Source: Haliotis cracherodii
Taxonomy: Eukaryota
DNA: 64,000 bases
Assembly: GCF_022045235.1 (NCBI RefSeq)
Contig: NW_027266341.1
Coordinates: forward strand, 56,296,001 to 56,360,000
Reading direction: 5' to 3'
The position numbers and the translations under genes were made by a program. Shown piece by piece: positions 1 to 64,000 of the stretch. Each line of letters begins with the position of its first letter. The stretch's first letter is position 1. The notes under the pieces are model-generated. The model had not been told where the DNA came from and made no database searches. It saw nothing but the letters and a program-made list of their open reading frames with translations.

Positions 1-3000
1 CACTTCAGATCGCCCCTCTAGTGATGCAGATAACTCGAATGCAGAGATGGCTGATTTTGACTTCGTTAAATTATATGTATGAATGTCATGTTGTCATGTA
101 TGTAAAATGAATAAAGTGCATCGATATCAAGTATCATGTGGGTCTTATGGCAGTAAAAAGCGGCCAGTCCATTTACATAATGGTAATTAATACCCACCTC
201 CCTGACCACTAAACTTTAACTTTTGTAGTTTGAAGCTGTAGTTCTTATGGGATGCAGTTCTTATGACACAACACAAGTCTCACAACGTTAAAGTGATAAA
301 TATTTATGGTTAAACATCATTTCTATCGAGGGTAATCACAGGCCGCTAATTTACCCACATTGACTAACTGCGGAAGATAAATATTTTTACGATATAACCA
401 CAAAGATGGAATTAAAGGTTAATTGTTATTATATATCCGATATCCTAGTAACGGAGGGAACTGAAGAAGTGTTTAATGTTTCCATGGTCCATTGACATTG
501 TCAATAACCCAGCAAGGTTCCATACACATGATTCTTCATCTGCTGCAATTCATGGATTCTTATTCGTATTTTATATATCATTAACGCAACAGGAGAAAGT
601 TAAAGGGTTAGACTGTAAATTACGTCACTGATTTTAAAGTAGACTAGAGACAGTTAAACGAGTACTTGCTGGTAAGTTCAAATGCATAATTACAGCCTTA
701 AAGGCAACACGACCTCACATGGATCACATAGGTCATATTGAGGCTGATAAATGTACTGTATCCTACAGTTCGTACCATATACATGACTTAATGCAATACA
801 TAGGAGTAATATACGAACAAATAAATATATAAGAATAAACGTGAAAGAGCTCAGGGTTTCAGGTACAGAATATAGTACCGCTGAACTAACAGTTTATTTA
901 TACTCCATGTATGTCCAGAGCGATCACATTGCATTTGCAAATCTTATCATAAGTTATATTGGACGAAATACAATTTTCATTAATGTATATGTGTTCGGAA
1001 AATATACTGTAACTCCTACTAAGTCAAAAGTGTCCTTGTACTGTTTAAAACACACACTTTTGAAGACATGCAAAACTGTATTTTGAGGTGAAAAACACAT
1101 AACTGAAATGGTATTAACTTTTTGATTTGCTCCATAACTAAGATATTTTATCATCACTTGCGTATAAACTACGATATTGCTAGGGGAAAATATTTTACTT
1201 AATTTGAATTCTGTTTAGATTAACTTTATAACAATACCAGAACGCCTATGGAATCTGTCCTATTAAATCTAGTATATTAACATTTTCAAGAATTAGATTT
1301 TGTATTTACGTGATTCTTTAACAAAATTACAGAAATATATAGAAGAACATGACCACAGTTAAATTGGCTTTTGAGTATAAATACCAGAGAGCTGACGAAT
1401 GACATTCGCATTTCAAGCATACAGTATCGCCATACATGTTGGTCATTGAATGGATTTTGAAGTTAATTAATAACAATGCTTCATATATAAGATCACTCAG
1501 ATTTAATATAAGAATGACAATATATCATAAAGAGGTTAGATATCCCCAAACTCACTGAATACAATGAATGCGTATTCTCAATAGAGGATTATTATCCCAT
1601 AACACACACGCGTAATAGCCCTATGCACATAGATATCCATGGATAAATGCATGTTGAATTTATTGCATATTGTTCGGGCATTTCCTTGGTTGATCAAGTT
1701 CACAATTGTGGTTCAGATGCATGTACATTTATGTATATGTATAAGATGGATTTCTGTTAATGGTATAGATTAAAATAACAAGGGCAGACCTATATGTAAC
1801 ACGCAGAACCTTTTTCACATGCTGATGAACAAAACGCGCTTAAAGATACTTTCGTCATCAGAACGCATACTTCATTTAATGTGTCTACGTTGTAAGTCTA
1901 ATTAAAAAATCCATAATATAAGTTACCTGCATAAAGGCAAAAGGAACTGTATGAGAAAGGTACATGGTGTCCATTTTTCTTATACGTCACGACGTTGTAT
2001 GTAGTGACGAGTGGCATACTTCGACATTGGCCTTGTGGTCTGGGGGAACCATCAACTGCCATATTGATTTACCTTGATGACATGAATCCGTTTTGATTAG
2101 ATTTCGAAGCTTATTTTCATGTGCAATATGAAATGAAGTCATAGAGAATATTTCATGTGTCAAGTGAAGTATCATGTTTCTCTCATCGATTGAAGGGGGG
2201 AAAGGACATATGAACACGAGTGGCGTAGCAACGAGTGAAAATATCGCCTTTTCCCCAATAACGAGATGAGAGACACATGATATTTCACTCGACACATGGA
2301 ACAGCCTATTCATTATGCACTTTTTGTGTTAAATTCATTACAAATGTATAACCTACCTAACACACAAGGACGGGTCACCACCTCTTGAATTTGCGGATAA
2401 AAAAAGTAGTTTCGTGTCTGCAAAATCATAAATATATAAACAAAAGTCACAAAAGAATATTAAGGGTCACGAAAATTCTGCATCATACATACATATATGA
2501 TTATATACAAAATCAACTTTAACAAAAAATATTTTTGGAAACTTCGAGACCGCTTTTGGAAACGAAAGTATAAATGCTGGTCAAGTAACTAAAATGGCGC
2601 TTTGCGAAACCAACGGTCTCGACTGACGGGTTAAGGGAGAAATTTACAGTTTTATACGGAACATTTTCGAGAGAATAGCAAACGCTGTGAAGCGATATTA
2701 ACTCCATAAACCATCTGTCATTATTTTGCCTTGTCAATGTGGAACAATGTGTCAACATAAAAAGGAAGTTAACAGTTTGTGAACGGGACAGACACTTAAG
2801 ACAAAGGGAGACAATTTGAGGGGAGGTCATTCTTGTATGACAATATTAATAGTTCCGTCAAAGTGTTATGTTCCCTGCAATGAGCATATCCCTTTCTCGA
2901 CTTCGGAAAACTTAGTCTTTCACAGTGAAGTATATGATAAATGTGTATCTGAAAATCGCGACAAATGGTTTTGTATAAAATTCGATTAACTGTGCATCAA

Positions 3001-5056
3001 GTGATGAACGACAAATACTCATGTTCAGGTGTAGGGTTATACAAGGAAACATGGATGTCAACGAGGGAGTTGCATTCCGAAATCCGAAGATGCTTTCACT
3101 GTAAGGATTTTATAAAACTAAAACCATCAGGGGTATTTCCAAAATTATTAACGTCATCCTATGATCTCCCACCGTTCTTGTCGCAGTTTGTTTAGGTTGA
3201 GGACATTTATTAACATGCACCCTTTGTAATATCTCAATCTTCATATATAACGGGTAACCAATCAGTGTTCAGAAATGCGTATAGATATTGCCTCAAAGTG
3301 TATTTACGCTGTCCTTACAGACAGGAGCCCAGTCTCCGGTCACGCTCAGTTGCGTCTGCGAGCAATTCGACGCAAGGCAGCTTGTGATCCCTAGCGGGCA
3401 GTGTCAGACAGTAGTGAAGAAGCCACAGATCAGTGCCCCTTTACCAAAGAAATGCACATGCTAAAATATTTGTATAGTATTTGAAAATAGCGAATGTTTA
3501 ATTTTTTCTTGCAAAATCAATTGTATTTTGTTTCCTTTTAAATACCCACCTAAATTATCTATATTATTGACAGATATGTTTTTGATGCCAACTGATTAAA
3601 TATTGTCTGTTGAACAATTGCTTTCTTTAAAAATAGGAAACTACTAAGATTAACGGCATATATTTACTTCTTTATATCCAACACTTCATTATGTTGACAA
3701 CAAAACTTAAGGACAGATCCTATGCACAAAGGAAAAGTAACATGGTTTGAATATTGTAAAAAAATCACTGTCCAATCTTATGACATTAAATGTTAATTGA
3801 TTGAAACTTACTAATCAATATAAAATAGCATTCTATCTTTACCAAAGTAATCTTTAAATTTTGAATTCAATGTACCGATTTTAAAATAATAATTGGTTTT
3901 GGTCTTTCCAAAATGTATGTGTACATTTACCCTTTTTATGTTAAAAAATATAGACACTCGTGACTGCGTTTGGGAATAGATTTGATAAAAGACAAATCAA
4001 GTCAAAAGGTCAACTTTATGTAATATGATAGAACAGGACATCATTATCTGTATGTTCACGTTAACTGTTGGCGTGTTACATGTTGGACACCATAACTTGA
4101 CAATTCCAAAATTATTTCCCTTTGTGAACGAAAATCAGCGTGACACTTTCAAATTTTGAAAGAATTACGGATCTTGTAAGATATAAAACATAATTAAATG
4201 CTCTAATACAAATAACTTGACATTATATTTATGTCCGTGGATTATTCATAATATATATTGGATATATTAATAACAAAACAAACTTGACAAGCTCGACATT
4301 ATGACACGCTCGTGGATGTGCTGTTTCCTGAACAAGTTTTTGGGGTGTTAATGTCAGTGTTTTCACAATTAACTTAACTTTTTTTATAAACACAAAAATG
4401 TATTGTCAAACTGAGCCAGTATACATCAGACTTGAACATATATTGTCTGCTGTTCGATCAACGGTTTCATCATTGTAATTTAGAATAACGTCCCTTACTT
4501 TCGTCCTTGACTTTGTACGCGGTTTCTTTACACAAAGTTCTGCGCTTTCGTGAGTGAACCATTAGAAGGTATAATAGTGAAGTATCTTTGGATACATTAC
4601 TTCAATTCTAATAGCTACAGTGTGGTAACTCTACACTTATTGATTATAACATTTCTTGCGTTTGAAAAAACCGTCTTTGCATGGCACGCAAATGCCATTG
4701 TGTAGAACGTAAAACGTCTGGATCTATGTAGGATATAAGTCGGATATGCGAATAGCATGACATACACGTATGCGTACATTTTGACTATATTGTGCCCTGT
4801 AAGCTTGTTATTCTGGACTGTTGGGAACGGCTATACAAAGTACTAGTACATAATTGAGGAACATTTCTATGAACGCAAGATACATTAATACGGAAATACT
4901 TTTCTCTGGACAATGTCATTGGGAAAGGTACTGTCCGGATCAATGGAGTTTCGCTGCATACAAATAGAGTTGTTAGAATAACCGAGATCCACCGCTGGAC
5001 CAATACGTTCAAAGCGGGTGCAATATGGGATGCTAGGTCATGTTACCCCATGACAC

Positions 5057-5272
5057 GAGGTGTGGTTTAACGCCGTGTGTCAGGTATATCAGCTTGTAGT
5101 GACGCAGGTTTTAGACGTTACCCATTTTGTTGAAACCCACGATCAAGGGAATGGCGCTGACAAACCTGGAAACATAATCAGGGCGAACTGGGATTTAAAC
5201 CCGTGACCACAGATTCCTGGCACAACTAATAGCTCTTTGCAGCGCCTCAGACGTTAGCGCCACCTTTGCCCC
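5057..5272 (-). mobile_element. Degenerate tRNA-derived SINE (same family as 39458-39734)
   Basis: The reverse complement reads GGGGCAAAGGTGGC...GTTCGCCCTGATTATGTTTCCAGG...AACGTCTAAAACCTGC...GGCGTTAAACC, matching the 39458 element. Confidence 0.65.
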
Positions 5273-5697
5273 CTGTTTGCCAATGAACCTCGATCAGTAC
5301 AATCAGCAAAAACGTTCTCTGGCATGCATCTCTCGTCATTTTTAGGGAGTTCTTTTTCGTGTTAGTGGCTTTGCAAATCGGTCCAGAAACCTGTGATCGT
5401 GTGTTCGAATTCCTGTTAGACTTGATTATATTTATTAGAATTGTCAGCACCACACCTGTGCTCGAGGCTTTAGCCTAAGAAATAAAGACTTGCATCACTT
5501 CGTGTTTTCTTCCCAAATGAAACGCCGTGAAATGACTGAAAAACTGTTCAAAGCGGTGTTAAACCTAGCTCACTCAATGATTCGTAACTTGTAATAAAAA
5601 TACAACAATATATATGTTTAGGAAATTTTATTTGTCAAGATAATTTAACGATGGATCCAGCATAAAACACATTCATACATCAGACAAGCATACGTCT

Positions 5698-6713
5698 CTA
5701 GTTGTAGTAATAGGGAGTGGCTTTGCCAACGAACGACCCAGCAACTCCATGACCAACAAAGGGTCCACCATGTACATAAACACCCTGTCCGGCAACGCCG
5801 TTTCCGACGAAAGGTCCATGTCCAGCAAATCCATTTCCTACAAGACCAGCTACATGTCCGACATTCTTACCGTAGCCGTAGTTGTTGTTGTAGGGGTTGT
5901 AACCGTACCCATGTCCCTGACCAGCAACTACGTGTCCGGCGAAAGGTCCACGTCCAAAAACAACCCCATCATGTCCGTAGACTCCTTGTCCGACGAAAGG
6001 TCCGTGCCCTACAAGACCAGCTCCATGCCCAGCAACTTTCCCAACACCTTTACCATAGTCATAGGTGTTGTAGTTGTTGGGGCTGTAGTCGTAACTGTAA
6101 CCTTTACCAGCAATACCTTTGTTGCCAAAGCCTTTACCGTAGCCATAGTCATTGTAACCGTTGTACGGGTTGTACCCATAGCCTTTACCAGCATCACCGA
6201 AAGATCCGGATCGGATGGGCTTCTGTGCCAGGACAGATGCGACTAGCACGGACAACACAGCGACGACGGCCTGAATATAACAGAACGGTTCTAATGTAGT
6301 TTGAATCAATAAAATAATCTGAAGATAAAGAAAATATTTGTCCAAATCATATTAGATTCAATGTTGGAGAACAAACACTTGCTCTATACGCAAAAATAGT
6401 AAAAAATAAGAAATTGGGATATAATGCATTATGATTATGGTGTGTAAATTTCAAGTTAAGTACAGAACGGCTGAAGTTAATTTCGACTTAACTTTATCTT
6501 GGTGGAAATACCTTTCTCCACAAGACACCCTTGTTATGATTTTTGTGAAAAACAAACATGTTTAAGCTAAAAATAGCACGATGATTTAAGCCACGTGTTT
6601 GTATGAAGCAGGGCTTGGAATGAGCGCTCGATGGCTACCTTTTAAGAATTCCGAGGTAAGGGGATTAACCAAAGCTGACTCTGATCCTAGATTAGAAGTT
6701 AACTTACCTTCAT
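5698..6713 (-). CDS. Secreted Gly/Tyr/His-rich structural protein, gene 1 (type I), 192 aa; exons 6713-6708 (MK) + 6270-5698
   Basis: ATGAAG|GTAAG at 6713-6703 on the minus strand. Acceptor TTATATTCAG ends at 6271; intron 437 nt, phase 0. Spliced N-terminus MKAVVAVLSVLVASVLA-QKP is signal-peptide-like. GYGYNPYN and GHG repeats; ends KATPYYYN; AATAAA at 5632-5627. Confidence 0.9.
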
Positions 6714-6785
6714 GATGAACAGACTTGACTAGACGATAACACCAGTGTTGAGATGACTGATACCACCACTGTGGTGCTGCCTCCA

Positions 6786-6854
6786 TATATACATCCTTAG
6801 CAGGGTCACGTGAAGACTACCCCTGAGTCACACTGCCAAACAAACATCACGTGA
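6786..6854 (-). promoter_or_regulatory. Gene 1 core promoter: TCACGTGA x2 + TATA
   Basis: TCACGTGA at 6806-6813 and 6847-6854; TATATA at 6786-6791; a TGAGTCA at 6824 is present only in this copy. Confidence 0.8.
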
Positions 6855-9724
6855 CCACATCATTTGGCGAATTTGTGTTATGTAACTCAGTTTTAGTGTC
6901 CAGAACATACCGATCGATTAGAATAAATCATGAAGAAATAAAAAATACAATTATATATGATGATACTGTTAATTTATTAATTGTTAAGATTCATTCAATT
7001 TCATAGTTATGTTCTGTAAAAATAAAAATAAAATAACTTGGTTCCAATACTTGTCAACAGAGGGTTGTAGAAAATTATGACTGAGGTAGAGACTTCGGCA
7101 CAAAAAAGCAGAAAGAGGAAACAAAATTTCCACTTCCTATGCATTTCCATAAAAAACTAGTCACATGTACTGTATTAGCGTTTTCGTGTAGCACACTTCG
7201 AATATTTTGTTGTTGCAAAATGACACACTCACATTGAAATTTAAAGAAAACAAAGTCGATTAATGACATATTTTCAAGTGTACAAACTCTATATCAATAG
7301 TATTTGGGACTGCCCTTTCAGACGTTTCCTCATTCATCCTCTATGCGCCATATCACGAAGTAATTGCAACCATCTTGAAACAAATATTGTGAGCCATTCG
7401 TATAATTTTCATCACAATTTGCCTTTATTGCCCAATGGAATGAATCCTTCCACAAGTTACTATCTGGTGCTGACGTTTCATATTTTCTGGTATTTTAGAC
7501 AATTGTCAATGTGAGATGAATGTCACTTTTAGATATTTCCAAAAGATCTTCAATATCATTCTCAGATAATCGAAATAAAGTGTTGATGTGTTTGAAGTAT
7601 ATTTATGCTGAACACTTTGAATGGGGCAGTTGTACTTGTTGTACTGTGTTTTAAATTTAAAGCTGGATAAACCGATTAGTTCTTTGACACTTAAATAACA
7701 TTACACGATTGTATAATTGACGATAATAATAACCATCGTAAGCTATTTAATGGGTATTTGCAGAGATACATGTAGGGGTACTAACTGGTTACTTTTCCCC
7801 ATTTATGTGTCTTTGTGTTATGTCATAGTCATTGGCATTAGCATGGTTGCTCAATTCAGCAATCAATTCTTAACATACATTTGTGAAGATGAAGTTACAA
7901 AACTTATACATTCAAGACAACGTGTATGGGATATTTCATTAATGTAATTAAATTGACCGACCATCCAGGTTGAAACGAGCTGTGAATATGCATACCTTCA
8001 TGCGTATCACGTCTCATTAAAGATTTAAGGCTACGGATATGATCTTGATACCTAGTGCGGTCAGAACAGGGTCGAACGTATTGCCCCGGGCGAGGAATCT
8101 ATCCCACGTCATCACAAGTTTACTCCAAATTGAATACATTTTTATAGAAAACATTGTAGAATATTTTTACCATGACATAATTAGCTTCAATCAAACATTC
8201 CATTCAATATTGAATTATTATTATTATAGTACTTTCTTCAATTATATTTGTTCACTATTTCACGCAAACATATCAATCAATTTGCATGTCAAACTTTTTT
8301 CAGATGCTGAATATGTTATTTAAAGCCATTGTATGAGTACGACTTTATCACTAGGAAACCTGGCACTGGTCAGACAGCTTATAGTCAGTTGGCCAGGGGG
8401 GAAAAAAAGATTTTCGTTCCGACATTTTCCTGTATTCCTTAAACCTTTTCTATTGCATAAAAGGGGGTATCTGTACACAATTTTCATTGGGTAGTAAGCT
8501 TGCAAGTGTGTGCGTGAATTTTCAGGGGGTCAAAATTGCATAAATGAAAGGAAACATGCATAATTTGACAAAATTGGCTGTAACATTTTTATGAAGACAT
8601 TAAACTATCCACATTATGTCTTTGATTAAAGGTAATGTGTTCGGTTGTCTGATTTTGGCAAACATTTTGTTTCATTTAACTGTTATTCTAATTCTCAGTG
8701 GAAACATTGATAAAAATAATGTTTTTTACTTCATTTTCAAATCGAGTGAGTAGGTAAAACACTAATTCCATTGAATTGAGACAATAAAACCACTATAACT
8801 GTGTATTAAAATCTCCCTGACCCATTGTACTATCCTATTCAAAGAACCAAATGCAAACATATTTCATAGGGGCTGATATATTGTATACAATGTTACCCCA
8901 CCCCTCAAAAACCAATTTTAACGAAGATTGCTTATTGAGATATGGTGGTAGATTATGTTGATGCAGTTGATGAGTGGAATAATTGCAACATTGCTTAAAA
9001 ACACCAAAATAGTAAACTCTTAAAGAAAAGTGATGTTTCAAGTTTTTCTGTGAGCATTTATGATGGCCATCTTGAATTTCAAGATGGCCGCCATTTTGAC
9101 CTGTTTTCAAAATCAAGATCTAATATAGTTCTTGACAACATGGTCATGTAATATATCATAAGAAAGCTTTAATTGTCTTTTCAATGATGTACATTATCCC
9201 CAACAATGAAAAAAGGAAATATTTAAAGCTAATTCCTCTAGCGACTTCAAACCATACCCAAATTTAGATTTAAATTTAAATGGACATATTTTCACTCAAA
9301 ATTGTAGGTTTACTGCAACCCCCTGATTGTGGACAAAAAACTACCACTGTAGCTTATTATCACCAGCTGGCATTGGAATTACCTATGTAAAAACAACAAA
9401 TTCATAAATTGTTTTATCTTAATTTGGAAACATTAAAATTAATGTATCATTTTTACATTAATTTTGGATATTGATTAAGTCCAATGGCCAGGACTTCATG
9501 CAAATGACACCATGCTTGCAAGTAACAAGCTACCTGGGTTGCAGAGTCTGTTAGTGCTGTTACATAAAGAAAAGGGGACAAAGTAAAATGCAAGTAATCT
9601 GTATCTTGTCACCTGTAAACTTCTCGAGAAAGACAATGTAGTACACGCAGGAGTTCAAATTAGCCGATCAAACTGAACACTGAAATGTACTAGTTTACCG
9701 TGTGAAAAAGGGAACAGGTTTATT

Positions 9725-9894
9725 NNNNNNNNNNNNNNNNNNNNNNNNNNNNNNNNNNNNNNNNNNNNNNNNNNNNNNNNNNNNNNNNNNNNNNNNNNNN
9801 NNNNNNNNNNNNNNNNNNNNNNNNNNNNNNNNNNNNNNNNNNNNNNNNNNNNNNNNNNNNNNNNNNNNNNNNNNNNNNNNNNNNNNNNNNNNNN
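9725..9894. other. Assembly gap (170 N)
   Basis: Run of N; other gaps at 22531-22690 and 44566-44720. Confidence 0.99.
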
Positions 9895-10161
9895 CAATTG
9901 TCATCTTCATATAGTGTTCTTGACCTTCACACATTAATGATGACAACACTATTGTAACTGTACCCACAAACGAAAGTGAGTTTTAAACACAAGTACTTAT
10001 TTAAACACTTGAAATTACATCACTAATCAAAACATTCACATTGAACAAGTTTGTTCACTGTATTATTTTACTTGGGAAGCTGTAAGACTTTGATGACTGA
10101 TTTAATGACATCACCAATGCTGAGTTACGAAACTGTTGACATATTCTTTTATACGATACGG

Positions 10162-10262
10162 TCACGTGATGCGCGCTTAACGGTAAAACTCTTGGTGTAA
10201 CGATCACGTGACCCTGTTAAGGATGTATATATGGAGGCAACACCATCTTGGTGGCATCAGTC
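10162..10262 (+). promoter_or_regulatory. Gene 2 core promoter: TCACGTGA x2 + TATA + Inr
   Basis: TCACGTGA at 10162 and 10204; TATATA at 10226; TCAGTC at 10257-10262. Confidence 0.82.
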
Positions 10263-10302
10263 ATCTCAACAGTGGTGTATCGTCTAGTCAAGTCTGTTCA
10301 CC

Positions 10303-11473
10303 ATGAAGGTAAGCTACCATTGTACCGATACAGTAATACAAGCATGAAATAGTGTCTCTCAGTTAATTTTGAAGCTTTCTTTAAATGAAATACTTAACTA
10401 AAATTGTATGTCCAAAACATGAGCAACCTGCTTGTAACCAGGTGAAGAAAACTTTATATATTAAGATGCGCCAAAGCACGAGGTTGCACCCATGTGATGC
10501 ACAGTGGTGTGGGTTGATAGGGAACTGACAAGGAATTGAAACGAAAATTTGTACCCAAAATATAATTCATATTTGATGTACCGGGAAACTACATTAATCC
10601 GTACACTTTTCCAGATTAACGAAAGATGGTAACGGATTAACGTCACTTTGTATACATCAAAGGGTCCAACCATTCCATATTCCAATGGATACAGTTAATA
10701 TGACTTTTAACATTTGTATGAAGGTGTTTAAAGTTTAAAGTTCTCAAACTCTAATGTGTTCTTATATTCAGGTCGTCATCGCTGCGTTGTCTGTGCTAGT
10801 TGCCTCTGCCTTGGCCCAAGTGCCTTTAGAAACTGGATCCGTCGGAGTCGGCACTGTCGGTGTTGCTGGTACAGGCTATGGCTACAACCCATACAACAGG
10901 AACCATGGTTACAATGGCTATGGCTACGGTAAAGGCGTTGGCAACGTTGGTGTTGGAAAGGTTTACGGCAACGGCTACACTCCCTACAACTATAACAACT
11001 ATGGCTACGGTAAAGGCGTTGGGAAGGTCGGTGTTGCCGGTCCCTTCGTTGCAGGACATGGATTTGGTCTTGTTGGACATGGACACGGACCTTTCGTTGG
11101 TGAAAACGGCATTGCTGGAAAGGGACATGGCTACGGCTACAACACCTACAACGGAGCTGGGAATGGAGTTGGTCTTGTAGGAAATGGACTCCTTGGACAC
11201 GCCGGACACGGCCTCGCAGAGCCCTTCGCAGTCGGCCACGGTGTTGCTGGAAAGGGACATGGCTACGGCTACAACCCCTACAACAACAACTACGGCTACG
11301 GTAAGAACGTCGGACATGGAGCTGGTCTTGTTGGAAATGGATTTGCTGGACATGGACCTTTCGTCGGACACGGAGTTTCCGGGCACGGTGTTTATGGACA
11401 TGGTGGACCCTTTGTTGGTCATGGAATTGCTGGTTCGTTCGTTGGCAAAGCCACTCCCTATTACTACCACTAG
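10303..11473 (+). CDS. Secreted Gly/Tyr/His-rich structural protein, gene 2 (type II), 235 aa; exons 10303-10308 + 10772-11473
   Basis: ATGAAG|GTAAG; CTAAT branch-like motif at 10751 and acceptor TTCAG at 10771; 463-nt intron. MKVVIAALSVLVASALA-QVPLETG; ends KATPYYYH; AATAAA at 11553. Confidence 0.92.
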
Positions 11474-11644
11474 GGACGTATGCTTGTGATGCCTGATGTA
11501 TGAATGCTTTGGTACTTTATTGATATGTTTTTGTATCCATTTACGAATGGGCAATAAATCTGTTGTTACATGTATGTTGTATTATTCAAGTACTGTGTAT
11601 AGTTTGGTCGTTGTATTACATGTAACGAATATTCTATAGAAATC

Positions 11645-11834
11645 CTCCCCTGGCCACGTTATACAAGGACACTTTCAAGAGGCACTTGTTGTTACCTGTT
11701 ACCCTGATAAAACAAGGACTGGTCGGCTCGGAGTCAGTATAGTATTTCTAAGTGGATAATCATGTTACACTGCGGCATGGTATCTCAGTGAGCCAGCACT
11801 ATAACATCGTCATGGTTCCGGACTAGTACAAGCT

Positions 11835-11875
<41 letters not shown>

Positions 11876-11988
11876 TGACGCACACATACACTGACGCACG
11901 CACGCACGCACGCTCGCGCGCATGCATGCACGTCACTTATTAAGCGCAATAATCTTGAAGCTGACGTTAAACTCCGTCATCTCACCTT
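11645..11988 (+). mobile_element. Degenerate CACCT-tailed SINE just downstream of the poly(A) region of plus-strand genes
   Basis: Matches the body of the 25350 SINE (AAGGACTGGTCGGCTCGGAGTCAGT...GGCATGGTATCTCAGT). Equivalent copies lie at ~22345, 32475, 39260, 47370 and 56430; most contain a (CA)n tract. Confidence 0.7.
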
Positions 11989-13108
11989 ATTTTATACATA
12001 ACAGTAGTTCTACCTTCATACTTTCATATAGTCCATGGCAGGTTTAGCACATTTGTGGCAATGACAAAGCGAGGGACAGGAAGCATATTTTGGGTATCGA
12101 ACGTAGCGTATGATGAGGGATCACAGGTGGCCAAGTCTTCTGAGTTTCGTTTCTTCGGCGTGCTGCATCCTGTGGTCTGGGCCTCAATTACCAGATTCGC
12201 CCTGGTTATGTTTATAGCTTTATCAACACCATATCTGTTTTGGTTGGTTTCAATAAAGTGGTAAACGTCTGAGACCTTCGGCGTCCTTCCACATGAAGCT
12301 GACACCCGTGACGTAAAACAAATACTTTTCAATGTGGTATTAAACTCACTCACTCACTATAACCAGTTAACATTGTTGGTCGTCCGCCGCTTTCATTGCA
12401 TTTCTAAAATACATATTTGTATGTCTTGTGCTTTTAGTAAGATTCACTTAATAACTGTTACATAAAACACCTATCAACAAAGTATGGCGCAATATAGGTT
12501 CAAACATAGGCTTTTTATTTCATTATACTTTAATCACATATAATACAGGTATTGAACGTTTGCAGCATAGCCGTTTCGGAAAGGTATTTCGAGACTTAAA
12601 GAAGCTAAAGCTACTCTTTTGAGTTTTAATTCTCGACCACAGGTCACTATTATGACGACAGTCCGCTCATCGTTACGCAAAAGCGAAAAGCGTCAAATTC
12701 CAACCTCTCTATCGTCCCTTAAACTTGAAATACACCCTCCTTATTCGATCGAGTTTTCTGAACAAAATGTACATCAATCATACATGAAAAAAACACTGCA
12801 TTTTGTAACCAATAAATGTGCGTGTCATTATTTCGAAATATCCTACCGACAATAATTAAGGAAGAAATACTTTCCTATCAATATATGCTATCAATATATG
12901 CAATAATCAGCTGTTTTATTCAAAGGTGCTTATTGTGATTTGAAACCTCTGGTTGACCAGTCAGAATCGAGTATTTTCCAAATTCAAGGAAGAATAATAG
13001 TATCTTTGAATGTGTGTTTCGGGCAATGCGCATGAACGAGTGACCACTGCTTTACAACTAAAAATTTCGTTTGCTTCTCTGACCAGCTTAAACTAATTCT
13101 GTGCTAAA

Positions 13109-13321
13109 TTCTTACTGCTATTGGAAGCACTTCATTAGTTTTTGTCGGTGTTTGCAATTGATTTTTGCATCCATCAACACTTCTTACTGCTATTGAAAGC
13201 ACTTCACTAGTTTTTGTCGGTGTTTGCAATTGCTTTTGCATCCGTCAACAATTCTTACTGCTGTTGCAAGCACTTCACTAGTTTTTGTCGGTGTTTGCAA
13301 TTGTTTTTGCATCCGTCAACA
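13109..13321. repeat. ~71-bp tandem repeat x3
   Basis: TTCTTACTGCT(A/G)TTG.AAGCACTTCA.TAGTTTTTGTCGGTGTTTGCAATTG... occurs three times here; paralogous spacers have one copy. Confidence 0.85.
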
Positions 13322-13698
13322 AATCCAAGCGTGAGCCAATTTCACGTCTGGGTCATGCGATTGAATTTAATTGGCAAATGTTGTTAAACGACGCATTCAA
13401 CACCATTCAAGTAATATCACGGCGGGGACAAGAGGTGGCTTCAGGCATTGTACTCATACAAACAAGTAACTGAAAACATGAGAAATGGTCCATGTTATCA
13501 GGGAGGATGACTCGCAATCAGCCAAACAGGGCATGATCACCCACTCTTTCGACAGTCATTAGATACTGGGGATATTTTCTACTCGAAATAGCCGCAAGGT
13601 CCCGGTTATATGAAACATCGACATATGTGTCTGTCAAACGACAAGCCGACGGAAAACTACGAAAATATTATCTCGACGGTAAACACACAATACATGTA

Positions 13699-13872
13699 CA
13701 GTCAAACACCGTTGTGTCGAACTTTGATGTGTTGAACTTTGGGTTGTCTATAAGAAAAAGCATGATCCCTCCATATTCATTCTTTATTTACCATTTTAGG
13801 TTTTGTCGAACCTCGGACAACTCGGAATATTTACGTAGGTCCCTTCAACTTCGACACAACGCTGTTTGACTG
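13699..13872. mobile_element. MITE (Tc1/mariner-pogo-like), ancestral to the array
   Basis: TIRs CAGTCAAACACCGTTGTGTCGAA / TTCGACACAACGCTGTTTGACTG with TA flanks. Copies at 24381-24539 and 34146-34315; decayed copies at ~41880-41944, ~51525-51668 and ~59942-60110. Confidence 0.8.
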
Positions 13873-14019
13873 TATGTGTGCCCTATATATCCACCTTGCA
13901 AAAGCAATCGTACTTCCACACAGGGTTTTAATTATAAAAGGTAACCTTTTTAGAAGGATGAAGACCACAAACGTCACTTTGTTACTATTTCATCCCTCGG
14001 AGGGAATATATCGTCTCGG

Positions 14020-14331
14020 TGATTTAGCCTCTGTCCGGACAGCGAAATGTCGGTGGCTTGACCCCTTGACTGACTTAACAACGACAGTACTTGTTGTCCT
14101 GCCTGGTGCTCGGCATCTGTCTGAGTGGAGTTGGTGCTCGGCATCTGTCTGAGTGGAGTATCCGTGTTACACTGCACCATGGTATATCAGTGCCCTAAGC
14201 TTTAAAACCGTCAGAAGTCTGCATTAGTACAAGCAGCCACACACGTGCATGCACGTCGCTGTATAAGTAAAATAATCGTGAACATGACGTTAAAATCCCA
14301 TTTCACCTCACCTCACCTCAAACTCACCTCG
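14020..14331 (+). mobile_element. Second degenerate CACCT-tailed SINE per spacer
   Basis: Decayed tRNA-like head, SINE body and (CACCT)n tail. Paralogues at ~24700-25045, 34460-34975, 42090-42350, 51780-52010 and 60270-60575. Confidence 0.65.
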
Positions 14332-15410
14332 GCTCTGCTACGCCTAAAGAACTGCATATGTAGAGATTGTACAACCCTGCACTGATTTGGATTTGAAATT
14401 GAAATCCGCTTGGGTCACTTTGTACATCAACGACTGACAATGAAACTGGAAATCATGAATATCACGATCTTTCATATTCATTGAAAATGCCAAAAATAAT
14501 TTTCGCGGCATTAAAACAAAAGCTTCATTTTTCATGGCAAGAAATATCATTATAAAGCTATAAAGCACCTTTTTTTACACGACACAGTATTAAAAGTATT
14601 AACGAATACATGAAGGTAACAAATCAAAACATGCAATGTGTTTTATTGTTTGATAATATAGGGGATAGCTTTTCCAGATGGAAAGCTCCGAGGAGACCTT
14701 TACAACAAAGCATCAGCAATGTTTGTCTGGTTAAAATATACATACACTGATCAGTTGTTTCCCACTTGAATTACTTTACACGATTGTATAGACGATGGCC
14801 GAAAATATCGTTTTAACAACTATCATATTTAGCATCTATATATCCTGACTATGTGCATATTTCAAAAATAACTTTACTAAAAACTATTTATGAATTTCAT
14901 GTAAGTGGTATTTCCAGAGATGCGTGAAGGGGTACTGGCGGGACATTGTTTCACGGTTTATGTGACTACGTGTTATTTTACATTTGCATACGTACTCAAT
15001 TCAATAATCAATTCTTCAAATCCATTCGGGAGGTTACTCAATTCAATCATTAACTGCTTGCATGTAAATGCAACAAAACTAATGCATTCAACACAACGTT
15101 TATGGGATACTTCATTAAAGTAATTATAGACCATTCAGGTCGAAGCTGAAGCTGTAAATTTGCATACCTTCATGTATACCACATCACATTAAAGATTTAA
15201 GCCTCGACACCGAGGGTAGTCACAATAGCGTCGAACGTATTGCCCCGGGCGAGGAATCTATCCAACGTCATTGAATCCAAATTAAACACATTAAACACTA
15301 ATTGGCCTCCCATTTGTCAGACAGCGTTTAACAACACAAGAAAACAACAACCCTGCATTCAGCCATATTCCAGGTGACAAAATCCAATGATTTACATCAT
15401 GAGCATCGAT

Positions 15411-15455
15411 CTACTACCACTACAATAACAACAACAACAACAACTACTACTACTA

Positions 15456-15500
<45 letters not shown>

Positions 15501-15550
15501 TAAAAGCTACCACTACTACTACTACTATATGTACTGCTGCTACTCCTACT
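15411..15550. repeat. (TAC)n/(AAC)n microsatellite
   Basis: Direct reading; paralogous tracts at ~26490, 36260 and 52990. Confidence 0.9.
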
Positions 15551-16467
15551 ATACCTTTTGCCTCCAGTTGGTATTGAAATCATCCATGTGAAAAAAATCA
15601 ATTAATTGTTTTATTTTCATTTGCAAAAATAAAAACAGAATTTATCAGTTCTAAATTTGAATATGGATTGAGACTGCCGTGGGTCCAATGAACAGGGTGT
15701 CTTGTAGATGACACCACGTTAGCAAGTAGCACTTCGGTTGCAGATCTAGAGTCTATTACAAATTATGCTCCCGTATGCAATTAAGTCAAAACTCAAACAT
15801 AACTCAAATTCAGTTAAAGGGAACAACGTAGTTGATGAAAGAAATGTATGTGCATGTTTCATGGGGATTTTAAACTTCACAGGAAAAGCAATGTCGTACG
15901 CACTGGAGTTCAAATTAGCCGATCAAACTCAACACTGGTTTGTACAAGAATATGTTTATTGGCATGAGTCACCCAATAAGCAAGAAGTTAAAACATATAC
16001 GATATACCGCTGCCAGTGTAGTCGTAATATATGCAAAGACAGATGTTAAGATTACCTTTTAGCAGTTGATAGTCAACGTTGTATGAAAAGGTAAGAACCT
16101 GTATGTCCATTGTATTATCTGCGGTAACTTGTGCCAGAAACCTGTGATCGTGTGTTCGAATTCCTGTTAGACCTGATTATGTTTATTAGAATTGTCAGCA
16201 CCACACCTGTGCTCGAGGCTTTAGCCTCAGAAATAAAAACTTGCATCACTTCGTGTTTTCTTCCCATTTCAAACTGAAACGCCGTCAAATGACTGAAAAA
16301 CTGTTCAAAGCGGTGTTAAACCTACCTCACTCAATGATTCGTAACTTGTAATAAAAATACAACAATATATATGTTTTGAAAACATTATTTGGTAAGATAA
16401 TTTAACGATGCAAAAGGTATATACATCCATTATAAAACACATTCATACATCAGACAAGCATACGTCT

Positions 16468-17414
16468 CTAGTGGTAGTAATAGGGACTGGCTTTGGCGAC
16501 GAACGACCCAGCAACTCCATGACCAACAAAGGGTCTTCCATGTCCATAAACACCGTGTCCGACGAAAGGTCCATGTCCAGCAAATCCATTTCCTACAAGA
16601 CCAGCTCCATGTCCGACGTTCTTCCCGTAGCCGTAGTTGTTGCTGTAGGGGTTGTAACCGTAGCCATGTCCCTGACCGGCAACTACGTGTCCTACGAAAG
16701 GTCTACGTCCAAAAACAACGCCATCATGTCCGTAGACTCCTTGTCCGAGACTAGCTCCATACCCAGCAACTTTCCCAACACCTTTACCATAGCCATAGGT
16801 GTTGTAGTTGTTGGGGCTGTAGTCGTAACCATAACCTTTACCAGCAATACCTTTGTTACCAAAGCCTTTACCGTGGCCATAGTCATTGTAACCATTGTAC
16901 GGGTTGTACCCATAGCCTTTACCAGCATCACCGAAAGATCCGGAACGGATGGGCTTCTGTGCCAGGACAGAGGCGACTAGCACGGACAACACAGCGACGA
17001 CGGCCTGAATATAACAGAACGGTTCTAATGCAGTTTGAATCACAAAAATACATCTGATAATAACGAAAATATTTGTCCAAATCATAATAGATTCCATGTT
17101 GGAGAACAAAAACTTGCTCTATAATAGTAAATATATATTTCTATGAAAAGTAAAACTAAAGTAAGAAGTCGGGATAAATGTATTTTCTGTGATATTTTTG
17201 TTTGTAAATTTCAAGTTAAGACAGAACGGCTGAAGTTAATTTCGATTTAACTTTATCTTGGTGGAAATACCTTCGCACGATGAGTTATAAGCCACGTGTT
17301 TGTATGAAACAGGGCTTGGAATGGGCGCTTGATGGCTACCTTTTAAGAATTCCGAGGTAAGGGGATTAACCAAAACTGACTCTGATCCTAGATTAGAAGT
17401 TATCTTACCTTCAT
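16468..17414 (-). CDS. Secreted Gly/Tyr/His-rich structural protein, gene 3 (type I), 180 aa; exons 17414-17409 + 17004-16468
   Basis: Same two-exon structure; intron 17005-17408 (404 nt); MKAVVAVLSVLVASVLA-QKP; ends KASPYYYH. Confidence 0.9.
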
Positions 17415-17475
17415 GATGAACAGACTTGACAACAGTGTTGAGATGACTGATACCACCACTGTGGTCTTGCCTCCA

Positions 17476-17545
17476 TATATACATCTTCAGCAGGGTCACG
17501 TGAAGACTACCCCCTGAGTTAAACTGCCAAACGAACATCACGTGA
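17476..17545 (-). promoter_or_regulatory. Gene 3 core promoter
   Basis: TCACGTGA at 17496 and 17538; TATATA at 17476-17481. Confidence 0.8.
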
Positions 17546-20399
17546 CCACATCATTTGACGAATTTGTGTTTTATAACTCAGTTTTAGTGTCCACAATATA
17601 TATACTGATCGAGTAGACTTAATCATGAAGATATTACAAATAAAATTATATATAATTTATACTGTTAATTTATTAATTTTCAAGATTCATTCATGTTCAT
17701 AATTATTTATTTTCTGTAAAAATAAAAATATAATAACTTGGTTACAATACTTGTCAACAGAAGGTTTTGGAAAATTATGACTAAGGTAGAGACTTCGGCA
17801 CAAAGAAGCAAGTAGAGGAAAAACAAAGTTTCCGCTTCCTATTCATTTTCATCAAAAATAGTCATATATACTGTATTAACATTTTTGTGTAGCACACATT
17901 GAATATTTTTGTGACACACTCACATTGAAATGTAAAGAAAACAAAGTCGATTAATTACATATTTCTAAGTGTACAAGTTCGAGATCAATAGTATTTGGGA
18001 CTGCCCTTTCACATGCTTCCTCCTTCAGCTTCTTATCACTAAGTAATTGCAACTATCTGGAACAAATATTGTGAGCCATTCGTATAGTTTCCATCACAAT
18101 TTTGCCTTTTCGCCCAATGGAATGAATCTTTTCACAAAATAATATCTGGTGCTGAAGTTTCTGGTATTTTTAGACAATTTTCAATATGAGATCGATGTCA
18201 CTTTCCAAAAGATCTGTCAATATTATTTTTAGATGATTGAGATAAAATATTGATGTGTTTGAAGTATAATTATGCTGAATAACTGTGTGTTGGACAGTTT
18301 CACTTGATGTACTGTGTTTTAAATTTAAAGCTGGATAAAAAAAAAATATGGCTCTCACACGTGGCATTACACGATTGTATAATTGACGAAAATATCCTTA
18401 TAATAACTATCGTAAGCTATTTGATGGATATTTGCAGAGATACATGTAGGGGTACTAACGGGTTACTTTTCCCCATTTATGTGACTTTGTGTTATGTCAT
18501 TGGCATTAGCATGGCTGCTCAATTCAGCAATCAATTCTTTACATCCATTTGTGAAGATGAAGTAACAAAACTAATGCATTCAAGACAACGTGTATGGGCT
18601 ATTTCATTAACGTAATTAAATTGACCATCCGGGTTGAAACGAGCTGTGAATATGCAAAGCTTCATGTATATCACATCTCATTAAGGATTTAAGCCTGCGG
18701 ATATGATCTTGATCCCGAGTGCGGTCAGAACAGCGTCGAATGTATTGCCCCCGGCTAGGAATCTACCCCACGTCATCACAAGTTTACTCCAAATCGAAAA
18801 CATTTTTATAGACAGCATTGTAGAGTTTTTTTACAATGACATAATTAGCTTCAATCAAACATTCCATTCAATATTTAAAAGTACTTTCTTCAATTATATT
18901 CGTTCACTATTTCACGCAGACATATCAATAAATTTGCATGTCAAACTATTTTCAGGTGCTGAATATGTTGCTTAAAACCATTGTATGAGTACGACTTTAT
19001 GACAAGGAAACCTGGCACTGGTCAGACAGCTTATAGTCAGTTGGCCAGGGGAGAAAAAGAAGATTTTCGTTCCCACATTTTCCTGTATGCCTTTCCACTT
19101 TTTCTATTGCATAAAGGAGGTATATTTTCGAAATTTTCATTGGGTAGTAAGCTTGCAAGTGTGTACGTGAATTTTCAGGGGATCAAAATTGCATGAATTG
19201 AAGGAAACATGCATAATTTGACAAAATTGGCTGTAACATTTTTATTAAGTCATTAAACTATCCATATTATGTCTTTGATTAAAGGTAATGTGTTCGGTTA
19301 TCTGAATTTGGCAAACATTTTGTCTCTTTTTACTGTTATTCTAATTCTCAGTGGAAACATTGATAAAAATAATGTTTTTAACTTCATTTTCATATCGTGT
19401 GAGTAGGTAAAACACTATTTCCATTGAACTGAGACAATAAAACCACCATAACTGTGTATTAAAATCTGCCTGACTCATTGTTCTATCCTATACAAAACAC
19501 AAAATGCAAACATATTACATAGGGGCTGAGATATTGTATACAATGTTACCCCACCCCCAAATAAACAATTTTGACGATAATTGCTTATTGAGATATGGTG
19601 GTAGATCATGTTGATGTAGTGGATGAGTGGAATAACTGCAACAATTCATAAAACAACCAAAATAGTAAACTCATAAAGAAAAGTGATGTTTCAAGTTTTT
19701 CTGGGAGTATTTATGGTGGCCATCTTAAATTTTGACTTGTTTTCAAAATCAAGATCTAATATTATATAGTTCTTGACAACGTGTCATGTAATATATCATA
19801 TGAAAGCTTTTTACATTGTCTTTTCAATGATGTACATTATCCCCAACAATGTAAGAAAGGAAATATTGAAAGCTAATTTCTCTCGTGATTTCAAAACATG
19901 CCCAAATTAAGATTTAAATTAAAATGGACACATTTTCACTCAAAATTGTAGATATACTGCAACCCCCTAATTAAGTGCACAAAAAAAACTACCACTATAT
20001 CTTATTATCTCCAGCTGGCATTGGAATTACCTTTGTAGAAACAGCAAATTCATCAATTGTTTTATCTTAATTTGGAAACATAAAAAATAATGTATCATTT
20101 TTACATTAATTTTGGATATGGATTAAGTCCAATAGCAGGGACTTCATGCAAATGACACCATGCTTGCAAGTAACAAGCTACCTGGGTTGCAGAGTCGGTT
20201 AGTGCTGTTACATAAAGAAAGGGGACAAAGTAAAATGAAAGTAATCTGTTTCTTGTTATCTGTAAACTTCTCGACAAAGACAATGTAGTACACGCTGGAG
20301 TTCAAATTAGCCGATCAAACTGAACATTGAAATGTACTGGACTACCGTGGGGGAAAATGGGAACAGGTTTATTGTACATGAATCAAACAATGTATGTAC

Positions 20400-20454
20400 A
20401 TGTATGTATGTGTGTGTGCGTGCGTGCGAGTGAGCGAGCGTGCGTGCGTGCGTG

Positions 20455-20503
<49 letters not shown>

Positions 20504-20582
20504 ATGTGTGTGTGTGTGTGTGTGTGTGTGTGGTTCGTGCGTGTGTGTGTTCTCAGCTTCTGTGGTTCGTGCGTGTGTGTGT
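20400..20582. repeat. (TG)n/(TGCG)n microsatellite
   Basis: Direct reading. Confidence 0.9.
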
Positions 20583-20886
20583 TTTTTTTTAGCTTCTGTG
20601 CATTTTCTTCTCTATCATTTTCAATTGTCATCGCTATAGTGATCTTGACCTTCACACATTAATGATGACAACACTATTGTAACCGTACCCACAAACGTAA
20701 GTGAGTTTTAAACACAAGTACCTATTTAAACACTTGAAATTGGATCACTAATCAAAACATTCACATTGAACAAGTTTGTCCACTGTATTATTTTACTTGA
20801 GAAGCTGTAAGACTTTGATTATTGATTTCATGGCATCCCCAATGCTGTGTTACCGAATTGTTCACATATTATCGTATACGATATGG

Positions 20887-20956
20887 TCACGTGATATGCG
20901 CTTAACGGTAAAACTCTTGATGTAACGATCACGTGACCCTGTTAAGGATGTATATA
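20887..20956 (+). promoter_or_regulatory. Gene 4 core promoter
   Basis: TCACGTGA at 20887 and 20929; TATATA at 20951. Confidence 0.8.
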
Positions 20957-21027
20957 TGGAGGCAGCACCATGTTGGTGGCATCAGTCATCTCAACACTGG
21001 TGTATCGTCTAGTCAAGTCTATTCACC

Positions 21028-22183
21028 ATGAAGGTAAGATACCATTGTACCGATACAGTAATACGAACATGAAATAGTGTCTCTCAGTTAATTTTGAAGC
21101 TTTCTTTAAATGAAATACTTAACTAAAATTGTATGTCCAAAACATGAGCAACCCGCTTGTAACCAGGTGAAGAAAACTTTATATATTAAGATGCGCCAAA
21201 GCACTAGGTTGCACCCATGTGATGCATAGTGATGTGGGTTGACAGGGAACTGACAAGGAATGGAAACGAAAATTTGTACCCAAAAATTAATTCATATTTG
21301 ATGTACCGTGAAACTACATTAATCCGTACACTTTTCCAGATTAACGAAAGATGGTAACGGATTAACGTCACTTTGTATACATCAAAGGGTCCAACCATTC
21401 CATATTCCAATGGATACAGTTAATATGCCTATTAACATTTGTATGAAGGTGTTTAAAGTTTAAAGTTCACAAACTCCAATGTGTTCTTATATTCAGGTCG
21501 TCATCGCTGCGTTGTCTGTGCTAGTCGCCTCTGCCTTGGCCCTAGTGCCTTTAGAAACTGGATCCGTCGGAGTTGGCACTGTCGGTGTTGCTGGTACAGG
21601 CTACGGCTTCAACCCATACAACAGGAACCATGGTCACAATGGCTATGGCTACGGTAAAGGCGTTGGCAACGTAGGTGTTGGAAAGGTTTACGGCAACGGC
21701 TACACTCCCTACAACAATAACAACTATGGCTACGGTAAAGGCGTTGGGAAGGTCGGTGTTGCCGGTCCCTTCGTTGCTGGACATGGAGTTGGTCTTGTTG
21801 GACATGGACACGGACCTTTCGTTGGTGAGTACGGCGTTGCTGGAAAGGGACATGGCTACGGCTACAACACCTACAACGGAGTTGGGAATGGAGTTGGCCT
21901 TGTAGCAAATGGACTCCTTGGACACACCGGACACGGCCTCGCAGGGCCCTTCGCAGTCGGACACGGTGTTGCTGGTCAGGGACATGGCTACGGCTACAAC
22001 CCCTACAACAACAACTACGGCTACGGTAAGAACGTCGGACATGGAGCTGGTCTTGTAGGAAATGGATTTGCTGGACATGGACCTTTCGTCGGACACGGTG
22101 TTTATGGACATGGTGGACCTTTTGTTGGTCATGGAGTTGCTGGGTCGTTCGTGGGCAAATCCAGTCCCTATTACTACCACTAG
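21028..22183 (+). CDS. Secreted Gly/Tyr/His-rich structural protein, gene 4 (type II), 230 aa; exons 21028-21033 + 21497-22183
   Basis: ATGAAG|GTAAG; 463-nt intron; signal-peptide-like MKVVIAALSVLVASALA; ends KSSPYYYH; AATAAA at 22270. Confidence 0.92.
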
Positions 22184-25100
22184 GGACGTATGCTTGTCAT
22201 GCCTGATGTATGAATGTTTTTGTACTTTATTGATACAATGTATGTTTTGGTATCCATTTACGAATGGACAATAAATCTGACGTTACATTCATGTTGTATT
22301 ATTCAATCGCTGTGTATATTTTGGTCGTTGTATTACATGTAACGAATATTCTATAGATCTCTTCCCCTGGCTGCGTTATACAAGGACACTTTCAAGTGGC
22401 ACTTGTTGTTACCTGTTACCCTGATAAAACAAGGACTGGTCGGCTTGGAGTATAATATTTCTAAGTGGACAATCATCTTACACTGCGGCATGGTATCTCA
22501 GTGAGTCAGCACTATAAAATCGTCATTGTTNNNNNNNNNNNNNNNNNNNNNNNNNNNNNNNNNNNNNNNNNNNNNNNNNNNNNNNNNNNNNNNNNNNNNN
22601 NNNNNNNNNNNNNNNNNNNNNNNNNNNNNNNNNNNNNNNNNNNNNNNNNNNNNNNNNNNNNNNNNNNNNNNNNNNNNNNNNNNNNNNNNNACGCTCTTGA
22701 AGCTGACGTTAAACTCCGTCATCTCACCTTATATAATATATAACAGTAGTTCTACCTTCATACTGTCATATAGCCTTTGACAAGTTTAGCAGGTTTCTGG
22801 CAATGACAAAGCGAGGGACAGGAAACATATTTTGGGTATCGAACGTAGAGTATGATGAGGGATCACAGGTGGCCCAGTCTTCTGAGTTTCGTTTCTTCGG
22901 CGTGCTGCATCCTGTGGTCTGGGCCTCAATTACCAGATTCGCCCTAGTTATGTTTATAGCTTTATCAACACCATATCTGTTTTGGTTGGTTTAAAAAAGT
23001 GGTAAACGTCTGAGACCTGCATCACTACGGGCGTCCTTCCACATGAAGCTGACACCTGTGACGTAACACAAATACGTTTCAATGTTGTATTAAACTCACT
23101 CACTCCCTATAAACAGTTAACATTGTTGACTGTCCGCCGCTTTCATTGCATTTCTAGAATACATATTTGTATGTATTGTGCTTTTAGTAAGATGCATTCA
23201 ACTTAATAATTGTTACATATAAAATGTGTTTAATGTGTTGGTTCATACTTGTTTAACAACACATGTCTTAGTCTATTAGAACTGAACTTAAACTGGCTTG
23301 ATACTAGAACTACTTTACCCACAGCCGATACAGGAAAATGTCAGCTAATGTTTCTAGTTTTGTGCTAAATAGAATGTGGAAGTTGTATTTTGGCCATATG
23401 TTAACACAAAGTTTTATATATTTTTGTTTGCCTTTCTATTTTGCTTTTTGAAGCTCATAGAAACGTGTCCCTCACTTAAGTCGTGCCATGATTCTATGGC
23501 TGTGGGTTCGACTACCACATTCGATCTGATTATATAAGGAAACACCTGAAAGCTACTCTTATGAGTTTTAATTCTCGACCACAGGTCACTATTATGACGT
23601 CAGCCCGCTCATCATTACGTTAAAAAAACACTGCATTTTGTAACCAATAAATGTGCATATCATTGTTTCGTAATATCCTATATAGCTACCGACAACTATT
23701 AAGGAAGAAATACTTTCCTATCAATATATGCTTTCGCAGTGATGCGGACGTTAATCAGCTGTTTTATTCAAAGGTGCTTATTGTGATTTGAAACCTCTAG
23801 TTGACCACTCAAAATTTTCCAAATTCAAGGAAGAATAATAATATCTTTAAAATTAATGTGTTTATCGGGCTATACGCATGAACGAGTGACCACTGCTTTA
23901 CTACTTAAAATTTCGTTTTCTTCTCTGACAAGCTTAAACTAATACAGTACTAAATTCTTACTGCTGTTGCAAGCACTTCACTAGTTTTGGTCGGTGTTTG
24001 CAATTGTTTTTGCATCCATCAACAAATCCAAGCGTGAGCCAATTTCAGGTCTGGGTCATGCGATTGAATTTAATTGGCGAATGTTGCATTCAACACCATT
24101 CAAGTAATATCACGGCGGGGACAAGAGGTGCCTTCAGGCATTGAACGCATACAAACAAGTGACTGAAAACATGAGAAATGGTCCATTTTATCGGGGAGGA
24201 TGATCATGATGAGCATGATCAACCACTCTTTCGACAGTCATTAGATACTGGGGATATTTTCTACTCGAAATAGCCGCAAGGTCCCGGTTATATGAAACAT
24301 CGACATATGTGTCTCTCAAACGATAAGCCGACGGAAAACTACGAAAATATTATCTCGACGATAAACACACAATACATGTACAGTCAAACACCGTTGTGTC
24401 GAACTTTCGGCTGTCTATAAGAAAAAGCATGATCTCTCCATATTCATTCTTTATTTACTATTTTAGGTTTTGTCGAACCTCGGACAACTTGAAACATTAA
24501 CGTAGGTCCCTTCAACTTCGACACAACGCTGTTTGACTGTATGTGTGCCCTATATATATACACCGTGCAAAAGCAGTCGTACTTCCGCAAAGGTTTTTAA
24601 TTATAATAGGTAACCTTTTTAGAACTTCAAGGATGAAGACCACAAACGTCACTTTGTTACTATTTAATCCCTCGAAGTTAATATACCGTCTCGGTGATTT
24701 AGCCTCTGTCCGGACAGCGGAATGTCGGTGGCTTGACCCCTTGACTGACTTAACAACGACAGTACTTGTTGTCCTGCCTGGTGCTGGGCATTTAATGGAC
24801 GAAACGGGACTGGTCGGAATTTAGTCAGAATAATGTGTCTGAGTGGAGTATCCGTGTTACACTGCGCCATGGTATATCAGTGCCCTAATTCTTAAAACCG
24901 TCATATGTCTGCATTAGGACAAGCAGCCACACACGTGCATGCACGTCGCTGTATAAGTAAAATAATCGTGAACATGACGTTAAAATCCCATTTCACCTCA
25001 CCTCACCTCACCTCACCTCACCTCACCTCACCTCAAACTCACCTCGGCTCTGCTACGCCTAAAGAACTGCCTATGTAGAGATTGTACAACCCTGCAATGA

Positions 25101-25349
25101 TTTGGATGTAAAATTGAAATCCATTTGGGTCAGTTTGTACATCAACGACTTACAATGAAATCATGAATATCACGATCTTTCATATTCATTAAAAATGCCA
25201 AAAGTAATTTTCGCGGCATTAAAACAAAAGATTTATTTTTTCATGTCAAGAAATATAAAGCACCTTTCTCTACACGGCACAACCCTATATATATCCCCAT
25301 ATATCATGATAAAAATATTAACGAATACATGAAGGTCACAAATCAAAAC

Positions 25350-25715
25350 GACCGCCTCCGTGGTCTAGTGGTAGAACGTCCGCCCGGAGAGTAGAAGGTC
25401 CGGGGTTCGATCCCCGGCTGCGCCATACCAAAAGACGTTATAAGATGGTACTTGTTTTTACCATGTCTCGGGCTCAGCATTAAGGGGCTAAAATAAGGAC
25501 TGGTCGGCTCGGAGTCAGTATACTGAGTGTGTATTCATGTTAAACTACGGCATGGTATCTCAGTCAGCTAGCACTATTAATCGGCATCAGTCCGGACTAG
25601 TACAAGCAGCCATACACACACATAAGTGCAATATATATAAGTGCAATAATCTTGGACGCGACGTTAAAACCAATTTCACCTCACCTCACCTCACCTCACC
25701 TCACCTCACCTCACC
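25350..25715 (+). mobile_element. Full-length young tRNA-derived SINE with (CACCT)n tail and 14-bp TSD
   Basis: A-box TGGTCTAGTGG and B-box GGTTCGATCC. The core CCAAAAGACGTTATAAGATGGTAC...GCTCAGCATTAAGG recalls Meta/MESC-type cores. TSD TCACAAATCAAAAC at 25336-25349 and 25716-25729; empty site at ~35285. Confidence 0.9.
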
Positions 25716-26507
25716 TCACAAATCAAAACATGCAACGTGTTTTATTGTTTGATAATATAGGGGATAGCTTTTCCAGATGGCAAGCTCCGAGGAGACTTTT
25801 AATTACAACAAAGCATCAGCAATGTTTGTCTGGTAAAACTATACATACATGTACACTGATCAGTTGTTTCCCACTTGAATTACTTTACACGATTGTGTAG
25901 GCGGTGGCCGAAAATATCATTTTAACAACTATCATATTTAGCATCTATATCCTGACTATGTGCATATTTCAAAAATAACTTTACTAAAAACTATTTATGA
26001 ATTTCATGTAAGTGGTATTCCCAGAGATGCGTGAAGGGGTACTGGCGGGACATTGTTTCACGGTTTATGTGACTAGGTGTTATTTCACATTTGCATACGT
26101 ACTCAATTCAATAATCAATTCTTCACATCCATTCGGGAGGTTACTCAATTCAATCATCAACTGCTTGCATTTCAATGCAACAAAACTAATGCATTCAACA
26201 CAACGTTTATGGGATACTTCATTAAAGTAATTATAAACCATTCAGGTCGAAGCTGAAGCTGTTAATTTGCATACCTTCATGTATACCACATCACATTAAA
26301 GATTTAAGCCTCGACATCACTAATTAGCCTCCCATTTGTCAGACAGCGTTTAACAACACAGCAAGACAATAACTAGTTTGTTTGTTATTTGACCCTGCAC
26401 TCAGCAATATTCCAGGTATATGACAACGGTATGTAAATAATCGAGCCTGGATCAGAAAATCCAGTGATTTACATCATGAGCAACGATCTACTACCACTAC
26501 AATAACA

Positions 26508-26551
<44 letters not shown>

Positions 26552-27219
26552 GATAAAAGCTACTACTACTATTGCTACTCATACTACTTAGCCGATCAAA
26601 TGTATGTGCATGTTTCTTGAGGATTTTAAACGTCACTGGAAAAACAATGTCGTACGCACTGGAGTTCAAATTAGCCGATCAAACTCAACACTGGTTTGTA
26701 CAAGAATATGTTTATTGGCATGAGTCACGCAATAAGCAAGAAGTTAAAACATATACGATATACCGCTGCCAATGTAGTCGTAATATATGCAAAGACAGAT
26801 GTAAAGATTACCTTTTAGCAGTAGATAGTCAACGTTGTATTAAAAGGAAAGAACCTGTATGTCCATTGTATTATCTGCGGTAACTTGTGCCAGAAACATG
26901 TGATCGTGTGTTCGAATTCCTGTTAGACTTATATTTATTAGAATTGTCAGCACCACACCTGTGCTCGAGGCTTTAGCCTAAGAAATAAAGACTTGCATCA
27001 CTTGGTGTTTTCTTCCCATTTCAAACTGAAACGCCGTCAAATAACTGAAATACTGTTCATAGCGGTGTTAAACCTACCTCATTCAATGTTTCGTAACTTG
27101 TAATAAAAATACAACAATATATATGTTTAGGAAATTTTATTTGTTAAGATAATTTAACGATGCAAAAGGTATATACATCCATTATAAAACACATTCATAC
27201 ATCAGACAAGCATACGTCT

Positions 27220-28210
27220 CTAGTGGTAGTAATAGGGACTGGCTTTGGCGACGAACGACCCAGCAACTCCATGACCAACAAAGGGTCTTCCATGTCCATA
27301 AACACCGTGTCCGACGAAAGGTCCATGTCCAGCAAATCCATTTCCTACAAGACCAGCTCCATGTCCGACGTTCTTCCCGTAGCCGTAGTTGTTGTTGTAG
27401 GGGTTGTAACCGTAGCCATGTCCCTGACCGGCAACTACGTGTCCTACGAAAGGTCTACGTCCAAAAACAACGCCATCATGTCCGTAGACTCCTTGTCCGA
27501 GACTAGCTCCATACCCAGCAACTTTCCCAACACCTTTACCATAGCCATAGGTGTTGTAGTTGTTGGGGCTGTAGTCGTAACCGTAACCTTTACCAGCAAT
27601 ACCTTTGTTGCCAAGGCCTTTAACGTAGCCATATTCATTGTAACCGTTGTACGGGTTGTACCCATAGCCTTTACCAGCATCACCGAAAGATCCGGATCGG
27701 ATGGGCTTCTGTGCCAGGACAGAGGCGACTAGCACGGACAACACAGCGACGACGGCCTGAATATAACAGAACGGTTCTAATGCAGTTTGAATCACAAAAA
27801 TACATCTGATAATAACGAAAATATTTGTCCAAATCATATTAGATTCAATGTTGGAGAACAAAAACTTGCTCTATACGCATAAATAGTAAAAGTAAGAAAT
27901 CGGGATGTATTTAATGTATTTTTTTGTGAAATTGTTATGTGTAAATTTCAAGTTAAGACAGAACGGCTGAAGTTAATTTTGACTTAACTTTATCTTGGTG
28001 GAAATACCTTTCTCCACAAGACACCCTTGTTTGGATTTTTGTGAAAAACAAGACGTTTAAGCTAGAAATAGCACGATGATTTATAAGCCACGTGTTTGTA
28101 TGAAGCAAGGCTTGGAATGGGCGCTCGATGGCTACCTTTTAAGAATTCCGAGGTGAGGGGATTAACCAAAACTGACTCTGATCCTAGATTAGAAGCTATC
28201 TTACCTTCAT
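27220..28210 (-). CDS. Secreted Gly/Tyr/His-rich structural protein, gene 5 (type I), 180 aa; exons 28210-28205 + 27756-27220
   Basis: Same structure; intron 27757-28204 (448 nt); near-identical to gene 3; AATAAA at 27141-27136. Confidence 0.9.
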
Positions 28211-28271
28211 GATGAACAGACTTGACAACAGTGTTGAGATGACTGATACCACCACTGTGATTGTGCCTCCA

Positions 28272-28341
28272 TATATACATCCTCAGCAGGGTCACGTGAA
28301 GACTACCCCCTGAGTTACACTGCCAAATGAACATCACGTGA
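28272..28341 (-). promoter_or_regulatory. Gene 5 core promoter
   Basis: TCACGTGA at 28292 and 28334; TATATA at 28272-28277. Confidence 0.8.
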
Positions 28342-31037
28342 CCACATCATTTGACGAATTTGTGTTTTATTACTCAGTTTTAGTGTCCACAATATACTGA
28401 TCGAGTAGACTTAATCATGAAGATATTACAAATAATTTATGCTATTAATTTATTAATTTTCAAGATTCATTCATTTTCATAATCATTTATTTTCTGTTAA
28501 AATAAAAATATAATAACTTGGTTCAAATACTTGTCAACAGAGGGTTGTGTAAAATTTTGACTTCGGCACAAAGAAGCAAATAGAGGACACAAAGTCTCCA
28601 CTTCCTATACATTTCCATAAAAACTAGTCACATGTACTGTATTAACATTTTTGTGTAGCACACATCGAAAATTTTGGTTGTTGCAAAATGACACACTCAC
28701 ATTGAAATTTTAAAGCAAACGAAGTCGATTAATGACATAGTTTTGAGTGTAAAAGTTCCCTATCAGTAGTATTTGGGACTGCCCTTTCACATGCTTTCTC
28801 CTTCAGCTTCTTATCACTAAGTAATTGCAACCATCTGGAACAAATGTTGTGAGCCATTCGTATAGTTTCCATCACAATTTTGCCTTTTCGCCCAGTGGAA
28901 TGAATCTCTCCACAAGTTACTATCTGGTGCTGACGTTTCATATTTTCTGGTATTTTTAGACAATTGTCAATATGAGATAAATTTCACTTTAAGACATTTC
29001 CAAAATATCTGTCAATATTATTTTTAGATGATTGAGATAAAATATTGATGTGTTTGAAGTATAATTATGCTGAATAACTTTGTATTGGACAGTTTCACTT
29101 GCTGTACTGTGTTTTAAATTTAAAGCTGGATAAAAAAAATATAGCTCTCACACTTAAGTGGCATTACACGATTGTATAATTGACGAAAATATCCTTATAA
29201 TAACTATCGTAAGCTATTTGATGGATATTTGCAGAGATACAGACAGAGGTACTAACGGGTTACTTTTCCCCATTGATGTGACTTTGTGTTATGTCATAAG
29301 TCATTGGCATTAGCATGGTTGCTCAATACAGCAATCAATTCTTAACATACATTTGTGAAGATGAAGTAACAAAACTAATATATTCAAGACAACCTGTATG
29401 GGATATTTCATTAACGTAATTAAATTGACCATCCAGGTTAAAACGAGTTGTGAATATGCATACCTTCATGTATATCACATCTCATTAAGGATTTAAGTCT
29501 GCGGATATGATCTTGATCCCGAGTGCGGTCAGAACAGCGTCGAATGTATTGCCCCCGGCTAGGAATCTATCCCACGTCATCACATGTTTACTCCAAATTG
29601 AACAACTGTTCATAGACAGCATTGTAGAATATTTTTACCATGACATAAATATACTTTAATCAAACATTCCATTCAACATATAATAGTACTTTCTTCAATT
29701 ATTTTTGTTCACTATTTCACGCAGACATATCAATAAATTTGCATGTCAAACTATTTTCAGGTGCTGAATATGTTACTTAAAACCATTGTATGAGTACGAC
29801 TTTATGACAAGGAAACCTGGCACTGGTCAGACAGCTTATAGTCAGTTGGCCAGGGGAGAAAAACAAGATTTTCGTTCCCACATTTTCCTGTATACTTTCA
29901 ACCTTTTCTATTGTATAAAGGAGATAACTGTACACAATTTTCATTGGGTAGTAAGCTTGCAAGTGTGTGCGTAAATTTTTAGGAGGTCAAAATTGCATAA
30001 ATTGAAGGAAACATGCATAATTTGACAAAATTGTCTGTAACATTTTTATTAAGTCATGAAATTATCCGAATTATGTCTTTGGTTAAAGGTAATGTGTTCG
30101 GTTACCTGAATATGTCAAATATTTTGTTTCATTTAACTGTTATTCTAATTTTCAGTGGAAACATTGATAAAAATAATGTTGTTTTTACTATATTTTCAAA
30201 TCATGTGAGTAGGTAAAACACTAATTCCGTTGCATTGTGTCAATAAAACCACTATAACTGTATATTAAAATCTGCCTGACCCATTTTACTATCCTATTCA
30301 AAGAACAAAATGCAAACATATTACATAGGGGCTGAGATATTGTATACAATGTTACCCCACCCCTCAAAAACCATCATCTTGAATTTCAGGATGGCCGACA
30401 TTTTGACCTGTTTTCAAAATCAAGATCTAATATAGTTCTTGACAACATGGTCATGTAATATATCATAAGAAATCTTTTTAATTGACTTTTCAATGATGTA
30501 CATTATCCCCAACAATGAAAAAAGGAAATATTTAAAGCTAATTCCTCTAGCGACTTCAAACCATACCCAAATTTAGATTTAAATTAAAATGGACATATTT
30601 TCACTCAAAATTGTAGATTTACTGCAACTCCCTGATTGTGCACAAAAAACTACCACTGTAGCTTATTATCTCCAGCTGGCATTGGAATTACCTATATAAA
30701 AACAGCAAATTCATAAATTGTATGTATGTATGTGTGTGATGTGTGTGTGTGTGGTGCATTCGGTATCATTTTCAAGTGTCATCGCGATAGTGATCTTGAC
30801 CTTCACACATTAATGATGACAACACTATTGTAACTGTACCCACAAACGAAAGTGAGTTTTAAACAAAAGTACATATTTAAACACTTGAAATTGGATCACT
30901 AATCAAAACATTCACATTGAACAAGTTTGTCCACTGTATTACTTTACTTGGGAAACTGTAAGACTTTGATGATTGATTTAATGGCATCCCCAATGCTGTG
31001 TTACCAAACTATTCACATATTCTCGTATACGATACGG

Positions 31038-31107
31038 TCACGTGATACGCGCTTAACGGTAAAACTCTTGGTGTAACGATCACGTGACCCTGTTAAGGAT
31101 GTATATA
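31038..31107 (+). promoter_or_regulatory. Gene 6 core promoter
   Basis: TCACGTGA at 31038 and 31080; TATATA at 31102. Confidence 0.8.
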
Positions 31108-31178
31108 TGGAGGCAGCACCATGTTGGTGGCATCAGTCATCTCAACACTGGTGTATCGTCTAGTCAAGTCTGTTAACC

Positions 31179-32308
31179 ATGAAGGTAAGATACTATTCTA
31201 CCGATACAGTAATACAAACATGAAATAGTGTCTCTCAGTTTATTTTGAAGCTTTCTTTAAATGAAATACTTAACTAAAATTGTATGTCCAAAACATGAGC
31301 AACCCGCTTGTAACCAGGTGAAGAAAACTCTATACATTAAAATGCGCCAAAGCACGAGGTTGCACATATGTCATGCATAGTGATGTGGGTTGTTAAGGAA
31401 ATGACGAAACTTTGAACCCCAAAATTAATTCATATTTGATGTACCGTGAAACTACATTAATCCGTACACTTTTCCAGATTAACGAAAGATGGTCACTTTG
31501 TATATATCAAAGGGGCCAACTGTTCAGTATTCCAATGGATACAGTTAATATGCCTATTAACATTTGTATGAAGATGTTTAAAGTTTAAAGTTCTCAAACT
31601 CCAATGTGTTCTTATATGCAGGTCGTCATCGCTGCGTTGTCTGTGCTAGTCGCCTCTGCCTTGGCCCAAGTGCCTTTAGAAACTGGATCCGTCGGAGTCG
31701 GCACTGTCGGTGTTGCTGGTACAGGCTATGGCTACAACCCATACAACAGCAACCATGGTTACAACGGCTACGGTTACGGCAAAGGCGTTGGCAACGTTGG
31801 TGTTGGAAAGGTTTATGGCAACGGCTACACTCCCTACAGCTATAACAACTATGGCTACGGTAAAGGCATTGGGAAAGTCGGTGTTGCCGGTCCCTTCGTT
31901 GCTGGACATGGAGTTGGTCTTATAGGACATGGACACGGACCTTTGGTTGGTGAGAACGGCGTTGCTGGAAAGGGACACGGCTATGGCTACAACACATACA
32001 ATGGAGTTGGGAATGGAGTTGGCCTTGTAGGAAATGGACTCCTTGGACACACCGGACACGGCCTCGCAGGGCCCTTCGCAGTCGGACACGGTGTTGCTGG
32101 TCAGAGACATGGCTACGGCTACAACCCCTACAACAACAACTACGGCTACGGTAAGAACGTCGGACATGGAGCTGGTCTTGTAGGAAATGGATTTGCTGGA
32201 CATGGGCCTTTCGTCGGACACGGTGTTTATGGACATGGTGGACCCTTTGTTGGTCATGGAGTTACTGGGTCGTTCGTGGGCAAAGCCAGTCCCTATTACT
32301 ACAACTAG
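31179..32308 (+). CDS. Secreted Gly/Tyr/His-rich structural protein, gene 6 (type II), 230 aa; exons 31179-31184 + 31622-32308
   Basis: ATGAAG|GTAAG; acceptor TGCAG at 31621; 437-nt intron; ends KASPYYYN; AATAAA at 32387. Confidence 0.92.
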
Positions 32309-32662
32309 GGGCGTATGCTTGTCATGCCTGGTGTATGAATGTTTTTGTACTTTATTGATATTTTTTGTATCCATTTACGAATGGCCAATAAATCTGACGT
32401 TACATTCATGTTGTATTAGTCAATCACTGTGTATATTTTGGTCGTTGTATTACATGTAACGAATATTCTATAGAAATCCTCCCCTGGCCGTGTTATACTT
32501 TCAAGTGTCACTTGTTGTTACCTGTTACCCTGATAAAACAAGGACTGGTCGGCTAGGAGTCAGTTTAAAATTTCTAAGTGGATAATCATGTTACACTGCG
32601 GCATCGTATCTCAGTGAGCTGGCACTATAAAATCGTCATTGTTCCGGACTAGTACAAGCAGC

Positions 32663-32671
32663 CACACACAC

Positions 32672-32740
<69 letters not shown>
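32663..32740. repeat. (CA)n microsatellite
   Basis: Direct reading. Confidence 0.9.
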
Positions 32741-32742
<2 letters not shown>

Positions 32743-34526
32743 TACACTGACGCACGCACGCTCGAGCGCATGCATGCACGTCACTTATCAATCGCAATAA
32801 TCTTGAAGCTGACGTTAAATTCCGTCACCTCACCTTATATAATATATAACAGTAGTTTTACCTTCATACCTTCATATAGTCCATGGCAAGTCTAGCAGGT
32901 TTGTGGCAATGACAAAGCGAGGGACACGAAACAAAGTTAGGGTATCGAACGTAGCGTATGATGAGGGATCACAGGTGGCCCAGTCTTCTGAGTTTCGTTT
33001 TTTAGGCGTGCCGAGTCCTGTGGTCTGGGCCTCAAATATCAGATTCGCCCGGATTATGTTTATAGCTTTATCAACACCATATCTGTTTTTGTTTGGTTTC
33101 AATAAAGTGGTAAACGTCTGAGACCTGCATCACGGGTGTTCTTCCACATGAAGCTGACACCCGTGACATAACACAAATACTTTTCAATGTGGTATTAAAC
33201 TCACTCACTCACTATAACCAGTTAACGTTGTTGGTCGTCCGCCGCTTTCATTGCATTTCACTATTATGACGTCAGCCCGCTCATCGTTACGCAAAAGCGA
33301 AAAGCGTCAAATTCCAAGCTCTCTGTCGTCCCTTAAACTTGAAATACACCCTCCTAATTCGATCAAGTTTTCTGAACAAAATGTACGCGCAATCATACGT
33401 GAAAAAAACCACTGCATTTTGAAACCAATAAATATGCATATCATTGTTTCGAAATATCCTACCGACAACTATTAAGGAAGAAATACTTTCCTATCAATAT
33501 CAGCTGTTTTATTCAAAGGTGCTTATTGTGATTTGAAACCTCTGGTTGACCAGTCAGAATGGAGTATTTTCCAAATTCAAGGAAGAATAATAATATCTTT
33601 AAATGTGTTTATCGGGCTATGCGCAGGAACGAGTGACCACTGCTTTACCACTAAAAATTTCGTTTTCTTCTCTGACAAGCTTAAACTAATTCAGTGCTTA
33701 ATTCTAACTGCTATTGCAAGCACTTCACTAGGTTTTGTCGGTGTTTGCAATTGTTTTTGCATCCATCAACAAATCCAAGCGTGAGCCAATTTCAGGTCTG
33801 GGTCATGCGATTGAATTTAATTGGCTAATGTGTAACGACGCATTCAACACCATTCAAGTAATATTACGGCGGGGACAAGAGGTGGCTTCAGGCATTGTAC
33901 TCATACATACAAGTGACTGAAAACATGAGAAATGGTCCATGTTATCGGGGAGGATGACTCGCAATCAGCCAAACAGGGCATGATCACCCACTCTTTCGAC
34001 AGTCATTAGATACTGGGGATATTTTCTACTCGAAATAGCCGCAAGGTCCCGGTTATATGAAACATCGACATATGTGTCTCTCAAACGATAAGCCGACGGA
34101 AAACTACGAAAATATTATCTCGACGATAAACACACAATACATGTTCAGTCAAACACCGTGGTGTCGAACTTTGATCTGTCGAACTTTCCGTTGTCTATAA
34201 GGAAAAGACATATTCATTCTTAATTTTAAATTACCATTTTAGGTTTTGTCGAACCTCGGACAATTCGAAACATTTACGTAGGTCCCTTCAACTTCGACAC
34301 AACGCTGTTTGACTGTATGTGTACCCTATATATATAATCGAAGCAATCGTACTTCCGCAATGTTTTTAATTATAGTAGGTAACCTTTTTGAAGGATGAAG
34401 ACCACAAACGTCACTTTGTTACCATTTCATCCCTCGAACGGAATATATCGTCTCGGTTATTTAGCCTCTGTCCGGACAGCGGAATGTCGGTGGCTCGACC
34501 CCTTGTCTGCGTTAACAACAACAGTA

Positions 34527-34703
34527 CAGTAAACTACGGTTATAACGAAGACGCTTATAACGAACTATCGGATATAACGAACTAACTTTTTAGTCCCGAC
34601 TATTTCCTGTAGTTATACTCTGTATATGCTTATAACGAATTACGGCTATAACGAACTAAATTCAGTAGTCCCTTTGAGTTCATTATAACCGTAGTTTTTA
34701 CTG
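34527..34703. mobile_element. 177-bp MITE (pogo/Tigger-like) with TA duplication, copy-specific
   Basis: TIRs CAGTAAACTACGGTTATAA / TTATAACCGTAGTTTTTACTG; TA at 34525 and 34704; internal TATAACGAA repeats; empty site ACAGTACTTGTTG at ~14084 and ~24760. Confidence 0.88.
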
Positions 34704-36299
34704 TACTTGTTGTCCTGCCTGGTGCTCGGCATTTAATGGATGAAACGGGACTGGTCGGAATTTGGTCAGAATAATGTGTCTGAGTGGAGTATCCGTGTTA
34801 CACTGCGCCATGGTATATCAGTGCCCTAAGCTTTAAAACCGTCATAAGTCTCCATTAGTAGAAGCAGACACACACGTGCATGCACGTCGCTGTATAAGTA
34901 AAATAATCGTGAACATGACGTTAAAATCCCATTTCACCTCACCTCACCTCACCTCACCTCACCTCACCTCACCTCGGCTCTGCTACGCCTAAAGAACTGC
35001 ATATATAGAGATTGTACAACTCTGCGCTGATTTGGATGTAAAATTGAAATCCACTTGGGTCAGTTTGTACATCAACGACTTACAATGAAACTGGAAATCA
35101 TGAATATCACGATCTTTCATATTCATTGAAAATGCCAAAAATAATTTTCGCGGCATTAGAACAAAAGCTTCATTTTTCATGGCAAGAAATATTATTTTCA
35201 AGCTATAAAGCACCTTTCTTTACACGACACAATCCTATATTTTCCCCATATATCATGATAAAAATATTAACGAATACATGAAGGTCACAAATCAAAACAT
35301 GCAACGTGTTTTATTGTTTGATAATGTAGGGGATATCTTTTCCAGATGGCAAGCTCCGAGGAGACCTTTACAACAAAGCATCAGCAATGTTTGTCTGGTA
35401 AAAATATACATACACTGATCAGTTGTTTCCCACTTGAATTACTGTACACGATTGTATAGGCGATGGCCGAAATATCATTTAAACAACTATCATATTTAGC
35501 ATCTATGTATCCTGACTATGTGCATATTTCAAAAATAACTAAAAACTATTTATGAATTTCATGTAAGTGGTATTTCCAGAGATGCGTGAAGGGGTACTGG
35601 CGGGACATTGTTTCACGGTTTATTTGACTAGGTGTTATTTCACATTTGCATACGTATTCAATTCAATAATGAATTCTTCACATCCATTCGGGAGGTTACT
35701 CAATTCAGTCATCAACTGCTTGCGTGTCAATGCAACAAAACTAATGCATTCAACACAACGTTTATGGGATACTTCATTAAAGTAATTACAGACAATTCAG
35801 GTCGAAGCTGAAGCTGTTAATTTGCATACCTTCATGTATACCACATCGCATTAAAGATTTAAGCCTCGACACCGAGGGTAATCACAATAGCGTCGAACGT
35901 ATTGCCCCGAGCGAGGAATCTATCCCACGTCATTTACTCCATATAAAACACATTTTTGCAGAAAGCATTGTAGAATATTCTGACCATGACATGTTTAGTC
36001 CTGAGTTTGTGTCAAACAATCGATTTAATATATAAGTTAGCCTCATTAACGTAACTTAACTTATAACCACTGTAAGCCTACGATTTATCACTAATTGGCC
36101 TCCCATTTGTCAGACAGCGTTTAACCACACAGCAAGACAATAACTAGTTTGTTTGTTGTTTGACCCTGCACTCAGCAATATTCCAGGTATATGACAACGG
36201 TATGTAAATAATCGAGCCTGGATCAGAAAATTCAGTGATTTACATCATGAGCATCGATCTACTACCACTACAACAACAACAACTACTATTACTACTACA

Positions 36300-36340
<41 letters not shown>

Positions 36341-37810
36341 TATAAAAGCTACTACTACTACTATAAAAGCTACTAAGTACTACTACTATATGTACTCCTG
36401 CTACTTCTACTATACCTTTTGCCTCCAGTTGGTATTGAAATCATCCATGTGAAAAAAATCAATTAATTGTTTTATTTTCATTTGCAAACATAAAAACAGA
36501 ATGTATCAGTTCTAAATTTGAATATGGATTGAGACTGTCGTGGGTCCACTGACCAGGACGTCATGTAGATGACACCATGTTAGCAAGTAGCACTCTACTT
36601 CGGTTGCAGATCTAGAGTCTATTACAAATTATGCTCCCGTATGCAATTAAGTCAAAGCTCAAACATAACTCAAGTTCATTTAATGAGAACAACGTAGTTG
36701 ATGAAAGAAATCTATGTGCATGTTTCTTGCGGATTTTAAACTTAAGAGGAAAAACAATGTCGTACGCACTGGAGTTCAAATTAGCCGATCAAACTCAACA
36801 CTGGTTTGTACAAGAATATGTTTATTGGCATGATATTGGTAGTTACTTTGGTTCATGCTTCATCCTTGATATGATTGTTGATGTTGATGTTGATGTTGAT
36901 GTTTTGTATGTTCGACTACACGTTTGGTGATTAGATTTGAGACTAAACAGTTTGTTGTCATTCCTTTCATGAAAAGCTAATTGTGGATCTGTGGATGTTG
37001 TGTTATTTGAATTGTACATGTATACATTTTCGTCTCTATAGTTTTCAAATGTAACTGTGAGGCACTACGGTTACTACAGAACGGATGACAACTCTGCAAA
37101 TGTACACAATATTTTAACCTTTCAAAAAGAAGAAAATTAACACTTTCACTTCAAATTTGATACCCAATCTAAAACTACACATACAACATGTCTATCAACT
37201 GTAAATTTGCTCTTGCTAGCATAAAAAATGGATTGGTGTCTTTGTCAAAAGAGGGTAAATATTTGGATCGTTGTGTGGCAATTTTCTTTCATTCTGTCGT
37301 GGAAGCCCTGAACGTGTGTTATTTGTGCAAGGAAAATCTAATGCGAGGTCTGTGCAGACGCTGCGAAAAGGATTTAAGGAGTTGAAACATACGATACATG
37401 TGTCTTGGTATGTCAGGGAATGTGTGGATTTCGCAATTGACGACACAAGAGCATGAAGCATTTGCAATTGACGGCTCTTATTCCTTGTCTCATATAATAC
37501 ATGTATCTGTGTGTGTGATCAACCCTCGACTTGCTAAGACTTCCACAAACATATGGCTGATCAGCATACCTGCCTTTCTACTGAAGGGAGTTACAACAGT
37601 AAACAAAGCGAATATAATTGAATTATGGTTAAAACAAATATTGAAATATATTATTATTAGAGTTAAAAAAACTCAAATATAGTTTTCAATAAAAAAAATC
37701 ATGTCAACAGAATCAACATGAGATGGATAATTGTACCTGTAACACTTTGATTAATGGCACAACGAACGTTGAGTTACGCAACTGTTCACATATTCGCTTG
37801 TACTACGGTG

Positions 37811-37881
37811 TCACGTGATACATATGTAGCAGTATAATTTTTGGAGTAAAGATCACGTGACCCTGTTAAGGATGTATATAA
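37811..37881 (+). promoter_or_regulatory. Gene 7 core promoter
   Basis: TCACGTGA at 37811 and 37853; TATATAA at 37875. Confidence 0.8.
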
Positions 37882-37951
37882 GGAGGCAGCACCACAGTGG
37901 TGGTATCAGTCTTCTCAACACTGGTGTATCGTCTAGTCAAGTCTGTTCATC

Positions 37952-39115
37952 ATGAAGGTAAGACACCACCGTACTGATACAGTCATACACACATCTAATG
38001 TTGTCTTTTAGTCAAGTTTGTTCTAATTACATGTGGTTTTTTGGCTTTACGGTTGCAGTGTTTTCGCAGCCCAGTAGCGTTTGGATAAACATTTGTAATC
38101 TATTTGTCCAATCCAATTTTCAATCGTATACTTTTATTTGCCGTGCAGTGTATCATGATATTAACATACTAACTTCGAGGACACCATGTTCAGAAACTGT
38201 GTGCATTTGCTTAAAAAGGAGTAAGTTGATATATGACTATACAACGAAGCATTGACCAACCAATGTATTTTAGCTTCTTTATTTCCGAATCAGAGCGATG
38301 TTATATTCTTGCTAAGTCACTTCTCATCTATATAACCGATAATGAGTCAACGAGTTATAAATGAAACTCACATCGTCATTAATTCATCTATATTGTGACC
38401 ATGTAAACACGATGTTATGGATACAGTTAATGTTACTATCTACATTTGTATGAAAGTGTTTGAAGTTTCAAATTTTCAACTGAAATGTATTTCACACATT
38501 CAGGCCGTCATCGCTGCGTTGTCCCTGCTAGTAGCCTCTGCGTTGGCCCAGGTGCCCTTTGGAGTCGGATCTGTCGGTGTTGCTGGTACAGGCTATGGTT
38601 ACAACACATACAACAAAAACTATGGTTACAATGGCTATGGCTACGGTAAAGGCGTTGGGAAAGTCGGTGTTGCCGGTCCCTTCGTTGCTGGACATGGAGT
38701 TGGTCTTGTTGGACACGGACCTTTCGTTGGTCATGCTGGTTCATTCGCAGGAAACGGACCCTTTGTTGCTGGAAAGGGACACGGTTATGGCTACAACTCC
38801 TACAATGGAGTTGGGAATGGAGTTGGTCTTGTAGGAAATGGACTCCTTGGACTCACCGGACACGGCCTCGCAGGACCCCTCACAGTCGGTGGACACGGTG
38901 TTGCTGGTCAGGGACATGGGTACGGCTACAACCCCTACAACAACAACTACGGCTACGGTAAGAACGTCGGACATGGAGCTGGTCTTGTAGGAAATGGATT
39001 TGCTGGACATGGACCTTTCGTCGGACACGGCGTTTATGGACATAGTGGACCTTTTGTTGGTCATGGAGTTGCTGGGTCCTTCGTCAGCAAAGCAAGTCCA
39101 TATTATTACCACTAG
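37952..39115 (+). CDS. Secreted Gly/Tyr/His-rich structural protein, gene 7 (type III), 205 aa; exons 37952-37957 + 38504-39115
   Basis: ATGAAG|GTAAG; acceptor TTCAG at 38503; 546-nt intron; MKAVIAALSLLVASALA-QVPFG; ends KASPYYYH; AATAAA at 39187. Confidence 0.92.
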
Positions 39116-39457
39116 AGACCTATGCATGTGATGTATGATTGTTTTTGTACTTTATTGATATGTTTTGTATCAATTAACGAATGGGCAATAAACCTGACGT
39201 TACATACATGTTTCTATTTCGGTCGTTGTATTTCATGTAACGAATATTCTTTAGAAATTCTCCCCTGGCGGCGTCACACCAGAAGACTTTAAAATATGGC
39301 ACGTGTTGTTATCCTGTTACCCTGGCAATGACTGGTCGGCTCCGAGTCACACAAATATGTAACTACTCGCCGCGAAGTGAAATAATCTAGAACGCGGCGC
39401 TAAAACCCATTTCACCTCACCTCTATAGAAATCTAAATCTGTTTTCGTACTGGACAT

Positions 39458-39734
39458 GGGGGCAGGGATGGCCCAGTCGTCTAAGGCGCCGCGATTCGCT
39501 GTGGGTACGCCAGAAACCTATGATTGTGGGTTCGAATCCCGGTTCGCCGCGATTATGTTTCTAGGTTTGTCACCACCATACCGGTGCTCGTGGGTTTCAC
39601 CGAAGTCGTAAACGTCTGAGACCTGCATGACTTCTGGCTTTCCTCTCACATTAAGCTGACACGCCGTGATATAACTGGATTACTGTTAAAAGCGGCGTTA
39701 AACCCAACTCACTCACTCACTCACTCACTCACTC
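39458..39734 (+). mobile_element. Well-preserved tRNA-derived SINE with (ACTC)n tail
   Basis: tRNA-like head GGATGGCCCAGTCGTCTAAGGCG...GGTTCGAATCC; 3' end GCGGCGTTAAACCCAACTC(ACTC)n. Decayed relatives at ~12118, 22860, 32965, 41000, 48100 and 57128. Confidence 0.85.
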
Positions 39735-40390
39735 GAAATTGATATGCACATTGTTACATTATTTAACGTTCTTTCTGAGTGAAATATACAACGACTCTTG
39801 AATTTGTTAATATACATCCTTGTGTCTAAACGTCCGCACTATCCCGTTCTCAAATAATGAGTCGATTTAATTTATTGACATCAATATTCCATAAAGGCAA
39901 AGCCGTACTAAAAGCAACATGACCGTTTAATCTGAATTCAAATAATTATTGATCTTCACTTTTTGCAAAACAACACTGACAACAAGAAGACATGATGAAA
40001 ATAGCAGAGGTTATCAGTCGTACAAAGGGAATCGTGATAAACATGTGATATGCACACAAAATCACTTTACACGGTTGCTACTTCTTGTCGTATACTACAT
40101 GTGCTCTATGTGGAACCGATTTTACAGATGTTAACAGACAATGCCATTCTGTTTCACATGGTATATATCCCAGTAGGTATATAACATTCTAATAAGTACA
40201 TGCCATCTATCCTGCTGATGATTACATGATTGAAATTCAATCAGAATTTAAGGAAAAGTATGCATTTATTTCAATGTATATAAGAAAGAGAATTGGGTGC
40301 CGTTGTACAAAGCGCTTAACGCAGACATACGACAGTCGTAGCACTGAGATTGTTTTGTACAAGGGCACCATGGTCTCTTAAATGAATTTA

Positions 40391-40560
40391 CGACCGGCTC
40401 CGTGGTGTAGTGGATAGAGCGTGTTACCCTGTCTGGCCCTCGGCATTGAGGGTGTAAAACAAGGTTTGGTCGGCTCGGAGTCAGTGGGGTATTCATATTA
40501 ATCATGTAATAAAGGCAATATTCTTGGACGCGACGTTAAACCCCATATCTCCTCACCTCA
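40391..40560 (+). mobile_element. Internally deleted CACCT-tailed SINE
   Basis: Head CGACCGGCTCCGTGGTGTAGTGG and tail CTTGGACGCGACGTTAAACCCC...CACCTCA match the 25350 element. Confidence 0.7.
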
Positions 40561-42787
40561 GCTGAAATTACATTATGTTGTGCATGTAAATACATTGTGA
40601 TCCTAGCATAAGCACGGTGTAATACATTTATAAGGATCGCAATATATATACATATATGTATAAATAAATAGTTATAACACTGGTGTGCTGACAGAGAATT
40701 CCGATGACACGAGTAAACGAAACTCATACACCTCATTCAATATGGTTCCCTGTCCTTTGTGCGCGTGCGATAGCTTGACGATATGCAGAGATGGATTAAC
40801 ATATTTGTCTCTTTCGATAAATTGATTTTCATCTATACGCGTGTTTTAAGATTACTTTTGGTTCTGTAATATAACTATGTTATGAATGGATGTGTCTTTC
40901 ATATAGTCTGTGGTAGATTTAGCAGGTTTGTGGCAATGACAAAGCGAGGCAAAGGAATAATATTCAGGGTTTCGAAAACAGCGTACTTCATTGTGATGAA
41001 GGGTCACAGATGGTACAGTCTCGATTCTGAGTTACGTTTCTTAGGCGTGCTAGTATCCTGTGGTTGGGGCTTCTTATACCACATTCGCCCTGATTAAGTT
41101 TCCAGCTTAATCAACACTATATCTCTATTGGTTGGTAAACGTCTGAGACCTGCATCACTTTGGTCGTTCTTCCACATGAAGCTGCCACGCTGTGACATAA
41201 CAGAATGCGGTATTAACTGACTCACTCACTATAACCAGTTGACGATGTTGGTCGCCCGCCGCTTCCATTGCATTTGAAAAATACGTATTTGTTTGTGTTG
41301 TGTTTAAGTAAGATGCGTTCAACTTCATAACAGTTACATATGAAATGAAATATCCAATGGGTTGGTTCATAACAACACACGTCTTTATCTATTTGAACTG
41401 AACTTGAACTGGCTGGATACTAGAATAAGTTTACCTACCACAACGCCGATACCGGAAAATGACAACTGACGTTTCTAGTTTTGTGCTAAATAGACTGTGA
41501 AAGTTGAATTTGCCCATTTCTTAACAAAAAGTTATTGTTAAATTGCCACTTACTTTAGTCGTGCCATGATTCTATGGTTGCGGGTTCGACTACCAGATTC
41601 GGCCTGATTATACAAGGAAACTCTGATGATAACCTTTCAACAAAGTATGGCGCTGTGTATGCTCAAACATTGGCTTTTTATATCATTATACTTTACTCTC
41701 ATATATTACAGGCATTGAACGTTTGCAGCATATATATTTCGTAAAGGTATTTCGAGACTTAGAGAGGCTTAAGCCAGTCTTGTAAGGCTTAATTCTACAC
41801 CACACGTTATTGTGACGCAAGAGCGAAAAGCCTCAAATTTCAGGCTCTCTGGAGTTTTTAAAACTTGAAATACACCCTCGAACCTCGGATAACTCGAAAC
41901 AGTTACATTATTCCCTTCAACTGCGACACAACGGTGTTTGACTGTAGGTATGCACTATCCACCTTGCAAAACAATCTTATTTCCGCAAAATGTTGGTACT
42001 CTTTGTGGTAGGATGTAGACGACAAACGTTACTAGGTTTCTCTTTTATCTCTAGAAAAGACTTTACCGTCTCGGTGATTCAGTGGACATAGCCTCTGTCC
42101 GGAGAGCGAATGTCGGTGGTTCGATTCCCTATTTGCGTCAATCTTGTTACCCTGTCTGACGCTCTGCATTTAATGGATGAAACAGGGCTGGTCCACCTTG
42201 AGTCAGTATACTGTGTCTGAGTGGAGAATCCGTGTTACACTGCGCCATGGTATATCATTGGTCTAAGCTATAAATCCGGCATAAGTCTGCACTAGTACAG
42301 CAGTGCAATAATCGTGAACGTGACATTAAAATCCCATTTCACCCCATCTCGGCTCAGCTACGCATACAAAACTGCATTTGTAGACATTGAAAGCATTTCA
42401 CTGATTTGGATGTGAAATCGAAATCCATTTGGTCATTATGTACCTCAACGACCTTCAATGAAACTTTAACTCATGAAAATCATGATCTTTCATAGTCATT
42501 TGGAAGAAGTTCTGTTACAGTTTGAATATAAAATGCCAATAATAGTTTTCGTGGCATTAACAAATTCTTCATTTTACATACAGTAGCAAGAAATATTACT
42601 TTCAAACTATAAATCTCACCTTTCTTTTCACGACACTACCCTTGATATCTCCCATGATTCATGATAAAGGTATTGACGTATGCATGAAGGCCATAAAACA
42701 AAACATGCACCGCTTCTATTGTTTGATGATATAGACGATAGCCTTTGTAGATGACCAGCTGCAAAGAGACCTTTATCCAAAAGGAGT

Positions 42788-43150
42788 TCCTCAGTAAAGC
42801 TTTCAAAATGTTTTATGGCAGACATGTGGAGGACATTTCCACATTTGTCGCATCAGTGACAAAAATGATGTTCGATGCAATTCCCCATTTTGACCATGAT
42901 ATATGTTCCCGGTATTTTTCAGGTGGACAATTGACTTGCCTTTGCATGTATTTGTGACGGGTACCACTGGTAGGGCTGGATACGCTCACCATTTCGCGAA
43001 CAACTGGAAACATTGCTATTTGATAGTGATTCATCAACACACGCTCATGATATAGTCGGAATCGTACAATCGACTCTGCTTTGTAAAGAGATTTCTGTTG
43101 GATATCAAAAGGGTTATGTCGCTTTATTATTATTACTATTAAACTAAAGT
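42788..43150 (+). mobile_element. Copy-specific insertion, probable 3' fragment of a retroelement (Penelope-like RT C-terminus)
   Basis: Absent from paralogous spacers. It encodes LSKAFKMFYGRHVEDISTFVASVTKMMFD, which resembles (from recall) the KKFYGRH C-terminal motif of molluscan Penelope-like RTs. Confidence 0.45.
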
Positions 43151-43879
43151 ATAGATCAGCTATGTTTGTCGGGTAAAATATACATGACACTGATTAGTTA
43201 TTTCACGCTTACATAACAGTACACGATTGTATAAGCGATGGACGAAAATATCATTTTAACAATTATCATATTTAGCATCGATCCTGACAATGTGCATATT
43301 TAAAAATTCAAAATGTTTATGAGTATTATGTAAGTGGTTTTTTTCAGAGATGCCTGTAGGGGTACTGACGGATCAATGTTCCCGCTTTATGTGATTATGT
43401 GTCATTCACATTTGCATATTTACTCAGTTCAACACTCACTTCTTAACATCCAATCCGGAGGTTAAACAATTCAGTCATCAATTGTCAGCATGTTAATGCA
43501 ACCAAACTTATACATTCAACACAACGTTTATAGGGTATTTCTTAAAAGTAATTATTAACCTTTGAGGTCGAAACTGAAGCTGTGAATTTGCATACCTCAT
43601 GTATACCACATCGCATTAAAGATTTTAGCCTGCGGATATATTATCGACACCAAGGGCAGTCCCAATAACGTTGAACGTGTTGCCCCGGGGGAGGAATGTA
43701 TCCCATGTCATCAAAGGTTTTCTCTAAATCAAACTCATTTTTGTGGAAACCGTTTTAGAATGTTTAGTCCTAAGGTTGTTGCAAACATTTGACTTAATAT
43801 CTGCTATTACTTTCTTAACTTAAATAAACTTGTGTCTATTTGTCACTACATAACGTCCGCTTTGTCAGACAGCGTTCAA

Positions 43880-43945
43880 CAACGCAGTAAAACCACTGCC
43901 AGTACTACTGCTACTACTGCTACTATAACCACTACAACTTCTGCA

Positions 43946-44004
<59 letters not shown>

Positions 44005-44413
44005 AACAACTACTACTACTATTACAGCTACTACTGCTATTACTACCACTACAAAAGCTGCTACTAGTATTATTACTACTACTACTACTTCTACTGCTAC
44101 TACTATGTGAACGACTTGTCACTAGACAACCTCCGCTTTGTTAGACAACTACGGGTACTATTACTGCTATAACCACTACAATACTGCTACTACTACTACA
44201 ACAATAACTACTACAACAATAACTACTACTACTACTGTTACAGCTACTACGACAATCAAAGCTACTACTACTAGTATTATTACTCCTCCTCCTACTACTA
44301 CTACTTTGTGTATGATTTTTCAAAAGATAACCTCCACATAGTCAATCAGCGTTTAACAACACAGTAAAACAACCACTAGTACTGCCACTACTTTAACCAC
44401 TACTACCACTACA

Positions 44414-44477
<64 letters not shown>

Positions 44478-44565
44478 TGTGTATGATTTTTCAAAAGATA
44501 ACCTCCACATAGTCAATCAGCGTTTAACAACACAGTAAAACAACCACTAGTACTGCCACTACTTT
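43880..44565. repeat. Expanded (TAC)n-rich compound repeat with local duplications
   Basis: Several TAC tracts; a ~90-bp block is repeated at ~44303 and ~44475 beside the gap. Confidence 0.85.
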
Positions 44566-45673
44566 NNNNNNNNNNNNNNNNNNNNNNNNNNNNNNNNNNN
44601 NNNNNNNNNNNNNNNNNNNNNNNNNNNNNNNNNNNNNNNNNNNNNNNNNNNNNNNNNNNNNNNNNNNNNNNNNNNNNNNNNNNNNNNNNNNNNNNNNNNN
44701 NNNNNNNNNNNNNNNNNNNNCTACCACTACTATAGCACAATACCTCCAGTTGGTATTGGAATCACCCATGTAAAAACAAATCAATAAATTGTCTTATATT
44801 TATTTGCATAAAAACATAAAAACAGAATGAATTATTTTTAAAATTGAATATGGATTATTAAGATTGGACTCTACCGGAGTTGCAGAGCTAGAGTCTATTA
44901 CAAATAATTCATTCATATGCAATTAAGTGAATGTTTAAATATAACTAAAGTTCAGTTAAAGGAAACAAAGTAGTTGAAGTAAGAAATACATGCTCATGTT
45001 TCTTGGGGATTTTAAAAAGAAAATGTAGTATACACATGAGTTCAAACATTTGTGTGGGGAAAAACTGTATAGATTTATTGGTGTCAAGTATGATATTGGT
45101 AGTTACTTTGGTTGGCTGAACCCTATTCCAGCCTCCAGATCTATATGGACCTGGTGTTTGGAGAAAATGAAAAGTTAAAAATGCCAAGTCTATCTCTAAA
45201 TCTCTAAATATTAAAACCATCACAAGTTTTTATGTATCACAACTATTGCCAAGAAAGTCTAAAAAATACATAAATTCCCGGATAGAAGAAAGTATACTCC
45301 CTTGTTTGATGGTGGCTACAATGAAACAGATAAGAAATGGCTATTCATGGGTTCACTCCTGACATCCTTATTGTATTTGATTCTTCATTTTTGATATCAT
45401 TGTTGTTGTTGATGTTTTGTATGGTCGACTACACTTAGGTTATAACAAGGGAGTTATGACAGTAAATATATCGAATGTAATTGAATTATTTTCTTAACAG
45501 ATTTTGAAATAAATTATTAGAATTGAAAAACATAAATGAGGTTTTCAATAGTGTATGACAATCATTTCAGCAGAAAATGAGAGGTCTAGTTCTAGTTTAA
45601 GCTTTAACACTGTCATGATTAAATTCTGCCTAGTGGTACAACGAGTTGCGCAACTGTTCACTTAAACGATGGG

Positions 45674-45743
45674 TCACGTGATACATACGTAGCGGTATAA
45701 CTCTTGGCGTAAAGATCACGTGACCCTGTTAAGGGTATATAAA
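45674..45743 (+). promoter_or_regulatory. Gene 8 core promoter
   Basis: TCACGTGA at 45674 and 45716; TATATAAA at 45736-45743. Confidence 0.8.
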
Positions 45744-45812
45744 TGTGGAGCACCATACTGGTGGTATCAGTCATCTCAACACTGGTGTATCGCCTAGTCA
45801 AGTCTGTTCATC

Positions 45813-47187
45813 ATGAAGGTAAGATACCATTGTACCGATACAGTCATGCAAACATCTAATGTATTCTCTCAGTCAAGTTCGATGCGTTTGAATATACGAC
45901 ACTGTTTGTTCTAATTCATCAATTTCAATTCTTAACTACAATTTCTTGTCTAAAAGATTAGCAACCGCTTGTAACTAAGTTGGGATAACTCAGTATATTA
46001 AGGTAAAGCAAAGCTCGGGGTTACACAGATGTGATGCACAGTGATGTGGGTTGGTTAAGCAAATGACAAGGAAAGGAAAATCTGCAGCAATCAATTGATT
46101 CGTATTTGATGTACAGCGAAATCTCAATAATCTGTACACAGTTTTTTATTAACGAATCAGATTCTGTGTTTTAAAAAAATAAGATCACCAACCTGACGAC
46201 AAGCGGTGATGTGTTTTGTGCAACGAGTATATCATTTCATTGTACATAGTTTATGTTCGTAACGTAATCACACAAATAAACTGCATTGCGAAAGAAAGTG
46301 TACACTCATGTTTTATTCTAGCTACAAATGAAGCAAACAATGAATTGTCATTCGATAGTGATGTATCGAGACGGGTATGATAGTTGCGTTTTGGACTTCA
46401 CTTCTGCAGTGTTTCCGTGAACGTTTGTTAAAAAATTGTCAAATCGAAGATACGAGGTTCACAAAATTTGTGCATTTGCTTTTATATATATATAAAACCG
46501 TGTTTGAATTTTGAACTCTAATGTATTTGTTATATTCAGACCGTCATCGCTGCGTTGTCCCTGTTAGTAGCCTCTGCGTTGGCCCAGGTGCCTTTCGGAA
46601 CTGGATCCTTCGGAGTCGGCACTGTTGGTGTTGCTGGTACAGGCTATGGTTACAACCCATACAACAAGAACTATGGTTACAACGACTATGGCTACGGTAA
46701 AGGCGTTGGGAAAGTCGGTGTTGCCGGTCCCTTCGTTGCTGGACATGGAGTTGGTCTTGTAGGACATGGACACGGACCTTTCGTTGGTCATGCTGGTTCA
46801 TTCGCAGGAAACGGACCCTTTGTTGCTGGAAAGGGACATGGCTATGGCTACAACTCCTATAATGGAGTTGGGAATGGAGTTGGTCTTGTAGGAAATGGAC
46901 TCAATGCACTCGCGGGACACGGCCTCGCAGGACCCCTCGCAGTCGGTGGACACAGTGTTGCTGGTCACGGACATGGCTATGGGTACAAACCCTACAACAG
47001 CAACTACGGCTACGGTAAGAACGTCGGACATGGAGCTGGTCTTGTAGGAAATGGATTTGCTGGACATGGACCTTTAGTCGGACACGGAGTAGCCGGACAC
47101 GGTGTTTATGGATACGGTGGACCTTTCGTTGGTCATGGAGTTGCTGGGTCGTTCGTTGGCAAAGCCACTCCTTACTACTACCACTAG
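45813..47187 (+). CDS. Secreted Gly/Tyr/His-rich structural protein, gene 8 (type III), 217 aa; exons 45813-45818 + 46540-47187
   Basis: ATGAAG|GTAAG; acceptor TTCAG at 46539; 721-nt intron; MKTVIAALSLLVASALA-QVPFG; ends KATPYYYH; AATAAA at 47267. Confidence 0.92.
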
Positions 47188-50150
47188 AGACGTATGCTTG
47201 GTATGCCTGATGTATGATTGTTTTTGTACTTTATTGATATGTTTTTGTATCAATTAACGAATGGGCAATAAATCTGACGTTACATTGTATATATTGTAAG
47301 TTGTATTTTTCAATGATTGTGTATATTTTGGTCGTTGTATTACATGTCACGAATATTCTAGAAATCATTCCTCTGGCCGCATCATACTAGAAGACTTAAA
47401 AGTATGCCGTCTTGTTCTTACCCTGTAACCCTGATAAAACAAGGACTGGTCAGTATAATATTTCTGCGTGGATATTCATGTTAAACTGCAGCATGGTAAC
47501 TTAGTGGGCTAGCACTATAAAATCGGAATTATTCCGGACTGGTACAAGCAGCCACACACACACACACACACACATTCATACACGCACGTGTGCGCATGTA
47601 TGCATGCACACAACCACTTAAGCGCTATAATCTTGAAGTACACGTTGAACGCCGTTTCACCTCACCTCAACTGAATTTATGAATGTTGTGCATTGTGATC
47701 CCAGCATAAGAATAGTGCAATACACTTATATTTTATATAACAACAGTTATAACACTGGTGTGCAGACAGAGAATTCCCCTGTGACATAGTTACGTCAACG
47801 AAATCAATGTCACGCAATAGACTCATATACCTCATTCAATATGGTTCCCTGTCCTCTGTGTGCTTGCGATAGCTTGACGATATGCAGAGATGGATTAACA
47901 GATTGGTCTCTTTCGATAAATTGATTTTCATCCATACGCGTGTTTCGATACTACTCTTGGTTCTGTAATGTTACTTCTTTATGAATGATGATACTTTCAT
48001 ATATTCCATGACAGATTAAGCAGGTGTGTGGCAATGACAAAGCGAGGGACAGAAATACTATTTAGGGTGTCGAACTTGGCGTACTTCAATGTGATGAGGG
48101 GGCACAGGTTGCCCAGTTTCTAAGGCGACGCAATTTTGAGTTGCGTTTCTTAGGCGCGCCAGAAACCTGTGATCGGGGGCTTCTAATATCATATTCGCCC
48201 TGATTATGCTTCTATCTTTATGAACACCATGCCTATAGTGCTTGTTTTCAATAAATATAATATAACGTGGTAAACGTCAGTGACCTGCACCGCTTTGGGG
48301 CGTTCTTCCACATCAAGCTGACACGTCGTGACACAACAGAAATACTTCTTAATGCGGTATTAAATCAAACTCAATCACTTAACGATGTTGGTCGCCCGCC
48401 ACTTCCATTGCATTTGTAAAATAATTATTTGTATGTATTTTGTTTTTAGTAAGATGCCTTTAACTTAATAACTGTTACATTTGAAATGGAAAAAAATGTA
48501 ATGTGTTGGTTCATAAATTGTTTGATAGGCATAACTTAGAAGTTGACACAATTTTGGCAAGATAGACACAATTTTTATGGATAACAACTTCTTTAATACT
48601 GTGAAAAGCGACGTTTCGGTATAGATCCTTATACCGTTGTCAAGCAAGACTGAATGGGGGACATGGTGCAGAATATATATAGTAGGTGAGGGATTAACAG
48701 TAGAGGATTAAAAGTAGAGGATTAACAGTACAGGATTAACAGTAACAACAATACTACTATTGTACGAAATATTCGCAACAGTAACCTGAAAAATAACCGA
48801 GATCTGTTTTCAGTTGAATAACAATTCATTTTAATTATATCACAGGTTTTAATTCAAGTTAACCATTCAACGTTCCGGGTACTCAAAAGCCTCTATTTTC
48901 TATATCAAGGGTCAGTGATAACCATATGCACGTATAACAGATGCAGTTTCCTCGGAATCGAAACAAAAGTATTTGGTAATCAGGAATTTCTGTTTCAAGT
49001 ATTGAATACCTTTGTACATGTATTAAACTTAATTTGAAACAGGTTCTATAGAATGACTCATGTATTTCTCATACGTTATCTCATATAATAATCACCACGA
49101 TACTTGTGTAGTTAAATATTAACTTGAAAGAGATAGTAAATGTTGCATTTTAGCCATATGTCAACACAAAGTTATTTTTAAATTGTTGTTTGACTTTATA
49201 TTTCACTTTAGTAGATGTATAGATACGTGTTCCTTAGTTAAGTCGTGTCATGATTCCATCGTGTCATGATTTCATGGTTGTGGGTTCGACTACCAGATTC
49301 GACCTGATTATAAAAGGAAATACCGATGATAACCTTTCCACAAAGTATGGCGCTGTGTATGCTCAAACATTGGCTTTTTATATCATTATACTTTACTCTC
49401 ATATATTACAGGCATTGAACGTTTGCAGCATAGCTATATCGTAAAGGTATTTTCGAGACTTAAAGAAGCTTATGCCAGTCTTATTAGGATTAATTCTACA
49501 TCACACGTCACTACTATGACGCCAAGCGTCACATTTCAAGCTCTTTGTAGCTCCTTAAACTTAAACCCTCTTAATCGATTTCAATCGTGCTCTCTGACTG
49601 AAAGTACTTCCACACATACGTGGAAAAACACTGCATTTTGTAACCAATAATTGTGCGTATCATTGTTCCAAAATACCTACCGAAATACTTTTCCGCAGTA
49701 ATGCAGACTATTATCAGCTGTTTCATTCGAAAATGGATTTTTTTATGATTTTAAACCTCTGATTGATTAATCTGAATCGAGTATTTTCCAATGTTGTTGA
49801 GAATAATGATATAATATGTAAGTATATCGGGCTAAGATCAAGAACGAGCGACAACTGCTTCACTACTAAACATTCCGTTTTATTTTCTGACTAGTTTAAA
49901 CACTAATGCAGTGCTACATTCATACTGTTATTACAAGCACTGTACTAATTATTAACCGGATGTGCATGGTTTATGTTTACATTAACAACACAATTTCAAG
50001 TCCGGGTCTTGTTTAACGCCGCATTCAACGCCATTCAAGAAATGTCAAGGCGGGGACAAGAAGTGGCTTCAGGCTTTATACTCATGCAAACAAGTGACTG
50101 AAAGCGTGAGCAACGGTTCATGTTATCGGGGAGGATGACTCTCTAATCAG

Positions 50151-51260
50151 AAATTGTAGTTTTTAGAAATGGTGGTATTTTAAATCGCTTTGAAAAATGG
50201 TTCTATAACGGCTGTTTATTAAAAAAAGTTTCATATTATAAATATCTGGGGGTAATATTTTCTTCTAGACTGATTTGGACGAAATCATGTGAGAACCTGG
50301 CAGCTCAGGCTGTTAAGGCATGCATCCCTGTTTACAAATTATTCCAAAAAAATTCATTCCTATCATTCTCCACAGCTTGTAAAATATTTGATTGTAAAAT
50401 AAGTCCTATACTTTTATATGGTGCAGAAATTTGGGGGCTAAGGTATTTTGCATGTATAGAGAAAGTTCAAACCTCATATTTTAAATATTTTCTTGGTGTA
50501 GGTAAATATGCCTCAAACACAGCTATCTTAGGGGAAACTGGCCGCCACTATATGTTTGTCCAGAGTCAGATCAGAGCTATAAAATATTGGCTAAAATTAT
50601 TGCACATGGGATCAAATAGATATCCTGTACAATGTTATTACTTCCTTAAAAAGCTAGATGAGAAAGGTAAGCACAGTTGGGTGACAGATCTTAAAAATTG
50701 TTTATATGTTAATGGTTTTTCATATGTCTGGGACTACCAAAATGTTGTATCAATTTCAGGAAAGACTAAAAGATGTTGCATTTCAAAAATGGTTTGCAAA
50801 ATTGTCTGCTTCCAAATATTTATCTCATTATTCAAATGTTAAATCTTTGCTGAATGTAGAAAAATATATTGATTCTTTGCAGGATAAATCTCTCAGAAGA
50901 ACCTTCTGTAAATTTAGGATTAGCTTACATAATTTTAATGTTCAGTTACTACGTAAAAAACCCTCAGATAATGAAAATAGTGTATGTAGAAATTGTAACA
51001 AGGCTTGTATTGAAAGTGAAGACCATGTCTTTTTCACTTGTGATTATTACCAGACTTTACGGAAACATTATATTACCCAACTACAGGATATTTATGACGG
51101 TTACCTGTCACTTCCAAATATTCTTAACTGAAATAATGTCGATGTAATAAAACTGACTTCTGTATACCTGTATAAGATATTTAAATCTAGAAAAACGTGA
51201 CTAAATTTATATTGTACTGACATTGTAATATAGGCCATGTGGACCACATTACCGAATAAA

Positions 51261-51295
<35 letters not shown>

Positions 51296-51296
51296 G
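50151..51296 (+). mobile_element. 5'-truncated non-LTR retrotransposon (LINE, CR1/L2-group-like ORF2 3' part)
   Basis: Frame open from 50153: IVVFRNGG...YKYLGV...LLYGAEIWG...LGETGR...KYWLKL. Frameshift near 50750, then CRNC...EDHVFFTC (CCHC). AATAAA at 51255 + (TCTG)9. TSD ACTCTCTA(A)TCAG at 50138-50150 and 51297-51308. Confidence 0.9.
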
Positions 51297-52855
51297 ACTC
51301 TCTATCAGCTAAGTCACAGAAAATGACCACCTTCTATTTCAGACATTTTACACGACTCTTACGGCAGTCATTAGCTACTGGGGTGTTTTCTATCCGAAAT
51401 AGCCGTGAGGTCTAGGTTATGTGAAACGTAGAAATATATGTCTGTCAAACGACAAGCCGACGGAAAACAACGTTTTGCCTTAAGATAATATTATCTCGAC
51501 GGTACACAAACAATATATAAAATGTCAAACCCCTTAAACTATTGTTTCAAAGAAAAAGCTTGGTCCCTGCATATTCCTTCTTTATTCGTCATTTTTGTGT
51601 GTCGAACCGCGAATAACTGGAAACATTTACTTAGGTCGCTACAACTTCGACACAACGGTGTTTGACTCTATTCATGCCCCATCCATCTTGCATAAAACAA
51701 TCTTACTTCATCATAGTTGATGTCCTTTTTAGAAGGACTGCGTAAAACAAAAAGACGTTCAAAACAGTAGTTGTTGTTGCTCTGTCTGACGCTCGGCATT
51801 TTATAGATGAAATAGAACTGGTCGGCGATGAGACAGTATAATGTATCTGAGTGGAGACTCCTTGTTACACTGATCAGTCATGGTATCTCAATGGTCTAAG
51901 TTGTTAAACCGACTTAGTGTGCACTGGCACAAGCAGCCGCACACGTGCATGCACGTCGCTGTATAAGTGAAATAATCGTGAACGTGACCTTAAAAACTCA
52001 TTTCACTCTATTTCATCTAAAGAACAGCATATTTGGATATTATACAACCCTTCGTTGATTTGGATGTGAAACTGAACTCCATTTTGGTCAGTTGTATATC
52101 GACATCCTTGTACACCAACGACTTGAAATCATGAAAATCACGATCTCTCATGATCATATTCATTCGAAGAAGTTCTGTTAAAATGCCAATAATATTTTTC
52201 GCGGCATTAAAAACGTTTCACTTTTCATGGCATGAAATATTACTTAAAAGCTAAAAAGCGACAGACGAATATGTCATTTTAACAATTATCATATATAACA
52301 GCTCTGCTGACGATGTGCATATTCAACATTGAAACTTTATGCATGTAGGGGTACTGACGGGTCAGTGTTCCCGATTTATGTGACTAAGTGTTTTTTCATA
52401 ATCATTCACATTTCCATACTCACTCAATTTCATTATCACTTCCTAACATCCATTCGGTGAGGTTATGCAACAGAACTAATACATTCAAGACAACTTTTAT
52501 GTGATATTTCGTAAAACTTGTTATAGATCATTCGGGTCGAAGGTTTAGCTGTGAATTTGCATACCTTCATGTACACCACATCTCATTAAAGATTTAAACC
52601 TCGACACCGAGGGAAGTCACAATAGCTTCGAACGTATTGCCCCGGGCGAGGAATCAATGCACGTCATCAAAAGTTTACTCCAACTTGAACACATTTGTTT
52701 TGTAGAAGCAATGTAGAATATTTTGACCATGACATGTTTAGTACTAAGTTTGAATCAAACATTTGATTTATATATAATTTTACATTTTTGTAACTTAACT
52801 TAACTTACAACCATATTTTGTGTACGATTTATCACCAGATGACCTTCCAACTATT

Positions 52856-52972
52856 AGTTTGTTTGTTGTTTAACGCCGCACTCAGCAATATTCCAGCTAT
52901 ATGACGGCGGTTTGTAAATATACGAGTCTCGATCAGATAGTCCAGTGATTGACTTCATGAGCATCGATCTAC
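52856..52972 (-). mobile_element. 3' fragment of a third SINE family ((AAAC)n tail)
   Basis: GTTTGTTTGTTGTTTAACGCCGCACTCAGCAATATTCCAGC...CATGAGCATCGATCTA; paralogues at ~26375, 36146 and 61474. I recall this as an abundant abalone repeat (unverified). Confidence 0.6.
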
Positions 52973-53002
52973 AACCGCTACAACAACTTCTACTATAAAA
53001 GA

Positions 53003-53084
<82 letters not shown>

Positions 53085-54732
53085 ACTAATACTAATACTA
53101 CTATAACTACTACTACATGTAAGCTGCTACTTCTACTTTTGCCTATTACATTCAGTTGGTGTTGGAATCACCAATGTAAATCCAATCATTATTGTCTTAT
53201 TTATTTGTTCAAACATATAAATGCAGAATGTATCATTTTTGAATTTGAATATGGATTAAGATTGCCGTAGGTCCAATTACCAGGACTTTTTGCAGATGAC
53301 ACCATGTCAGCAAGTAGTACTCAACCTAGTTACAAATAATTCATTCGTATGCTGTTATGTGTAGGCTTAAATATAAATAAAGTTCAGTTGGAGCAAACAC
53401 ATTTGTTAATGTATGAAATACATGTGCATGTTTCTTGGAATTTTTTAACTTCACCAGAAAGACAATGTAGTGTACACAGGAGTTCAAATGAGCCGATCAA
53501 ACTCAACACTGGAATGTACAAGAATAAGTTTATATTGGTGTCAAGTATGATACTGGTAGTTGACCAAAAGTGCAGTTACATGTATTACGTTCATTTTAAT
53601 GGAACAAGGTAGATGCTGATAATCTGTATCTTGTAATCTGTAAACTTCACAATAAGACAATGTAGCACACACAGGAGTTCAAGTATGATATTGGTAGTTA
53701 CTTTGGTTCTCTCAACCCTATTCCAGCCTCAGTGATATGGGAGAGAGTTATCTTGTCATCTATATGGATCTGGTGTTAGGAGCCAACGCTTATGCAGAAT
53801 AAGAAAAAGTTGAAAATACCAAGACTGTATCTTAATACTATAAACGGAACCAATATCTAAATATCATAATCATCAAGCGTTTTATGTATTACAACTATCG
53901 CCCAGAAAGTCTAACAAAGACATAAACTGCCGGGGAGAAGAAAGTATACACCCTTCTTTGATGGTGGCGAAATTAAACAAACAAAAAATGGTTATTCATG
54001 GGTTCACTCTTGATATCCTAATTGTTGATGTTGATGTTGATCAGACTTGAGGTTAAACAGTTATTTTTGTCATTCCTTTCATGAAAAGTTAATTTGGACA
54101 CACGCGCATGTGTGTCATTTGAATTTAACAGGTATGCATTTTCTTCTTAACGTTTTCAGGTGTTCATGCGACAGTTCATGCGATATGAATCTGGTGTTTG
54201 GGGTAAACTATCGCTTGTACAGAAGATGAAAAGTTAAATATACCAAGATTGTATCTCTAAATATCAAAACCATCACGAGTTTTTATGCATCACAACTATT
54301 GCCCAAAAAATCTAAACAATACAAAAATTCCCGGACAGAAGAATGTTTACTCCCCTGTTTGATGGTTGCTAGAATGAAACAGACAAGAAATGGTTATTCA
54401 TGGATTCACTCCATTATCCTTATTGATGCTTTTTTTTAATTATTGTTGATGTTGATGTTGATGTGCTGTATGTTTGACTACACTTAGGTTACAACAAGGG
54501 AGATATGACAGTAAAGACATCGAATGTAATTGAATTATGTTTGTAACAGATTATGAAATAAATTATTAGAGTTGAAAAACATAAATGAGGTTGACAATAG
54601 TATGACACTCATGTCAAGAGAATGAAAATGAGAGGTATAGTTCTAGTTTAAGCTTTAACACTGTCATGATTAAATTCTGCCTAGTGGCACAACGAGTTGC
54701 ACAACTGTTCACATATTCACTTAAACGATGGG

Positions 54733-54802
54733 TCACGTGATACATATGTAGCGGTATAACTCTTGGGGTGAAGATCACGTGACCCTGTTAAGGGTATATA
54801 AA
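54733..54802 (+). promoter_or_regulatory. Gene 9 core promoter
   Basis: TCACGTGA at 54733 and 54775; TATATAAA at 54795-54802. Confidence 0.8.
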
Positions 54803-54871
54803 TGTGGAGCACCATAGTGATGGTATCAGTCATCTCAACACTGGTGTATCGTCTAGTCAAGTCTGTTCACC

Positions 54872-56267
54872 ATGAAGGTAAGATACCATTGTACCGATAC
54901 AGTCATGCAAACATCTAATGTGTTTTCTCAGTCAAGTTCGATGCGTTTAAATATCGACACTGTTTGTTCTAATTCAATCAATTTCAATTCTTAACTACAC
55001 TCTCTTGTCTAAAAGTTTAACAACCGCTTGTAACTAAGTTGGGATAACTCAGTATATTAAGGTAAAGCAAAGCACGGGTTACACAGATGTGATGCACAGT
55101 GATGTGGGTTGGTTAAGCAAATGACAAGGAAAGGAACATCTGCAGCAATCAATTGATTCGTATTTGATGTACAGCGAAATCTCAATAATCTGTACACAGT
55201 TTTCCTTGACGAATCAGATTCTGTGTTTACAAAAATAAGATCACTCACCTGACGACAAGCGGTGATGTGTTTTGTGCAAAGAGTATATCATTTCATTGTA
55301 CATAGTTTATGTTCGTAACGTAATCACACCAATAAACTGCATTGCGAAAGAAAGTGTAAACTCATGTTTGATTCTAGCTGCAAATGAAGCAAACAATAAG
55401 TTGTCATTCGATAGTGATGTATCGATACAGGTATGAAAGTTGTGTTTTGGACTTCACGTCTGCAGTGTTTCCGTGACTGTTTGCAGCCTTGTAACGTTTG
55501 GATAACGTTTGTTAAAAAGATTGTCAAATTGAAGATACGAGGTTCACAAAGTTTGTGCATTTGCTTTTATATATATAAAACCGTGTTTGAATTTTGAACT
55601 CTAATGTATTTGTTATATTCAGACCGTCATCGCTGCGTTGTCCCTGCTAGTAGCTTCTGCGTTGGCCCAGGTACCTTTCGGAACTGGATCCTTCGGAGTC
55701 GGCACTGTCGGTGTTGCTGGTACAGGCTATGGTTACAACCCATACAACAAGAACCATGGTTACAACAGCTATGGCTACGGTAAAGGCGTTGGAAAAGTCG
55801 GTGTTGCCGGTCCATTCGTTGCTGGACATGGAGTTGGTCTTGTTGGACATGGACATGGACCTTTCGTTGGTCATGCTGGTTCATTCGCAGGAAACGGACC
55901 CTTTGTTGCTGGAAAGGGACACGGCTACGGCTACAACACCTACAACGGAGTTGGGAATGGAGTTGGCCTTGTAGGAAATGGACTCCTTGGACACACCGGA
56001 AACGGCCTCGCAGGACCCCTCGCAGTCGGACACGGTGTTGCTGGTCAGGGAAGTGGCTATGGTTACAACCCCTACAACAACAACTACGGCTACGGTAAGA
56101 ACGTCGGACATGGAGCTGGTCTTGTAGGAAATGGATTTGCTGGACATGGACCTTTCGTCGGACACGGAGATGCCGGACACGGTGTTTATGGACATGGTGG
56201 ACCCTTTGTTGGTCATGGAGTTGCTAGGTCCTTCGACGGCAAAGCCGCTCCCTATTACTACCAGTAG
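54872..56267 (+). CDS. Secreted Gly/Tyr/His-rich structural protein, gene 9 (type III), 216 aa; exons 54872-54877 + 55623-56267
   Basis: ATGAAG|GTAAG; acceptor TTCAG at 55622; 745-nt intron; ends KAAPYYYQ; AATAAA at 56347. Confidence 0.92.
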
Positions 56268-59200
56268 AGGCGTATGCTTGTCATGCCTGATGTATGAGTG
56301 TTTTTGTACTTTATTGATATGTTTTTGTATCAATTAACGAATGGGCAATAAATCTGACGTTACATGTATGTTGTATTATTCAATGGTTGTGTATATTGTG
56401 GTAGTTGTATTACATGTATTCTCTAGACTTGGAGTCAGTATGATATTTCTGAGTGGATATTCATGTTGAACTGCGGCATGGTATCTGAGTGGGCTAGCAC
56501 TGTAAAATCGGCATTATTCCGGTACAAGCAGCAACACACACACAAACGCACACACACGCACACACACACACCCACACACACACATACACACACACACACA
56601 TTCATACACGCACGCACGCATGCATACAACTACTTAAGCGCAATAATCTTGAAGCAGACGTTAAACGCCGTTTCACCTCACCTCAACTGAATTTATGAAT
56701 GTTGTGCATGTAAATGTATTGTTATCCCAGCATAAGAAAAGTGCAATACACTTATATATAATATAACAATAGTTATAACACTGGTGTGCAGACAGAGAAT
56801 TCCCCTGTGACATAGTTACGTCAACGAAACCAATGTCATGCACTGACTCATGCGCCTCATTCAATATGGTTTCCTGTCCCCTGTGTGCTTGCGATAGCTT
56901 GACGATATTCAGAGATGGATTAACACATCTCTTGGTCTCTTTCGATAAACTGATTTTCATCCAAACGCGTATATCGATATAACTCTTGGTTCTGTAATGT
57001 TACTTCTTTATGAATGGTGATACTTTCATATATTCCACGACAGATTAAGCAGGTGTGTGGCAATGTCAAAGCGAGGGACAGAAATACTATTTAGGGTGTC
57101 GAACTTAGCGTACTTCAATGTGATGAGGGGGCACAGGTGGCCCAGTCTTCTAAGGCGACGCTTTTCTGAGTTGCGTTTCTTAGCTGCGCCAGAAACCTGT
57201 GGTCGGGGCTTTGGGCGTTCGTCCACATCATCAAGGTGACACGCAGTGACACAACAGAAATACTTTTCAATGCGGTATTAAACCAAACTCACTCACTTGA
57301 CGATGTTGGTCGCCCGCCACTTCCATTGCATTTGTATAATAATTATTTGTATGTATTGTGTTTTTAGTAAGATGCCTTCAACTTAATAACTGTTACATTT
57401 GAAATGAAACAAATCAAAGTGTTGGTTCAAACTTGTGTAACATCACATGTCTTTATCTATTGGAACTGAACTTAAACTGGCCTGATGCCAGATCTACGTT
57501 ACCCACACACGATACCGGAAAATGACAACTGACGTTTCTAGGCTTGTACCCATTGTGACAAATACATTGATGTCATGTATCATAAAGAAAACAATAAGTT
57601 GTATTTTCCTATATTGAACAAAGTTCCCGAAATTAAGATACCATATCTACGGCAAAGTGTATAGATCGTACATAACTGTAGAAATGAAGCTGAATGTCCA
57701 GATCCTACACCTCTTTAAATTATAAACCTGAGAAGGATCGGAAGAGGAAAGAATCTTTGCCCTGTGTCAAATGTATTTGTCTTACTCATCAATAATTATT
57801 AAATTTACTTCCATTAACCAGTTCGTGTATCGAACATTTGTTTTGTTAACTTCTTAATTAAAATCTTTTTGAGTGTTTAGATAAAACACGTAGTACATGG
57901 AGACATTTATCTTACTTGTGATATGATAAATCGCTTTATCCGAAAAGCAGTGATAATTGATGAAACCGGGCTTGTCTACCACACAAAATTCAGATTCAAA
58001 TTATGCAGACCAACAAGGAGGGTACGAGTTCATATTTATTTACACGTGTCAGGATATTTTATCAATGTCAAGATGACAGGACAATGTACGTACAACTAAT
58101 CGTTTTGCAAACAATTGAAACAGACACATCTTTGACAGCTAAAGTTCCAGTCATTTTAACGGAGTGATTTTCCAGAGATTTATAAATAAGCATTTCCCAC
58201 CAATTGTGGGCATCTTGGTTTAAAAATGGGAGATAATGGGTACAGGCCCTATATAGGTACCCTGAACAAGAATTGAAGCAACAGAGCAATAGTGTCTACC
58301 CATCTGGAAATAAACCCTATGAAAATGGTCCAGTGTAGTAACAGCCACATTAACAGTGTGTATGTTACGAAATATTCGGATTTTGAAAAAAGAACCTAGG
58401 TCTGTTTTACAATTGAATATCAATTCCTTTTAATCATATCAGAGGTTCTAATTTGAGTGAACTATGCAACGTGCTCCAGCTATAGCGTCTGGGTAGTCAA
58501 ATGCCTTTATTTGTTATTTCAGGGATCAATGATAATCATATATATGTATAAGAGATGCAGTTTCTCTCGGAATCGAAACAAATATATTTGGCAATCAAGA
58601 ATTTGTGTCCAGTATTGAATACCAATGTACATGCAGTAAATTTAATTCGAAACAGATTCTGCAGAATGACTCGTGTATTTCTCTTACGTTACTTGATAAA
58701 ATAATCATCACGACACTTGTGTAATTAAACATTAACCTGAAATAGATAGTAAATGTTGTATTTTAGCCATATGGTAACACAAAGGTTTTTCTACATTGCT
58801 GTTTGACTTTACATTTTCCTTTTGTAGTTGTATAGAAATGTGTCCCTTAATTAAGTCGTGCCATGATTCTATGGTTGTGGGTTCGACTACCAGATTCGGC
58901 CTGATTATACGAGGAAACACCGATGATAACCTTTCAACAAATTATGGCGCTGTGTATGCTCAAACATTGGCTTTTTATATCATTATACTTTACCTGCATA
59001 TATTACAGGTATTAAACGTTTGCAGCAAAGCTGTATCGTAAAGGTATATTGTATCTTAAAGAAGCTTAAGCCAGTCTTATTAGGTTTAATTCTACACCAC
59101 ATGTCACTATTATGACGCCACGCCGCTCATTAAGACGCAAAAGCGAAAAGTTCAAGCTCTCTCTAATTCCTAAAACTTGGAATACACTCTCTTTATCGAT

Positions 59201-62200
59201 TTCGATCGAGTTTTCTGACCGAAATGTACTCCCCCACACACATGAAATAACAATGCTTTTAACCAATTATTTTGCATTTCATTATTTCAAAATACCTAAC
59301 TACCGACAATGATTATGGAAGAAATACTTTCCTATAAATGTACGCTTTCGCGGTGATGCGGAGGTTAGCCAGCTGTTTCATTCAAAAGTGGATATGTTAT
59401 TTGAAATCTCTGATTGACCAATCAGAATCGAGTATTTTCCATATTCAGGGTAGAATGATAATATCATTAAGACTTTGTCGGGCTATGATAATGAAGCAAG
59501 CACTTTACTTATCATTAATCGTAACTGCATGGTTTATGTATCCTTTTACAAAACCAAGCGTGAGCCAATTTCAAGTCTGGGTCATGTTGCTCAACGCCGC
59601 ATTCAACACCATTGAAGTAATATCACGGCGGGAACAAGACGGAAGTGGCTTCGGGCTTTGTACTCATACAAACAAGTGACTGAAAGCGTGAGCAACGGTT
59701 CATGTTATCGGGGAGGATGACTCGCAATCAGCCAAGTCACGGAACATGACCAACCGATCAATTTCATATATGTATACGACACTTACGACAATCATGAGAT
59801 ACTGGGGATATTTTCTTCCCGGAATAGCCGCGAAGTCCAGGTTATATGAAACGTAGGTATATTTGTCTGTCAAAACGTCCAACGACGGAAAACAAGGGTT
59901 TGGCCTTAAGAAACTAGTATCAGTAAACAAATAATACATGTAGAGCCAAACACCGTTGTGTCGAACTTTGAAATGCCGAACTATTGTCTCGAAGTACAAG
60001 CATGGTCCTGCATATTCCTTCTTTATTGATCATTTTCTGTTGTCTTAAATCTCGGATAACTCGAAACATTTACGTAGGTCCCTTCAACTTCGACACAACA
60101 GTGTTTGACTGTATGCCAATCCACCTTGCTAAAACTATCTTACTTCCGCAAAGTTTTCTTTCATTATAGTTGTTACCCTTTTTAGAAGGATGTTGGCCAC
60201 AGACGTAACTTTGTTTCTATTTAATCTCTCGAAGGGGCGATACCGTCTCGGTGATTTAGTGGATGAAGCCTCTGTCCAGAGAGTTGAATGTCGGTGGTTC
60301 GATCCCTTGACTGCGTCAAAGGAGTCGGTACTTGTTGCCCTGTTTGACGCTCGGCATTTAAAGTATGAAACATGACTGATCTGCCTCGAGTCAGTATAAT
60401 GTGTCTGAGTGGAGTATCGAATCAGAGAACGCTCTTGTTTCTGAGTTGTCTAAGCTGTAAAACCGACATAAGCCTGCACTGGTACTAGCAGCCACAAACT
60501 TGCATTCACGTCGCTGAGTGAGTGAAATAATCATGAATGTGACGTTAAAACCCCATTTCACCCCACCTCGCTTCCACCAAAACAAATCAATCCATTACAC
60601 TTGAAGAACAGCATATTTAGAGATTATACAACCCTTCGTTGATCTGGATGTGAAATTGACATCCATTTTGGTCAGTTGTATATCGACATCCCTGTTCATC
60701 AACGACTTATAATGAAACATACAATCATGAAAATCAAGATGTCTCATATTCATTTTGAAGAACGTCTTTCAATGGTTAATTGAAAATGCAAATAATATTC
60801 CTCGGCATTAAAGAGAAGCTTCATTTTTCATGGCAAGAAATATTACTTTAAAGCTATAAAGGTGACAACCTCACATTTCTTTTCGCCACATAACCCTTTT
60901 TGTCTCCCATAAACGAATGCATGCAGGGTATTAAACAACGCATGCACCGTGTTAAAGTCAAGTAATCATGTAAACTGGAGCGATAGTCTTTCAAGACTAT
61001 CATGGCCAGCCCCGAGGAAACCTTGACCCAAAAGGAGTCAATGCAACAAAACTAATACATTCAACACAACGTTTATGGGATATTTCGTTAATTTAATTAT
61101 GAACTATTCAGGTCGAAACTAACGCTGTGAATTTGCATACCTTCATGTATACCACATCTCGTTAAAGATTTAAGCCTGCGAATATTGTCTCGACACCGAG
61201 GGCAGTCCCAATAGAGTCGAGCGTATTGCCCCGGGCTAGAAATCTATCCCACGTCATCAAAAGTTCACTTCAACTTGAGCACATTTTTGAAGAAAGCATT
61301 GTAGAATGTTTTGACCATGAACTTTTTAGACCTAAGTTTGTTTCAAACATTTGACTAAATATATAATTTTACTTTATTAACTTAACTGAACTTCAAACCA
61401 TTGTATGTGTACAATTTATCACTAAATGACCTCACATTTGTCAGAAAGTGTTTAACCACAACGCAAGACAATCAGTTTGTTCGTTTGTTGTTTAACGCCG
61501 CACTCAGCTATATTGCAGCTCTATGGCGGTGGTCTGTAAATAATCGAGTCTGGATCAGACAATCCAGTGATTGATATCATGATCGATCTGCTACCACTAC
61601 AACAACTACTTCTGCTGCCGCTAATACTACTTTTGCCTATTACCTCCAGTTGTTATTGGACTCACCCATGTAAAAAGAAATAAATGAATTGTCTTATGTT
61701 TACAAACATGAAAACTGAATGTATCATTTTGAATTTCAAAATGGATTAAGGTTGCCATGGGACCAATGACCAGGACTTCTTGCAGATGACACCATGTTAG
61801 GAAGAAGAAATCTACCGGAGTTGCAGATCTAGAGTCTATTACAAATAGTTTATGCGTATGCAATTAAGTGAAGGCTAAATTCAACCTAAAGTTCTGTTAA
61901 GAAATACATGTGCACATTTCTTGGGGGTTTTAAACTTCACGAGAAAGACAACAGCCGATCAAACTCAACACTTGAAGGTACAAAACTTGTGTGGAGAATA
62001 CCGAATAGGTTTATTGGTGTCAAGTATGATATTGGTAGTTTCTTTGGTTGGCTGAACCCCATTCCAGCCTTAAGAGTTATCTTTCCATCTACATGGATCT
62101 GGTGTTTGAAGTAAATTATCGCTTGTGCAGAGTATGAAAGACTGTATCGTAATGCTATAGATAAAACCTAGCTCTAAATATTAAAATCGTGACGAGTTTT

Positions 62201-63366
62201 TATATATTTCAACTATCCCCCAGAAAGTCTCAAAAAGACTGCCGGGTAGAAGAAAGAATAATACCTTGTTTGATGGTTGCTAAAAATGAAACACGAAATG
62301 GTTATTCATGGCTTCACTGTTGATATCCGTATTTGAGTTGATGCTTCATTCTTGATATTGTTCCACTACACGTTTGGGTGATCTTTTTTATTACAATGTT
62401 AGTTTTTCGTGTATGATGTGTCATTTAAATTTTACATGGATGGATTTTCTTCTGTGTCGTTTTCAAATGTTACTGTGACAGTCATCGTGACCTACACGCA
62501 CTACGGTTACTGCAGAACGGATGACAATACTAGAAGTGTATATGTATACAATAACGCGATTGATTTTTATACACACACATAGTAGCCTTTTAAAAAGGAG
62601 AATATTAACACTTTCACTTCAAATTAGATCCCAAATCTTAACATGCATACAGATCATGTCTATCCATTGTTTTATTTTGCTTGAGTATTTTTTTTACTAA
62701 TTTCTCAAATGCACATTCATGAACAAAACGAAAACACTAATGCCAGTTGAAAATACATAACATTGGATAAAGTTAATTTTGTCTTTCCAGCTTTAAAAAA
62801 TGGATTGGTGTCTTTGTCCCAAGAGGATAAATATTTGAATCGTTGTGTGGCAATCTTCTTTAATGCTGTCGTGGAAGCCCTGAACGTGTGTTATTTGTGC
62901 AGGGAAAGCATGGTGCGATGTCTATGCAGACGCTGCGAAAAGGATTTAAAGAGTTGAAACATACGATAAATGTGTCTAGGTATTTGTTGGAATGTGTGGA
63001 TTTCGCAATTGACGATACAGGAGAATGAAGCATTAGAAATTGACGCTTCTTATTCCTTGTCTTACATAATATATGTATTTGTGTATGTGATGATACATCT
63101 ACTTCTTAAGACCACCACAAGCATATGACATTAAACAAAACGAAGGTAAATGACATCAGGTTCAAACAAATATTGAAATATATTATTAGAATTATAAAAA
63201 AAACATAGATGAAGTTTTTAATAAAATGACAATCATGTCAACAGAATCAAACTCAGATGTATAATTCTTGTTTTAGCTATAACAGTTTGATGATTAAATT
63301 CTCTGACTAATGGCACAACAAACGTTGAGTTACGCAACTGATCACACATTCTCTTATATGATGGGG

Positions 63367-63640
63367 TCACGTGATACATATGTAGCGGTGAAACTAAGGG
63401 GTAAAGATCAAGCTAAGGAGGTATATATGAAGGCAGCACCACAGTGATGGTATCAGTCATCTCAACACTGGTGTATCGTCTAGTCAAGTCTGTTCATCAT
63501 GAAGGTAAGATACCATCAACCGATATAGTCATATTAACATCTTGTCTCTCAGTCAAGTTTGATGTGTTTCAATACACGACACTATTTGTCCTAATTGAAT
63601 TAATTTCAATTCTTAACTAAAACTACTTGTCACAATTTTA
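63367..63640 (+). pseudogene. Tenth paralogue: promoter, exon 1 (ATGAAG 63499-63504) and start of intron only; possibly truncated or orphan
   Basis: 5'UTR and ATGAAG|GTAAG match the other genes. The proximal TCACGTGA is destroyed by a deletion. After ~63650 the sequence becomes a copy of upstream spacer. No exon 2 lies in the window. Confidence 0.55.
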
Positions 63641-64000
63641 CTGTTTAGTGGATGTGTGTATGTTGTAGCATTTCAATTTTACATGTATACATTTTCTTCT
63701 CTATCGTTTTCAAATATTACTGCGATGCACTACGGTTACTGCAGAACGTATGACAACTCTGTAATTGTAAATATACACACATATTGTAGCTTTTCAGAAA
63801 AGAGAGAATTAAAACTTTCACTTCAAATTGGACCCCCAATCTAAAAATGTACATTGGACTTGTCTATCAACTGTTTTATTTTACTTGAGTAGCATTAGTA
63901 ATTTCTCAAATGCACATACATGAATATAACGAGTACACTAATACCAGTTGAAAATACATAACACTGGTTACAGGTTATTTTTCTCTTGGCGGCATAAAAA

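What the first reader, a model, noticed from the sequence alone, without database searches (positions are those of the whole stretch)
5698..56267. Nine-gene array of secreted Gly/His/Tyr proteins with squid-beak-like GHGVY/GHGPF/GxGFA motifs: candidate coacervation/sclerotization system
Seen: nine intact paralogues with a signal peptide and no Cys or Trp in the mature chain. Tyr/Asn/Lys modules (AGxG(HG)YGYNPYNxNYGYGK) alternate with hydrophobic Gly-His blocks. His is enriched toward the C-terminus (e.g. GNGFAGHGPFVGHGVYGHGG), and GHGVY is present in 8 of 9. All end in a PYYY(H/N/Q) tail. Known: Dosidicus gigas beak HBPs use GHGxY and GAGFA repeats to phase-separate and are then His-catechol cross-linked, whereas bivalve shematrins are Gly/Tyr-rich but end in RKKKY-like tails. 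Inference: a lineage-specific family building a hard, non-mineral or organic-matrix tissue (jaw, radula, operculum or periostracum) by LLPS plus Tyr/DOPA-His cross-linking or Zn/Cu binding. I do not recognise a named family.
Basis: partly seen in the sequence, partly recalled or inferred. Interest (0 to 1): 0.85.

Follow-up and report, generated by a model that had tools for sequence, protein, structure and literature searches.

The report
Abalone secreted Gly/Tyr/His structural-protein gene array
The window holds nine intact, transcribed copies of an abalone-only gene for a small secreted, floppy, glycine/tyrosine/histidine-rich protein; it most likely hardens into an extracellular material, and its likeness to squid-beak proteins is in composition, not descent.

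Summary
Nine intact paralogues lie at the stated places, and the promoter and exon 1 of a tenth lie at 63367-63504. Each gene has two exons: exon 1 supplies only Met-Lys, and exon 2 supplies the rest. The three assembly gaps lie outside all gene models. The mature proteins are 163-218 aa, basic (pI about 9.3) and predicted disordered, with no Cys, Trp or Met. GHGVY occurs once in 8 of 9, and all nine end in PYYY(H/N/Q).

Contigs from two public runs cover only the exons, at high depth, and show the predicted splice junctions. The array is part of a cluster of at least 18 genes spanning about 120 kb on one chromosome. That cluster sits among other genes for secreted repetitive Tyr/His/Lys proteins.

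Exhaustive profile searches found relatives only in Haliotis (H. rufescens, H. rubra, H. asinina). They found no shematrin, squid beak protein or cuticle protein. The published phase-separation grammar of the squid proteins is not met: these proteins carry one GHGxY and have pI 9.3.

Best reading: precursors of a cross-linked organic material. The closest analogues are the basic Gly/Tyr/Asn proteins of the gastropod mantle belt, proposed there as periostracum substrates. The tissue is unresolved and no paper describes the family. First-reader notes of this scan touch the same cluster in the neighbouring window.

The parts
5698..6854 (-). Gene 1: exon 2 5698-6270 (stop included), intron 6271-6707, exon 1 coding 6708-6713, E-boxes 6806-6813 and 6847-6854
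   Evidence: Mature chain 175 aa. It has GQGVY in place of GHGVY and ends PYYYN.
10162..11473 (+). Gene 2: E-boxes 10162 and 10204, ATGAAG 10303-10308, intron 10309-10771, exon 2 10772-11473
   Evidence: AATAAA lies about 80 nt after the stop. Mature chain 218 aa.
16468..17545 (-). Gene 3: exon 2 16468-17004, intron 17005-17408, exon 1 coding 17409-17414, E-boxes 17496 and 17538
20887..22183 (+). Gene 4: E-boxes 20887 and 20929, ATGAAG 21028-21033, intron 21034-21496, exon 2 21497-22183
27220..28341 (-). Gene 5: exon 2 27220-27756, intron 27757-28204, exon 1 coding 28205-28210, E-boxes 28292 and 28334
   Evidence: The intron is confirmed by a contig joint 27755->28204 that skips 448 nt, with ends CT..AC (GT..AG on the minus strand), in run X1.
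31038..32308 (+). Gene 6: E-boxes 31038 and 31080, ATGAAG 31179-31184, intron 31185-31621, exon 2 31622-32308
   Evidence: Loose ends at 31616 in runs X1 and X2 carry the last letters of the exon 1 5'UTR, so exon 1 is spliced onto exon 2.
37811..39115 (+). Gene 7: E-boxes 37811 and 37853, ATGAAG 37952-37957, intron 37958-38503, exon 2 38504-39115
   Evidence: It groups with H. rufescens XP_046362886 (P0001).
45674..47187 (+). Gene 8: E-boxes 45674 and 45716, ATGAAG 45813-45818, intron 45819-46539, exon 2 46540-47187
54733..56267 (+). Gene 9: E-boxes 54733 and 54775, ATGAAG 54872-54877, intron 54878-55622, exon 2 55623-56267
63367..63504 (+). Gene 10, promoter and exon 1 only: one E-box at 63367-63374 (the proximal one is deleted), a TATA box near 63423, ATGAAG 63499-63504. 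Exon 2 starts about 300 nt beyond the window end.
   Evidence: Exon 2 was read at L008:1363-2160 (266 aa, ends PYYYN).
5383..37000 (.). Three tandem copies of a 10.7-kb unit, each with a head-to-head gene pair (1/2, 3/4, 5/6), 87-95% identical. Genes 7, 8 and 9 follow in 8-9-kb units.
   Evidence: self-BLAST
9725..9894 (.). Assembly gap 1. It is intergenic, between the divergent promoters of genes 1 and 2.
   Evidence: The flanks are colinear with unit 2, where a CA microsatellite lies at 20383-20655.
22531..22690 (.). Assembly gap 2, lying 348 nt after the stop of gene 4
44566..44720 (.). Assembly gap 3, lying 1093 nt upstream of the ATG of gene 8

Best explanation
The genes encode bulk-secreted precursors of an extracellular, covalently cross-linked organic material (scleroprotein precursors).

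Shown here:
- Each gene has a strong, uniform promoter (twin CACGTG boxes, TATA box, initiator), a Met-Lys exon, and one exon for the rest of the protein.
- The product has a cleavable signal peptide (MK, a 13-residue hydrophobic core, then ALA|Q).
- The mature chain is a 17-22 kDa basic, disordered protein.
- The genes are transcribed and spliced, and are abundant in some samples and absent in others.

Inferred:
- An epithelium releases the chains. The likeliest site is the mantle edge or periostracal belt; the radular sac or jaw epithelium is second.
- His deprotonation on leaving an acidic granule for seawater removes about two thirds of the positive charge. The Gly-His-Phe/Val blocks and the invariant C-terminal block then condense.
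- A secreted tyrosinase or peroxidase oxidises the Gly-flanked tyrosines (YGYGK, GYGYNPYN, PYYY tail) to DOPA/quinone or di-tyrosine.
- These cross-link with each other and with His and Lys, giving an insoluble matrix that tryptic shell proteomics does not see.

The many tandem copies would serve output, as in chorion, cuticle and squid beak-protein loci.
For: Gene models and promoter.

Splicing and exon-only coverage: in two runs from two studies, exon depth is in the thousands against about 13 in the intron.

Protein properties:
- Composition and pI.
- Charge falls from about +19..+22 at pH 5 to +5..+8 at pH 8.1.
- AlphaFold2 mean pLDDT is 36.7, and the signal helix is the only structured element.
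- YGYGK occurs 2-3 times per protein, and 12-16 of 18-24 Tyr sit next to Gly.

Selection and conservation:
- Ka/Ks is 0.23-0.44.
- Against H. asinina, the C-terminal 30 aa are 77-87% identical and the rest 50-66%.

Genomic setting:
- The cluster holds at least 18 genes.
- Neighbouring genes encode other secreted repetitive Tyr/His/Lys/Asn proteins, including a YKP-repeat protein and a GGHGLAGQGGFV 12-mer protein.

Literature:
- Lymnaea Lstag-sfc-6/7/8 are secreted, basic, Gly/Tyr/Asn-rich proteins of mantle belt zone 3. They are proposed as peroxidase substrates, and two of them were missed by shell proteomics (PMC6007483).
- The abalone shell matrix contains tyrosinase-like and peroxidase-like enzymes (PMC6003135).
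Against: - The tissue is unknown. The two expressing runs are coded and their library type is only guessed.
- No Gly/Tyr/Val-rich protein appears among the 77 major H. laevigata nacre and prismatic matrix proteins, nor among the 14 H. asinina shell proteins. Either the family is not in the calcified layers or it escapes extraction.
- The Waite DOPA consensus octamer is matched only in its YGYGK core; the best match has 2 mismatches.
- The proteins stay cationic at seawater pH, so simple self-coacervation near the pI is not expected.
- Aromatic spacing does not differ from shuffled sequences.
- No cross-linking, DOPA or condensation was or could be measured here.
Confidence: 0.5

Rival explanations
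1. The proteins would be squid-beak-HBP-like self-coacervating proteins that infiltrate a chitin scaffold in the radula or jaws and are then His-catechol cross-linked or metal-loaded.
For: - The C-terminal block GNGFAGHGPFVGHGVYGHGGPFVGHG contains HBP-type pentads, and it is the best-conserved part of the protein.
- The genes form a tandem cluster, like the 10-gene HBP cluster of Doryteuthis.
- The mature chain is predicted disordered.
- The family is absent from calcified-shell proteomes.
- An 18th cluster member carries about 30 tandem GGHGLAGQGGFV units.
- His titration removes about 14 charges between pH 5 and pH 8.
Against: - Each protein has only one GHGxY, whereas the published grammar needs at least 4 in tandem, or 2 with at least 3 spacer pentads.
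- pI is 9.3, against about 6.0 for HBP-1.
- His is 5-8%.
- There is no sequence homology to any cephalopod protein.
- HBPs are reported only in decapodiforms.
- No buccal expression data are available.
Confidence: 0.2
2. The proteins would be DOPA-type adhesive or cement proteins of the foot or of settling larvae, analogous to mussel foot proteins.
For: - The chains are basic, with Tyr/Gly/Lys/Asn-rich modules and YGYGK motifs.
- A neighbouring gene carries Tyr-Lys-Pro repeats reminiscent of mussel foot protein 1 (the likeness is from my own knowledge).
- Expression is sample-specific.
Against: - Tyr and Lys contents are well below those of interfacial mussel adhesive proteins (my own knowledge).
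- Long hydrophobic Gly-Val-Phe-His blocks dominate the chain.
- There is no evidence on tissue.
Confidence: 0.1
3. The proteins would be secreted Gly/His-rich antimicrobial or antifungal effectors, like the Gly/His-rich peptides of insects or plants, amplified in tandem for immunity.
For: They are cationic, secreted and Gly/His-containing, and they form a tandem array with lineage-specific expansion.
Against: - They are large for such effectors (17-33 kDa) and rich in Tyr, Asn and Val.
- Ka/Ks of 0.23-0.44 shows no sign of diversifying selection.
- The C-terminal block is conserved across Haliotis.
- The neighbours are repetitive structural-type proteins.
- No processing sites are evident.
Confidence: 0.07

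Closest known systems
Lymnaea stagnalis Lstag-sfc-6/-7/-8 (mantle belt zone 3 glycine-rich shell-forming candidates; PMC6007483)
   Same: They are secreted, basic, repetitive low-complexity proteins rich in Gly, Tyr and Asn, with Tyr flanked by Gly. Two of the three were not seen by shell proteomics. They are proposed as substrates for oxidative cross-linking of periostracum.
   Different: - No detectable sequence homology.
- The abalone proteins use Val/Phe/His where the Lymnaea proteins use Leu.
- The abalone proteins carry a conserved GHG-rich C-terminal block and a PYYY(H/N/Q) tail.
- The Waite consensus is matched only in its YGYGK core.
- The expression zone in abalone is unknown.
Pinctada shematrins (Yano et al. 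2006, as cited in PMC2034539)
   Same: Both are families of secreted Gly- and Tyr-rich structural proteins with several paralogues and a Tyr-containing C-terminus. The H. rufescens relative is auto-named 'shematrin-like protein 2'.
   Different: - There is no basic ...KKY tail.
- There is no homology in exhaustive profile searches.
- His blocks and Asn-rich Tyr modules are present here.
- The family was not found in Haliotis prismatic or nacre proteomes.
Squid histidine-rich beak proteins (DgHBP-1/-2; PMC6884462, PMC9068888)
   Same: Both are disordered Gly/His/aromatic proteins with GHGxY- and GxGFA-type pentads near the C-terminus. Both come from a tandem gene cluster, and both lack Cys.
   Different: - There is one GHGxY here, against 4-7 tandem copies in HBPs.
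- pI is 9.3, against about 6.
- His content is about half (my own recollection of HBP composition).
- These proteins have added Tyr/Asn/Lys modules.
- There is no homology.
- HBPs are restricted to decapodiform cephalopods.
Arthropod Gly/Tyr-rich cuticle proteins (nearest ESM Atlas clusters)
   Same: Composition and language-model features are similar, with scores of 0.86. They are sclerotised structural proteins.
   Different: The scores are below the level that indicates kinship. There is no Pfam domain and no HMM hit.

Membership tests
Shematrin (Pinctada) | Signal peptide plus a Gly-rich repetitive mature chain | tested here: met
   MK plus a hydrophobic core and ALA|Q; Gly is 28-32%.
Shematrin (Pinctada) | Conserved basic C-terminal motif ending in Tyr (RKKKY-like) | tested here: not met
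   All nine end ...GKA(S/T/A)PYYY[HNQ]. Other cluster members end in GHGVY, GGNYY or GHDY.
Shematrin (Pinctada) | Detectable sequence homology | tested here: not met
   Profile searches of 5.8e9 and 1.84e9 proteins returned only Haliotis proteins.
Shematrin (Pinctada) | Mantle-edge expression and presence in the prismatic layer | not testable with these tools
   The runs with transcripts are coded. No Gly/Tyr/Val-rich major protein appears in the H. laevigata shell proteome.
Squid histidine-rich beak proteins (HBP) | C-terminal tandem GHGxY repeats (at least 4), or at least 2 separated by at least 3 GAGFA/GHGLH units | tested here: not met
   There is one GHG[VPL]Y in 8 of 9 and none in gene 1, and one GNGFA in each. 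The grammar is from PMC6884462.
Squid histidine-rich beak proteins (HBP) | Near-neutral pI, so that His deprotonation neutralises the chain at pH 6.5-7.5 | tested here: not met
   pI is 9.3-9.5, and net charge is +5 to +8 at pH 8.1.
Squid histidine-rich beak proteins (HBP) | Sequence homology and taxonomic range (Decapodiformes) | tested here: not met
   There are no cephalopod hits. The range is from PMC9068888.
Squid histidine-rich beak proteins (HBP) | Expression in the buccal mass, and phase separation in vitro | not testable with these tools
Gastropod periostracal-type basic Gly/Tyr/Asn RLCD proteins (Lstag-sfc-6/7/8) | Secreted, basic, with high Gly, Tyr and Asn | tested here: met
   the description is in PMC6007483.
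Gastropod periostracal-type basic Gly/Tyr/Asn RLCD proteins (Lstag-sfc-6/7/8) | Tyr flanked by Gly | tested here: met
   12-16 of 18-24 Tyr per protein sit next to Gly.
Gastropod periostracal-type basic Gly/Tyr/Asn RLCD proteins (Lstag-sfc-6/7/8) | Match within one mismatch to the DOPA-precursor consensus peptides VGGYGYGK, GGGFGGYGK or GGGYGGYGK | tested here: not met
   The best match has 2 mismatches (YNGYGYGK). Only the YGYGK core is present, 2-3 times per protein.
Gastropod periostracal-type basic Gly/Tyr/Asn RLCD proteins (Lstag-sfc-6/7/8) | Expression in the mantle belt next to the cross-linking oxidase | not testable with these tools
   The tissue is unknown.

The most novel reading that the evidence does not exclude
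Abalone would have evolved, independently of squid, a family of pH-switched Gly-His-aromatic proteins. These would condense as liquid droplets on secretion and then be tanned into a hard, non-mineral material (periostracum, radula or jaw). The invariant C-terminal GHGVYGHGGPFVGHGVAGSFVGKxxPYYYH block would act as the condensation and cross-linking module. This would be a second natural origin of the squid-beak processing route, and it would work in a cationic regime.
Probability: 0.2. Interest if true: 0.7.

Novelty: new variant of a known kind. Interest (0 to 1): 0.45.

Why it matters
Molluscs build shells, periostraca, radulae and jaws from fast-evolving, lineage-specific low-complexity proteins, and most of these have never been tied to a material. 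This family is large (at least 18 genes), intact, under purifying selection, strongly transcribed and confined to abalone. It has a compact, conserved C-terminal module that can be tested as a peptide.

If the family proves to be the tanned matrix of the periostracum or of the feeding apparatus, it would do three things:
- Supply the missing substrate for the tyrosinase and peroxidase found in abalone shell matrices.
- Explain why such proteins escape tryptic shell proteomics.
- Offer a cationic counterpart to the squid-beak peptides now used as coacervate carriers.

The uniform twin-E-box/TATA promoter is found nowhere else in the genome. That makes it a clean handle on the regulation of a material-secreting cell type.

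Tried and rejected
Searches that found nothing:
- Pfam gave no hit for four family members or for the neighbouring genes.
- A search with the C-terminal 60 aa alone, meant to catch transcript fragments with sample labels, found nothing.
- Ten literature searches found no paper on the family. The terms included the auto-names 'shematrin-like protein 2' and 'glycine-rich cell wall structural', and the peptide strings GYGYNPYN, SPYYYH, GHGPFVGHG and NNYGYGK.
- Tandem Repeats Finder found no DNA-level repeats in exon 2, so the modules are not recent slippage.

Searches that gave no usable signal:
- ESM Atlas gave only weak compositional neighbours, arthropod cuticle proteins at 0.86 and 0.81.
- A genome-wide search for the twin E-box module, meant to find co-regulated families, found it only at this cluster.
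- Aromatic spacing did not differ from shuffled sequences.

Limits on the expression evidence:
- Runs X3 and X4 show no exon coverage. That is not proof of silence.
- Depth in contig-based runs was not used to rank genes.

Full report
**Observation.** Listing the open reading frames recovered all nine frames at the stated coordinates. Extending each frame upstream showed that it runs into a conserved ...tt(c/a)tat(t/g)cag| acceptor just before the codons for (A/V/T)V(V/I)A(A/V)LS. A conserved exon 1 lies 404-745 nt upstream of every copy. It has about 55 nt of 5'UTR ending ...agtcaagtctgttcatc, then ATGAAG, then gtaag. Each gene is therefore Met-Lys (exon 1), an intron, and the rest (exon 2). 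This matches the N-termini of the annotated Haliotis relatives, which begin MKAVIAALSV... and MKFVVAVLSV....

**Assembly gaps.** The three N gaps lie outside all nine gene models, so no frame depends on them.
- Gap 1 is 409 nt upstream of the gene 2 ATG, at a place where the paralogous unit has a CA microsatellite.
- Gap 2 is 348 nt after the gene 4 stop, beyond its poly(A) signal.
- Gap 3 is 1093 nt upstream of the gene 8 ATG.

**The proteins.** After the predicted cleavage (...ASALA|Q), the mature chains have these properties:
- Length 163-218 aa, mass 17-22 kDa, pI 9.3-9.5.
- Gly 28-32%, Tyr 9-14%, Val 9-14%, Asn 7-9%, His 5-8%.
- No Cys, Trp or Met, and almost no acidic residues.
- Tyr/Asn/Lys modules (GYGYNPYN..YGYGK) alternate with Gly-His-Val/Phe blocks.
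- GHGVY occurs once in 8 of 9, GNGFA once in each, and every copy ends in PYYY(H/N/Q).

The claimed His gradient is clear in genes 1-6 and mild in genes 7-9. AlphaFold2 run on the family alignment gives mean pLDDT 36.7, and only the signal-peptide helix is predicted as structured. Exon 2 contains no DNA-level tandem repeats. Ka/Ks among paralogues is 0.23-0.44, so the genes are under purifying selection.

**Promoter.** All nine genes share one promoter design: GGTCACGTGAT, about 34 nt, TCACGTGACCC, 12-20 nt, a TATATA(T/A) box, about 30 nt, then ATCAGTC. TCACGTGA occurs 19 times in the window against 1.1 expected. Eighteen of these are the promoter pairs. The nineteenth, at 63367, belongs to a tenth gene whose ATGAAG is at 63499-63504 and whose exon 2 starts just past the window end. 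Genome-wide, the twin-box module occurs only at ten promoters of this cluster. From my own knowledge, CACGTG with these flanks fits USF or MiT/TFE-type bHLH-ZIP factors, and the layout recalls the upstream-element/TATA/initiator design of strong promoters. That is inference.

**Transcription.** I ran one search for public runs and laid four runs on 27000-32500.
- In runs X1 and X2, which come from two studies and two organism labels, contigs lie on the exons of genes 5 and 6. Summed word depths there reach hundreds to tens of thousands.
- The intergenic DNA is essentially bare, and the intron has one divergent contig at depth about 13.
- A joint 27755->28204 skips 448 nt with CT..AC ends. That is exactly the predicted intron of gene 5 on the minus strand.
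- Loose ends at 31616 in both runs carry the last letters of the exon 1 5'UTR, so exon 1 is joined to exon 2 of a gene-6-type transcript.
- Runs X3 and X4 have nothing on the exons.

The genes are therefore transcribed and spliced as modelled, and expression differs between samples. The run labels are coded, so the tissue is unknown.

**Size of the family.** The window is G000:C78:56296001-56360000. A six-frame search of the whole 1.18-Gb genome found the family only on this contig, between 56.271 and 56.386 Mb.
- There are four more copies upstream and four downstream, all with the Met-Lys exon 1.
- An 18th member lies at L049:3416-4768. It has the same signal peptide and Tyr module, followed by about 30 tandem GGHGLAGQGGFV units.
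- Some members lack the PYYY tail and end in GHGVY, GGNYY or GHDY.

Inside the window, a 10.7-kb unit carrying a head-to-head gene pair is repeated three times at 87-95% identity. Genes 7-9 follow in 8-9-kb units.

The flanks hold further genes for secreted repetitive proteins, none with a Pfam domain:
- a Gly/His/Phe protein (L051);
- a Tyr-Lys-Pro/Asn repeat protein (L053);
- two Gln/Ala/Lys/Asn-rich proteins of 800-870 aa with Gly/Ser/Phe tails (L047, L052);
- a protein of NAPHS..NTYQS 12-mers (L050).

**Relatives.** All searches used exon 2 by reference.
- A single-sequence search and a profile search of 5.8 billion proteins returned only Haliotis proteins.
- An exhaustive HMM search of 1.84 billion cluster representatives returned five proteins, all Haliotis.
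- The hits come from H. rufescens, H. rubra and H. asinina. Their automatic names are 'shematrin-like protein 2', 'scale keratin-like', 'chorion class A protein L11-like', 'pupal cuticle protein Edg-91-like' and 'glycine-rich cell wall structural protein-like'.
- The H. asinina accessions are consecutive, so the genes are arrayed there too.

In a tree, the window's genes form three clades: genes 1/3/5, genes 2/4/6, and genes 7-11 together with the H. rufescens protein. None of these clades contains a sampled H. asinina member. Two other clades pair cluster members outside the window with H. asinina proteins at 99% support. The family therefore predates the split from H. asinina, and the window's copies are a later expansion.

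Between this genome and H. asinina, the last 30 residues (GHGVYGHGGPFVGHGVAGSFVGKASPYYYH) are 77-87% identical. The rest of the protein is 50-66% identical.

**What it is not.**
- It is not a shematrin. The defining basic ...KKY tail is absent, and there is no detectable homology.
- It is not a squid beak protein. HBP peptides phase-separate only with at least four tandem GHGLY units, or with two GHGxY units separated by at least three GAGFA/GHGLH units, and near pI 6 (PMC6884462). HBPs are known only from decapodiform cephalopods (PMC9068888). The abalone proteins have one GHGxY, pI 9.3, and still +5 to +8 net charge at pH 8.1, although His titration removes about 14 charges between pH 5 and 8.
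- It is not among the 77 major nacre and prismatic matrix proteins of H. laevigata, none of which is Gly/Tyr/Val-rich (PMC6003135).
- It is not among the 14 H. asinina shell proteins (PMC2989941).

**Most likely function.** The closest described analogues are Lymnaea Lstag-sfc-6/-7/-8. These are secreted, basic proteins rich in Gly, Tyr, Asn and Leu, expressed only in mantle belt zone 3, next to a peroxidase zone. They are proposed as the oxidase's substrates for periostracum cross-linking, and two of them were invisible to shell proteomics (PMC6007483).

The abalone proteins share the charge, the composition and the Gly-flanked tyrosines. They carry the YGYGK core of the DOPA-precursor consensus 2-3 times each, but they do not match the full octamer within one mismatch. 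Abalone shell matrices contain tyrosinase-like and peroxidase-like enzymes.

I therefore read the family as precursors of an oxidatively cross-linked organic material. His-controlled condensation on secretion is a plausible but untested step.

I put the broader structural reading, at whatever site, at about 0.5. By site, mantle edge or periostracum is the likeliest, and the feeding apparatus by an HBP-like route is the main rival at about 0.2. The adhesive reading gets 0.1 and the antimicrobial reading 0.07.

**Literature.** No paper describes the family.

**Earlier notes of this scan.** First-reader notes on the neighbouring upstream window (s1-826459, s1-826460, s1-826583) touch the same cluster. 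Other notes call the genome black abalone and report separate Gly/His-only and GGLYGGM gene arrays elsewhere in it. I did not test those.

**Verdict.** The array is real, intact and expressed, and it is larger than reported. It belongs to an undescribed abalone-restricted family of the general molluscan kind of secreted Gly/Tyr low-complexity structural proteins, with distinctive His blocks and a conserved aromatic tail. The squid-beak analogy is convergence in composition at best. Interest is moderate.

Noticed in passing
window 63367-63504: The promoter and Met-Lys exon of a tenth family gene lie inside the window. Its proximal E-box is deleted. Its exon 2 (266 aa, with an internal duplication of the Tyr module and His block, ending PYYYN) starts about 300 nt past the window end.
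   Followed up: yes
L049:3416-4768 (G000:C78 about 56.390 Mb): An 18th cluster member has the family signal peptide and the GYGFNPYGFNNYGYGK module, followed by about 30 tandem GGHGLAGQGGFV/GGHGLAGHGGLV 12-mers (44% Gly). It is far more repeat-like than the window's genes.
   Followed up: partly
L053:3065-4078 (G000:C78 about 56.400 Mb): A secreted 338-aa open frame is built of about 12 repeats of NSYNNYDYKPQGYNNDHKP. This is a Tyr-Lys-Pro repeat reminiscent of DOPA-type mussel foot protein 1. There is no Pfam hit.
   Followed up: partly
L047:5425-7827 and L052:6239-8848 (G000:C78 56.236-56.250 Mb): Two paralogous secreted open frames of 801 and 870 aa are rich in Gln, Ala, Lys, Asn and Asp. 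They have Gly/Ser/Phe-rich C-termini ending in Tyr or Phe. There is no Pfam hit.
   Followed up: partly
L050:2089-4611 and L051:2-352, 3989-4714: Further genes for secreted repetitive proteins flank the cluster. One is an 841-aa frame of NAPHS..NTYQS(I/L) 12-mers. The others are a divergent pair of Gly/His/Phe-rich frames with GGHGFG.AGPFVGG repeats.
   Followed up: no
window 20383-20655 and 43832-44122: A long CA/TG microsatellite lies at the position homologous to assembly gap 1. A long ACC/ACA-type triplet repeat gives poly-Thr and poly-Ser open frames. Both are simple repeats, not genes.
   Followed up: no
window 50552-51147: An open frame has a weak match to the zinc-binding region of reverse transcriptases (zf-RVT, E 0.0016, below the Pfam cut-off). 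It is probably a retrotransposon remnant between genes 8 and 9.
   Followed up: partly
window 27038-27074: A short element followed by CTCA-type simple repeats is covered by many unrelated contigs in all four runs, so it is a dispersed repeat.
   Followed up: no

Follow-up and report, generated by a model that had tools for sequence, protein, structure and literature searches.

Organization of the Array

The window analyzed here, the whole stretch of 64,000 nt, contains an array of nine complete genes (genes 1–9) and the promoter and first exon of a tenth. Genes 1, 3, and 5, which are of type I, lie on the minus strand, while the type II genes 2, 4, and 6, the type III genes 7–9, and gene 10 lie on the plus strand. 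The gene 1 model (5698–6713, 192 aa) consists of an exon 1 encoding Met-Lys (6708–6713), an intron, and an exon 2 (5698–6270). The other type I models are gene 3 (16468–17414, 180 aa, exons at 17409–17414 and 16468–17004) and gene 5 (27220–28210, 180 aa, exons at 28205–28210 and 27220–27756). The type II models are gene 2 (10303–11473, 235 aa, exons at 10303–10308 and 10772–11473), gene 4 (21028–22183, 230 aa, exons at 21028–21033 and 21497–22183), and gene 6 (31179–32308, 230 aa, exons at 31179–31184 and 31622–32308), and those of type III are gene 7 (37952–39115, 205 aa, exons at 37952–37957 and 38504–39115), gene 8 (45813–47187, 217 aa, exons at 45813–45818 and 46540–47187), and gene 9 (54872–56267, 216 aa, exons at 54872–54877 and 55623–56267). 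Exon 2 of gene 10, with an open frame (268-aa model), lies just beyond the edge of the window. For two further family genes, p12 and p13, no first exon was found with confidence.

The array proteins are rich in Gly, Tyr, and His, begin with an MK-signal peptide, and are predicted to be secreted. The RefSeq model P0001, which shares 70% identity with the query across 98% of its length, also begins with an MK-signal peptide, and the start of the gene 1 model agrees with it. The Haliotis RefSeq models P0001–P0005 belong to the same family, their names (shematrin-like protein 2, chorion class A L11-like, scale keratin-like) being automatic. No Pfam family was found in any of the three array proteins searched, and the Atlas matches to insect cuticle proteins, with scores of 0.90 or less, are leads only. 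The numerous GHG motifs (5–17 per array protein), together with Tyr and His, resemble those of the histidine-rich proteins of the squid beak, in which two or more GHGxY per protein have been linked to phase separation (PMC6884462). The array proteins differ in having 0–1 GHGxY each in all 11 models, and the likeness is one of motifs. Among papers accessible without subscription, we found no publication on a glycine-rich tandem gene cluster with E-boxes in abalone.

Architecture of the Promoters

The 8-mer TCACGTGA occurs 19 times in the window, compared to 1.11 expected from shuffling, namely as nine pairs preceding genes 1–9 and as a single site at 63367. An earlier note on this DNA had described two perfect 8-mers in all nine complete genes, with a start-to-start spacing of 42 bp in eight of them and 41 bp in gene 1, and these observations are reproduced in full. 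On the gene strand, all nine pairs read GTCACGTGAT ... (A/T)TCACGTGAC, also as described, and the reported distance of about 20 bp between the proximal site and the TATA box corresponds to 22 bp, start to start, in seven of the genes and 20 bp in the other two. All 18 sites of genes 1–9 are TCACGTGA with a 5′ T and a 3′ A flank.

In gene 1, the distal E-box is found at 6847–6854 and the proximal one at 6806–6813, followed by the TATA box (6785–6791) and an initiator-like TCAGT (6756–6760). The distal and proximal boxes of the other minus-strand genes are at 17538–17545 and 17496–17503 in gene 3 (TATA 17475–17481) and at 28334–28341 and 28292–28299 in gene 5 (TATA 28271–28277). On the plus strand, the pairs are located at 10162–10169 and 10204–10211 in gene 2 (TATA 10226, initiator-like motif 10257), 20887–20894 and 20929–20936 in gene 4 (TATA 20951), 31038–31045 and 31080–31087 in gene 6 (TATA 31102), 37811–37818 and 37853–37860 in gene 7 (TATA 37875), 45674–45681 and 45716–45723 in gene 8 (TATA 45736, 20 bp from the proximal box), and 54733–54740 and 54775–54782 in gene 9 (TATA 54795). 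An additional 8-mer, which presumably is bZIP-like and resembles a D-box or C/EBP site, is located farther upstream in gene 1 (TTACATAA, 6878–6885), gene 7 (TTACGCAA, 37774–37781), gene 8 (TTGCGCAA, 45646–45653), gene 9 (TTGCACAA, 54697–54704), and gene 10 (63330–63337). Of 16 promoters, 8 have it, and it is decayed in genes 2–6.

The earlier note had called the pair invariant before every TATA box, which holds for the nine genes but not for the family. In gene 10 (distal E-box 63367–63374, TATA 63422, exon 1 63499–63504), the proximal box is destroyed by an 8-bp deletion, and only 10 of the 15 located family promoters have a perfect pair. At least one CACGTG is kept in all 15, the distance from box to TATA is 20–24 bp, and in 14 of them TATA and the initiator-like motif are 31 bp apart. 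With flanks of the GTCACGTG or CACGTGAC type upstream of TATA and a fixed TATA–initiator distance, the promoters show the E-box/TATA/initiator layout of the USF type. The palindromic 10-mer GTCACGTGAC, the CLEAR-type consensus, is complete in only one of 16 promoters (paralog m4), each box of genes 1–9 scoring 9/10, and the CATGTG core of the vertebrate M-box occupies the proximal position only in paralog m1.

Conservation of the E-Boxes

The nine promoters are paralogous copies of one promoter, representing some 3–4 lineages, and the 18 sites are not 18 independent events. The significance from shuffling was for this reason dropped as a test, and changes were instead counted on a tree. The contrast that had been noticed between unchanged 8-mers and a spacer diverged between type I and types II/III is borne out, as gene 1 shares only 17 of 33 spacer positions with gene 2 or 8, while both boxes agree at 8/8. 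The per-site scoring that the earlier note had proposed gives 35 changes in the 34 spacer columns, 53 in the 57 upstream columns, and 0 in each 8-mer, and selection on the 8-mers is therefore likely. The probability of 8 given columns remaining unchanged is 1.3e-4 per box, or, corrected for scanning, 0.009 if 8 columns are considered and 0.001 if 10 are, and no unchanged stretch of the flanks exceeds 3 columns. Across 12 paralogs, the distal box has undergone 2 changes versus 12.7 expected (P = 3e-4). In a comparison of four runs from related organisms (A–D) with the gene 4 promoter, the 40 differences listed, of 83, include none in the CACGTG core, 6 in the spacer, and 1 on the flanking T. 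The twin TCACGTGA thus makes up a real promoter module, conserved though of a conventional kind, for which a link to MITF and tyrosinase can be tested.

Proposed Role of the Boxes

Our preferred reading, to which we assign a probability of about 0.5, is that the pair represents class-B E-boxes. A single ancestral TATA promoter would have passed them on with every gene copy, and they would serve a bHLH-zipper activator, for which MITF is the likeliest candidate, as docking sites whose effects largely add up. This activator would turn on tyrosinase as well as the Gly/Tyr/His-rich array proteins, which are predicted to be secreted and could be tyrosinase substrates in a tanned matrix. Binding of a protein, activation through the boxes, and the role as tyrosinase substrates are what we infer from the arrangement of the sites and from the following comparison.

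In a study on Haliotis iris, MITF of this abalone bound a tyr-1 promoter bait in a yeast one-hybrid assay (PMC13544226). The bait primers map, with 19/22 and 17/20 matches, to a stretch of 116 bp in this genome (C2:54526555-54526670), which holds a single CACGTG box, ATCACGTGACC. This 11-mer recurs in most proximal boxes and is present in 8 of the 16 array promoters examined. The corresponding stretch of the neighboring tyrosinase paralog also contains TCACGTGA, and two copies precede what may be the first exon of the tyr-2 ortholog; the tyr-2 bait of that study maps to an intron, away from this twin. The tyr-1 promoter differs from the array in having one box, about 145 bp before a TATA-like motif, instead of a pair next to TATA. 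One should also mention that TCACGTGA is common, with 34,384 copies in the genome (three times the reversed control) and occurrences in 3 of 30 upstream regions of bHLH genes, so it could be shared with tyr-1 by chance.

The reporter tests of the H. iris study are based on overexpression in human cells. Its table S24 lists tyr-1 Ct values of 24.6–24.8 that become 24.7–24.8 after RNAi, with the reference shifting by about 2.2 cycles, and tyr-2 RNAi values equal to the control values plus exactly 1, 2, and 1; the in vivo leg of the abalone MITF data therefore needs caution (PMC13544226). The available tables of that study give no match to the array proteins by automatic protein name, and its accessible text does not mention the array.

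According to PMC10539308, T and A flanks at the 5′ and 3′ sides favor MITF and disfavor MYC, and vertebrate pigment genes use CATGTG, not CACGTG. The tyrosinase promoter of Pteria likewise has CATGTG. The array promoters resemble the CLEAR promoters of MiT/TFE factors (MITF, TFEB) in the perfect TCACGTGA, the T/A flanks (PMC10539308), and the two copies near the start predicted from TATA and the initiator-like motif. They differ from them in that the CLEAR targets are lysosomal and the vertebrate pigment targets have CATGTG, while the array encodes predicted structural proteins. The idea of a link to MITF and tyrosinase in the earlier note gains from the 11-mer that the array shares with the homolog of the MITF-bound bait, but the motif cannot name the factor. 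On this sequence evidence, MITF may well be the binder, at slightly below even odds, and USF would be a distinctly less probable one. Exons of MITF and USF were not recognized among the 48 translated matches, of 55, from an HLH scan of this genome (100 candidates scored), and a PF11851 profile search for the MITF locus, which gave no match, is uninformative.

Few of the regulators of mollusc structural-protein genes have been mapped to the base, and the array offers a natural allelic series of one promoter, with two boxes, one box, spacings of 41–43 bp, and degenerate boxes. The published abalone MITF expression and reporter system is suited to a direct test. If MITF drives the array, tanning of shell or cuticle and pigmentation would share one switch; if not, the promoter would be an ordinary one of the USF type.

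Alternative Explanations

We have also considered that a ubiquitous binder (USF, or SREBP/Mlx) boosts the TATA promoter, with the specificity residing elsewhere, e.g., in the upstream bZIP-like site, and with no link to tyrosinase. The motif is common genome-wide and about fourfold enriched upstream of control genes, and the genome contains an exon that we take to be SREBP-like. USF prefers a 5′ GT flank, SREBP is known from the literature to bind TCACGTGA, and one and the same site is read by USF, SREBP, and clock factors. In the adenovirus major late type of promoter (PMC10570711), in which USF acts with TATA and initiator, the USF site ends in CACGTGACC just upstream of TATA and an initiator-like motif follows, as for the proximal box here; that promoter has one box, while the array has two and a putative binder. 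USF1 is able to bind the sites that MITF binds (PMC10539308). The points that speak for MITF instead, namely the match to the tyr-1 site and the abalone data, are both compatible with USF, and we regard this explanation as unlikely but not far-fetched.

The earlier note had proposed that a phased two-dimer switch co-regulates the whole array. In its strict form, this would require two bHLH-zipper dimers to cooperate from one face of the DNA, at a distance of four turns. Tetramers on two E-boxes are known for several bHLH factors, and the spacing is indeed 41–43 bp (3.9–4.1 turns) in all 12 two-box promoters. These are, however, all of one origin, and any one spacing passed on from an ancestor has a chance of about 29% of lying no more than 1 bp from a whole number of turns. 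Spacer indels are all of 1 bp, versus gaps of 5–8 bp in the upstream 60 bp, and the distal site is decayed in paralog m3, which has a 34-bp spacing, as expected for a phased pair. On the other hand, the spacing drifts by 2 bp and the box–TATA distance by 4 bp, in contrast to the nearly constant TATA–initiator distance, so that shifts of 1–2 bp are tolerated. The loss of one box is tolerated as well, since an intact copy does not always have both sites: gene 10, m3, and m4, three of 15 paralogs, have one box and open frames. Among the older paralogs, there are spacings of 41–43 bp, degenerate boxes, and cases with a single box, and in one contig of organism B (depth 9, possibly a weak allele), a 14-bp deletion in the spacer reduces the spacing to 28 bp, or 2.67 turns. 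Because of these paralogs and this deletion, strict phasing is unsupported; a spacing of exactly four turns is probably dispensable, to judge from the sequences, and we consider the phased switch improbable. In a more far-reaching version of the MITF reading, abalone MITF would be more than a pigment switch and would control a tanning programme comprising tyrosinase and an amplified array of Gly/Tyr/His-rich substrates; acting via two same-face dimers four turns apart, it would tie the enzyme to its substrates in the making of a sclerotized biomaterial. This also appears unlikely.

A daily growth rhythm, the other idea of the earlier note, would involve CLOCK:BMAL1, with a repressor of the Clockwork-orange type, on the boxes and, at the site farther upstream, a PAR-bZIP factor, leading to daily or tidal deposition. 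CACGTG is the clock E-box, half of the 16 promoters have the 8-mer that presumably is D-box or C/EBP-like, and the genome contains exons that we take to be CLOCK-, BMAL1-, and Cwo-like; against this, the upstream site is the very element that has decayed in genes 2–6. The mRNA of a mussel tyrosinase cycled under some conditions, according to a preprint (bioRxiv 10.64898/2026.02.23.707208). According to PMC3043000, the cooperative tandem E1–E2 sites of BMAL1:CLOCK have spacers of 6–7 or 16–17 bp. The array likewise has two tandem E-boxes, but both are perfect and the spacer between the hexamers is 36 bp, the 42 bp from start to start falling between the extrapolated in-phase values of 33.5 and 44. 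A clock function is weakened by this mismatch and appears quite improbable.

The weakest explanation, that the boxes have no function and owe their identity merely to recent duplication or homogenization by gene conversion, could invoke that a unit of about 10.7 kb, present three times with 85–97% identity, makes up much of the array, and that the proximal box lies at the edge of a block in which types I and II agree at 83/91 positions and which could result from conversion. It is largely refuted, however, and has only the slightest probability, as the distal box forms an isolated 10-column island (scan-corrected P of 0.001) in flanks that are only 50–60% alike between types, and a core is still found in the oldest paralogs as well as in related organisms. 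The proximal box is modestly more conserved than the block downstream (P of 0.02, or 0.08 with 12 genes), and the sample in a gene-conversion check of the last 28 codons was too small for a decision. An origin of the pair from a decayed 42-bp tandem duplication of box and TATA is not supported, with p < 0.05, uncorrected, in 1 of 12 promoters.

Occurrence of the Motif Genome-Wide

TCACGTGA is not a general signature of Tyr-rich secreted genes, because it is absent from six more distant cluster genes and from 46 kb of GGLYGG arrays inspected as possible co-targets. A genome-wide regulon defined by CACGTGAC-TATA was likewise rejected (197 matches versus 209 in the control), as was one 8-mer on contig C23, which sits in a coding exon. 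Most PF00264 matches on contig C78, which we take to be hemocyanin units, were set aside. The combination TCACGTGACC-TATA gave 52 matches versus 8 in the control, 11 of them being the array; at the 28 other loci inspected, several of which are repeat families, no second box was found 41–42 bp upstream. No gene was recognized at four non-repeat loci with twin and TATA or at one 19-bp twin. The search for twin plus TATA gave 37 matches versus 13 in the control, of which 13 are the array and most others are minisatellite-like, while twin pairs with spacers of 32–36 bp number 157 versus 5 expected and, among the matches listed, are largely satellites.

Structure of the Gene Array

The window, C78:56296001–56360000, covers one section of a tandem gene array. 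The genes of the array have two exons: coding exon 1 corresponds to Met-Lys and, after an intron, exon 2 encodes the remainder of the predicted signal peptide together with a body of low complexity. The proteins contain 25–30% Gly, 8–13% Tyr, and 5–7% His; their closest relatives are Haliotis models with automatic names, and none of the three array proteins searched matched a Pfam family. The gene model is supported by a Haliotis RefSeq protein of the same family, P0001, which has the same start. Genes 1, 3, and 5, on the minus strand, stand head to head with genes 2, 4, and 6, and this unit of ~10.7 kb is present three times in the array. In the surrounding 223 kb examined, genes of related or similar type extend from ~−50 kb to +105 kb (window-relative); they are named m1–m8 on the left side of the window and g11 and p12–p15 on the right.

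Between genes of opposite orientation, the exon 2 3′ ends and their flanking sequence make up inverted repeats of 243–258 nt with 90–95% identity (5683–5942, 11231–11487, 16453–16697, 21956–22198, and paralogs). They are more alike than the introns, which may be due to gene conversion or to selection acting on the PYYYH region at the C-terminus. At the cluster edge, a two-exon gene at −50221 to ~−46100 has the same Met-Lys first exon without an E-box, and its product of ~870 aa is Asn/Lys/Asp/Ala-rich and predicted to be secreted. The gene at 101727–104580, with the same first-exon layout and without CACGTG, encodes a Tyr/Asn/Lys/Asp-rich repeat protein with ~16% Tyr.

Conservation of the Twin E-Boxes

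The window holds 19 copies of TCACGTGA, namely nine pairs and a single copy at 63367. A recount confirms the claim of the earlier note that all nine complete genes carry two perfect boxes before the TATA box, spaced by 42 bp (genes 2–9) or 41 bp (gene 1). Also in agreement with it are the bases flanking the boxes and the distance from box to TATA, which is 22 bp in seven genes and 20 bp in two. Each of 15 promoters has a TATA box together with an initiator-like TCAGT (variant TCTGT in m1), and in 14 of them the starts of the two lie 31 bp apart.

A shuffle test is inapplicable here, because the promoters are copies of one another. A maximum-likelihood tree of the nine promoters was used instead, with the boxes left out of tree building and changes counted by parsimony. 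On this tree each E-box shows 0 changes, as compared to 35 in the 34 columns of the spacer between the boxes, 53 in 57 columns of the upstream 60 bp (19 gappy columns dropped), and 40 in the first 40 intron columns, which bears out the proposal that the 8-mers are more conserved than their flanks. With a chance of 0.33 that a flank column is unchanged, P is 1.3 × 10⁻⁴ for eight given columns and 0.009 when the eight-column run may fall anywhere in 110 columns; for the 10-column distal island, placed with the same freedom, it is 0.001. Over the twelve paralogs with two boxes, 2 changes fall in the distal box, where 12.7 would be expected. Taken alone, the proximal box makes a weaker case, since it starts a block conserved through exon 1 (P = 0.02 against this block with nine genes and 0.08 with twelve). 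Contigs from sequencing runs of four organisms (A–D), with paralogs mixed in, were also compared to the gene 4 promoter: among the 40 differences listed (there are 43 more), none falls in the CACGTG cores, one in a flanking T, and six in the spacer. The twin E-box module is real and conserved, and purifying selection likely acts on the boxes.

The pair had also been called invariant, which fails beyond the nine genes, as only 10 of the 15 family promoters located (m4–m1, g1–g11) have it in perfect form. In m1, TCACGTGG and CCATGTGA lie 42 bp apart, and in m2, TCACGTCG and CCACGTGA lie 43 bp apart. An 8-bp deletion has removed the proximal box of gene 10, at the right edge of the window; m3 has the proximal box only, the site 34 bp upstream of it having decayed, and m4 a single box 30 bp from TATA. 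The exon 2 frames of all five are open. No CACGTG was found near the candidate starts of p14, p15, and m5–m8, and no first exon could be located for p12 or p13.

The boxes sit ~two and ~six helical turns upstream of TATA, and the spacing stays within 41–43 bp in all 12 two-box promoters, with spacer indels of 1 bp, as expected if the two boxes had to lie whole turns apart. However, a single inherited spacing would have a ~29% chance of falling within 1 bp of a whole turn, the TATA–initiator distance is tighter than the box spacing in the same promoters, and one contig of organism B covers both boxes with a 14-bp spacer deletion, such that the phased two-dimer switch is unproven. As for the suggested CLOCK/BMAL1 control, the spacer of 36 bp here does not fit the 6–7 or 16–17 bp of known cooperative BMAL1:CLOCK tandems (PMC3043000).

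Candidate Factor and Tyrosinase Genes

TCACGTGA is described as the best site of MITF, the T flanks disfavoring MYC, and USF1 can bind the same sites (PMC10539308, in part); SREBP also binds it (PMC8431614, in part). Genome-wide it has 34,384 copies versus 11,242 for the reversed control, and it occurs in 3 of 30 bHLH-gene upstream regions (1.5 kb each).

In H. iris, according to the accessible part of PMC13544226, tyr-1 and tyr-2 are mantle-enriched and are activated by MITF in reporter and yeast one-hybrid tests, the reporter work being overexpression in human cells. Two of three tyrosinase genes at C2:54518001–54578000, on another contig of the present genome, are their counterparts (qPCR primers exact, 20/20 each). 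The tyr-1 bait primers bracket 116 bp here, in which the sole CACGTG box is ATCACGTGACC, an 11-mer common to this stretch, m3, and genes 2, 4, 6, 7, 8, 9, and 11. This sharing raises MITF above the other factors and, judged from sequence, makes it the most likely binder. The earlier MITF/tyrosinase idea thereby gains evidence, but USF1 and SREBP can take the same site.

In two of the tyrosinase paralogs, TCACGTGAC is followed at ~145 bp by a TATA-like motif and a candidate exon without coding sequence. The third has a candidate first exon, non-coding and ~7.5 kb upstream of the gene, with two TCACGTGA boxes ahead of it at C2:54574023 and 54574100 (77 bp apart); this exon was assigned after the boxes were seen. 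These elements are outside the published tyr-2 bait, which maps to an intron here; the forward primer of the published reporter matches only elsewhere, so its insert is undefinable on this genome. In table S24 of PMC13544226, the tyr-2 Ct readings under mitf RNAi exceed those of the control by exactly 1, 2, and 1 cycles, and the effect on tyr-1 stems from the shift of the reference gene. A small downstream exon of the third tyrosinase scores weakly, below the cut-off, as a chitin-binding peritrophin-A domain.

Proposed Mechanism

The promoter module consists of two conserved E-boxes and TATA, with an optional third element, the 8-mer TT(A/G)(C)(A/G)(C/T)AA, which the earlier note does not mention. 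Of 16 promoters examined, 8 have this 8-mer, placed 28–37 bp further upstream than the distal box. It occupies homologous positions at 6878–6885, 37774–37781, 45646–45653, 54697–54704, and 63330–63337, and in m1, m2, and g11; it has decayed in genes 2–6, whereas m1 and m2, which are older paralogs, have it as a perfect TTACGTAA palindrome. It resembles PAR-bZIP or C/EBP sites.

Each box would take one bHLH-zipper dimer, most likely of MITF, and the bound dimers would recruit the machinery at TATA, two boxes raising the output or sharpening the response. Gene duplication would multiply the whole module, and the products may be secreted and then cross-linked by tyrosinase via Tyr and His. Promoters with several class-B E-boxes ahead of TATA are already known, and the control of mollusc tyrosinase by MITF has been published (PMC13544226); a search of the literature outside subscription papers returned nothing on the array or on its promoters. 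The novelty lies in tying the MITF site of tyr-1 to a family of candidate substrates, a specific connection that can be tested.

Other Occurrences of the Box

The GGLYGG arrays, another Gly/Tyr-rich abalone family, have no TCACGTGA in the 46 kb sampled. At C15:4163611–4163657, on a further contig, twin TCACGTGA boxes 19 bp apart directly precede a TATA box; no gene was recognized within 8.6 kb. A 41-bp satellite at C1:456256–458634 and others, as well as several 42–44-bp minisatellites, carry TCACGTGA in every unit, and these make up most of the genome-wide twin matches listed, the search pattern itself selecting such lengths. Finally, a dispersed repeat family (7 loci) has TCACGTGACC with a TATA box 9 bp downstream, as well as an ORF with a basic N-terminus, and is probably a mobile-element promoter.
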